A stretch of 64,000 bases of DNA from Octopus sinensis (Eukaryota), in assembly GCF_006345805.1 (NCBI RefSeq), contig NW_021836130.1, positions 186,001 to 250,000 of the forward strand, in the 5' to 3' direction. Numbering within the stretch: the stretch's first letter is position 1; each line of letters opens with the position of its first letter. Position numbers and translations under genes: made by a program. Below, in pieces: positions 1-64,000 of the stretch. The notes beneath the pieces are model-generated. The model ran no database searches. It saw only the letters and a program-made list of their open reading frames with translations, and was not told where the DNA came from.

Positions 1-215
1 TTATTGTTGATTTGATATTTTGTAAAACTTCAAACATATCGTTATCAGCTCAGAAATAATTTTCGAAATTTTGAACTCATTTAGTTAAAATGTTTAAAAT
101 CTCAGTACTTTTTTTAATTGATAACCTACGAAATTGACGTATAAATTAATGCTGTATCTAAATTTGTTGAAACAAGCAGAAGATACACACCAAATTTTCT
201 TGATTTAAATTCTTA

Positions 216-1310
216 TTTTTTTTTTTTTTTTTAACTTGAAACAAATTATTCTTAACGAAACAACAAAAAAACTATTATGAATGGCTCGCAAGATTGAAAG
301 AACAATTCCCGCGTAAAACAGCCAGCGAGATCCTCTGAATGAGGATAGGAATATAAAATTCCCTCGGATCTCTGGAGCGGTGGGTGCACAAGCGGCCAAG
401 TTTCTTGAGATGGGCAAGCGTCTTGGCCCCAAAAACACAGGAGGTTTCGACAGCAATTGCCCAAAAGCAAAATCGATCGAGTAAATCAACATATTTCGAT
501 AGTTTTGCAAATTCGGCCTTCTCGGCCGACGAGCCGGGACGACAAGCCGTAGCAATTAGGCACCCTTGGCGAAGGAGGTCGGAACAGGGACGTCCAAACG
601 AGCTGTTTCCCGGATTCAAAGCGAACAGCGTACAGCCGTCGGACGTTTGCATCATCAAGAACAAGGCCCGTCGGTTCCAGAATACAAGGGAAACCAGCTC
701 TTCCAGAGCTTTCTGAATTAGACTGTTGATTTCGGGTGTGTGCCGAGGAAATCGGCCGGCGCTCATTCGACAAGACAGAGGATGTAGCCCAAAGGCGTAA
801 ACTTTATCCCCACAACGACATGGATGAGGTCTGAAGACAGGGAGTCAAGGCGATTACAGATACCCAGACGGAGTGAATCCCTATCGAGGACAGTATCCAA
901 AAGCGGAGAAGGGAGAACATTCAGCCAGGAGCCTGAGTATGGCGACAGGCAGATCGGAAACAAGCCAGTCTGTGTTGGCGAGGAGTGGTTACAAGTCAGT
1001 AGAAGAACGACGGCAGAGAATTTTGTCCCAGTCTCGCTGAGAAGAGACATCGGAAGGGACCTCAGAGAAATTGCCTTTCCAAAAAGCGAGGGCTTGAATC
1101 AATATCAGAGTCCAACGATGATTCAGTAGGTTTTTTCCAGAATCTTTTGGACAAGAAGATATGATCCAGAAGCCGAAGAAAGAAAGGCAGGAAGAGCCAA
1201 ATCCGTACTAGAACGGAGGCCCAGACCCCCGGACTCACAGGAAGTTTAGCTTGACACCAGGCAATATCGTCGAAATGCACATTGAGATTTTCTCCGCAGA
1301 CCCCGCGAAC
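216..1310 (-). mobile_element. 5'-truncated, degenerate CRE-like non-LTR retrotransposon (restriction-like endonuclease end) with poly(A) tail
   Basis: Minus-strand frames give SAGRFPRH..INSLIQKAL, FPCILEPTGL, DG.TL, GKQLVW, AEFAKLSKY, AIAVET and QRISLAVLRGN, typical of the CRE-clade RLE domain. T-run at 216-232 is the poly(A) tail. Several frameshifts. Confidence 0.75.
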
Positions 1311-1828
1311 AAGGAATAATAAGATTCAGCATTGGGTTGCATAAAAAAAAGGTGAGCTCTCAGGATAAACAATTTTTGGGATCAAAAAAAAAATGAAAAA
1401 CGCATTATATGACGGAGTATAAAATGTCAATCTATCAAGGAACTAATTTTTTCAATTAATGCAATGGAAGATGGCATTTTTCAGCATTCTCCAGAGATAT
1501 TAAATGAATTTTATAATTTTAAGAAGTTGACAATGGATCGATTAATTCAAAAGTACAAATTCGGAGCGAAAATAACGGATCATTTCCCGACAAGTAAAAA
1601 CTAAAATTGTTAATGAAATAAGAATAAACATCTTTGATTTTAAATTAACAAACGTTAGTTTTTTTCGTTAATATTAGAAACCCCTCTATCTGGGGAAACC
1701 CCTGTTTTTGGGGCACTAGGTGCCCAAAAAAAAGTGCCCTCAAAAAAGGTTTAGACTGTATATAATAGGTGTTAGGCCATTGCCACATACTAAAAAAGTG
1801 AAAAATGTTATAAATAAATAAAAAAGAA

Positions 1829-2333
1829 TTATATAGTTCTGGTGGAGGTTGCTGATTTTTCTTAATTTTTGAGTGAGCCATCAAATTCCTTATGTCGAGA
1901 AGGACGTCCTTAATCCCACACTTCTGTTCCAATTCCTCAAGGTGGGGACCTCACTAGTAATAACCTGACTAATATAATCAGTTCTAACTTCCCCCGTCTC
2001 ATCCTTACACATTTCAAATTGATTTTGTACGGAATTTGACCAGAGGCGGTTTCTGAGGGTATTTAGACCCACATTCGATGGCCAGGGAGTACGTGTTGTC
2101 CTCGTAGGCAGACTTGGGAGTCCAATAAGTAGGAAAAACCTTGAAAGGGCCCATGATGATCCCATTCCAGTGGGTCAGGGTCGTGTCAGAACTGTCACAA
2201 AGTCCCCAACTAATTGTCCCATCTCCAAAACCTTTTTCAGAAAGTTCAAGTTCGTCCAAAAGCTTAAAGTTCCGAGGTACCTCTGAGGAATATCAGCATT
2301 AGGACTACCAATTGTGCCAAGATTTGATCTCAT
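1829..2333 (-). CDS. UBE2V: Ubiquitin-conjugating enzyme E2 variant (UEV1/MMS2), 3 micro-introns
   Basis: [56 protein letters not shown] introns of 26, 27 and 24 nt. Apparent single-base deletions near 2000-2030; 3' end approximate. Confidence 0.9.
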
Positions 2334-2403
2334 ATGAGACAATGAGAACGTACCAACAAGAAACAAATTATTTATACAATTTATTATAAATTAAAAAGTA
2401 TAT

Positions 2404-3249
2404 TTAAATTAAAGAATATTTAATCCAAAAATCATCTTTAATTATATCACAATTAAGTTCCACAATATTATCCCCATCTTTAACCAAGACAGTCCCCTTC
2501 CTATACAAGAGTGGCACATCGTTGTAGTTAATCCCAAAATCCGTGAACAAAATCTCATTCTTATCCCTGGCCAATGTCCCCTACAACTTAAAAATGTCCC
2601 CCCACTCGAAGGACCTCTTCACTCTCCCTTCTACTTTTCCCGCCTTGTTGAACCAAGGCCCAGAAGGCAGTGTTATATAAATTATTAATGTGGCCTAACA
2701 GTCAGTATATAACACAACAGTCGGCCTGCCTCCAGGAAAGTAGTCCCGCACATTGGCACACGTGGGCAGGCAGATCAGGCGGACAGTCGAAGACGGGGGG
2801 ACGAAGGAGGGTCGCCACCCCGAAATATTCAGGCCAGTGGAAAGACGTAGGCCGAACTGAGTGCACTTACCAATAGAAATAATTTTACTATTTTTTAATA
2901 TTATTTTACTATTTTTTAAATAAATAAATATATAATAAAAAACCATTTTCTTCGCTGGAAAAGCTGGCAATTTCGGTTGAAGAGAAAACTGAATTCGTCG
3001 CTCTGTCCATAGGCAAGGACAATATCTTTGAAGAGGTCGAAGAGGGAGGCTGAGGCACGTGACAATAGGGCGAGGGCACGTGGGTCGTTGGGCTTCTGGA
3101 AGTTGTGGTCTTCGGAAAATCTGTTTTTTATATGTTTTTGAGGACCTGTGGAAGGACTTGCCGTCTATTCGGGCTACTATGTAGGTGTTGTATAGACATT
3201 TGGGATCTTCTTCGAATTTTTTAACATATTCATATTTGGAACCAGCCAT
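2404..3249 (-). CDS. THG1L: tRNA-His guanylyltransferase Thg1
   Basis: [27 protein letters not shown]-terminus; [10 protein letters not shown] in an alternative frame; C-terminal [17 protein letters not shown]. Split by micro-introns. Confidence 0.9.
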
Positions 3250-3308
3250 GCACCACAAGAACTTGAAAATTTAAATTTTGAAAATGTAATAAAATATTTA
3301 AATTTGTT
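3250..3308. promoter_or_regulatory. Candidate ultra-short bidirectional promoter between THG1L and MTRFR
   Basis: Head-to-head start codons only 59 bp apart; AT-rich core flanked by TTCTTGTGG (minus strand) and TTGTT (plus strand). Confidence 0.6.
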
Positions 3309-3757
3309 ATGTTGTGTGCACGGCATTTATTATCTAACAATTTTATAATTTCCCTCAATAAAATAGCACAAAAATCAAAAATTAAATATCCATTAATCAA
3401 AGATAATGAAATTGAAATTAAAAAAATAAAAAGTTCTGGTCCTGGAGGACAGAACGTAAACCGACGGAACACCTGCTGTTTTATCAAGCACAAGGACACC
3501 GGAATCACAACCAAGGTTTATATTTATACCAAAAAACTCGTTATAGTGTCAAATATCGAGAAGTGCTTCTTTGAATTTAAAACAGGCCAAATATTTGTTG
3601 GCTGAAAAGTTGGATAATTTAAAAAATGGCCCTCAAAGTCTCAAAAATATCGAATATTTTGAAAAAATTGAATTTAAAAAGACTTAAGAAAGAGCGTAGT
3701 CATGAGAGAAGAACGCTTTTAAAGTCATACAAGACACTTATTGACAACCCAAGCTGA
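3309..3757 (+). CDS. MTRFR: Mitochondrial class-I release-factor-like rescue protein (C12orf65/MTRFR type)
   Basis: IKSSGPGGQNVN..CFIKHKDTGITTK, a 31-nt intron, then CQISRSASLN..A..LLAEKLD and a basic C-terminal tail. One apparent frameshift in an A-run near 3680. Confidence 0.8.
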
Positions 3758-3959
3758 ATGACGTCACTAGAATGTTCTAGAACTTTTCATAAGTGGTTAA
3801 CCAAACAATTATTTGTTTATTAAATAATGAATAAGTAAAACCATAAAAATACTTAGTCCAATGGGAACCCAGGTTTAATGACGTCACTGGAATGTTCTAG
3901 AACCACCAGTGAATGTTGAAAAATTTATTAAAGTTAAAAGTAATTTTGTGGTTAATATA

Positions 3960-4598
3960 AACAAAAACATTGAAATTAACCTGATTTTTTTAGCGTGGTT
4001 TATGATCTATTTATGGTTTCAAGAATCTTCGTTTACTAAATTAATTGGCTCAAATAATGAAATAAAGGCCAATTTGTCATATAATTTTGGGAAACAATTC
4101 TTTCTCTACTTATGCACCACAAAGAGTCTGTATGCTTAGAAAATTGTTGCTCAGATGAATATTTTAAATTAAAATAACGAAATTCACATCCAAAGCTTTA
4201 ATGGTTTAATCCAAGATAAATCGAGATTAGAAGCATCTGTAATTTATAATTTGTATCAATTAGTCTCAATAATTATTGCAAAAAGCTTGCACATAATTTT
4301 GGGGAAAGTTAATTAAACCGGCGGCTAATTACTTCTTAATTTTTAGGTGTCAGATGGCGAAGAAGTCCCCATTTTGAGTAAAACTGCATTGGAATTAATA
4401 CTTGCATTCCCAACTACTTATCACTGTGAAGTGTCCTGTCTGACTTTTCTAAAATGATATGCGAGATAGTTGTCGACATAGAGCCTGACATAAGTAAAAT
4501 TATTCACAACAAACAAGATCAGAAATCTCACTGAACTATTTTGATAATTTTCATGTTATTTTTATAATAAATATTCGAACATGTCTAAACCTCCCCTG
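3960..4598 (+). mobile_element. hAT (Buster/Charlie-like) transposase 3' remnant with probable terminal repeat
   Basis: LILAFPTTYHCEVS and DIEPDISKIIHNKQDQKSH* match the hAT C-terminal dimerisation region. Ends in ...CTCCCCTG (CAGGGG-type terminus). Confidence 0.6.
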
Positions 4599-4646
4599 AC
4601 GAGCCTAACCAAACAATTATTTGTTTATTAAAAAATAATAAAAGGA

Positions 4647-5657
4647 TTAATTTATAAATTCCAATCCCTCATACTTCGAATCAGCAAATTTAGTCTCTTG
4701 GTGCAAAATATTTCCCACCAAGTCAAAAATAAGAAAATACGAAGCCAAAACTCCCGCCATTTCCTCAGTCTTGACAGCCATAATAACCCTGTCCTCAGAA
4801 TCCGGCAGAAAACGGAAAGCAGAGAAGCCCCTCGTGCGACACAAATCCCCCACAATCACCACATCAACCCTCTCAAAGTCCTCATCCGCAATCAACAAAT
4901 AATTCCCGCCATTCGATGCTTCTCCCCCCTGCAAATACCCCTCCATACTCACAGCACGTGGCAGAAAAAACCAGTGATTGTGCACTTTACTCCACACAAC
5001 TGCCTCGTGAATCACAAACCCAGGATGTTCAATCAAAAGGCGGAACTCAAAGCCAAATATTTTTCCCGCCAATCGACGTGGTGCACTTGTCCATTTTTAT
5101 TAACAATTTTAATCCACATTGGGAACGAATTTAAAATGTCCCTGTCGAGTCAGTGAAGACCTTTCCGTACCCACCGACGTAGAGGAGCCCGTTTTTGACA
5201 GTGGACCACTCCCCCTTGAAGGCTGTGGATAAGCCATAGGGGACTTACGGGCAGGGGAAGACCCGTCTCCGTCAGTCAGTTTGACCCAGACAGCCACAGT
5301 GCTATTTTCGGGGAAGATTTGGTAGATAATTCCTGTCTTGTCGTCGATGGCCAGGAGTTTTCCGTGGAAGGTGATCAGGTCGGAAAGTTCCATTCCACGG
5401 TTTCTGTGGAGGATTTTTGAACATAGTTTTTGTGGGGAATTTTTAAAGTTGATTGAAAAAAGTTGGGATTTTGTATCCCAGATTAATATTCCTTCGAGGA
5501 ATTCGCTGCATGCAGACTGGCCTGGAAGGATTTGGATGTCTCTGTCAGAAACCATGGCTAGTTTTATACGAATTCGACGTTTGTAGGGGATATTGGTCCA
5601 TAGTTTGTATAATATTAAAGAAATAAGTACTATAAAGAGCATCAATAGGTTCCTCAT
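4647..5657 (-). CDS. CANT1: Soluble calcium-activated nucleotidase / apyrase
   Basis: N-terminal hydrophobic anchor; RGMELSDL..F.GKLL..DDKTGIIY; PGFVIHEAVVWS..HWFFLPR; TRGFSAFRFLP..AVKTEE; KYEGLEFI. Confidence 0.9.
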
Positions 5658-7329
5658 TTGATGGTACACAAGAACATTATTTTTAAATTATTTATTTAAT
5701 AATATATATTTGTTAAAAATAATAATTTAAAATTATTAAGAAATATTGAAACATGAAATATTTTAAATTTTAAAATTATGACGGCCATGGGTGGATTCCA
5801 CCAGACTGTTGGCTTAGAGATAAATTAGAATTTATTTTGAGCCATAAATAATATGAAGTCTTATTTGTCATTTTAAACATAAGTGAAGATCCACAAGAAT
5901 ATATTTAATTTTGAATACATAGGTTTGCCACATTAATAAGTAAAAACCAGCGATCCATTTAAAACAAATATTACAAATATTATCAAAAAACAACATATAG
6001 CAATAACAAACAATAAATTTTTAAAAAAACGTCGACAACCGGTATAGGCAAAAAAGTCAATTACAGGTGATGAGATTGTATACTTCATGCATAAAAATCA
6101 TCTTTTAAACTTCTTTATTAGACAAAGAAATAACAATTTGAATAACAGAAAGAATATTTGAGAATTCATGACTAAAAATCAACGTTGGTACAGAAGGTCG
6201 TTTCGTGTGTTGGCACGTGTAGGAATATAACTCTTTTCTGTTTGTCCTACGGAATGTGCTAAAATAATAATAATCATATCGGATAGAACAAATACAACAT
6301 GGTCATGTCTATTTAAAATAATACTTTATGTTTTTTTCGGTTTTATTCCACAATTGATAAATTCATAATCAAATAACAACGTCAGGAAGTAAGCGGCCAA
6401 GCTCGATCTGCGAGCGCATTTTATGTTTATTGTATAATTCGAGAAGTGAAGGATAGCTAATAGTTCCCACAGAATCACCACTGATCCTCAGGAACAGTCA
6501 TGACGTCTTTTTCTTTCCGAGTGTAGGTAGTCAATCAAGGATATTTGATTTCTTGGCAAACACAAACAAAGTGAATATATCTCACTATCTTATTTAGATA
6601 AAAGGCAGTTGAGTGTGAGTAGGCAAAGTGGGAGATAGAATATAAAGAGAGAAGCGTAAACAACATTGATATGATTTATTGGGCTAATTGAAAATTCCAG
6701 ACTATCCATTAGAAAACAGGGACAAACGCACCAATCAGTTTCTCATTCAGAAAATAATCAAATGAGACATAGAGTTAGCCACGATAATCTTAGGTGATTT
6801 TAGAATTTGATCGAAAGGCAAAGTATAGAAAAAAACTTCAAGAGTTGGGGATTCCGAGAACAACTTTGGGTTGGCGGTAAGCACACAGAAAGAACGGGAG
6901 ACCGGCGAACCCAATTTCAGAGGGATCTAGTAAAAAAGGTAAAAATATCATCCGAAAAAGACTTAAATTATTACTTTCTGAAGAAAATAAATTATAAATT
7001 ATAATTTTACTTTAAATTATTATTAGAAATGTTAAAACAGAAATTATTTAAATTTAGTTATATCATAATCTATTTAAATAACTGTAAATATAATGGCAAA
7101 CCAAATATGTTATAATATTATATTTTGTACTATTGTTACTATCGACATCGTTAATAAAGTAATTAGTTATTCCAATTTTAAATGGCATATATTTTGAGCA
7201 TCATTTTTCACCCTTTGAAAATGATGAACAGAAATCAATTATTTTGATATAATTATTGTTTCTCTTAAACCACAAATATTTGAATTTACTGGGGCTCCCA
7301 TTGTACTTTAGAAATAATTAATAACCAAA

Positions 7330-10300
7330 ATGGAAACCAAAAATGAAAATCCCCAAAACAAAACGAACCTTCATCTCGACAGTCTTATCGAAGAATATTC
7401 AAAATTGTGCAAATCTCATGCAGCAGAACGAGACACGTGGATGCAAGAACTTTCAAAATTATCTGACGAAAGTTCTAGAAAACAGTAAAAATTAAATCAG
7501 TGTTTATTTTAGGCAAGAACTTAATGAATTAGAACTGAAATGTACTTGTTTGAATATGCTGGAAGAATCACTAGAAAAAACAAAACAAGAATTGTCCCAA
7601 AGAGATTTCGCGTTTAGAGACCAACGAGAAAATTTTTGAGTCTACAAAAAGTATTTTAATAAAAAATACAAGAATTTTACAATTGGAAATGAAGATACGG
7701 TTGCCTTTCTACAGGAAGAAAACACAATTTTACTTCAAGAACAAACAAACATGAAATCACAACTCGAAAACAAGGACCGAGAAATAAATTCACTTCGCAT
7801 ACAAGTTGAGACTGTTTTTTAATCAACAAACATGATAGATTGCTAAAAACGAACAAAAAATCAAAGAATTAGAAGCTTTAAATCAGAAATATATCCACGA
7901 TTACGAATTTATGTATTCCACATCTAAAAACTATTCCAACGCTCTCGAGAACTTGCAGGACTCAAAAATTGCTCTTTACACTACGCTCTCTCCACTGTTT
8001 GCAACTGCAGACGACAATCGTCTGGAGACCTCCGAAAACTTGGTTAGACAACAAAAATCTGATTCGGACGTAAAAATAAACATTGATAACCGTTTGATTG
8101 ATTATAAAACAACTTTATTTAGACACGAGTTTATCTGAGGATGAGAACTTGGAAAATCAAAAAATAGAAGAAATCGATTTTCCAATCAAGTTTAAACATG
8201 GACTTAAAAAATCGATTTTAGAGATTTCGAGAAATTTGAACAACCTGAACATGAGATGTCCTATCAGTCCGAACCTGTATTTTACATAGCTCTTAAAATC
8301 TTTAGTGCACTGCAGAAGGTGTTCCTGGAATTGTTATTGAATGTGAGTTGGACAGTTTGGGTGAACTTGGTCCTGAAAATATAGGAGAGACTTTCGAAAA
8401 CTTGAAACCAGAAGTTTGAATCGTCAAATGTTATGATTTTCAGAATTCTGGAATCAGAAAGGCTAAAAAAGTGACATTTGATTCAGAATCTACGGACGAC
8501 GAGACTGTCCGACTCGAGGCGGTCATCCGGGGCAAGGATATGGTCAATGACGCTTTAAAAACACAAATTCGAGAATTGGAAAAAAAATTATCAAAATCCC
8601 GAAAGACAAACAGAAATACAAAATGTAATATTGTTGTATTAAAAAAAAGAATTTCGACAATTTTTCGGACCAAGTTATGACTGAAGAAATACAAACCGCA
8701 AATAAACCAGAAAAAGACTATTTCAACGTTGAAAATGAAATCAATGAAGAATTCATTCTTCAAGCCAACAACCAAGAAATTATTTCTTCTGAAGAACATC
8801 AAGAATTGGTAGATGACCTGTCTAATCGACTGTATTTAACTCAAATGGAACTCCAAGTATGTCTAGATATATAATTGGTAGAATTTGAAAGACGACTATG
8901 CCGACGCTTTGTATATGATTTCTGATTTGAATGCTCAAACTGAAATCTCAGAGTCTAATTGGCAGGCAAGAATGACAGATTTGAAGGAAAATATGCTTTT
9001 TTATGAACAGGAGATTAATGTAAAATAAAAACTAATATTTTTAGAATCTGAAGGATTGTATTCAAAAAAATAATGATATATATAATGACAAAATTAACGA
9101 AAAAGAACAAGAAATCAAGTAAAATTATACTTTGTGTGATTATTAAGAATATTCTTGAACAATGTTCAATCCTTAAAAGAGAATTAAACGAATTGATAGA
9201 AAGAAACAAATTTGAGAACGAGGAGATTGCGAATGAAAAGGACTCCCAGATTAGAGTAGACAATTGAATCAAATTTAGGAATTGCAAACCGCTTTTTCCA
9301 GCGCAAAAGAAATCACAGAAAAATTGGAAATAGAAAAGATGAAAATCAAGTAAAATAACAAAGCTTATTTTATTAGAAACTAAAGTATCATATTGACGCA
9401 ATCATGACAGATTACAACAACGTCAAAATTCTAAACGAATCTCTTAGTTGTGAAGTAATGAACTTGAAACAAGAACTCAACAACAGGACTGAGAAACTTG
9501 AAGTACTTCATTTTTACTATTTTTCAAGGAATTACAAAAATTGGAAAATTCTTATATGAGAACAAATAAAGAGGAGTTGAATTTGGGTATTCGTAGGTTT
9601 ATTGGATTTTAGACTGCCAGGAATTTAACGGACAGTTGGACGGGCTAATCGTGTCTCAGAGGGAAATGAAGAACGAGTTAGTTGACTTAAAAAACAAATT
9701 AAAGTTCAAAAATGAAGAAATATATGTATTTTTTGTATAGAAACTGAATTTTAGGATTTATGTCAAATGTCAGGATTTTTAGACAGCGAATCTGAAAAAC
9801 TTGCCAAATCAAGGAGCCTTCTTCAGGAAGAAATAATCAAAGTTCAAAATGAAATCGAAAACAGCCAAACTCGATTTGAAATAACCAGAAAAGATTTTAC
9901 AAGCGCAGGAGAAACAAATACAACTTTGAAAACGAACCATCTCTCCAAGCAAATTTTGTAAACGAAACACCCTGTAAAGAAGCGATTCGCAATCAGGACT
10001 ATTTGGTGAGTTTTTTGTGAGGTTGAGATGTTAGAACGTCTCAAATGAGCTGAACTTGGCTAAAAACGAATTGAAAATATTGAAGGGAGAGGTTGATTCA
10101 CAAGAATTAAAATGTGGCAAATATGAGATTATTTTGAAAGAAAAAGAAGCAAAAATAATCGTTTTTTATTTAATAATAGTTTTAAAGGCTTTGGAAATGA
10201 AATATCTCGTATGGGCGAAAAACTAAAAGCCGAGACAAAACTCAAAGTACTGGAATCGGAAAAATTAAATCGTAAAAGTAATCAAAATGAAGTAGAAGTT

Positions 10301-11625
10301 TTTATTTTTATTATTTAAGGATTTGCAAAAATACTTGAAAGTACTCATGAAAGATTCTGATAACCTAAAAATGTCTTTGGAATCTAAAAATTATGAGATC
10401 AAAAATTTGGAATCAGAATTGGAAGAGAAAAACAAGAAAATGAAAGTAATTTTAGTTATTTTTATTTAAAGGAGTTTGACACCCTCAAAGCCTCTAATTA
10501 CATGTTGGAGGAAGAAAAGTGTCGCCTTCAAACCAGTAAAAATAAAAATTTATTTTATTAAGCTTGCGATAACTTTAGCAGTCAACTGGATGGACTCATA
10601 TCTTCCCACAAAACAATGAAATTAGAGTTGATTAGCTTAAAAAATGAACTCAACACAAAAAACGAGGAAATATATGTACAAAACGCTATAAAAATGTTTT
10701 AGAATTTATGCCAAATGTCAGGACTTTTGAATGACGAATCCGACAAGTTGACCACCTCAAAGGATCTCCTCAAGGACGAACTGGTTAAAGTCAGACAGGA
10801 AATTGAACTTAGCCGATTCCGTGGAAATAAAGAAATTCCAGAAGAAATAAACACGGATTTGACATTTGATCAAAATTTGGGTAGTTTTTTGTTTATCTTA
10901 TGTTAGAAAATAATTGGTCAGCTTCAAAACCGCCCTTCCAAGCAATGTGGCTAAAGGACGAGAGCAGTGCTGTAATCAAGTATTTGGATGTTATATCTAA
11001 GTTGGAAGGGGACAACGAGGTTTGTTTTAAGTTGCTTGTTGTAGAAATTGAGATTTGATATTGAAAATGCGACTAATCAACATAAGGCATCTAGTTTTGT
11101 TGATTTTTTGTAGAAAAATGTTGATAATTTGAATAATCAAGTGCAAGATCTACAAAATATTGTGAAAAATAAAGAAAAGGAGGTCGAATTATTATCGAAA
11201 CGTCAAAAAGAAACAGAATCGAGTGAAATGATTAGCATGAAGGGAGACGATCAGTCCATAATCGACAAGATTCTGAATCAGTCGACAGAATTTTTGAAGG
11301 GAAGTAAAAGGGTTTGGGCAGGGATTTGATTTTTTAGGAATCATTGGCAGGAAGTATTGGAATTTCACTTAATGAAGTTTTAATTTATCATATATAATTT
11401 TAGGGCAGTTTAAATAAAAAATTAAATATCTCTTTGGATAAGCCAATTATCATGGCTAGCTTAAATGATGGTGGTAAACCTAAATCAAATGTGGCGGGAA
11501 AACAAAAAACTGGAAGCAACTTTGCTTATTCTACGAGGTATGTCTTTTTTATGTTTACTGATCAGTTTTTAAGAGAATTTACTAATTTAATTTCAGTTTG
11601 TTTGGCTAATACAAAAATTTTGTAA
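7330..11625 (+). CDS. Long multi-exon coiled-coil protein, function unknown
   Basis: Chain of E/K/L/N-rich heptad-like exons separated by ~25-33 nt GT-AG introns from ATG 7330. Contains an internal duplicated exon block. No recognisable domain; 3' end uncertain. Confidence 0.65.
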
Positions 11626-12059
11626 TAATATTGAATTCAGAATTTATATTTTATTTAGACAGATATTTAATAAATATAATAAATTAAATAAGACGCGTGA
11701 TATTGGTGATCTTTCTGGTACATCGTTGAGTTAAAATTCCAGATTCCCTCCAATAATTTTTTTTCCATTTGAAACAAAATAATTTACGTGACCCGGATTT
11801 GAATCAGATGCATTGTCTTTACATAATTTCTCATTATATTCAGATAAACATGTGTTTGTAAATGTACTATTTGATAAAATGTTAAATCGCATTGACTCGA
11901 ATCAAACTCAAACTGTTATTATTCAATTATACCTCATTCCTTATTTCACAATCATATTTTTGTGTACTCTCATTTTTTTATTTATTCTTTTAAAATAAGA
12001 TGAATTCATGCCTATTATTATAACACATTCCGTAGGAACATAAACAAAGTTATAATCCC

Positions 12060-12660
12060 ACACGTGTCACAAGCGAAACAATCTTTTGGACCATCCTCGT
12101 CCATGCCTTTCTGTTGCGGGCGAGATCCTGCAAAGATTCTAGGTCGTCCCAAACTCGGCTCCCTAGTTGGAGATAGTGAAGACATTTCTTGCAGAAAGAT
12201 GCTTGCTACCGCGGCTCTGAGCAGAATACGTAAAAAATGGCCCTCAGATCAAAGCTTTATAATGCATTCGTAAAGCCTGTTCTACTATACAACTCGTCAA
12301 CATGGGGGATCTCGGAGACTGAACTGAAGACTATAGGCTCTTTTCACCGTAAACAACTACGTCTCTTACACGGAATATACTGGCCATCAAAAATTAACAA
12401 TCTATCTCTGTATAAACATTACGATGCTACCCCGTTGTCTCAAGAAATTGTTGGAGGCCGGTGGAAATTATTTGGCCATATTTTGCGAATGGACCCCAGA
12501 GCTCCGGCCAATCGGGCAATGGACGATTATTTCTCCGAACATGGAGACAAATATCGTGGAAGACCTAGATCCACTCTTCCGGCAATTCTGGAAAGGGATC
12601 TCAAACTTCATGGCAAAAGTTTCAAAAACTGGGACGACCTAGAATTCATGCCTAGGGGAG
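12060..12660 (+). mobile_element. RTE-like non-LTR retrotransposon 3' remnant
   Basis: KLYNAFVKPVLLYNSSTW..FHRKQLR..RWKLFGHILRM..YRGRPR, the RT C-terminal region of RTE-type elements. Confidence 0.7.
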
Positions 12661-12739
12661 TAAAATCAGAAATTTTATTATTCGTTTCTAAAAATAAATA
12701 CATCATTTTACTTTCAAGTTCATCTTCTACAAACGAGAC

Positions 12740-13005
12740 CTCATATTTTAATCTAAATTATAAATGAGCTTATAACTTGTATTTCATGAATCACACTGTT
12801 AATTCCAGAAATAATCCCAAACTTTTTGAAAAGGGTCTCATTGATCGCCGAGTAATGTGTCGTATTATAGGAAAAAGTAACTTTGTCTAAAAATTGTTGC
12901 CAATTTTTAGTTCTTTTTTTATCCAATAGTTTTGGCATAGCTCGTGTCAATGTTTGATTAAAGCGTTCAATTAAACCCTGATTTATTTCAAATTTTATAA
13001 AATTG
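12740..13005 (-). mobile_element. Integrase C-terminal fragment (Ginger/retroviral-type)
   Basis: NQGLIERFNQTL..NWQQFLDKVTFSYNTTHYSAI. Confidence 0.6.
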
Positions 13006-13600
13006 TGACTGAGCATGAAACCTGAGTGTGCGTGTCGTAGGCTACAGGTTGCTGTGGATGGACTTGTAAACTGGTGTGGGAGTAGGGGTCTAAAGATGCG
13101 TGCGGACAAGTGCAGTGTTCTCAAAGTCTGTAAAAGGACGAGGGGTTACACTAATTACGCCCCTAGGTTATTGCTGAACGGGTCAGCAATTGCTCAGTTG
13201 ATCGGATGACTTATTTGGGCGTGCTCTTTAAGCCGTCCGGTAAGTTTGATGATCACATTGCACGTACGAAAATGCGTGCAATGCAGCGATTAGGCGCGTT
13301 GCGTGCTTTCCGGCTGCGGAGAGGTGCTTAGCTACGTGTGTTTAACGCCATAGTGTTACCCGTGTTGACCTATGGCGTACATGCCTGGCACTTCTGATTG
13401 TTTACGTTCTTCTGCGAGGACCGGGAGAAGTACGTTGACGCGCTCAAGAAAGTCAGAAGACGAGCCATCCGGCTAGCCCATGGCTTAGGATGGCGAGTAG
13501 AGCTCTCGGACACCCAGGAATTGTCCCTCAAAGGCTTCCCTAGGGTCTTAGAAAAGATAATGTCTGGGTGGCAGGTAAGGCGATAAGTCTTAGTGCCGAA
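13005..13600 (+). mobile_element. Degenerate non-LTR reverse-transcriptase fragment (CR1/Jockey-like)
   Basis: LQVAVDGLVNWC..GLKMRADKCSVL, then YLGV-like and FNAIVLPVLTYG motifs broken by frameshifts. GC content higher than the flanks. Confidence 0.55.
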
Positions 13601-13921
13601 GATAGCATTTTTTTCAACCAAGTCATTCAAAGAGCTATTACTCGATTTTTTGTAAGGGCCATCTCCTTGTTTGTAAGAAACACAGGATAGTCTTTGAAAG
13701 GAACAAAGTGACAGTCCTGTTTTGTCGGAAAAGTTCTGTTTCCCCAAGCCTTCTTTTTTCAAAACGAAAGATCAGAGATTTGTCAGATTGTTTACGTTCT
13801 CACTGACCTGAAATTCAAAATCTCAAACGGTCAAAAATTTTAAAAACTAAATATTATTGATTTGAAGTTTGAAAAATAAACATAGGATTCAATTGTTTCA
13901 GCACACTTTCCATGTCAATTT

Positions 13922-14747
13922 AATTTTTTGGTGTAAAAATGAGGCTTTTCCTTTTAATGCCCCGCAACCACTGAAGCTCGCTTTGTTATCGAGTAGTCGC
14001 ATTTATATGCTTTTTGTTGTTTTTGTTGTGATACGTACGTTTGAGTTTATGAATTTCTATCCATATGGCCATACGGCCACTTATTATTTACTATTAAATT
14101 ACAAGTAAAGTGCTAATCACTGACAGTTTTAGTCTGCTACAATATTTTAATTTATTCGTCAATCTTTAGTTAATTCTTGCAAATGAGCTGTTTTATTTCC
14201 AATTCAGATTTTTCGTATTTATTAAACAAATTTATAATAATATTTACAAAATCGGTATTGTTCTTTTTTTAGTTTTAATTCTATTAATTTATTTAGAGCT
14301 TTATGCTAGAGTGAACTCTTTTTCTATGCTGAAGATATTGTCATTGTTGCTAAAAACAGATTTTATGAAAACCCATCCAAAAGGGTACAAGGAATACTTT
14401 ATTCATTAACTGTTTGGTTTAAACAACTACAGCCTGGCGGATTGCCAAACTGTTCCCCCGGATAACGGCGATCGAGAACCGTTGCAATAGCCAGTCTAGC
14501 TCCCGAGGATCGTGGGTACAGACTAAAACTGACATTAATTAAAATGTTCTAGCAGACTAAAACTGACATCGATTAGCTTTTTTCTTGTAATTTAATAGTA
14601 AAGAATAAGTGGCCGCATGGCCATATGGATAGTGTTCCATAAACATATAACAGTAAAAGCATTTAAATGCGACCAGTCGAGTTGAAAGCGGCCTTCAGTG
14701 GTTGCGGGGCATAAAATGGTAAAGCCTCTTTTTTAACACTAAAAATT
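13922..14747. repeat. Foldback-like element with ~210-230 bp imperfect inverted repeats
   Basis: 13922-14152 is the reverse complement of 14537-14747, e.g. ATGCCCCGCAACCACTGAAG / CTTCAGTGGTTGCGGGGCAT and TATCCATATGGCCAT / ATGGCCATATGGATA. Confidence 0.8.
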
Positions 14748-15149
14748 CAAACTTCAAATCAATTATAATAACTAGGGCGATTCTATTAAGCTAAAAAATA
14801 AAAATTTTAACCAAAAAATAACTTTATTAACCTAAAAGCTAAAAAAATTAACCGAAAAATTTAACTTAGTAACTAAACAATTTTTTAGTTAGAACTTGCA
14901 ACTAATACTTTTTCTGTAAATATTTTATTGTCTAGTTTTTGTCAATTGTCTTTTTTATTCTAAAATTACCTATTTCGTTCCATTTTATAAAATTTGAACA
15001 GAAAGACTTTAAAATCTGAAAGTTATGAAATTTATTATATAATAATCGAATAGTTACATAACAATTAATATAAATTCAAGTATCGGTAGTTAAATACATC
15101 CTGTTAAATTTGAATATAGTTTTATCAACACAAGTTAATTTAAAATTCT

Positions 15150-15285
15150 GCAGGAGCCATCTCGTCTCCAGAGGATTGTGTGTTCTCAGGTCTTGAGACG
15201 TCCAATACACTTGAGGAAGCACAACGACTCCTTTCCAATCAATCCCAGGGTTTCGACAGCAACCGGCCAGAGGAGTAACCAGTTT
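15150..15285 (-). mobile_element. Small CRE-like endonuclease fragment
   Basis: WPVAVETLGLIG..LKCIGRL, similar to the 216-1310 element. Confidence 0.45.
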
Positions 15286-16059
15286 AGAGATTTAAAATTC
15301 TTTTATTAAAAAATCATTCGTAACATAATAACATTCTAAATATACATTGAAAGAACATAAGCTGCAAATACAATTCAAGGATTCATTTTCATAAATGAAT
15401 CAATTTTTAATTTATCATATTAAAATCAAAAAACGTACTTATTAATCAAATGTGACAAATTCAAAGAAACAAACAAACCATTCAAACAATATAATTTATT
15501 TGATATAATGTTCTCATAAAAAACGACATAATCCAACTTGTATTCCATCATTAATTTCAATTGAATAAATTATTTTTATATGAGTCAATAATTGTGTAGT
15601 ATAAATTTGAAGGTAAATATTAAATCTGCAACAAATAAACAACAATCGGTATTAATAGGAGTATTAGCACCATCAGTATGCATAAATTGAGATCAACAAA
15701 ACAAATTAATAACTGAATCACTATCGACAATCTCCTCATAGTTTTCCTTTATCGTATCTTCGTCCGCCTTATCTTCACTTTCTTTTGAATATTTATAGAA
15801 TCCGATTTTCTTTTAAATTAAATGAATATATTTGTGACGAGGTTGGCCAGAACAGTGAATTTTGTGATTGTAGTCTCCGTACAATTTTTCATGCATTTTT
15901 GATCAATTTTTAGAGTGTTAATACGATTGATTTTTCATATGCTCCCAGTGCCTAATTTCAAACATGTCCAACATACCACAGAGTCTCGGATAGGATTAGT
16001 GCGTATATTGTCGCTCATGTTGATTAACACGGCAAGATATTAGATGTCACGTGTGTATG

Positions 16060-16230
16060 GAATGAATTGACAGTTCTTGCTGAAACAGCAATCCAGCTTC
16101 TATGTAAATTACAAAGTGAGTGTTGGCAACGGCGGAAGAAAGGAGTGTCTGATAACTTTCGTAGCAGTTATTAAAATTGGTGTATTATTTGTATTGACGT
16201 TATAGAATGATGTAATTTTATTAAATTAAT
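16060..16230 (+). repeat. Dispersed repeat with a second copy at ~20763-20935 (15357-15410 also recurs at ~20703-20750)
   Basis: Near-identical GGAATGAATTGA..AGCTTCTATGTAAATTACAAA..GTGAGTGTTGGCAACGGCG..TATAGAATGATGTA in both places. Confidence 0.75.
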
Positions 16231-16369
16231 AGAAAATGTCATTTTATGCAATTCAACAACAGTAAAACTGCCAAATTTTCCTGAAAAGTTTGTCGTAGAT
16301 TATCGACTTTCTATACAAATATGCTAGGAATAATATTTTACAAATGCAAAATATAAAAAAATTGATTCA

Positions 16370-17650
16370 CGTTGACAAGATTTTCATTATTAAAAAAATT
16401 GTGTTAATCGTAATATGTGACTGGTTTGCGTGATACCTATGGGCCGCGTGATACCTGACGTGACCTTGTTTATTCCACTTATTCCCGTATCTTTCAAAGG
16501 GCTTTCTTAGAAGATGAGTGGACAGAATGTTATAACTGTACACTGCATTTTCTAATTTTTCCAGCCACTTTTTATTATCATTGTCGATCATTTTTTGCCA
16601 TTTTTCTTGTATTGACTGGTTGAAGCGTTCGACAATCCCATGTGAGCGGGATTGTTTGGCCTTCCGTGAATTCGTTTGATATTGAATTCCTCACATAGAT
16701 TGGTCATTTCACGATTCTTGAATTCAGTCCCATTATCGACTGAAGAAATTGACGCGGACCATTTAAGAAAAATATGATCTGAGGTTTTCACAAACTTCAT
16801 TTGAGGACTTAGTGTAGAGCGGCCTCGCAAATGCAAATCTATAAAAATTGTTAAAAAACTAACCTGCTATATACGTCAATGACCGTTAAAATCCATTTAA
16901 AATTTTTCAGATCTATAAGATCTATCTGAAATCTTTTATTTGGCAAGATGCAAACATGGTTATTTATATCTCCAATCTAGGATTTAAAAAAGTTAAAACT
17001 TTTAAGGGTCGCGCAATTTCAAATTTCACAGTTTCGAATGACTTTTCGAATAATCTCATTTTTAACTGTGAAATATCGTTGTCGACATTCATATTCAATT
17101 TTGTTAACTCCTCCATGCGAGAAGTCATGCAAACTTTTAGCAACGATCTCCATTTCGGGTTCATTGTCTAGACAAATCACTAGTTTGTGATCTGAATTCG
17201 CACATTTAAGATACCAATCTATACATTTACAATTTGTATGATACCTTTCATTAATTACAGTAAATTTCAATTTTCTTTAACTAGTCTATATTTTTTTGCT
17301 TTGTAAGATGTTCAGGAAATTTATCCTGTAAAGCATCTTTAAAATTTGATGTTCCAAACTATTCTTTACATAACCTTTGTACGAGGACATTGCTGCAAAA
17401 TACTTGTACGCTAGAAATACTCAAGAAATTTAGGTTTTCCACCAAAAAATTAATTTCTGATAATTAAATTCCTACAAATATATTTTTTTTGTCAAAATGC
17501 GCAGCCCATGTCATAATAGCTTCATCTATAACAAAAATTAGCTACCGTTAATATAGACAAAATTAGCTACCGTTATATAGACAAAAATCGATTCAATATA
17601 CCTGCTAGTGAGACAGCTAAGCCAACCGAAAATTAGTTCTGATTTTGACA
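16370..17650 (-). mobile_element. Ginger-like (KRBA2/SCAND3-type integrase) DNA transposon remnant with micro-introns
   Basis: H2C2-like LHDFSHGG..RNCEI; RFQIDLIDL..FKWILTVIDVYSRFAFARPL; DNGTEFKN; IHGRP; WLEKLENAVYSYN. Possible TGTCA terminus at 17646-17650. 25-bp tandem subterminal repeat at ~17533-17587. Confidence 0.7.
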
Positions 17651-17907
17651 GCATTAAATAAGAATAATCATTTACTACATAACTTGCTGTCTGTCCTCGT
17701 GGAATAAAACCAGAAACAACGCTAATCGTTACAATAAATATTTTTTATTTGAATGGTTTTCATATTAATCCAGCAAGAAAACAATATTTTTACCGAATGG
17801 AAAAATGTATAATCGGAAATTCATCGCTTAACAGGCAAACAACTAAAAAAATAATCGGTATGAATATTAATTGAGGCAATTATTAGAAGACATTAAACTT
17901 TAAATAG

Positions 17908-19825
17908 TTAATTAGTAAATTCCGAAAAACTGTCAAACGCGAAATTGATTTCTGTGTCAATTTCTTCAGCAATTCCGTACAAGTGTAAAAACCCATGAGG
18001 AAATCCGTCAATGACGCGAAGCTGAACATTGTGACCAATATCATAAAGACGCTTTGCCATAAAATCGAATCATCCAACAATGAGTCATAACTCCCCACCT
18101 ATTCTCGGTTATTAGGGCTTAATACAAATATTCTAACAGGAGGCAATGTCCTCAGTATTTCATCACTGAAATTAGCTGGAGAGACCCAAGGGTCGTTTCT
18201 AATGTCCTCGTCCAGAATTTTGGATGTAACGTCGCCTATCCAATACCCCAGATTGTATTTGGACAACATGGAATCGATAGTGTCCGAATCAAAACCAGAA
18301 AATTGAGGAACTCGCTGGTTTTCGGAACGAATATCAACCTTCAAATATGCTGCCAAATTTTCAATAAAAAGAACCAGAAATAGCAGCATAACTTGACGAA
18401 AATGAGACAACAAAATCAACAACTGAGAGAAAACGAGAAGGAGTTGCATTCAATGACAGTGAAAAGTAAGGATATGCCCAAAAAAGCACATCTGGCTTAC
18501 GTAGACCTTCCATTATAGTTTTAGCCGCAACTGTCAACACCAAATTCGCACCCGCACTATCACCGAACATAATAATTTTTCGACCTCTAGTGCCTATATT
18601 TATTAATATAATTTAACATACCAAGAAATTTAAGATTTTCAAGGGCCCATTTGTAAGAATAGAAACATTGATCAATCGCCTTTGGGAATGGAGCCGTTGG
18701 AGCAAGCGAGTAGTCAACAGAAAGAATGGGCAAATTGGTAGCTCGACTTAACGCAGTCAAATATGTCTATAAATACGAAATAAGAGACCACCAAGTGACT
18801 GGCAGATGTATGGGCGATGAACCCTCCCCCATGGAAGTGAATTATTAAATCGTCAGAAATATTCTCCGACACACTTTCTTTATCAAAAAACTAATAAAAT
18901 CACAACAAATAGAGAACATTGTAAGATATAAGTCGGACAGACACGGGATCCCCCTCAGGAGGGTGTATCAAAAATAGGTCATTGATTTTTGGGGAATGAA
19001 AACCATCGAACAATTTATTAAATGAAAGGCGATTCAAATTGTTAAGAAAAACTTGAATAAGAACTAGAAATACAGTAAACAGTGGTTTTTCAGTTAAATT
19101 CCAAACATCAGTAACTGCCTGCAAGTTCACAAATTATTAAAAAAAGCAATCTATGTGAATAAATGAATAAAAACAAATTTCGATCTGAGAAAATAGTCGG
19201 AGTTGGTCAATCTTGCAATGTCGAACATACTTGATAAAAAATTACCTTTCGTCGCCGTATTTTTGACTCGACAGGCCACAAAAAATGAAGCCAAGAGATT
19301 TAAAGGTTTGTGGAAGGCACTTGGAAACTCGAAAATTATCAATCAATATTACAAAAAATGCCATTTTTGAGCGAAAAAATACAGTTTGGTCAACTTGGTT
19401 TATCTTTTGATTACTTGCTCCATTTGCCGAGGATTGGAGCTGCTTGTATTTGGAGACACGAGTAGGTCCATCACATCAGCCAGTTTTAGCATCTGTTCTA
19501 GAATATCAACGTGCTGACGTAGATTATTTGTTTGGGCTTTGCTGTTGTATTTTTCTGTGGATATTTCGACGGTTATGTCATAGATTGGTTTGATTGACTT
19601 ATCCAAAATAGAGAAATAACTTCGAAGGCCATTGAAAGGAATTGATGGATGACAGTCAAATTGAGGAGCCTTTTCGTAAAGGTCAAAAAGTTTTTTTTCA
19701 AGTTCCGTATCAAAAAAAATATTTTGAAGACAAGTGGAAATATGATTTGGTACTTTTTCTAAATTTTTATCATCTTTTATGAATTCGCGAATGCGAGAGA
19801 ATAACACAGCTGTATTTGAGGTCAT
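17908..19825 (-). CDS. LIPE: Hormone-sensitive lipase family protein
   Basis: HSL N-terminal NGLRSY; HFHGGGF oxyanion motif (~18820-18842); VDYSLAP; GDSAG nucleophile; DSLLDDS; PHGFL after correcting a T-run deletion. Confidence 0.85.
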
Positions 19826-19929
19826 TAAATGAGAACAGTATAAATTTAATTCTTATAATTTAATGTAATAAAAATTATGATAAAGTTAAATAAAAATAAC
19901 TAATTCATATCAAATTAATAAAAGATGGA

Positions 19930-20560
19930 ATTCTCAACTTATACGTCATTTTTTGAACTATTCTTATTATTTCTGCAAACACTTCTTTATCCTAAGATTT
20001 TTGGAGTTGAGAGTCTTTCTGTTCACTTTTTAATCTTCTTTTATTGTCCTCGTCATGTCATTCGTTAAAGCGTCGTTCTTTGAATTCTTTATCAAATCAT
20101 TGACCTCAATCTTGTAATGTCGAACAAATCATTGACCTCAATCTGCTGACAGTAATCTTTGTCAATCCACCCATAGCTGCACTCAACTCGAATACTTTCT
20201 GGGATCTTTTTTATTAAACCGGTCTTTTGTAGAATTCTAAAAATAATCACTGATGAGCATTCGGTCACATTTTGTAGCCAAATAATCAATGTTTTTTACA
20301 ATGTTGGAATGAGTGCACTTTGATTCGGTTTTTCGAAAAATAAGTTCCGATCTCGAACAAACGTAGCATTCCTTCACATATATAAGCCACCGGAAAGACT
20401 CAGTAAGCTTCACATTTGTATTCATTAGACAATTAATAAATCTCTCCATAATCTCTTCTTCAGACTTTTATAAAGAGACTTTCAGTTTAAAGAAATTTAG
20501 ACGATTTTAGGATAAAGTTGCTAGTTTTTTAAAGTCTTTACTTTACGTCCTATTTCCTTA
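19930..20560 (-). mobile_element. Old degenerate relative of the RLE retrotransposon at 43904-47496
   Basis: NVKLTESFRWL..KCTH..KNIDYLATKCDRMLISDY aligns by eye with ADIVESNVWL..CNHC..KTVDHLATRCSRMLHGSY. Confidence 0.55.
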
Positions 20561-21489
20561 AAAAACCAAGTTTTAAATTTAGTGTCAATTAAGTTAAACT
20601 GTTGAAAAACATTTTCTGGCAGCAAAAATAAAATGGCTGTTTGCTCTGAATTGAAAATGCCGGGAATTCAACAAAATTCTCAACACAACAATCTTCTCAA
20701 CACAAGCTGCAAATATATTTCAAGGATTCATTTTTATGAATGAATCAATTTTGGATCAGTTTGGAATGAATTGAAAGTTCTCGCTGGAAACAGCAATCGA
20801 GCTTCTATGTAAATTACAAAAGTGAGTGTTGGCAACGGCGAAGGAAAGGAGTATCTAATAAGTTTCATAGCAGTTATTAAAATTAATGTGTTATTTATAG
20901 TGACGCTATAGAATGATGTAGTTTTATTGAATTAAAAAATAATTTCTAAATGGCTATATCTTTCCATGGAGGCAGACTTTTCATCTGGGATGTTGTGTGC
21001 TTCAATACCTTTTTTAAAATGCCTCTTGAAAGGAATTAAAGTCGACCTTGAACAATGCTAAATTAATCGCGTTTGAGACGAGTTATTGTCAGAAATAAAA
21101 GGCATTTTTGAACTAAAGTCGTGAACGTATATTTTAAGCTATTCAGGATGGAGGATAGTCCGTAGAGATAACATTTTTGAAATTTCTGTACATTAATTTG
21201 ATGTGTTTATATTTGTAGGGTAAATTTATTCGTTATTTGATTATAATTGATTTTTTGTTTATAAATTAGCAATAGTCAGTTCACTTACAAGACCAAAAAA
21301 AATTAAAAAGTTTAGTTAACATTATAAATTAAACGATGGAATTGAACACAATAAAGAAAGAGCCAGAGTTCTTTAATGTCTAAATTTAATTTTGAAAAAT
21401 GTAACTTTTGGTTATTAAAAAATTCAGATTTCATCGTTGCTGAGAGATTTTGATATGTTGGATAGGGATCCTATGTATTCATTCAAAAA

Positions 21490-22600
21490 ATTCGTGAATG
21501 ACAAATAAAATTTTCAACACGGGATAATATATCGAAGAAGAAATTTTGTAATTTTGGATAATGCTGGGTGCCATAAAACTGAGAATTATTCAAATATAAA
21601 TCGTTTAAATATCTTTCTGAAAATACGACAGCAATACTTCAACCTTGTTACATTTAAATTAAGTTATTATTTAACGAATTGATGAAATTACAGAAAATTT
21701 GTATATTTACATCGACTAGGGTTGTAATATTCTAGTCGTCTTTGATAAAACTGACCTAAATATTTTCTGTTTTTATTTTTTTAAGCATTGTTATCGTATT
21801 AAAATAAATATGTAGTAAAAAAATTTCTAACAGTCTCAGTTAAAAATGGTTTTTTAATGGAATTCGGTCAGATTATCTACAAAAAATTATTATTTCGCTT
21901 AGCTCAATAAATTTATATGTTTTCGCGAGGCTCGATGAAAATTTACAAAATGTCTTTTCCCGCATTCTATCTTACACAAAAGAGTCGACAATATAGCGTA
22001 CCATTCTCAAGAATCATTAATTCTTTAGGATAATCTTTTACAACAGCCTTAGCTTTTATTTGATACGATTTTGCTAACTTAGGCATGCCAAACAAAAATT
22101 TTAGAGGAAAAATATATTATTACAATGCGTCCTCGAATTGGGGAAAACCAAATAGCAGGGAAACCTTCTTTTTGGGGAAAACTTTGCTTTTGGAGAAATA
22201 TTTTCGCCTGTTTTTCCAAATTGTAATCAATAATTTTAAAATTTATTTAACCTGATAATTTAGTTAGTTAACTAATTAACCTGTTAAAAAATTGAAATTA
22301 TCAATTTTTAAAATTATTTTATAAATTTTATAAAGCCAATGCCTAGAAAACTAAGCAAGGATATATAAGGATAAAATGATTTGTGAAAGATTTAACATCT
22401 CTAAAGGAATGCTATACCTGCCAGCAAGGAAAGGAATCCTAGCTCAAGGCTTCTCAACATCCAAAGCGACAATTGGACACGAATTGAATGCCCAAGTTTA
22501 CAAGATTTTTCGTAATCTCAGGTCGAAAGGTTACCCAATCAAATTTCCAGTTTCTGGGATGATAACAGTATTTACTAACTATTATTAAATTTTAACTTTG
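21490..22600 (+). mobile_element. pogo/Tigger-like transposase remnants
   Basis: ILDNAGCH..NTTAILQP (DDE_1 motif) near 21545-21650. HTH/CENP-B-like ICERFNISKG..FRNLRSKGYPI at ~22340-22545, preceded by a TACA-starting terminal-like sequence at 22121. Confidence 0.55.
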
Positions 22601-23515
22601 GTACCTAGTCCGCTCTATTTATAACACAGGCCCGTAAAAGTTGTAAGGTGTATCCATCTAAATTTGTGTCGAATCTATGGTATTAAAAGTGGAAGAAAGA
22701 TGAAAGTACACAATTGAAGGCGGAGAGATAGACAATTTTATTCAAGAAAAATAGACGTGCATTTTTGAGAGAACTTTATTAAGGTAGGAAATAATAATTT
22801 CTTGATGCTCCTCTGCAAATTTGGTTCTCAAGGAAAGATATATCCAAGTGAATGGACATAATAAATCCGCTACGAATTTTATGCAATCGATTGTTAAAGA
22901 CGCTAGTTACATGCTTCCTACAGATCAACTATATAACCGACTTGATGGGCGATTAATTACCTACAAGAGGTTGCGAAGAGAACCAATTTCCAGGAATTCT
23001 CCGGAAATATAGAAAAAAATATTTTTGTTGAATTATCAACGTAATACAAATAGAAAAATACATTTGTACCAAACAAATTTCAATCTCTTTACATTAAAAA
23101 AATTCTACCGATCCTATATAGAATCACGTGTGATGGTTCCAGTAAGGGCAAGAAAAGGAGTGAATTTTAACGTCATTTTGAAATTTTTACAGAAATGCAG
23201 AAAAAATCATCGCAAATTGTATGATTAGGATTCCATTAACCTGATTAATAAAATTTTCTTTATTAACTCTCATCTTGATTTAGCCGATTAGAAAAAGTCC
23301 TTATGTGTGTCCTTTATAAAAATATTTGTCAAAATTAATCTAAAAAATGTCAAAATTGAATATCGCATTATCAAAATTGACATAAAAATTGTCAAACTTG
23401 AACTGAAAATATAGATGCTTTGTAGATTTTGCTGATTTACGTCGTTATTATTTTCTAAATGAGAACTATTCCTGGATAATTTAGTCTAAAATAGATTACA
23501 GTTCTAATTAATATA

Positions 23516-24856
23516 TGTCACCGTCCAGACCGGCCGAGGCGCCATATCGGTTAGGTCAATTATCTAAATACAAAACAAATATTTTTCCTACAAAACATTT
23601 CATTGCAAAAAAATATTGATAATAAAAAAATAAAATCTTATTAATAAAAAAGTTCTAAAAAGTTGAAAAGATTAGCATTAATCAATGGTTTTAGTTGAAT
23701 TAACTCGAGACACCCTCGAAAAATTAGGGAGTATTTGGAATCAGGCCACCTTGATGATTCCTTGAGTTCGGAAGAAAGGGCACGAATACGGAGATATGCC
23801 AAAAAATTTAGTTTCAAGGAGAACAACACCTACATTTCTAAAAATGGCTCAAAGTTGCGTTTTTTTGTATCGAAGACACTGAACTTAAGTTAAAATTCAT
23901 TGAAGGAGTGTATTTGTTTATTTAAATTAGGCTCCACGAGTGCATCAAATGGAAATTTTGAATGCTATAAAACATGCGTGAAGAAAATAGCAAGAGACTA
24001 CAATAAATCCGTCCACGAAACAACAAAACAAAGGCCTTTTGACCTCTTGTTCGGAACTGATTTGGAGAAACCAAATAAAAAACTAACAATTCTGAGGTCG
24101 TGAAAAAGGAACAAAGCCCTTGAAAATATTGTAAAATCGGGAGAAAAAATGAAAAGGCGGAGAAAATGGAAATATGACGAAGTTGAAAGTGGCGATGAAA
24201 TTTTAATACGCCATGATGGGGATGCAAACCCGGGTTATAGAAAATACCCATTATACGACGAGATATCTGCACAAAAATATATTGTGAAAAATAGGGATCG
24301 AGAACTCGTAACGATAATTAATGAAGAGGATGACAAAGACCAAAGGATACATATTAGCAGAGTAAAAAAAATTTAACTCCAAATATTCATGGGGTTCGTT
24401 CTGTGTTTTTTCTCGTGTCATATTTACTTAATTGTGAAATAATTGTGCCATTGTTACAAATTCGACGTGGCCGAAGGCCGCATAGGGAAAAATATTCACA
24501 TTGAATCATCCGGCCGTAGGCCGGATTGTATTTTAGAGTTTTAATGATAAAAATAGAAATTTACAACATTTTTAAAAATTAAAAATGGATTTTTCTAATA
24601 AACTTTATTGTTGAGAATTGTTTGGCTAACCTTGGTTAAAGCGTTTTTAAATAAAATGCAATGTCAATACGGTAATTATCCGGAAATGACTGGATGTTGG
24701 TTTTTTATGAACTCAGTAACTCCAATATTTTGGCAAAAATAATATTAAAATCAACAAAAGAATGAACAGAAAAAGAAAATAACTTCCGAAAGGTAGTTTT
24801 TATTAAAAATTTTATACATAACCGATCTGGCGCCCCGACCTATCTGGACGGTGACA
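23516..24856 (+). mobile_element. Internally deleted Ginger2/Tdd-like DNA transposon with TIRs and 5-bp TSD
   Basis: Imperfect ~38-bp TIRs TGTCACCGTCCAGA..GGCGCCA.ATCGGTTA at both ends. Flanked by ATATA/ATATA (23511-23515, 24857-24861). Retains transposase N-terminus (REYLESG..RIRRYAKKF) and C-terminus (DYNKSVHETTKQRPFDLLFG); DDE core missing. Confidence 0.85.
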
Positions 24857-25048
24857 ATATATTTTCTAAATTCAGTTAGGAAATCTCCCAGCAAGATACT
24901 ACAATTTTAAATATATTTTGTGTCTAATCAGACCACCTAATTCAAAAATCAGCAACTACAAAACGCCCAAAACCAGCACAAAAATAACAATAAAACTATC
25001 CCAATAAACTTTAGTTTAAACCCAAAATAAAGTCAAAAAACCAGACAA

Positions 25049-27429
25049 TCACCCCCTCCCATAAATGGACCCCTTAGTGGTCCTCGAATTCTACACAATA
25101 CAACCACACAAATCTACTTTTCTAGACATTGGTAGACTTATTGGAAATGTCGGCTTATATGTAAGTCTGGCACGAGAAGGCAGATCCTTAACTTTATATA
25201 TCCTCACAATCCAATTCTCGCTCGTAAATGCCTCCTCCATGTGAGTCAACTCATTGACTACATGCCCAACCATCTGTCTCCTCGACTTGTCATATCCATT
25301 AGTCTTTAATATATGTATAATACTACCAGCTTGTTATGAAAACGGTAGTAACAAAGTCGGAACATCAAAGAAGACTTCATCCTCTCAGAAACGCCCTTTC
25401 CAATGTTATAGTTCCCCTCCGAGTCAAAATACTCATTTTCCTAAAATATCGGGCAATTGGGCACGTGGATCTCGTTAGGGTACTCCCCTTCGGATATTCG
25501 GACCATCCACAGAAACTTGGCGATATCGTCCGAGTCATACCCCAAATATCCCCCAAACACCACCAGAACATAATCCACGTCCAATTCCCGAGCAATTTCC
25601 GCAGCCCGTGACTCATTGGAGGCCATAGCTTTGCCCACCTAATTTGATTAGGGAGCAGTACAGTGGCAATATGAGTATTATTCCACGTATTATTATCCAC
25701 TATGGTGGTTCTGTTAGAAAACCCCGTTATTTGGTATCCGTAATCCCACCAGGACATGATCTTGGAGTCCTTTGGGGTGTTCCTTCCCAGCCAGTAGTAG
25801 GCCTCTCTGTAGTCGTCGATAATGTGGTGGGCTCTGCCAATAGTTGACTGACCAGTACCCGTCCTGTCCGCTTCCTTCCAGCACGATCGAAGTCCCCGAA
25901 TACATCACGGCAGTAATCCACGTGCTGTGCACAACAAATAACGCAATCGCGGCAAAAAGTGAAGTTGTGGCCATCGAGAATGAAAAAAATGAATTTTTCT
26001 CAGTTCGGTGGGATCGAGAAATTCTACGGAAAACGGACTCCAAGGCAAAGGATGACACAATCGCGGAAATTGGGGTCAGAATAATCACCAGTCTGACCAT
26101 CATCCCAGAAAAATAAGCAGAAGTGACAGCCAGAGTGAGAACCAGAATCATTTGATCACTCAAACGAGAAAAAGCCAGCCAAATTCCAATCGGAAAAACA
26201 GTCGGAATAAAATGCAAGTCAATAAAATATCTCGTCCAAATAGAAATCTGATGTTCAGCGACAGAAGAAATGATTGGAATGTTGATGGCCGCATAGGAAG
26301 TGTCAAACAACGAATAAAGACGGCCAGTCCAAGGGGAAATAACCCCTTCACTAATAACCCCCAAAAGACTACCCAAATAAGTAAGGACGCCCACCATCAA
26401 CACACTAACGAGGCCAAACACACCCAAACACAACAAAACCACCTTGGCTGCCCAACGAGAGTCACTGAGTGATCCCAAATGCTTAAAAAGTCCGACCAAA
26501 CAGAGCAGTAGAAACACCACTGACATATTATACGAATATTACTGAGAGAAGACATATGTTCGCTGGTTGTGAGCGGAAGGAATCCCACAAAAGGTATCTG
26601 CATAGACATAAGTAGGCCAAGAATATAAAAAGTAGTATAAGCTGATAATAAAACATGTATAAACCAAACCACAAAACAATTTACTAGTATATCGACCAGA
26701 TATAACAAGTATGAATACATGGAGAGGGATGACGTTGATTACATAAATATATCCTCCCCAGGAAGCCACCTACAAGTCAATAAACCTCCACCAACTGCAT
26801 ATAAGTAGAAAAAAGCAGTAAAAACTGCCCAGAGAAGACTCCCAGACTTGACAGTCCTGGCCCACAGATACAGAGTAAACATGATTATAAATATTGAAAT
26901 ACATTCATAGTCATAACTCCCTGCAACTGATCGGGAGACATATCCGGGGACTGGAAATGAGTGGAAGGGGACTACTTATGCTCATTATGAAGGCGGAGAT
27001 CAACCCGGCTGATTTATTCCACACTTCTGAGGCAAATAAATAGGCTGTGATGGCCATTAGACCACTGTAGAAGGCAGGAAGGAATACACAGACTTCACGG
27101 ATGTGGACTGGGAGGCTGAGGGAGTGGAGTGCCCAATGGAGGAGGCCGGATGTGCTCATTATGCCTGGGTAAACTGTTCCGCCGACGTCTCTTCCCAGGG
27201 GATACCAGGCTGACTCGTCAAACCAGTTTATAAAGTCATAAAATGAGTTCTCGACCATCATTTTTGTGGCACGATAGTTAAACCAGGGGTCGAATTCGTG
27301 GATTATGCTTTCGAATTTTATGACGGAGTGGAGTCTTGTTATGAACGATAAGACACATATTGAGATCAGAATTAGTGTCAGCAGAAATGTCTTTTGCCTT
27401 TCTATTTTTTGGTGATACAGGATCCCCAT
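25049..27429 (-). CDS. STT3: Oligosaccharyltransferase catalytic subunit STT3
   Basis: [17 protein letters not shown]; WYPLGR; SWGGY; IISSVAEHQ; [10 protein letters not shown]; [12 protein letters not shown]; [17 protein letters not shown]. Many micro-introns. Confidence 0.95.
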
Positions 27430-29965
27430 CACAAAATAGAATAATAAAATTAATTAAAAAATTTAATTATTCAAAAAATAATTTAGTTTAATATTCTAAC
27501 ATCAAAGAATTTCATTTTTTAAATAAATAGACATTTAAGGTTTCCACCATAAGGACTAGCCTATAAAAAGAAAAAGGAAATAAGAAATAAAACGTTGGAA
27601 ATCACGTTGGATGTTATGTTCTGTGAGATACTTCTAAAAAGACATTTATATTTTTATGACCAATTGAAATTCAAACAAAAAGCTTTTGCTACTGCTTCGG
27701 AGTGTCTTTTTTTTGATTTTTGAACTCAACAACTTTGCTCATTTTACTGTCCTATCCGAACACCTCATTTTACTGTTAGAAGATGTGATCATCTATATGA
27801 CACTGATAGTTAGAAACGGAAATTTTAGATCATGTTATATGCTGATAAATAAAATTTAGTCAATCGAATAATTCATTTCCCTAATTAATGTCACCGGTGG
27901 TCTTATATTTTTGTGTTGTTAATACATCTGAGCCTAAAAGTCAGCTTAGTGCCGCCGTATTGAGTAGCAGTTTCCGCAAAGCACAGTGACCGATATTTTC
28001 TGAAAAAGCCAGCTAACCAAATTGTACATTTGGATAACTTTTTTTATTTTGTAACAAATTCCTTACCATAAATATGGATGTATCCCACATCTTTTCAGGG
28101 TATTTTAAAAGAACTTTTCCCGATACACCGAGGAGACCCTAACCCTAAAAATGCAGCGATCAATCACTTCTATTTTTAGATACCACAAACAATGTATTTT
28201 AGATACCGCAAACAGTATACACCAATGGTAAAATCAGTCATATCTTTTGGGATATTTTTAAATAAACAAATGTTTCAGGAAAGTATGGGATTCTTAAATT
28301 TTACAACAATGAGGTTGGTTTTTATATTTTAACTCTTTCGTGTCAATTTCAAATTCTTTATCCTAAAAATAAGAAAATGCGAACGACAATCAAAATTTCA
28401 GTAAAAAGTTAAATTCAACGTGCACGGACATGTTTTCTCATTTGTCATTTATCCTGCCATTGGAAACTCAGAAGTAATCTGCTGTAAAGGCAAAAACAGG
28501 ACTTGACAACTACTAACTTCTGACTTTATAAATGACATCAGAAATAAGATCGGCTTCCAAAAGAGATGCCACGTGCAATATGATGGCTTTGGTAGAAAAT
28601 CTTGATCGTCATAATGACATAAGAATCCACAATTATTAAATGGAATTTGTTTTTCTACATTTTCATTCATTATTGGTTTATGTTGACGACTTTTATAAAT
28701 CGGATTATGATTGATGAAAGCTTTGGATATTGACATAAATTTTATAATCTAGAAAATAATCCTGATAATTGGAACTAGTTTGAAAAAGGCAAAATAACTG
28801 AAAAAATATAATTTATGATTTTAAATATTGAAAGTGAGACTCAAATTATTTTTGGGAAATCAAAAAGAAAATTTCGTAATTAATGTACGTAAAATAATAG
28901 AAAAAACCAATATTCTCTTATTCTTGTAATTATTGTTTTTCATAAAATGATTTTATGACAGCAATATTCACGTCTATTGAGAAATAAATGAATTACCTTA
29001 TTATATTTTTACAATTGGCCAATTTTAATTGGAAGTCCATTGTGTTTCAACTATAAAAAACAATTCCCCGACAAAATACACTCCACTGCCAGTTACTATA
29101 AAGTACTAGTTTAATTCAAAGTGAGAAAGACCAATCATTTTTAAAGATATAATACATCTACTTATTGAAGAAAGAATTAAAAGTTTTAATTAAGACCATA
29201 TGAGTTAATATTATTAGTGATATAATATGATTGACTCAATTTTTATATAATCAAAAATGAATGTATTTTTGGTAAAATAAATATTTTTTAGGATATAAAA
29301 TGGGTATTTGCACGTGCACAAATCAAAGCGGTTTGATTGATGTTCCAGCAATTGATAAATGATATTGTCTTCATTCCTTGTTCAATATTTTAATAATTAT
29401 ATAGCGTTTCCTATCATCTACCATCTTTAATCGTCAATAAGCGAATGTCGATTTGTGGCTTAATACTTGCATTGTTGGCATATTTACTTCAATTCTTTAA
29501 TGCCTTGGATACGAAAGTAATTCAGATTTTGAATTGGGTCAGCCTATTGTTTCCACTTTCCGTCATCCCATTAATAAAACCTCAATAACAAAGAGTTTTT
29601 CTATTCAGCTGTGATTTATTGCCTAAAATCCAATATTTATGGCTCCCTTTTGTTCCCACAAGTGCATATTTCAATACCGCACTTAAAACCAATTTAACCC
29701 AAAAAATTATTTTACGTGTAGAAAAACATTAAAAATTCCCCGAATATTTGATGTTGAGATATTTTAAAAAAGGGGATGAGCTTTAATTTTACGGTTGAAT
29801 GTTTAAAGACATATTTTGTTGAAAAATAAAATACGCGTCGTCAGGGCGGCGTATAAACGCGTTATTTCGACTATTCAAGAGAACAAATGGTCATTGTTTC
29901 GCAAACAAAGTTTGAGTGTGGAGATTTTGTTGCTCTTATTATTTTCATAATAATTTATAGAGTAA

Positions 29966-30895
29966 ATGGAACAGCATAAATTGATGTCTATTCAACAATT
30001 GGAATACAATCAGAATGATTCAACGGGTAATTTATTATCAAAGAAATACCACGAAAATTATAATTCTCATTACAAATTCAATGTTTCTAATAACTTGGAA
30101 AAAGTGTACTCCGCTCCACAAATGGAATACAATTCAATCTCCGATAAATTTGAAAACAATCCTCAATCAACTTCGATTGTTAACTACCAGCAAGAACAGA
30201 ACGTTGAAAGTGCTCCAATTTCGAATGGAAAAAATAGAATCAAGAGACCAATGAATTCGTTTATGGTCTGGTCGAGAGTTCAACGTAAAAAAATGTCTTC
30301 GGAAAATCCAAAAATGCATAATTCTGAAATTTCAAAAAGATTGGGAAATAATTGGAAGATGTTATCCGAGGAAGACAAAAAACCTTTCGTCGAAGAGTCC
30401 AGAAGACTTCGAACTATCCACATGCGAGACTACCCGGACTATAAATACAGACCACGTAGAAAAAACAAAAATCTGGCAAAAAAGGACCATCATTTTATTC
30501 CTATGGACATGACACATCAAGTTGTGTCACATCCTATATCCAGTCATAGCATGAATATCAGTGAAAATTATTTCCCTGAAAATGGCAACTTTACGAGACC
30601 CCCATTGACTGATTTGTACTCTCAACAAAATCCATTTAACTATCAAGCATATTCCAACTTTGGAACTAGTTTCCAAAACGGACAATTCCCTCACAATCCA
30701 AACGCATTTGTCCAATATCAGCAAATGTCGAATTTTATTCCTCAAATCAACCCTGAGAATGGAATACAGCTGGCATCCAGTTTTGACTACTATCGAAATT
30801 CCTTACAAAATAATCAAGAAACAACCGATTATTCAATTTACCAATCAAGATATGACCCACAACGTCGACATAACTCTGGAAAAGTTTTTTTTTAA
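29966..30895 (+). CDS. SoxB: SoxB-group HMG-box transcription factor (intronless)
   Basis: [51 protein letters not shown]; uninterrupted 309-aa ORF. Confidence 0.93.
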
Positions 30896-31595
30896 TAATA
30901 TTTCTGTAGTTTCAAATGGATCACACTCACCACTAATGTGCTATGCAATACTAGGCTTAGCAAAACTATTTTATTTTATACGATTTTACTAACGGTTTTA
31001 CTACAATTTTGTTTTATTTTTCTATGTACAATTCATTTTTAGACCAAATTTCCATAAAAATCTTATTCATTGTCCATAAATAGAAATTATGAGGGTTAAA
31101 TAATTCTTGGGCGTTTTTTATTAACTAAAACAAAAAATGAAATATTTGAATGCAATAAACTCTCTCGAATCCGTCATTTTTTAAATAAAAATACAAATTT
31201 CTTAGGGAAATTCTCGAATTCCCCCAAAAAAGAAATATTTGAATATTTCCAAAAAGACACAAAAATTATTTGATCAAATTTCTAAACCACATATCAAGTA
31301 TTATATATGGGACAAAGTCAGTAAGCACTGCTAATAAGAAAAGTTAACAACTCTGTCATTATGAGCCCGATTAATACTAAATTCTAATAGAACTGATTCC
31401 CAGAGGCTTTGTAGCAAGTTTGTAGTGATGGCTTACTGTGGGGGGTGAAGTAGATATTAAAAACAATAAGAATCAGAATAATTTTTCTATTTTTTTTTCT
31501 ATGGTTAATATTTGAAGTTTTTTATTATCTTTAATATTTTTAAATACATAATTAAAAACCTGAGTTTCAGTTGTTGTGCGTAGTTGTTCGAAATA

Positions 31596-32230
31596 ATGTC
31601 AGAAAACGGTAATGGAACTATCAGCAAAAATCCAGACAATTTTGATCATTTTATAAAAGCCGAATTTGTGGTATAAAAAATAAATTTCCAAATTTATTCC
31701 AGGAAGACGTAGATTCCTTCATGGAACTCAATAAAGGGGACGCACAAGGAGCACTCGAACGATTCCAAGATCTACACAGGAAATTCAGATACATCGAATC
31801 AAACTTTTCTCTAAGCAAATCTCGGTTTAAATCATTGATCCTCAACATCAAGTTACCTGAAACAAATCCCCGACTTTACGGCTTCCTTGGACTCAGTAAG
31901 ACACCTAAAGACGCTGAGTGGAGACGAGGATCTCACGTGCAGTTATCTGCTTTGTAGTCAGGTCTATTCGAAGGCTCGAATAAGCTCAGTATCGAGTGTG
32001 TATTTACTGCTGGGAGTATAAATGTGTTATAAAGGATGCAGGCGAATATAATGATGGAATATGAGTTGGATGAGGCAGAAGCATTTTTAGACAAGAACTA
32101 TAAGGAAGCACTCGGACAGATTGCCAAGTTGGATGAGCGGCTCAACTATATTCAGGACCAGAAGACTATTCTGGAAGTCAATATGAGCAGGATCTTTATT
32201 TGGCAAACAAATCGTGATAAAAATGTCTAA
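31596..32230 (+). CDS. VBP1: Prefoldin subunit 3 (VHL-binding protein 1)
   Basis: AEFVEDVDSFM..KFRYIE..KQIPD..LLLGANIMMEYELDEAEAFL..EVNMSRIFIW. Introns 31671-31702, 31825-31852 and 32016-32041 restore a clean frame. Confidence 0.92.
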
Positions 32231-32479
32231 TTTGTTTGATTATTATGCTCTTATTTGTTTTTTTATTTTTTGAGAGGACTTGGTGATTTTTGGACAGGGG
32301 ATATAAGGGGGGAGAGATAGAATCTTATTTTTGTGTTTTGTTCTTTTTTTGTATCATTGTAGACCATATACCAAAAAATTAGGACAATTTTTTTATTTTT
32401 GACATGAATTTTTAGCACGTGCCATTGTTGTTATAGCACTTCCCATAGGAACAAGAACAGAATAAGTCATATTCACGTG

Positions 32480-33800
32480 CCACATATGATACGACCTGCT
32501 TAACCACCGTTTTCCACTTTCTGCGGATTTGGGCCTGTCTGCAGAGTTCGTCCAGATATCGCAATTGTTTAGGGTTTTTCATGTTGCAGAACAGCCGTCA
32601 GTTTGTTCCTTAGTTCGGTATCAGAAATGCCCCATGTAGATGAATTATACATTAAGACGGGTTTTACAAAGGCATTGTAGATTCTGAGCGTAGTGAGAGG
32701 TCAATTTCTTAGCCAGTTTTTCATGACGGTTTTTATAGCAGCAGCGGCCAGAGTTTTTCTGCGCATTATGTTCTCCCGGTCTCCAAGCAGTGAGCCAAAC
32801 TTCTTTGACAGTCTCCATAAGCTGAATATTCGAAGATGACATCGGTCTTGTTCATAATTAGGAACCATTCTCCGAGTTTTCCAGGTGGAATTTCCAATAG
32901 TCGACACAAAGTCATCAGCGTAAATTAGTTTGGTGATTGGCCCCTCATATAAGCTTCTCAACTCTCGCAAGGCAGCCTTGAAGTAGATCACAAACAGCAG
33001 AGGCAAGAGAAAGTCGCCTTGAGAGGTTCCCAGGAAAGGTCTGGACGATGTTGTTCCAAGACGAACAGCAAGTTTCGTCTTTGTCAGTAATACTCTTATC
33101 ATTTTGATGTCATCTTTGTTTAAACTCTTCATGAGTAAATCTCGACGCTTTTGACATATCGATGTCTTTTTATATCTTTGGTGGGTTGTGAACCGCAATC
33201 GGTGACTCCACAGGACGTCTGCAGTTGAACGTCCTTCATTAAACCATTGTGATTTGGAGACAGAAATCTGTCCTTGATTCAATCCAGCACAATCAATGAG
33301 AGAATCTTCCTGAGGCAGTTCAGCAGAATGACTGGGCAGAGGTTTTCTACTGCGCCAACGGACTTGTCCGACTTTTGAATAGGAATTAGGACCCCAGAGC
33401 CAAGCAGGAGTAAGTCGTTCGTGGCAAACATATTGTTGAGTATATTCTTAATGTTCCAAATTTCTATTTTCGGACAAGGAATAAGATTTTATGAAAATTA
33501 GGTCTAAAATGAATTGATTGTCCGTATTTCAGAAGCTTCGCATTGATGTCGTCGATTGTTTTTAAGCCTGCTAACTGCCTTTGTAAACTCCGGCAAGTGA
33601 TTATATTCCTCAGGAATCGCAGTGAGCCAGAGAAAAACAAAATTGGCTCAGTGTTGTTAAAATAAATCCGCTATAAGCCTCGCCTGTTCCCCCGAGTACG
33701 ATATTACAGTTCCTTTGTTGGTTGAGAGCTGAAATTTGGAGCTTCTTTTCTTTCTCTAAACAGCCAGACACATTCGTGCATTATTTTTGAAGGTTTCCAG
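32480..33800 (-). mobile_element. Degenerate RTE-like reverse transcriptase
   Basis: GRSTADVLWSHR; GTSQGDFLLPLLFVIYF; LIYADDF; KKFGSLLG. Same family as 12060-12660. Confidence 0.7.
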
Positions 33801-34879
33801 TTCCTTGAGACAAGAAGTTAAAATATTCCGGCCATATTGAAAGTTTAGGCTTTCCAGTTTTGTGATATTTCACACAATTTTTTCCAAACCTGTTTAATAA
33901 AAAAGCTTATTTTTTATCAAATTAATAAAAATGGACTATTTTCATAAATCGGAATACCCATGGAAACACAAGTAAATAATGTGCGAGGCAAAGAAGAACG
34001 CTGAAACGACTTATAAATCCACTTACTGCATTCCAAGTCAAATGCCGGGGTAAATGTGAACTAACTAAGCCATGGCAGCTACCTAGGACACGTGCCGACA
34101 GCAAAGTATCGTTTTGGGGACACATTTGGGAATATAAGTGCGGATTATTTTATTTATAATCGTCTCAAATGCGTGGAGGAGTCTGGGAGTATTAAAGGAG
34201 GGTCGATTCCCACGTATTTCACAAACAGACCCAACCTTGTTTGGGAAGCACGACAAAACACTCGAAAAGCTAATTTTCCTAAAAATTATTTCGACTTTTT
34301 AAATTCGTCCCCGAAAAAAATGGCCGAAATGAACGAATTTTATGAGGTTTTGCTATTTTTTGAATTAAATAGAAAGTACAACAACACAGAATGTCGTACA
34401 AGGACAAATGCCGCAGAGGACCAGGACTTTGTCACTTTTCCATTCCCGACAACTATAATAACAGAACACCCTATTAACTATTAAAATATACTAATATCAA
34501 TTTTCTGGGTTTTCATAAACATCATAAATATTTTTTTTATAAACTAAAAAATATTCTCAGAATAAAATTAAGAAAGTTTCAACTGTAAATTAAAAAATGG
34601 TTTTTCATGTGACTTAATGAAAATAGCCAGCATGTGAATTATAAATTATAATTTATTGACAAAGTGTAACCACAAAAAAATTATTAAAAAAATAATGGAC
34701 AAATTATTTAAAAAATAAAAATAAATTAAAAAATTGTTGAACATTTAGAATAAAAAAAAAAATTTATAAAAAAAAAATTTAGAATAAAATAAAACTTAAT
34801 CCGAAAAAAATACACTATTTTGTGGTATCTAATCAGTGACTTGATGTCATCAGTTGACAAATCTAATCTAAAATACACA

Positions 34880-36194
34880 ATGGCCAAATTAGGCCTCCTC
34901 CACCACTACTATCCCCTCAAAAGTAAAATCTCCGAGTACACCCACCCTCTTATACCAATAGACATTCTCAACTGAGTATTAAACTCATCAAATCAGTGGG
35001 AATAAACAAGAATTCTGCACGAATATTAATAAAAGCAATAAACCAATCCACATCTGCTGATTCCGTCATTTGTGTGCCACATGAGGACATAACATACACA
35101 CGCCTCATCGGCAGTGGACAGAGCACGACTGTCCATGAAGGATTTATGGCCGGAATGAGAGTGGCAGTCAAATCTATTGACACAAAACCCTCCAAACTGG
35201 ACAGAAATATGTTCATTAGTCTGGAACATGCCAATTTAGTCCAGTTAATAGGCCTAACAGTCGAATCCCCACTCCTCATAATCACCACATTTATCCAAGG
35301 GGGGACCCTTAGAGAATTTCTGAATGATCAACCCATTCTCCCCCCAATAAACAGACTCCTACACTTTTCAAGACAAATAGCCAGTGGAATGGCCTTTCTA
35401 CATATCAATAATATTATCCATGGCTCTCTCTGTGCCAGCCAGGTCCTTCTTTCCCCAGCAAATGTGGTCAAAATAACCGATTATTACCTCCCATGTGACT
35501 TCTCTCTCAACAACCCAGCCTGGCGAGCCCCAGAACTTCTAGAATGTTCTAGAATAACCAAAGATGGTGACGTGTGGTCATTTGGAGTGACTGTTTGGGA
35601 AATATTTGCACATAAAACACCCCCCTGGGAAGGCTTTAGTCCCCAAGAATTGTTGGTGGCACACAAAGAGAAGACACTCCCTAAGAATGACACCTGTCCT
35701 TTCCCCTTAGAAGGCATCCTTAAGCGGATTTGGGTCTCAAGGAAGAGACCTTCATTTATATCATTAATTCTACAACTAAATGATGTAATGAGTGGTGTAT
35801 TGAGTGTAGATGTGTATTCCAGTGGTTGAGGCAAAGGACAGGTGGGAGAGGGGGCTGAAGGTGACAGCACGTGACTGTATTGCTGTGATTGATTGGAGGG
35901 ATGACTATGAGTGGAGGGGACAGAATCTCAGAACTTTGCAAGTCGGGAATTTTCCCTCCAAGCTTGTGAGAATGGTTAAGTCAGTCAATCTGTTGACTTT
36001 GTTGAAGTTGGGAGGATTGTTCCGGGGACTGTGTATCATGCAGGACACAGAGATATTGATGGGACTGGGTGGGGACAGTCATCACATGTTGATAGTTTGT
36101 ATATCAGGTCTCAGGTTCGTCCCAGTAGTATTCGAGTGAGCTTGTTTTGTGACTATAATAGATGGCACCACAAGAATCATCTGATGAATATTGA
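34880..36194 (+). CDS. TNK2: ACK/TNK2-family protein (kinase-SH3-CRIB order) with a degenerate pseudokinase domain
   Basis: Kinase fold (IGSG, VAVK, HANLVQLIG, AWRAPE, DVWSFGVTVWEIF), then SH3 WRGQNLRTLQVGNFP and CRIB-like YHAGHRDIDG..WG...VDSLYI. Introns 34936-34961, 35785-35809 and ~36136-36161. One apparent frameshift near 35990. Confidence 0.8.
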
Positions 36195-36427
36195 TATATT
36201 TATTTTATTTTAGTTGTTTAATTTTTATATAAATTTTTTAACTTTATATTATTTATTGTAAAAAATAACTACATTAAAATAAAGAAAAATTGTTTATTTT
36301 AAATTTTAATAAAGTGTTAATTTAATTTTATAAGTATTAGTAAAAAGTAAATATTATATTAAAAAGTAATAAAATATATTAAAAATAAATAAAACAATTT
36401 TATTAATCGTAGTGGTACAACAAAAAT

Positions 36428-38066
36428 ATGATAACAGAAGATTCCATTTCCCGGCCAAACGTAAAACTGACCTTCGACGGAAAACGTTTAAGAAAGTCAT
36501 TATACCGTAAAACAATCGACTATAACTCCTCTGCCCTCTACTATGTACAAAACAGACACATCTCAAAATTCCCTGGCCGAAGAAAGCAGTGCATTCAACC
36601 AAACGAATTATACGCCTTCCAAGTAATAAAAACAAATAAAACAACCAGACAAGAAAGCCCTGCCCTTCTCTATCCAGTGCAGTCTCAGTCACGTGCACTC
36701 GATTTGTCAAACAAGCCACCAACAAGAAGAGGTGTCCAATCTACACTGTCATGGTCAGTGGGCTAAATATGACTAGTGGACTCCCGATGGCCGGAGATTG
36801 ACCACAGGCTCGGCCAGTGGAGAATTCACCCTCTGGAATGGCCTGGTTTTCAATTTCGAGACAATTTTGCAAGTTGGTGATATTTTAAAGCAGTAGGCCC
36901 ACGATGAGGCAATTCAGGCAATGGCGTGGAGTCACAACGACAACTGGCTGGTCTCGGGGGACAGTCTGGGCTTCCTTAAATACTGGCAGCCCAACATGAA
37001 CAACGTAAAAATGTTCCAGGCCCACAAGGAGTCAGTCAGATCACTGTCCTTCTCCCCCAACGACGTCAAATTCGCCTCCTCCTCCAACGATGGGACAGTG
37101 AGGGTCTGGGATTTCATATCCTGTCGAGAAGAGAGGATATTCCGTGGTATTCTCAGTAGGGGAGTGTAGAACACGGAGCGGATGTGTCCTCCGTGGATTG
37201 GCACCCTCAAATGGGGCTCCTCGTCTCCGGAAGTAGGGATTCCCAACGTCCAATCAAGTTTTGGGACCCCCGGACTGAGACTAGTCTGAGGACACTGTAG
37301 AAATATATATAGGAGGGTTTAGTCACGTGCATAAGGCAGGGGTGACTCATGTCCGGTGGAGTGTGGACGGGAATCGACTACTGTCGGGATCGGAGGACAG
37401 GACGATCAAATTATTTGATACGAGGAAGCTGAGTGTGGCAATTCAGTCATTTGTGGGGCACAAGAAGGAAGTGAGTGGTACCCTTATTGGGGGAGTTGTA
37501 GTATTGGAGTGGCATCCGCTTTATGGGGATGTATTTGCGAGTGGGGGGAATGATGGGTCTATTTTCTACTGGTCGGTGGGGACTGAGAAGGAGATTGGGG
37601 TGGTGCAGGACGCCCATGACAGTACTGTGTGGTCACTGTCGTGGCATCCTCTCGGCCATTTGCTTGTTTCTGGGTCGAATGACCATTCTATTAAGTTCTG
37701 GACGCGTTATCAGCCTGGGGATCAATCTCAGCTTGAGTTTGTGGCCAATGGAGGGACTAATCGAGAGGAGGAAGGAGAGTCAGATGTGCTGACTATTCTC
37801 AGTGATATGCAAAATTGTAAATATGTGGGGAAAATACCTGGTTTGGAGGGGACTGAGCCACTCGAGGTTCCTCGGAGGCCGGTTCCTGTTTACAGTCGGC
37901 CATCTGGTTCTCGCTTTTCTGGTCCTTCGTGTATTTATTTGTGTTTATATGATAGATGGAATGAACTATGGCCAGTTTCGTGGGGATTATTGTTTGGATT
38001 GTTTATAATGTTGTAGATGACAGTCATCAAAGCAACCTGGGAGAGTTCAATGACCGTCCTTATTAG
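36428..38066 (+). CDS. WDR33: Pre-mRNA 3'-processing WD40 protein WDR33/Pfs2
   Basis: [19 protein letters not shown]; [17 protein letters not shown]; [18 protein letters not shown]; [20 protein letters not shown]. Short C-terminus; end approximate. Confidence 0.92.
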
Positions 38067-38097
38067 TTTTTGTATATTCGGTAACAAAATAAACAAA

Positions 38098-38695
38098 TTG
38101 TGTCTCATTCTAGTCAATTAAATAGGCATAAGAGATATCCTCTCCCATTAGTTGTGACTAATCGAGAGTAGGAAGGAGAGTCCGAAGTGAACTGAATAGA
38201 CAAAATTTGTCTCATTCACGTGAACTGAATAGGCATTTATTGAGAGCTATCCACTCTCCCATTAAAGATACATGAACGAATAACGAATTATAGAAAAGCA
38301 AGATAGTTGAATAAAATTGTGTCTCAATCAAGTCAGCTATATAAGCATTTATTGAGAGCTCTCCTCTCCCATTAGTAGTAAAATACTTAAATGAAATCGT
38401 GTCTCATTCAAGTCAACTAAATAGGCAACTTGTGTGCTATTCTAGTCAACTAAATGGGCATTTATTGAGAGCTATCCTCTTCCATTAGTAGTAAGATAGT
38501 TGAATGAAATTGTGTATCATTTTGGTCAACAAAATAGACAAATTTTGTCTCATTCAAGTGAACTGAATGGGCATTTAAAAACTATCCACTCTCCCATTAG
38601 TAGCAAGATACTTAAATGAAATTGTGTTTTATTTTAGTCAACTAAATACGCATTTGAGAGTTATCCATTGAAATTGTGTCTTATTCAAGTCAAAC
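38098..38695. repeat. Degenerate minisatellite (~30-80 bp modules), with a partial outlier at ~39170-39230
   Basis: About ten copies of TGTCTCATTC(A/T)AGT(C/G)AACT(A/G)AATAG, often followed by GCATTTATTGAGAGCTATCC(A)CTCTCCCATTA. Confidence 0.85.
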
Positions 38696-39025
38696 TATTT
38701 TATCAAAGCAAAAATCAAAAAAATTAGTTAGATTAATAATTATTCTCTTTTTTCATTCATAATGAAAAATTTATTTCAGATATTCAATCATTTTAAACAG
38801 CCGTTAAATATGATAATTAATTAACAATTAATGATAAATTCATGAAATGCCACTTTTATTAAAAAAATAAGCGCTTATCTGGTTAAAAAAACTGTATTAT
38901 TAATTTAATTTCATAAAATGCAGAAATCTAAAAAACAAATAAGACAAATCAGAGATCCTTCACATCAAACGTCTATTCTGGTTCTACTCGAATTTTTGGT
39001 AGGAAATGAAAATAGCATTGTATTA

Positions 39026-39045
39026 TGTCACAGTCCGAATAAAAT
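39026..39045 (+). mobile_element. Solo terminal repeat of the Ginger-like family at 51365-52010
   Basis: TGTCACAGTCCGAATAAAAT is identical to that element's TIR. Confidence 0.6.
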
Positions 39046-39245
39046 CGACACCGAATAATTACATTCTTTAATTTTACTAAAATTAAACTTGTTCTAACCC
39101 TCTTCTGATATAGTTTTTTGTTCTTTGTGTAATTTCATTATAAAATCCGCGACTCTATACTAAATCTTTGGGTATTTAAAAGCTATCCACTCTCCATTAA
39201 AGATACATGAACAAATTATAGAAAAGCATTTAAAACAGAATGAAC

Positions 39246-40275
39246 TTAGGTCATATATTGGTTAAAAATTGTCTTTATTTGGGCCAACTCGGCTTCCTGA
39301 GATTTGAAAATCAGAAAACCTTGGCATTGAGACAACTCACCAAATAGGCATTCTTCATCTCAATCTTGCGATAATTTTCCTCGACAGCAGCCACATCAGT
39401 GCTATGTTGATTACCCATTTCACAAATAGCCGAATTAGCCCTACAACCATAATACACCCATCCTAACTCCTCAAGCTTATTCTGCGCCTTCTCCAACAAC
39501 AAATTATATTTTTCTGTCAGTTTTTCTACTTCTTTGTTCAACAAGCCATTCGTCGACTCCAGTTCTGACCGAGCCTATCGAATAGACCCCTCTCCCAAAC
39601 TTGCTCAGACTCTACCAGGAGACCACGAGCCTTCTCAAATCGGTCGTGGAGGTTATGAAATGAGGCTTCCAGTGCCGTGTAGTCATTCTTCATAAATTCC
39701 ACGTTTTTCTTCAAATTGAGCTCAGATTCTCGCCATTTCGCAACCTCCGACTCATATTTGTCTATTTTTTGGCAAAAAAACTCCAAACCCATGATTTCAA
39801 GGGTCGTTGATTTATACAGTGCTAAAAGCTGGTCTGCCAGAGTCCTTTTAGGGACATTCACCTCAGGAGACTGCTCCGGGAAGTCAGAAATGGCGGGAAA
39901 TTCTATCGAATTGAGGTTTGTGCTGGAAGCTATAAAAGGATCGCCATTTTCTGGAGTAGGAATGTGGAGAGGGTCAAACTCCCGGAATATTGAGCTGGAG
40001 AGGGGCTTTGGGGACTACAGAAATGCTTAGTGCCCTCATACTTGTATCATATTTGTGTCTAAAAGATTATCTTATTAAATAAACCGTCGTTTTGTGTGTC
40101 TACAAGAATATGTCGAGTACTAAAATGTGATATTAATTAATTGCCTATCTTCCCGACTGAGGGGTGATTTGTAGTTGAATGATGTGATTTTGAGGTTAGT
40201 CTGGCTGTCTGAAGTTTTGTTTGACTGGTCAGACTCCAAACAGTTGTTTAGGCAATCTTCTGTTGAATTTTCCAT
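39246..40275 (-). CDS. TACC-domain-like coiled-coil protein
   Basis: Low-complexity S/P-rich N-terminus, then NDYTALEASFHNLHDRFEKAR..EKYNLLLEKAQNKLEE..ANSAI..ELAQIKTIF, resembling the C-terminal TACC domain. Micro-introns. Confidence 0.6.
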
Positions 40276-42089
40276 ACCACAACAAGAATAAGGGAATTTT
40301 ATTTTAAATATTTGATTAAAAATTATTCACAAAAATTTAATTTTAGTTATTTGCTTTGAAAAAAAATTGTTTTTTTATCTCTTTCTTTTATTAGTCAAAC
40401 ACTAAACTGAATTATTTCAAGAGTCTCCAAGATTGCCTACTCTGTTGGTCCATGAAGTAAAAATTGCTTTTCTGTGGTTTTTGACCTGATAGTTCTCATA
40501 AATAAAAACCCGGGCTTAAAAAAGAAACTTTCACAGTTTTAATGTCATATTGCTTCTAGTCGATTTTATTTATTTTTAAGATTTTTGTTGTTTTGAGTGA
40601 ACTCGTGTCTGGATGAAAATGTACCCGAATTTTAAAACTTCGTAATGATTAAAATTATACTAAGTGTTTTCGAATGACTTTTGATTATCAAATTGGTTGA
40701 GTAATATTAAAAACAAGATACACAAGTTAGTAGTTATTAACGGAATTAGATTTTATCAGTATTTTTGGTTTGTTTTTGGTCGCGTTATTAAGAGTAGTCC
40801 ATCCCTGATTGGCTTATTTTTTAACGAGTTACAGTTATTAGGACTTTCTCGATTCTGTACTATAAATTGGTATTTTTGAGACTGTGAACTCATTTAGGCA
40901 GAATATGTTTTTTCTAATTGCAGAAAGATTAGTTTATTTATTACTCAAAAATTCATCTTAATGACGCTGGTTAACCAATCAGCTGGTGCTCGTTGTCTGA
41001 GAGAAGGGTATTTATAAAGATTATCCTGATTAGTTCTGGTTTTGGGGGTGAGTCTCTCTCGAGTTTGTCAAAAAGTAAGTTGGTTTTTTATTATTTACAT
41101 CCTGGATACTTTTCTGTATTGCAGGATCTGCACTTTTTTTGGTTTTTGAGACTGAATTTCATTTGTTTATCATAATTGAAGATTCCACCTTTCTGTGGTG
41201 TTAAATTGACAACTGGCATTAACGCTACTTTTGGTAAGGCGCTAGCATCTTATCAACTATTTCTTCTAGATAATGTTTGAGCTTTTTTATTTTAATATAA
41301 GAACCAAAATTATGTGGGCGGTGATTTGAATTTTCACTTGATATCAAAAATAAAATGTTTGTCAGAAAACAAGTAATTTGTTCCGACAGTAAATAAACTT
41401 CAAAAAAGTTAATCAAATTTAAATTGACTAAATTTGACTCAGTTAAAATCAGGATGTAAACGTGTGTAAGAAAATGGCTATTAAAAGAATTAAATCGAAC
41501 AATTATGGATGGATGTGACCATTTGTGTTCTCGAGAATAAACGATTTAATAAAAAAAAGATTATAAAAACAAATATCGGATTAGCCTCTTTGGAGATTTA
41601 GTTAAACAATTTATTTTTATTTTATAGAAATTTCAAAAGAAAACCTCGATTCGATCGATCAGTAATGAAATTTTTACTTAATATAAATTGCAAAAATGAC
41701 ATAATAAGTAATATAAATTAAACTCGCCTTGTTTAAACATGCGCTAAAATATTTAGTGCATTTTAATCAGCAACCTAAAATTCACGTATTAGAAAAATTG
41801 TTTGAAATACATTAACAATACAAAACAACGACATGAATTACTAATACATTTAAATTAAACATTAAAACCCGGATTTTCAAAATAAATCAATTTTTAATTC
41901 TTTCATATTAAAAATCAAAGAAAGATCCAAAAACACAAATAAAAAAGACAATACATTTTTTATTTGTAATATAATTGTGAATCCTAAATTCGACAATTTT
42001 GCTTTTATTGTGAACAGTATTATTTAACATTCAATCGTCAATTTCATTTAAATAAACCCTAATCTAATATTTTCCAAATAAAAAAACCC

Positions 42090-43740
42090 AAGCATGGGCC
42101 TAAGCTTGAAGGACAAGTCCGAAATGCTAATTTAATTCTATCGACTGCCGGAGACACATTCTCGACCAGATCCATCGCACGAAGATGCACTCCACCCCCC
42201 AAACCTGTGCCGTCAGTGTACAGCATAAGCATGCCAATAATGAGTAGAATATGACATTGATGGGTTGTTGTTTCTGCATTATGGGTGAATACAACTCACT
42301 TGCCACATTAACAGACAAATCGAACTTCTTCATTAACGTGCAGGGACCAGTTCTTAAATTCGTTATGAATTTTTTTCATAAACAAGTTAAAGATCTTTTT
42401 CTGACACAAAGTCTGTGTCATATAATTTCAATTGGCATTAATTCTCCAGAAATAGTTCTGAGAGCTTTCAGTAGACTCCAGGTATATGATGAATAAAACT
42501 GGAGATAGGTAGTCCCCCTGTGGTGTTCCAACCCAACCCATAGAATAGAATTCAGTATTGGGGAATAGAAAAAGAATCAGCCTCTATTATCTCTATCAAA
42601 TCCGGAACCAAATCTCCTGAACAAAGCTGATTGCCTTTTCACTCAAGGAACCAGAAGTCTCACCTGCGAATAAATAAAAATTCAGAATGTCTTTGGGAAT
42701 CAATTTCGTTCACAACATAGAACAATATTCCAATAAATTTAATGTGATAACTAATTTTATGACTTAAACAATTGTCAAAAATCAATAATATTTTCCTGTC
42801 TAACTTTATGTCTATATCTAGCAACAGTAAATTGAATTCATTTGAATTCATACACAAAGTTTGGTTATATGAATATACAAAATAATAAATGATTAAAGTT
42901 TTGGAATTTTCTGGGTTTTTTGAATTTTTAAATAAGGTTGAAAAAAGTGGTAAAAATATAAAAAATGGTAAAATAGAAAAACATAAGAAAAAAACAGAAT
43001 TTCAAATTTTTGGTAAAAAAAGAGTGGCAAATCATAAAGGTGATAAATTAGAAAGATTTGACTGTAAAACAGAATTTCGAATTGTAAGAGTGGTAAAAAG
43101 TGACTCTTCAATTTGTCTAAATTTATAAAAACATCAAAAGTATTTGCTGACCCCTGACCTAGGCGATCTTGTGACAACTGTTTTACTTGGAAAATATCAG
43201 ATTCGGACACAATCAAATTATTAGATTAATATTTAGGCCTTCCCCTGAATTCAGTAAACTCTTTTATTATGAAGTAGATATTACACGGTGTTTTTTCATC
43301 CATTTTTAGAATGTGTTAAAGGGCCCTTCCCCGCTTTTCCCCACATCAATGCTTATGGGCCGCGAACTGCACATCTTGTAAAGACTTTCATTTGATACTC
43401 TTCCTGGGAAAAATGTTACCGATTCTTCTTAACTGGATTCTTTTCACAGAATCCAGCGACATGAATAACTTTTTGGTATATCTTCAGGTACCGGAGTTTA
43501 ATTAGACACAATTTTAATATCAGGAGAATCTTTCTGCTCGATGGAAAAAGAATAGCTGAAGGGTTTATTTTTTTTGACTAAGCATTTTCTTTTTATTGAC
43601 TTAAAGCTTATTTCCGCATGTCTGCTCTCACAGGCGACGCCCGCGAATCAAGATGGTTTTTCAAGCGGATATCCCTCGCGATAGTACGCTCTAATTATTT
43701 CTCGATCGCGTCGGCTTCCCGTCCATGAAGTTTAGTTTCG
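42090..43740 (-). mobile_element. Cluster of RTE-like RT remnants and a pogo DDE fragment
   Basis: GTPQGDYLSPVLFIIYLE (~42480-42540); RKILLIFDNCLSH (~42760-42800); IQLRRI..RVSNESLY (~43380-43440). Confidence 0.55.
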
Positions 43741-43903
43741 GATTACTTTTATTATGTAACTCAACTTGTGAAAAAAAGCTTATTTTAAGTACTGAGAATG
43801 ATATACAGTGCTGGTGGAAAAAAACCGGTTTTGCAGTTACTAAGTTTTTTTAGCTTATAGCTATTAATTTTCCAAATGAAATAAAGAGTTTGAAGTTGAT
43901 TAT

Positions 43904-46900
43904 TATTTTTTTTTTTTTTTTAAACAAAAACAAAAATTAAACGAAAATTAAAAATTAATTGATATTCTCTCTTCTCTTAGGGGAACTACTCCGTTGACCG
44001 GTCATGTCTTGACACCTCTCCTCTTCGTATTGCAGTAAGAAAGCAGACTCCTCTGGCAAGTCAACTGACACTCCCAGTTCTTCTCCTCTAGCGATAAGAC
44101 TATCCGTTTCCTTCTCAATTTGGTAGTTGTCGACCTTCATGCCATGTTTGTATTCAACGACCATGCTCTCCAGGGTTTTCTTGATTGTCACTGATTGAAT
44201 GTACGCCTTAGTCGGGACCTCTATATTCAACTTTTTCATGTAGGACTTATAGAACTTGGTCACTACCCCATCCCATGTCAATACGACAGGGACTATCGTG
44301 ACTTTTGCCTTGTGAATCTGTGCCAATTCTCCAGCAAGTAGATCATACTTGTGGAGTTTCTCTACTTCGACTTGCTTTAACCTGTCCTGGGATGTGACCC
44401 CGACTTCGATTATCGTTATCTCATTTTTCATTTTATCAAGCACGAAAATGTCTGGCTTGTTGTTTTTAACTTCAATGTCGGTCTGCAACGTCATGTCTAC
44501 TCGTATTTCAACACGACTATTTTCCACGACCGACTGGACTGAGTGTGCTTTCAATTTCTTGCATTTCTTTATTCCGTACTGACGACAGACGTGTAGATGT
44601 ATGCATCTGACAATTTCATTGTGTCTTCGCATGTATGACCCGTGAAGCATTCTGCTACATCGAGTAGCTAGGTGATCCACGGTTTTTCTTGCCGAGCCGC
44701 AATGGTTACAATTAGGCTTTGCCTCTCCGAAAAACAAATTGCGATCCTGGGCCAAGCAATATAGTGCCTCGGCCTTTGGGCCATTGTTCCCATTGGCTAG
44801 CCATACATTGGACTCCACGATATCAGCACTCGGTTCCTGAATGCATTTAAACAGCGTTGAATGTATCATCTTAGATTTAATGGTGTCCATTAGTCTTTTC
44901 TTCTGGCACTCCTTAATAAGGTTTACATCCAATTTTGATTGGTCTTCCAGATTGTACTTGAGAGCGAGAAATCTTGCAATCGTGGTCATATGTGTTTTCT
45001 TTTCTCTCAAGACCCGCAAGATTCCTGCTCTTCTGAGGCACAACGAGGCTTTTCTTTCAAGGTCGGAGAGAAATTGGAGCAGGATGCATTCGCTCTTATT
45101 GGAAATTGAGATTAAGCCTCTTCCAAAACCATTTCTGCCGAGATATAATCTTTCTTTATTAGCGGGCTTCAGATGGATTCGTAAAGTAGTTAGAATGCGA
45201 CGAATTACCAATCAATGGCATCAAACTCACTCGGTTCAATGTCGATCAATCCGATATAGTAGTTGTAGAGAGAGAGTGCATATTCGTTTATCGCTTTAAA
45301 GAGGTTTACTGCACTTAACTTTGTTTTTGCAAGACTCTCGATTCTCTCTTTCACGTTTCGAGCAATTGTTTTCATTACCTCGATTTTCTTGACATCACTT
45401 CCTCTATCCTCCAAGACTCCCAGGTATCGATACCCAGCACACCCATCCAGACATTTTGTATCTTTCACATAGTCCAGGTTAGTCGCAGACTTTTCCGAGT
45501 TCCTCTTGAGGCCAACGGCATCAAAATATTCATCGACATCTTCCATCATTTTTAGAACGGTGTCTTCTTTCTCAGCAATTATTTTCAGGTCGTCAATAAA
45601 CAACAAATGGTTTGTTGAATATGAAACCGTGAACGGGTCATTTTGACCTATACGCACCTTCGGGAACTTCATATTCAAGCTCCTACTTAACGGATCCATT
45701 ACCAGAGTGAAGAGTTGTGGAGAGAGTGAGTCTCCTTGTAAGATTCCTCTTTCCAATTTTACAGTTCCAATTCTCTTATTGTTAAGTGTCAAAATGACAT
45801 TCCAATTTTTGATTAAAGTTTTCACAAAATTTGTGATCCAATTCGGAATTCCAGACTGATCAAGCACTTGACATAAGAATTCATGATTGACAGAATCAAA
45901 TGCCTTTCTGACATCGATCCACGTTGCAAATAAGTTATTTCCATACTCACTATTGACACACTGGTTTATTAGTGCTTGTTCCTTTGCGCCTTGGCATTGC
46001 CTTCTAGCTCCCAGCTGATTATCCGAGATAAGGTTAAACGCTTCGATATAGTCTGTAAGCTTTGTATTCACACATTTAGTGACAAGTTTGTACAATATAG
46101 GCATGCAGGTAATCGGCCTTAAGTCATTTGGGGAATGGCACTTTTCATTTTTTGGAATGAGGTATGTTACTCCTGTGTAAAACCACTCAGCAGGGGAATA
46201 GCCTCCGTTCACAATTTTAAGGATCTCATCGCACAAATGGCCATGAAGAGCTTCGAACTTTTTGATAAAAAATCCATAAACTCCGTCACAACCCGCGGCT
46301 TTCCAATTGGGTACACACTGGATAACATTCTTGATAAAATCAGTTTTCACGTCACTTGGAAGCTGTTCAGCTCCAGTAATATGCTTACCAACAATAGCTT
46401 TAGGAGCACGGTTCTCCTCTTTCTTCCATACGCCCTTCCAGAAAGATAGACACTTATCTTCTGGGACTTGACAATCAGAATCTTTGTTTTCACAGTTCAG
46501 TCTTCGATAGAATCTTCTCCTGTTTAGTTCAAAACAGAAATTATCTTGTCTAAACGACTTTCTGGAGCGATAGGTTGAGATTTTTTTCTCCATAATTTTG
46601 ACTCTATCTTCAATAAGACTAGATACGCGTGCCAGCTCTCCCTTTCTGGATTTTTTGTATCCAAACGAGCATAAAATGTTCAGTGTCTTCTCTTTTTCGT
46701 CTTTAGATTGCTGGCCATTAAACTTATTAACGAAAGTTAGATTTTCTCTAAGTTTGGAAATCTTTCTTTCCGTATCCTCAAGCCATGTGCTTTTTGTTAG
46801 GGGTTGCCTCGTAATGTTTTCATATGAGCATTGCCCGGCATAAATTATATCCGTGATTTCATTTATGCTTGCAGGCGGAGAAGATAATATATAGTTCGAA

Positions 46901-47496
46901 ATCACTGCATTAATTGCGACAAGAACATCAGTCTTTAGCAATTTATACGGAATCTTCTTTGTGGGCATTCTCGCATTTCGTGGGATTGATTTAAGTTCCT
47001 GAATTTGGAGATTAAACTCTTCCTTGCATTTACCATAAATGGAGATTTCTGTCTTTGGCAATAAGTAATCTGAGGTATCCACATTATTTCGACTGCCACA
47101 GCCATTAGAGCAGGGCTTTACATTCAGTAAGTTTTTCACATCAGAGACACTCTTTTGAGTGAGAAAGCGGACGTTGAAACATTCGGCAATAAGTCTCCAT
47201 CCTCCGCGAGGAATTCTGCCAAATCGTCTCTTCGCTGACTCCACAACACCAGAAATCCATTTGACTTTGTCGTTAGAGTGTTCCTCACCGATCACCGATT
47301 TAAGAGGGATTAGATGGGGTGAGACATGTTCGGTAGGAGAGTTTCCACAAATTTCATGGGGATCATGTAGCCCCGAAGACTTGCTTCTTACCAATAGTTG
47401 TTGGTTATCTCTAATATCTTTTGTAAGAGAGCCCTCAGGATTTGCTTGCAGACTGGTGAAAACAGACATACACGACACCACAAGAAATTATTTCAC
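43904..47496 (-). mobile_element. Apparently full-length single-ORF RLE-type (R4/Dong-like) non-LTR retrotransposon
   Basis: Poly(A) tail = T-run 43906-43921. 14-bp target-site duplication TTGAAGTTGATTAT at 43890-43903 and 47497-47510. Confidence 0.92.
43955..47469 (-). CDS. Retrotransposon ORF: Myb-like N-terminus, reverse transcriptase, CCHC finger, PD-(D/E)xK endonuclease
   Basis: NWKAAGCDG, LRPITC, IDVRKAFDSV, GILQGDSLSP, LFIDDL, YRYLG; CNHC..H..C; RHNEIV; KPDI..IEV..KLHKY. The two ORFs are joined by a single missing T at ~45210. Confidence 0.9.
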
Positions 47497-47625
47497 TTGA
47501 AGTTGATTATATGTATAATTTTTTTTTACTTTAAAAAATTCAATAATCGGCAAAAATTTAAAAAATGTGAATTTTATCATGTGAATAAAAACCGGTTTTA
47601 ACAAAAAGAGTTAACAAATCAACAG

Positions 47626-48623
47626 TTAGTATGTTGTGTGGTATCATCGATTAATAATAGCTCGTATGACCTTTTAGGCATACTATCAATTAATTTCCAA
47701 ATATTTCAGATGGCAATTCGTTCCAAATTTTCATTAATTTGACTTCGAGATCAAGTTTGTTTTTTGCAGGATCTAATGAATATTTTTGCTTCATCATGCT
47801 TCAAACATGTTCCATTGGGTTCATGTCTGGAGATTGTGGAGCCCAATCAAGAATTGGAATTTTATTTTCTTCAAAAACTTGGTTGTCAACGCAGATTGAT
47901 GACAGGGAGCCAAGTCTTGTTGGAAAGTGAACTGATTTAGTGCCATTTTTCGCGCCGAAACAAACAAATTATTCGTTATTACATTTATATGTTTAGCGGA
48001 ATTCAGTGTTCCATTAACAAAAACTAAATTGCCCACTCCTTGATAGAAGATACAGCCCCAAACCATAACACTACCTCCACCAAATTTTACTGTCGGTGTT
48101 ATATGGCTCAATTCATAACATGAAATTTTTTTTCGATAACAGTATTGCCTTTTTTTAGTATGAAAAATCTGAAAAGGTGCTTCATCAGAGAAAATAATAG
48201 TTTTCCATGCGTCATTGTCAAATAAAAATTTTTGACAATTCACATCTTTTTATTATGTTTTTATTTGAAAGCAACGGTTTACGTTGACATACTCTTCCAA
48301 AGAGAAAATTTGAATTTAAATAAGTTCCAATTGTCTTTCTACAGACACTCTTACCAGTTAAATGTTTTATTTCATTTCTCAACGTGTTAAAAATTTTTAC
48401 GGATCGCACTCAATAAGATGTAATAGGATTTTAATGTCTGTTTTCTGAAGCTTTTTATGACGTCCGGAATCAGAAATCCTATCAGCAGTTCCATATTTTT
48501 TGAATTTTCGAAAAAATCTCTGATTGTCGATTTTAATGTATTTAGATGTTTTGCGATATCTTTTATCGTCCAATTTAACTCAAAAAGAGCAAGGATCTTT
48601 CCTTTAATTATTGCATTTAACAT
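47626..48623 (-). pseudogene. Tc1 transposase, frameshifted
   Basis: HTH WTIKDIAKHL..KSTIRD; RKPLLS; IIFSDE; KFGGGSVMVWGCI; FQQDLAPCH; WAPQSPDMNPMEHV; LIDSMPKR. Confidence 0.85.
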
Positions 48624-49983
48624 TTGCTTATAAAACTTAAAATTCAACAAATAAAATATCATTCAATAAATCAAACCGGTTTTTTATTCACACGCAAAAA
48701 TTTAAATCTTCAAAATTTTAAACGATTAATGAAATTTTTTATAAACAAAAAAATTATAAATCTAATAAACTCCAAAGAGTTCAATTCAGTTGGAAAATTG
48801 AATGCTATCTGCCAAAAAAACTTAGTAACTGCAAAACCGGTTTTTTTCCACCAGCACTGTATAATACAAGCTGTAAATCACTATTTTTGTGTTGTAAGAT
48901 TGAAGAAAAAATAGAAAAACCAAAATCTAATACTTTTTTATTACCAAAAACAGCTAAACTGCTTTATAGGGTTCAATGATATACAGTCTGTTAAAAAAAC
49001 GTTTGGAATGTTGGGACATCCTCAGTCGCCTGTTGTACTCGAAAGTCTCGGTTTGCTTCATTCCACATTGATTTACTTCAATTTTGGAGTGGTGGTTTGT
49101 TCAATTCATAGAATGGTATTGTGTTGTCTGATTGAGTAAATTCCTGCTGTGATGAGAGTGGCTGGATTGGACTGTTCGAATAAGATTAGGATCAAAAGAA
49201 GACGCATTTTGACAAAAGCATGTAAATTGATGGGGTTGTCTCGTGCCTGTTACGATGTTGTTTTTTCAAACAGAACTCAGTGCAGGGTCAGTCACATCCC
49301 ACGATTCCGTACCGGGTGTTAAATAAAATTAAGTTCAAGCCCGGCTGTCCAGACTATGGAAAATACGTCTATGAAGAGCTGGATTAGCCGGCTTCAGATG
49401 GAGATCAGGAGAGAAATCCGTGAAATCGAAAGTTCACGGTAAGAGCGGGCCTGCAGACGAGTTGAGAGGCGCTTCCCAGACTTCTGGAAACAATTGAAGA
49501 TTCTGTCGGGAGAGAGGTCAACTTTGACTGCATTGTCGTTGCTCACGACGAAATTGACATCTGGAAAAAAGGGGCAGGCGGACTTCAAAATGGCTGTACT
49601 CATCTTCGTTAGATTATCCAGTTAGGTGGTTCAGCCTTTCAAAGAGGAGTCGTCACTAAAAGATATTGTCATTGACGACAAAAGCTGTGTTTCCGTTCTT
49701 GTTCTTGCCTTTAATTGGTGTGTACTGTTTTGTTATTTTGGTGAGTGTGTTGCTGTTGTGGATCAGAGTATCGCCGACGGAATGGCGTATGACTTCATAG
49801 AGAAGTGGAAAGAGTCAATGACTCTATAAGAGGGCGATTCCGATTTCGGAATTTTTGGAGAGCAAGAAGATAAATTCTGTAATATAGATAAACGATGATA
49901 GATAAGTAATTATTTGTGACATATTGTTGATTTGTTTGTTGTTTAATCATTATAAAATTTGGAAATGTTTCTGTCGTTAAAAA

Positions 49984-50443
49984 TATTCAAAGGCTCGAAT
50001 AGAATCAGTATCGAGTGTGTATTTACTGCTGGGAGTATAAATGTGTTATAAAGGATGCAGGCGAATATATTGATGGAATATGAGTTGGATGAGGCAGAAG
50101 CATTTTTAGACAAAAATTATAAGGAAGCACTCAGACAGATTTGCAAGTTAGATGATCGACTCAACTATATTCAGGACCAGAAGACTATTCTGGAAGTCAA
50201 TATGAGCAGGATCTTTATTTGGCAAACAAATCGTGATAAAAATGTCTAATTTGTTTGATTATTATGCTCTTATTTGTTTTTTTTTTTTTTGAGAGGACTT
50301 GGTGATTTTTGGACAGGGAATATATACAGGGAAAGATGAAACCTTATTTTTGTGTTCTTTTTTTGTATCATTGTAGACAATATACCAAAAAATTAGGACA
50401 ATTTTTTTATTTTTGACATATGAATTTTTAGCACGTGCCATTG
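49984..50443 (+). pseudogene. VBP1: Partial DNA-level duplicate of the VBP1 3' half and downstream sequence
   Basis: Near-identical to 31965-32427, including the 26-nt intron. Lacks the 5' exons. Confidence 0.9.
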
Positions 50444-51364
50444 AGCAAGAGGATAAATTCTGAGATAGATAAACGATGGTAAATAAGAATCATATATGTA
50501 ATAATGTTTATTTTAGATGTGTTTGAAGCAAATGTAATATTACTTGTGACATATTGTTGATTTGTTTGGAAATGTTTCTGTTGTTTAAAAGATGCTGTTT
50601 TGGAAAAACTGACATAATAAGCAGTAAAAAATAGTAATGATGTTGATAAAGTGGAAGGTATAATTTTCTGTAAATACAAAGTTGTTCATAAAAATTCGAA
50701 ATTTGATTATATTAAAATAATGATTATTACTCACTTTTTCTAATAAAAAAGTAAATGTATTATTATTTTTGCTGACTATTTTTTGATTAATATGTTACTT
50801 GTGAGAGAAATATTATCAGATATTTTTGTATTAGTATATTATAAACCAAGTTACATTCATTATATAGTCAATTATTATATAATAACATTACATGATTGAT
50901 TAATTTTTAAAATATTTAAATAGTAAATCAAACCGGATTTCAACAAAGAAATAAGATTTAAGTAGTTTGAAATACTCCAGACATAATTTAAATCTCGTGT
51001 CGACACGATCTGGAAAACATTTTCTTTAATTTATTATCAACCTGCACTTCTGGAATGAAATTAGAAAAAAAATGTCTTGCACTTTGTTAAATAAATATAT
51101 TTGCGTTACATATAAGTCGTAAACGTGTATGAAATGATTGATTAATAAATTGTTCTTGTTACTAAGTTATCTGGCTTATAAAAAAACTTCGCCATCCGCC
51201 TTGTTCACTACTTGACCGTTGTCATTGTAATGCTTTTTCCTTTTTTTCAATCACTCCATCAAGGTCCCCAAACTCTGATTTTTTAATTTTTAGGGGATTT
51301 GCTTTTGAAAATGCAACAAATTGCATTTTTATGTTGAATTTAATTAATTATTACGATTATATAA

Positions 51365-52010
51365 TATCACAGTCCGAATAAAATACAAAATGTTTAATTA
51401 TTATTAAAAATAATTTCTTTCCATTATCACTATGTAGCGGAGGCCCGACATAATAAAAAATTATTTGGAATAAATCTGCGATTTCAGCAGAAGATTTGGT
51501 CACCGACATTTCAAGCATTACATATTTGGAAAAAGAATTTACAATTACCAAAATCTATTTTAGTAACATATCATACCCAGCCATCATTCATCGTCGAATA
51601 TCTTCTGAGGTCAATTAAATCCGCAATGTATCTGTCTCTACATCTCCTTGCAATGATTGGCGTAATTGGAGGCTTCGTATACAATAATTTTTTAGACCAA
51701 AAATATTTATTGAAAAGAGTTATTACTTGACAGAAAGCACAAAGCGAAATCACCTTAGAGATTTCTTCTCTATTCAATCCATAATTGAGATTTCTTAATT
51801 TCGAAAAAAGCCGGTCTCTCCCAAAGTGGTAATGTTCCGCCTAACTTTTATTTTTGCACCTCAACGCACTTTAATTCGATTTCATCTTCACAGAAAAAAC
51901 GCAAATTAAGCCCATTCTTTCAAAAATATGTTTTTCCATCTTCAAAATAGATATTTATTATGTCAGACTAATTTTTTAAATTTCTAGCGTATTTTATTCG
52001 GACTGTGACA
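51365..52010 (-). mobile_element. Deleted Ginger2-like transposon with TIRs and 5-bp TSD
   Basis: TIRs T(G/A)TCACAGTCCGAATAAAATAC at both ends; TATAA/TATAA flanks (51360-51364, 52011-52015). Integrase N-half: H.GRDRLF..CAFCQ, RDRYIADLIDL, VIVNSFSKY, HSDNG. Confidence 0.85.
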
Positions 52011-52977
52011 TATAATAAAAAATAAAACCAATTTTTATTTTCTAATGAAAATAAATTATTTTATTGCAGGTATTGGAAAAGCTGCTCAAACTTCTTTAAG
52101 TCCTCATCCCAAATATGTCCAACCCATCCTGCTTCATCAATTTTAAGATTGTAGAATATTTAGAAAGGTTGTTTTTTTCTTGTAATTATTAGTTTCTGTG
52201 TGCAGGCCGTCTTTTTAAAGATTCGCCGTGTGTTTATTAAGCTTCTTACAAGGGAGAAGATAAATAAATATAGTTTTTTCGGAATTTTGAAGAGGATAAT
52301 CTTCAATTTTATGCTGATTTGAAACATAAAGCAAACTATTGCCTAAGAAGAGTAATATTTCGTTCAATACAGAACATTTTAAAACACACAATTATCATCA
52401 CTTTTGTGAAAAGCGTTTTTTGTGTCCGGAGCTTTCTTTTATATTTAAGACCGCTGCCAAAATCCTCAAAAATCTTTTTTAAGATTCTTATTTTAATGAC
52501 CTATTCAGAAAATCTATCGGACTATTAGGATCTCACTAATAGATTCAGTTGTATATTTCGTTTTGCAGTCAAGTGATGAAAATTTCGACTCTCTAAAAAT
52601 AATTTTCAAAAACTGGGGACCCCGGAAGAAGTTATGTTATTATTATAACCAAGATTACCGTCAAAAATCATAGAACTAATTAATCAGGTGATCCCGACTT
52701 CTCTGAGGAGGGTCCGAAGAAGTTATGTGGAATGATAAAAATAATAATGAGTCAGATTCTCAACTAAGTTTAACCACAAGATCTAGAAATAGAAACATTA
52801 ACTTCATTCCAGGTTTCTGACAAATTATAAATAAAACTCGATTGATTTTTCAATTTGTGTTTTTTATTTTCAAATTATCTTGTTCGAAGCAAATTATAAG
52901 TCAAATCACTATAATCTTCAGATTAGAAAAAAATAAACAACAAAAATGAAATGACCAAAAAAAGTAATTAATGTAAA

Positions 52978-54481
<1,504 letters not shown>

Positions 54482-54823
54482 TTGTGTAACAATGTGATAT
54501 ATTACTTGTATTAATTTAAAATTATTTATAATATTCTAATCGTCTACATCTTAATTACATTTTATAAAAATAAATGTTAAATATTGATTAATTATAGTAA
54601 CCAAGCAATGATGAATTAGTTAGAAGAACTACTTTAATATTCAAAAATGTCTGTTTAATTAAAACCAATTTATCGGTTAAATAAATATTATTTACTTATT
54701 AATAAATATATATTCATAAATTATATAAAATAATAAATAAATTATGAACAAGCGGTCGTTTTAAGTTGTGGTTGTGTTTTCCATATCTTATACATTTATA
54801 TATATTTATTATTAGTAGAATAA
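54482..54823. promoter_or_regulatory. Candidate bidirectional promoter between PSMC2 and KIF21
   Basis: Divergent genes ~340 bp apart with an AT-rich spacer and TTGTGGTTGTG at ~54766. Confidence 0.5.
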
Positions 54824-57800
54824 ATGAATAAATTGAACGAGAATTCAAAAGTTAAGGTGGCCATTCGGTAAATAAATTTCAATCACCACCAGTGTCCGTC
54901 CTCTCACCGGGAGTGAGTTATGTGAGGAATATCCCTACTACACTAAAGTCCTACCTGAGACCTCCCAAATATTGTTGGGTGGCAATAAATATTTCACTTT
55001 CGACCACGTTTTTGGGGTCAAATCCAACCAATCTCAAATCTATTCCTCAATCGCCCACAATTTAGTGGAAGGGTATTTCCCTATCTAATTGTAGGTCCTT
55101 CGAAGGCTACAATGCCACAATCCTCGCATATGGACAGGTTTTAACTCCTTTCTACTTTAGACCGGTTCTGGGAAGACTTTCTCGATGGGCTCGTCATTCA
55201 ACGTGGATTTGAAGGAAGACCAAGTGGGGATAATTCCTCGTGCTCTTCTCATTTATTTTCGGGGATTAAAGCACGTTCTGAGTCAGAATTCAAACTGTCC
55301 ATCCAATTTGTCGAGGTTTGTCAGGTCAGTTCAAATTGGCAGATTTACAACGAGGAAATCAGAGATTTGTTGGACATTGGCACAAAAGTAGTCCAAAATG
55401 GTCATATCGTAGAATAAAAGTCAAATAAAAATCCACGAGGATTCCCAGGGAGGAATATATTTGGTGGGGGCAACCATGAAGGTGGTGACTGACTTGGAAC
55501 AAGTGACAAACCAACTCAGAATGGGTTGTGATCAGAGAACGACAGGAAGTACTAACATGAACAACCAATCTTCTCGTTCTCATGCAATATTTTCTATTTT
55601 AATTAACCAAGAGAAAGTCATTGAGTTGGAAAAAGTTGATTAATTAGTTTGATTGGATCAGGGTGAGTCACACAAGGAGATTCTAACATCTAAATTTAAT
55701 TTTGTGGATCTTGCTGGGTCAGAACGACTAAAAAGGACTGGTGCGACCGGAGAGAGGGCAAAGGAGGGGATTTCTATAAATTGTGGACTGGTTTGGTGTG
55801 TTTGGAAGACTATAGTTCGCATTGGGTAACGTAATCTCAGCTTTGGCTGATAAAATGAAGACAGGGACATTTGTGCCTTATAGGACATCAAAGCTGACTC
55901 GAATATTGCAGGATTCGCTTGGGGGGAATAGTCGGACTGTCATGTTGGCGTGTGTTTCCCCCTCTGTCCGTGACTGTATTGAGACAACTGGGACAGTCGA
56001 ATATGCAAATAGAGCAAAGAATATAGAAAATAAGGCAACAGTCAACCAAGATCTCAATAGTCGGGAAATTATGACTCTTCGGACACAAATATTGAAATTG
56101 CAGAAGGAGTTGGCCAGTTGTGGGTATTTGGACTTGTGGTGGACTGGTAGAATTCGGATGGGATGAGACTGAGACTGATTGACCTAGAAATGGAGAATTC
56201 GCAGTTGCACCAGCAAATAAGTGAACAGAAGCTAGAAATTAGTCGTCATATTCCCGTTTTGAAGAGATTCAGATCAATTCAGATAAAAATAGGCTGGAAG
56301 AATATTTGGCAGGTGAGTTGTGTGATTTGAGTGTAGTGTGTGGTGGGGAGGACATGGTTGTTCGGATATTATAAAAGAACTAATAGAAGAGAACTCGTCA
56401 CTCAAGTAATCTCATTTGAGTAATGTGAAGGAATAAAATATTGATTTGGAGTCACTCAAACATGATGACAAAACACCCGACACTGATGTGAGTGGTCTAA
56501 ATGAATAATAGATTAATCAACTCATCCAAAACAGTGCGCAGACAAAGAGAGGAATCTACAAGAATGTGTTCTGATACGTAAATAATAAGCCAATTAGTTA
56601 ATTTATTAGACAAAGTGAGGATATGGAGAGCAGAGAGGAAGATAACACGTTGATTGAGAGAGATGGGACTGTGGACGGCATTTCTGATTCCAGTCAAATG
56701 GTCAGTCTGGCACAGGAGATTGAGTCGAAAGAAAGGCTGATTCGAGTGATTGAAACCTCCCGTATTCGCTGCAAAGAGATGGAGACTTGTTACGAGACTA
56801 AAATAGGAGCAATGCTCAGCAAAATAAAGTCCTTGGAGCAAGAACGTGATTTGATATCAAGACGAAACAGCAGTAAATCAACCTCTTTAATACTCAATAG
56901 ACAAGAAGGATGTCCGTTCTAACGAGAGGGTGGAGGAATGTGAGAAGAAGATCGCAGAATTAAATAGTTGTGTTCAGAAATACAAGTCATTACTGCGAGA
57001 GAAGACACAGCAACTCAAAATCACTGCCACTTCTGAGCGGGACCTTCAAATGCTGAAGAAAGAATTGGCGGAGATGAAGAAATTAAAGGTGTATTGTGAA
57101 ATATATTTAAGGTCAATATGATGAAGAAAATGAGAGAGGAAGCCACTCGGAGTCGACAGAGGGATGTGGGTCATACCAAAGAAGTCAATCAACTCGAAAG
57201 GAAGTTTCAGCGAACATTGTCTGATAACAGAAGTCTAAAAATTGGGTTGGAGCAGAAAGACTCGTTGCTAAAGAGGAAGCAGGCCGATGTTGGAGTGTGG
57301 TGGATTAACTAATTAGATTGAGAGTCTGAGAAGGAAGAATAGGCTAATCAGTGTGGAGGCGACTAAATCGAGTATGACTGTGTTATTTATGCTTAGATAG
57401 GAGAAAGATATTGAAGGAATTGGTCGACAAGAACATAAAAACAGTGGAGGATTGGATTTCCAACATGAGTGGACATCAAGTGACAATCAACAATATAGAA
57501 AAGGACATGTTCAGTTGGGTTAAGGTAGTTTGAGAACATTCTAGTCCTTCTAGAAACAAAATTCATATAAAAACGGCTTGTATCATTAAGGGAGAAGAGA
57601 TCACGTCTCCCTGCTCATAAAACAGTTGGTTATGAATTATGACGAGAAGGATAAGGCTGATTTGCTGGATACAAAGATATCCTCGGTGGAGTCTACGATT
57701 GAGTTTATAAGCAGTCACGTGAAGGATTGTCAGTCAAAGATAACACATTTCATGTCCAAAAAGGTGGAGTGAGTGAATTATGAGTATAGAATGAATTTGG

Positions 57801-59667
57801 GTCTGCCGACGAGTTGTCCTCCAGTCTATGTGATTACTTACAGAATTCTGAGGATATCAAGCCGATTCTGGTCAATATCCTCGAGAACATGATCGAGAAG
57901 GCTGATTGTTGTAGACTAATAGACAGATTGTGCAGTTGGAGAAGACAATTGTGGATAATAAGGCACTTCGTGCGAGAATTTCCAAATTGGACGCACGGAG
58001 TAGTTTCAGGGCGGAATTGTATGGCAATCTGATGGACTTGGTGCCCAACGACGAAGACAAGTTGAATATTGACTTGAGTTTCCTCGGAGATGACGTGTCT
58101 GATCCAGATTTCGACGATGAAGAAGGTTGAGTGACTAATATTCCTCCCAGAGACCGAGGATGAATTTGACGGAGACATTCCTTCCACAACCAATCCTAAT
58201 GAACTGTATTACCTTATGATTCACACTGCAGGACAGTTCAAGTTGGTGTCGTCCAAGATGTTGGTATTTTGGTTTAGTTTTAGGAAGTTATTCCAAGAAA
58301 ACACAGACTGACTGCCATGCCCTCGATGATTGACACTTTGTCCAGGTGGTTGATCTGTTGTTGCATGTTTAGTACTATTGCTACGTCGTCGAGTGGAAGT
58401 GTTGTGCCTGTGCCTCATCACATGTTCATCAAGTCGGCCAGTCACACTTTCTCTATCTCAGATGTACAGAAAATAAAGGACGCGATGGAGAGGTAGTGTC
58501 CATACCTCAAATTTAGTTCTCGGTTTTCCCACTTTTCTGAAGGAAAGAGCGGACCCAAGTCCTTATTCCTGGAGAATGTGTTCGAAATAAGAGGGCCACG
58601 TGGGGGAATTGTGTCAATGAGTGCCAGTCAGGATAGACTTGTGAGTTCTAGCAAGGGTTACTCTCAATAACTGATTCCAGACTGTTCGAATAATTTGTGG
58701 GATTTGGAGGCGTTTTGTGAAGTGCAGACTTACAGTGGATACCCCACCCCACGTCACGAGGAATATCAACCTTTCCCCGAACTGAGGATGGTGGTCATGA
58801 CGGCTTCGTACTGCTCAATGGTGTGGGACATTCGAGAGCCTGCTAAAAAGAAATTTTCTATTTTTTGGTTATTTTTACATTTTGAGTGTCAGTTCTGATG
58901 GAAGTGTATTCAGGAATGCACAAAGTTTTAATGAAATGCCCAACGCTTGTTCGACGCCGTTGGTTGTGTGCTTATCTGTGGATAGACTAAGTCTGTATTC
59001 TTCTCATTCCAATGTTGTGAATGTCTGGGATTTGTCCAGGTTTGCACATTGGGTCATTATTTTAGAATGGAAGCACGTCCCAATACATTTATGTGCGACT
59101 CTTTGATTGTATTTTTGCTTGAGGTGGTCATTGAGGATGTTCTTTATCTCATTGCTGCTTTGAAAGATCGAACTCTTTGTGTATATTTTGGGAGAATAAC
59201 TTGATAAGGTGTTTAATGTGAAAGGGGACACTTTTGGGATGTTCACCCCAGATGTGTTGTTCGCACTCCCCACAATGATAGAATTGTCCATCTATATGTG
59301 ATTGGGAGTTTTCTATTCTCAGTAAGTCATGACGGGTGTGTGTGTAAATGGGATGTGAGGGATTCGTTAAGAATAGTCAATGTGATGTCTATGGTTATAT
59401 TTTTAGAGGAATGTTCTGGAACATTCTGGAAGGAGTATTCAGTGTGTCCACGATATTCCGTTTTGGAGAATGCGTTTTGTTAGTGGGTGTCGGAATAGTG
59501 TGGTCAAAGTTTGGAATTCGGAGTCGATGGAGTGCAATGACTCGTTTAAAATTAGTGACAAGGGATTAATTGTTTTGCTGTAAATATGATGCTCTTTTTT
59601 ATCGGATTGGAGTTTGAGTTTTATTTAATATTTTAGTTTCATTTCTGCATGGAAGAACAGGATGTAG
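54824..59667 (+). CDS. KIF21: Kinesin-4 family KIF21-like protein (motor, coiled coil, C-terminal WD40-like repeats)
   Basis: VKVAIR; FTFDHVF; [16 protein letters not shown]; SSRSHAIF; [30 protein letters not shown]; LQDSLGGNS; long coiled coil; C-terminal WD-like motifs. Many micro-introns; end approximate. Confidence 0.85.
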
Positions 59668-60669
59668 ATATTGAAATTCGGTTCTCTTTGACTGTATTTA
59701 AAATCTTTCTATTTGTTTTTTGCAGGTGCTAGTCTTATTTTCTAACTCAGGGTAGGCAAGGAGTTTTGACAGATTAAACTAAGAGGGATTTTTTGTAGTA
59801 TTAAGTTGTCTCTTGTTCACGTCTTGAGTTTCAAGCCAAGAAATACGCTTTGAGATCGCTGTGAATTTTGTATATCCATTTCCAACAGTCTAAGTAGTCT
59901 TTAGTTTTTTCATCTCGGCCAATTCTATACAAATATACACTGAAATGGATCGCAACGTGACAAAGCAGCATTTTGGGCTGAAGTATTTTTATTCTTAACT
60001 TCGGCCCGCTTCAAAAGTAAACATTAATTTAAATGACTACTTTAGCTAGTCAAAAATTCATTGTTTTATGTAAAAGGCGACTGGATTGTTTTTTTCCAAC
60101 TCAAAAAAGTCTGCTTTCCATAAAATAATTCACGTCTTAGTAACAAACTCAAATACTATGCATATCTTTAAGAGTGGACCAAGCAAGAAACTAATTTTGA
60201 TTCATCAAGCAGCAAGAACCTTACTATAAGATGGCTTATTTGATAACTCATTCTTTTTCAAACGACTTTAAAACGTCTTATTTATAATTCAACATTTATC
60301 AAAGAAAAAAGAAATAAACTTTCACTGTTCTTTACATAAGTACATGTACCCCTGAATATTTTCCATGTTTTTAATTAAATAATCCTTTGTCCTACATGTT
60401 GCTGTACAGCTTAGTACTTTCTAAGAAATATGAAAATTGTTTAATTTGTATTCATTATCATAAATTTAAAACGGAAGTGCCTTCAAAAACTAGGGTTTGG
60501 TTCAAAGTATTTTTATAGTTTATTTAACTTACATTTTTGCTTACCTTGCAAACAAAGAACTCATTTACCTCTCCCGAAGTGTTTATATTGGGATAATAAA
60601 ATAACTTGTGATTCTTTGGTCTATAGTTTATAGATTTCTATTCTGTTTTTCATTGGCTCAAATCACTTC

Positions 60670-61070
60670 CTATCCCCAGCACGGGATTACCACTGGACAA
60701 TGAATCCTTACGGATCGGGATCTGTTTACGCTTGTGTTGAACATCTGCCAGCCCCACCATTGCCGGTGCGGGTCCACAATTTCGTAGAACAGCTCCACGC
60801 CTTGTCGTGTACAAAGAGTGCCGGTAGAATTTCTCGCCACACCTTTAAAGTCGGCTAGTTTCCCTTCCATTCTAAGGTCTGTCGGCCTTTCCGGGAGCGA
60901 CGATAAGCGTCCCGACGGGATGACGACCTTTCCTTTCAGGGGACGCAAGTCCCTAGTTTGGAACGACACCTGCCTCGACTCCTTCTTGGTGACCATGTTA
61001 CTCAAAACTTGCAGCAACCCGGGCTTTGCCAGTGATCAGGCCGAAGAGTTAAAGAAAAATTTTCATTAAT
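60670..61070 (+). mobile_element. CRE-like endonuclease fragment; overlapping pieces repeated at ~62140-62670
   Basis: CQPHHCRCG..LHALSC; DDKRPDGMTTFPF..SLVWNDTCLDS. TATCCCCAGCACGGGATTAC and CCTTACGGATCGGGATCTGTTTA recur at ~62228 and ~62613. Confidence 0.65.
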
Positions 61071-64000
61071 TCATTTAGAGGCTATTTTCGTGCAGGATGA
61101 AATGCAACAGTACCGAGTCAAGTAATTCACTGTCATCCACTGTTTTATTTAAGTAGATTTTTAGTTTCATTCCCGAAATCGCTTGAAAGGCTGTCTCGAA
61201 CGTAATAATAACGTCATCAGCATAAATAAACACATTTGTTAAGATGCACACATGTTTTGGAAAGTTTTCCATATACACTTTTTTTTTTATGATTTGGAAC
61301 TTTGGAAATCCTCTTTGGAGGCTGGCAGATGGATCTGCTTCCAAAACCACTGCGAGCTGATTGCGGAGGAATTCGGTAGTCTCCTCTCGGCTCGACAGGC
61401 ATCCTCTTCGAAATTGCAGGCAAATTATTTCAGCCTTTGATTGGGTTCTAGATTTCTAAGAAATATGAAGATTGTTTAATTTTTATTTATCATCATAAAT
61501 TTTAAATAACTAATACAGTCGAACTCCGGGATGAGGCATCAAGTACCCAAAAAGCGGGTGTGCCCTCAAACCGGGGTTTGGTTCAAAGTATTAATTTAGT
61601 TAGTAGCCCCGAACTGCCCGACATGCAGGAAGCCGGCGGTTATTAAGCCGCGCACACCCTGGACCGGTCGCTCCTAGAGATACCGAAGCGCTGTGCGTGG
61701 TAGCGAAATTACCGGTTGCCCAGGACAGGAAAACAAGTGATGGACGTAGATCGAGTAAAGGTAACATGCCTGGTAGGGCTTTCTTTTTAGTTTTTTTCCA
61801 TGAAATCGCGTGCAAGGCAGGGGTGATGTCCGCAGCAAAGTCTAGCGAAAGTCACATGTTTTTTTCTTGGCAATAGTGATTCTGATTCATCGATTTCTGG
61901 GGGAGGTTCTTGGAGTATTTGGTTCGGTGATAGTCTCCGGATTGACCTCGTGGAGATAAAATAGTGTATTAGATCCGATCTTTTTTTCGTTTCCCAAGGG
62001 GATTTTCAACATAGTTTTTTCCAGGTCAGCACAGGTAGCACGTATTTACCTTTTGTTGGCGTAAAGTATTAACTTGTAGTTTAAGTATAAGTTAATACTT
62101 GATTTACATTATTATTTACTTCGCGAACAAAAAACTCTTTTACTTCGATAATAAAATAAGTTGTGATTCTTTGCTTTATAGTTTAAAGATTTTTATTCTT
62201 TTTTTTTCATTGGACCAAAGCACTTCTATCCCCAGCACGGGATTACTACTGGACTTGACAATCATCCATGAATGTTTCATTTTTGAGAAAAAATTGGAAA
62301 AGACCAGAAGATTTGCTATTAAATTGGCTTTTGGATTGGACTTAAATTCAAAAATCGAAGATGCTTATGACGTTAAAGTCAGAAGGATATAAGATTTGTT
62401 ACATCACTTGTGAAAATTATGATGTAATTTTTTTTCTTTTGGGTATATGCAAAGAAGAGACATGTGGTGTCTCATAAAATGACCCTATACAATGAAATCA
62501 AACCCACTTTAATTAGCCTCTTGTTCTGCTCTTGGCTTTTTCCCTAACATTAATTTATGGGTTTGTTGGGAAATAAAACTTGTCTTGTCTTGTCTACTAC
62601 TGGACGATGAACCCTTACGGATCGGGATCTGTTTATGTTTGGGTTTGAACATCTGCGAGTCTCACTCTATGTATTTTTGCCTCCTTTTGCCTTCCAAACC
62701 TCAGGAATCTTCGGCAAGGCCACGACTCAAAAAATATTTTTCGTTAAATAAAAAGAAATTGTGGATTTTTAAATTTATTAAATAAACTGAGGAATTTTTT
62801 AATGAAACCAAAGAACAAAATTGATCATTCAGCAATATCTTCGAGATAGGTTATAAGGGATGTGAGGCCATTTATATAGTTCATGTCTAACTCATTAGAA
62901 GGCAATGCATGAGCAAAGTCAATCATTTTTATTTCAATCTGATCTTCCTTGCATTCTTTGAAATCAGTTTCATAAATTATATTAAATTGATGTTGCGATA
63001 AATCTCCACGTTTTTTGAATTTCGAAAATTTTTAGGAGCTCTTTCAGTTTTTGTATTACAATTTTTAAATATTCTCTCCCATTTGCGAAAAAAAAGACTC
63101 AATGCTGTAATTATTAATAAATAAATATTTTTCACCATTACGAGTTGTTTCGGGTGTAAGCTGAAGGCCATATTCCTTATCGTAAACGTCGTAATAATCA
63201 AACCGGCACCATCTCTTTAGAATTTAAGTATTGACACAAAAAACCCTCATTCCGCATATTCGAAATTTGATGATATCTGCAAATGGAAATTTTTTCATCT
63301 TTTTTTCCTTTGAAGCTCAGATTCCCATGTGACTTGACCGATTTTGATATCAATTAATGAGGATTCTGAAATTTTGCTGATAGATCTTTGAGACAAACAT
63401 AATCTAAAATTAATTATTTATTATTGTTAAATTACAATTCTCAGATTCTTTACAATATACAGTATAAAAATAATCTGCAGTGAACGTATACAAAAGATTT
63501 GTATACTACCAATCGGAGCTTGTGAAACGTTTTTGTAGTAATTTGTTTCCATAACTCCTCGATTATCATTTTTTAACTTTTTTAATAGCTTTCCTTCTCC
63601 GTAACTAAGGAATTCTAATATTTAAACAAAATTTGTGATACTACCCTTTTTCCCTTTAGAGCTTATTCCTGCAACCTGATGAAAAATGGTTTTGTTTCTT
63701 TTAAGAGTACACTTCTAATTTACAATTTTTTAATAATATAATAATATTTACTTGGAATTCTTGCTGCATTTAGAATATATAGTAGTTGATTTCATATTTA
63801 TAAATAGTGAAAAACATTGATTTCAACAATTATCCTATATTGAATTCATTAAAGATTCATTCATTCAAATTTAAATCGAAATTACTACCCTGAATGCTGA
63901 ATGCATTTTAATTTTTTAAATTCTAATTTATTAAGAATTCATAAATATAAAGCACACACTAATTATAACTTCACTACTGTGTATTAAAGCACATTCAAGG

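Follow-up and report, generated by a model that had tools for sequence, protein, structure and literature searches.

A nine-nucleotide word, TTCTTGTGG, together with its variant TTGTTGTGG, was found in the first bases of three LINE families. In a minority of genes it also stood, in a strand-specific manner, at the downstream border of AT-rich spacers, with 6-58 nt separating it from the first ATG. We give an even chance to the reading that this word is a transcription-start-proximal core-promoter element, which the LINEs would carry as a putative internal promoter. The strongest evidence came from the termini of the three LINE families. The word was also enriched strand-specifically over controls at gene 5' ends, as expected of an Inr-like core-promoter element.

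The window, a stretch of 64,000 nucleotides from an Octopus sinensis assembly, was atypical of this 2.7 Gb assembly. The contig that holds it, 252 kb long, comes from a compact genome with introns of 25-35 nt and an AT content of about 65%, and the organism behind this genome is probably a dicyemid-like parasite. The window and many other small contigs of the assembly represent a second organism, a point of practical importance to annotators of the host genome. The enrichment tests used 1.45 Mb of the window's organism, with 1.39 Mb lying outside the window. No promoter study on such a dicyemid-type parasite was found in the literature search, and the word 'promoter' occurred 0 times in the Dicyema genome paper.

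Re-reading of the sequence confirmed that all the motif copies listed in the original prediction were present on the coding strand at the ends of AT-rich spacers. On the minus strand, TTCTTGTTGGTAC (2350-2362) started 29 nt before the ATG at 2333, TTCTTGTGGTGC (3250-3261) directly adjoined the ATG (3249) of the Thg1 gene THG1L, and TTCTTGTGTACC (5663-5674) started 17 nt before the ATG (5657) of the apyrase/CANT1 gene. TTCTTGTTGTGGT (40276-40288) directly adjoined the ATG at 40275 on the same strand, as did the weak version TTCTATTTTGTG (27430-27441) for the ATG of STT3 (27429). On the plus strand, GTTGTTGTGCG (31570-31580) lay at a spacer edge with an ATG 26 nt further on, TTTTGTGGTA (34818-34827) preceded the ATG at 34844 of an ACK-like tyrosine-kinase gene, GTAGTGGTAC (36409-36418) started 19 nt before the ATG (36428) of a WD40 (WDR33-like) gene, and TTGTGGTTGTG (54766-54776) was found in the spacer upstream of a kinesin/KIF21-like gene on that strand. 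Of the gene names used, Thg1, apyrase, STT3, tyrosine kinase, WD40, RT and kinesin/KIF21A were backed by Pfam, while UBE2V (2350-2362), VBP1 (31570-31580) and TACC (40276-40288) are names given in the original prediction. The two extra copies pointed out there were also detected, both on the minus strand. One of them, TTCTTGTGG at 5891-5899, was located 225 nt upstream of the CANT1 copy and was followed by an ATG and a 34-codon ORF, and the other, an orphan TTCTTGTGGTGC at 36165-36176, lay at the opposite edge of the WDR33 spacer and pointed toward the 3' end of the kinase gene. A mirrored orphan TTTTTGTGGTTA (34667-34678, minus strand) was present at the other edge of the spacer of the ACK-like gene and did not lead into an ORF. 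Over the 60 nt preceding them, the five best sites had an AT content of 82-97%. TTCTTGT occurred in 32 copies in the window against 19.2 ± 3.9 expected, and none of 100 dinucleotide shuffles reached 32.

The enrichment over controls that the prediction implied was indeed detected, and was modest outside the window. Spacer edges preceding an ATG plus an ORF were classed as start-like, a crude rule that misses short first exons. When all 6-mers were compared without bias between 379 start-like and 1655 other spacer edges in the 1.45 Mb, the top four words were TCTTGT (22 start-like versus 36 other edges, p=3.7e-4), TTCTTG, TTGTGG and CTTGTG, all of which overlap the single 9-mer TTCTTGTGG. The directed test, for which the motif hypothesis had been fixed ahead, was applied to the sequence outside the window and gave motif words at 27 of 355 start-like edges (7.6%) and 67 of 1577 other edges (4.2%), a modest effect (OR 1.86, p=0.008). 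Five control word sets were depleted in the same test, with OR 0.40-0.75 for the reversed, reverse-complement, complement and scrambled words. Outside the window, the single words gave p-values of 0.007-0.045, none of which survived correction for the 384 words tested, and the looser TTGTGGT with up to one mismatch was not significant. Start-like edges inside the window carried the word at 6 of 24, making the window about 3 times richer than the rest. At transitions between AT-rich and non-AT-rich DNA, the ratio of copies with the AT-rich side upstream to those with it downstream was 24:6 for GTGGTG, 29:12 for TGTGGT and 43:22 for TCTTGT.

The 9-mer TTCTTGTGG itself occurred 24 times, compared with 9 occurrences of its reverse. 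An ATG opening at least 30 codons within 45 nt followed 8 of the 24 occurrences, compared with 3 of 24 in the reverse-complement orientation and 0 of 9 for the reversed word; the other 16 of the 24 were orphans with no such ORF behind them. The full 9-mer was located 11-47 nt before the ATG in independent genes on four other contigs (C9300, C8697, C7755 and C2292). At 34 gene sites, the first motif word preceded the ATG by a median of 16 nt. Expectation maximization (EM) started from unrelated seeds converged on TTGTTGTGGTAC / TTTTTGTGGTGC; in a larger set it gave only the low-information TTTTTTGTTG (4.4 bits), a T-run plus GTTG.

The element in the window is a non-LTR (LINE) retrotransposon, as seen from its reverse transcriptase, poly(A) tail, target-site duplication and dispersed copies. 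This 3593-nt family-1 copy (43904-47496, minus strand) contained an RT domain (RVT_1, E 1.6e-31) closest in the PDB to L1 ORF2p and R2, no endonuclease domain detectable by Pfam, and a reading frame that breaks into two parts at about 45208. The predicted boundaries of the retrotransposon were confirmed by an A16 tail at 43906-43921 and by the 14-nt target-site duplication ATAATCAACTTCAA, of which the 5' copy is at 47497-47510 and the 3' copy at 43890-43903, both on the minus strand. The 27-nt leader assigned to the element (47470-47496, minus strand) did contain the motif, with TTCTTGTGG at 47486-47478 and the ATG at 47469, but only its last 20 nt, AATTTCTTGTGGTGTCGTGT, were common to the other 14 near-identical copies. 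Family 1 comprised 15 such copies on 14 contigs.

Comparison of the 5' ends of other full-length copies extended the motif to three LINE families. In family 1, all 15 copies, 96-100% identical and with distinct flanks, had TTCTTGTGGTGTCGTGTATG, with one mismatch in copy L034; AAT preceded it in 14 of the 15, and the copies diverged immediately upstream of that. In family 2 and its 74% subfamily, the leader pattern was present at 24 of 30 loci (18 distinct flanks; variant words in 4 of the 24), and flanks diverged 3-6 nt before TTGTGGTG. In family 3, the sequence (A)GTTGTTGTGGTGTGTGCATG was present at 27 of 30 loci, which had 25 distinct flanks. As the flanks of independent copies in the three families diverged 3-6 nt, and in some up to 13 nt, upstream of TTGTGGTG, the word lies just inside the LINE 5' ends, where it is retained in full-length copies as an internal promoter would be. 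The ATG followed TTGTGGTG after 5-6 nt in all three families. Their leaders had in common TTGTGGTG and a G/T-rich, A-free make-up, and differed on both sides of TTGTGGTG. Among diverged LINEs, the word was kept in the three families and the 74% subfamily of family 2, but was absent from an approximately 70% identical subfamily of family 1, the 13-14 nt leader of which reads (G)AAGTGTGACGTGT. The 50 nt upstream of LINE copies were 79-82% AT, compared with about 65% for the genome.

The word lies in the first ~5-20 nt of the LINEs, the place required of a promoter element that is internal and itself transcribed, which favors the internal-promoter reading made in the original prediction. That reading is partly supported: it gained from the strand specificity, the enrichment at start-like edges and the three LINE families, and was weakened by the presence of an exact word at only ~8% of the start-like edges outside the window and by the subfamily lacking it. 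We infer that LINE termini coincide with transcription starts, that the word works at the DNA level and that it is active as a promoter. Under this model, RNA polymerase II would begin within the final bases of the AT-rich spacer, a few nt ahead of the word, and the word, recognized in the DNA by a lineage-specific factor or by the basal machinery, would fix the start. The outcome would be A-poor leaders of roughly 10-40 nt without upstream ATG. Since the word would be transcribed, it would be kept by the LINE through retrotransposition, and since LINEs land in AT-rich DNA, each new copy would recreate the host-gene layout of AT-rich spacer, word and ATG. By eye, TTCTTGTGG / TTGTTGTGG fitted neither the metazoan Inr consensus (YYANWYY) nor that of the TCT initiator (YYC+1TTTYY, or YYCTTTYY), and due to this mismatch the word was assigned to neither, being at most Inr-like in its working. 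A weak hint in favor of a start at the word came from a close relative, two contigs of which lack introns and terminate at or just within the CANT1 motif and ATG (5662 and 5656). Against it, an RNA-like contig of the relative spans the entire spacer between THG1L and the GGQ gene, which, if it is a single transcript, would place the start upstream of the THG1L motif. The orphans at 34667-34678 and 36165-36176 and the exact words at just 7.6% of outside start-like edges also counted against it.

It is rather unlikely that the word is instead an RNA-level 5'-leader element, acting in the mRNA on how messages with very short leaders free of A are translated, stabilized or exported, and kept by LINEs as part of the transcript. 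The word would lie within the LINE transcript if the LINE termini are RNA 5' ends, the ATG stands at a nearly fixed distance past TTGTGGTG in the three families, the gene sites have the short median distance given above, and leaders without A make an upstream ATG or stop impossible. Nevertheless, the 6-58 nt range in genes means no fixed register with the start codon, the reversed word of the same composition was not enriched, so that avoidance of A alone is insufficient, orphan copies stand at spacer edges with no ORF behind, and the first 180 nt of the LINE RNA showed no special fold (z = -0.68). An improbable reading is that the word has no gene-level function, its gene copies being an effect of composition and selection, picked by eye in one window at T/G-rich transitions from spacer to coding sequence, and only the LINE leaders being real and family-specific. 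The richness of the window, the failure of the out-of-window p-values under multiple-test correction, the lack of enrichment of degenerate versions and the poor EM motif from the large set are consistent with it. It is opposed by the significance of the pre-fixed hypothesis outside the window while five control sets were depleted, the overlap of the four best 6-mers in one 9-mer, the excess of TTCTTGTGG over its reverse, and the 9-mer before the ATG of genes on the four independent contigs.

The core site of Runt-domain factors is TGTGGT, and many copies of the word contain it, including 6 of the 24 start-like edges in the window. The organism does encode a Runt domain: PF00853 exons, with a gap of about 54 nt between them and scores up to 75.6 bits, were found on the small contigs C8853 and C12605, one of which also carries LINEs of this organism. 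A sequence-specific activator such as a Runt-domain factor, with TTCTTGTGGTG as its putative target, could bind the word as a proximal regulatory site of one gene set and not as a start-site selector, though we regard this as improbable. The human L1 5' UTR is reported to contain RUNX3 and SRY-type sites and a YY1 site near its 5' end needed for accurate initiation (PMC3286893, which cites Athanikar 2004); a factor site near a LINE 5' terminus positions initiation there, and here the Runx-type TGTGGT lies within the word. The most discriminating words, TCTTGT and TTCTTG, fall outside the Runx core, and TGTGGT was not present in all copies, being absent from the CANT1 (TTCTTGTGTACC) and UBE2V (TTCTTGTTGGTAC) sites and from many TCTTGTT sites. 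A core-promoter element also fits better than an activator site with a word that is strictly strand-specific and located at LINE termini. A spliced-leader relic, a trans-spliced leader put into the genome via retrotransposed, trans-spliced RNAs, had been offered as an alternative in the original prediction and is exceedingly unlikely. Superficially, the short 5' sequence that some genes and the LINE copies have in common does look like a shared leader. In trans-splicing, one and the same leader, encoded by an SL-RNA gene, is spliced onto many mRNAs at an AG acceptor, and the genes of those mRNAs do not contain it. The word, by contrast, is genomic and contiguous with the ATG of intron-containing genes, the AG acceptor is absent before three of four strong sites, and the sequence flanking TTGTGGTG on each side varies among the three LINE leaders. 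Rfam searches of the window and of the LINE 5' end detected no RNA family, and no paper on dicyemid trans-splicing was found in the literature search.

Going beyond the core-promoter reading, we tentatively raise, as possible but not likely, that the ~20-nt leader around TTGTGGTG is the complete putative internal promoter of at least three LINE families, which would rank among the shortest LINE promoters described, and that the word also serves as the lineage's start-site selector, replacing Inr and TATA at AT-rich spacer edges and giving leaders of 10-40 nt. In that case, retroelements and host promoters would have converged on a single core-promoter code specific to the lineage. Should the word mark transcription starts, it would offer a first way into the promoter architecture of an animal parasite that is highly reduced and evolves fast, and could aid the placing of gene starts and the recognition of LINEs that are full-length and potentially active in genomes of this kind. 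It would also add a case of a minimal core-promoter code common to retroelements and host genes, beyond insects, mammals and trypanosomatids.

The human L1 5' UTR is about 900 nt long, unlike the leaders here of about 20 nt. In Drosophila, the non-LTR retrotransposons jockey, Doc, G, I and F have internal promoters with start-site and downstream core-promoter elements common to TATA-less host genes, and the DPE has its core, of the type RGWCGTG, at about +28 to +34 relative to the start (PMC4748587). The present word is likewise short, would be transcribed, occupies the first bases of full-length LINEs and also stands at host gene starts, a layout that would give the element promoter autonomy after insertion. 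It differs in its sequence, with no Inr match, in the whole leader being ~20 nt before the ATG, and in being known from DNA instead of a start map or TFIID footprint. A Drosophila-type DPE was not found: GTCGTG/GACGTG occurred only in family 1 and its subfamily, at about +15 to +20 from the shared terminus, which puts the core CGTG at about +16 instead of +28, and families 2 and 3 lacked this core. Pr77 of trypanosomatid retroposons is a 77-nt sequence with experimentally shown promoter activity, proposed as an internal Pol II promoter (PMC4748587). Like Pr77, the word is a 5'-terminal sequence kept by several retroelement families of one lineage that otherwise differ from each other; unlike it, only 8-9 nt are shared, the evidence is from sequence, and the word also occurs at ordinary gene starts. 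Set against the TCT / 5'-TOP polypyrimidine initiator (PMC6954239), the word has a similar pyrimidine-rich TTCTT start and a putative association with transcript 5' ends of housekeeping-type genes. Here a G breaks the pyrimidine run after CTT, many copies have G for C (TTGTTGTGG), and, judging from the LINE termini, the RNA would begin upstream of the C and not at the C itself.

A TTCTTGT(T)G(T)GG-like word, found in a 9-mer form (TTCTTGTGG) and another form (TTGTTGTGG), is a real motif that, in an unusual genome, links gene starts with the 5' ends of LINEs. In the window, all sites of the original prediction, which placed the word just upstream of start codons, were recovered with their positions and strands: UBE2V (2350-2362), THG1L (3250-3261), CANT1 (5663-5674) and TACC (40276-40288), along with the weaker sites of STT3, VBP1, ACK, KIF21 and WDR33. 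Pfam confirmed Thg1, apyrase, STT3, a tyrosine kinase, a WD40 protein, a reverse transcriptase (RT) and, on the plus strand, a kinesin/KIF21-like gene; the names UBE2V, TACC and VBP1 are those given in the prediction. The heptamer TTCTTGT occurred 32 times in the window when compared to 19.2 ± 3.9 times in shuffled sequences, none of which (0/100) reached 32. At the five best sites, the first ATG followed 12-29 nt from the motif start, and the preceding 60 nt were 82-97% AT. The word was unusually dense here, being present at 6 of the 24 start-like edges, defined as edges of AT-rich spacers preceding an ATG and an ORF. A weak TGTTGTGTGCAC upstream of the gene with a GGQ domain was left uncounted, as it was located 86-97 nt from the ATG with an upstream ATG inside, and a loose end at 19713 (...TTGTGGTGCG) proved to be merely diverged coding sequence.

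The Thg1 gene (minus strand) and the GGQ/RF-1-domain gene (plus strand) are arranged head to head at 3249-3758 with their ATGs 157 nt apart, the GGQ ATG being at 3407 and a 31-nt intron at 3514-3544. One intron-less contig of a close relative bridged Thg1 and the divergent GGQ-domain gene, which argues against transcription starting at the motif of Thg1, with the reservation that contigs cannot prove a single transcript. An inverted repeat, TTCTAGAACATTC(T/C)AGTGACGTCA, with a CRE-like TGACGTCA inside it, was also seen around a short AT-rich spacer at approximately 3760-3910.

The contig carrying the window (C12601, 251,728 bases; the window is C12601:186001-250000) is part of a 2.72 Gb assembly of 13,516 contigs. 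The GC content was 0.28-0.43 within the window and ~35% for the compact genome of this contig, and intergenic distances were a few hundred bases. The contigs of the relative (sequencing runs X3-X6) skipped GT..AG introns of 31, 34, 31 and 32 nt, and a 25-nt stretch of the Thg1 gene missing from them has the form of a minus-strand GT..AG intron. As introns of 25-35 nt were absent, these contigs, which cannot reveal transcription starts, look RNA-derived. According to PMC13644364, such short introns have been reported in only two groups of animals, myxobolid myxozoans and dicyemids, and PMC6736024 describes the LINE-rich genome of Dicyema japonicum as 67.5 Mb with 36.7% GC and a mean intron of 38 bp. 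All 119 rows from the three LINE searches were located on contigs numbered C1153 or higher and none on chromosome-scale contigs. The best named matches of the STT3 exon were from nematode, flatworm, rotifer and sponge; naming the organism by STT3 was rejected, as no protein exceeded 66% identity. The intron size, the GC content and the place of the contig in the assembly, on which the dicyemid label rests, suggested that it probably derives from a dicyemid-like parasite co-assembled with its host. Since the contig was read as that of the parasite, not of the 2.7 Gb host, the statistics were restricted to parasite contigs. C12601 also contains a direct duplication of ~60 kb with ~98% identity that reaches the contig end (window 1755-64000, C12601:187755-251728, against C12601:51414-110001), as if two haplotypes or strains had been fused into a single contig.

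The LINE copy of the window (family 1; 43904-47496, minus strand) is bounded by a 14-nt target-site duplication and has an A16 tail. The solved structures closest to its RT domain were those of L1 ORF2p and R2, its reading frame was broken at ~45208, and Pfam detected no endonuclease domain in the LINEs at E <= 0.05. A search with the first 697 nt of the element identified 15 copies with 96-100% identity. All 15 carried ...TTCTTGTGGTGTCGTGTATG (one with a single change), directly preceded by AAT in 14. As the flanks were unrelated upstream of AAT, the common 5' end of the family was placed 3 nt ahead of TTCTTGTGG. Between the duplication and this common end, the window copy has an additional GTGAAAT, to which a few copies showed only loose matches (GTAATAT, GTGAAAAAAAAA). 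A 5' ribozyme or structured leader was not indicated, as the fold of the first 180 nt was not unusual (z = -0.68) and Rfam gave no matches at the 5' end at E <= 1. TTCTTGTGGTGTCG, which corresponds to the initial 14 nt of the leader word of family 1, was also present at C12601:137663 and 152752 (plus strand) in a duplicated segment lacking the remaining LINE. The region 43767-48874 (5.1 kb) was missing from the duplicated copy of the contig, and the 3.6-kb LINE lies in or beside another insert of ~1.5 kb that includes a 142-codon ORF (47824-48249, minus strand).

The same contigs contained two further single-ORF LINE families (families 2 and 3), whose ORFs comprised 1185 and 1168 codons. Family 2 carried (GT)GTTGTTGTGGTGCTGTTCATG in 24 of 30 loci with 18 distinct flanks, and its 74% subfamily had the leader GTTGTTGTGGTGTTGTGCATG. 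In family 3, (A)GTTGTTGTGGTGTGTGCATG was found in 27 of 30 loci with 25 distinct flanks, some copies sharing up to ~13 nt of extra upstream sequence. The three leaders had in common TTGTGGTG, differing on both sides of it, and a G/T-rich, A-free composition. The word started 3-13 nt from the 5' end of the element, with the ATG 5-6 nt after the word. Upstream of the copies, the adjoining 50 nt were 79-82% AT. A ~70% identical subfamily of family 1, with the 13-14 nt leader (G)AAGTGTGACGTGT at four independent sites, did not contain TTCTTGTGG (L036-L042, on C12459, C10089, C10202, C10883, C1794, C6303 and C7755). Comparison of full-length 5' ends showed the word to be kept in the 15 near-identical copies of family 1 and in most loci of families 2 and 3, but not in this subfamily. 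In the subfamily leader, a DPE-like GACGTG immediately preceded the ATG; DPE-like CGTG was rejected as a common element, since only family 1 among the three families has CGTG.

Enrichment at gene starts was investigated in 1.45 Mb from seven parasite contigs, with repeats and one copy of the 98% duplication masked. For 390 ORFs with 100 codons or more, LINE copies still included, TTGTGG was observed 16 times in the upstream 40 nt versus 4.7 expected, and GGTACG, GGTACA, GTGGTG and TGTGGT likewise ranked high. EM with unrelated seeds yielded TTGTTGTGGTAC / TTTTTGTGGTGC. Around the starts of 332 ORFs, TTGTGG was found 8 times in the -20..-1 bin versus 1-6 in other bins, in the expected direction with small counts. 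As first exons are short in the parasite, spacer edges were used instead of ORFs: 1017 AT-rich spacers gave 2034 outward edges, defined without reference to ORFs and called start-like when an ATG within 85 nt opened at least 30 codons. An unbiased 6-mer test of 379 start-like versus 1655 other edges had TCTTGT, TTCTTG, TTGTGG and CTTGTG, in this order, as its top four, which are precisely the words that overlap in the predicted motif. With the window excluded, TCTTGT was still first (17/355 versus 34/1577, p=0.007), a value that fails correction for 384 words. The pre-specified test for any of TCTTGT, CTTGTG and TTGTGG gave 27/355 (7.6%) versus 67/1577 (4.2%), a modest effect (OR 1.86, p=0.008), whereas the control sets (reversed, reverse-complement, complement and two scrambled) gave OR 0.40-0.75. 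The 9-mer TTCTTGTGG occurred 24 times and its reversed form 9 times; the start-like fraction was 8/24 for the word in sense, 3/24 in antisense and 0/9 for the reversed word, and on C9300, C8697, C7755 and C2292 a full 9-mer was located ahead of the ATG of unrelated ORFs. At transitions between AT-rich and other sequence, words with the AT-rich side upstream outnumbered those with it downstream (GTGGTG 24:6, TGTGGT 29:12, TCTTGT 43:22).

Degenerate matches outside the window were not significant (TTGTGGT with <=1 mismatch, TTGTGGTA with <=2), and EM on the large set gave only the low-information TTTTTTGTTG at ~63% of start-like edges. Many copies of the word were orphans. TTGTGGT was followed by an ATG and ORF in 18/163 cases (reverse complement, 6/159) versus 7.5% pooled over 35 permutations, a control that discriminates poorly because other G/T permutations belong to the motif family. 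Mirrored motif pairs on both spacer edges were no general feature (1 versus ~3 expected, 1017 spacers). The whole-assembly count of TTCTTGTGGTGNNATG (26 versus 23 for the reversed control) was uninformative, as the 2.7 Gb host dominates and the spacing misses THG1L.

The word is strand-specific, occupies the edge of AT-rich spacers that faces the gene, shows a modest but reproducible enrichment before an ATG and ORF, and is among the first bases of the LINEs in three families. The full-length LINE termini would mark RNA 5' ends, as is the usual interpretation for dispersed non-LTR elements (PMC4748587); so taken, they would put the transcription start a few nucleotides upstream of the word, which would thus be a transcribed, start-proximal element. 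In the simplest mechanism, a core-promoter-like element would position initiation, and LINEs carrying the word internally would rebuild a host-like promoter upon insertion into AT-rich DNA. A putative core-promoter and internal-promoter role, as predicted, agreed with the position, strand, enrichment and LINE termini, but not with the absence of the word from the ~70% subfamily. Judged from sequence, the motif is probably a lineage-specific start-site element of a minority of genes. The closest parallels are Drosophila LINE internal promoters with core-promoter elements common to TATA-less genes and the Pr77 hallmark of trypanosomatid retroposons (PMC4748587), and YY1 and RUNX3 sites in the human L1 5' UTR (PMC3286893). 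The word was not assigned to the Inr, TCT or DPE families, as its sequence fits none of them. No study on dicyemid promoters or trans-splicing was found in the literature searched.

The same geometry would also fit a word acting at the RNA level in the leader, which we consider rather unlikely. A Runx-type activator site has a low probability: the parasite appears from its sequence to encode a Runt-domain factor, but the best discriminating words, which fell outside the Runx core, speak against such a site. The spliced-leader relic proposed as an alternative in the original prediction is highly improbable, being opposed by the continuity of the word with the ATG in the genome and by the differing leaders of the LINE families. 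Pure chance or composition is unlikely in view of the control words and the 6-mer ranking. The Runt-domain exons, ~54 nt apart, were located on two small contigs (L231-L235; C8853:127533-127889 and C12605:47862-48219), and no host copy was present among the candidates scored.

CACGTG-TCTTGTT-ATG, an E-box-like hexamer followed by the motif and a start codon, was found at three of four loci on C9300, C7755, C6303 and C2292, the remaining one having TCTTGTT-ATG; this recurrence could reflect either a small family of genes or a repeat that escaped masking. Other 6-mers in the 1.45 Mb were strongly one-sided at AT-rich transitions, namely TTACCG (15:1), CGTTAG (11:0), GCCGTG (9:0) and TACCGG (8:0), and may be further promoter or 3'-end signals.
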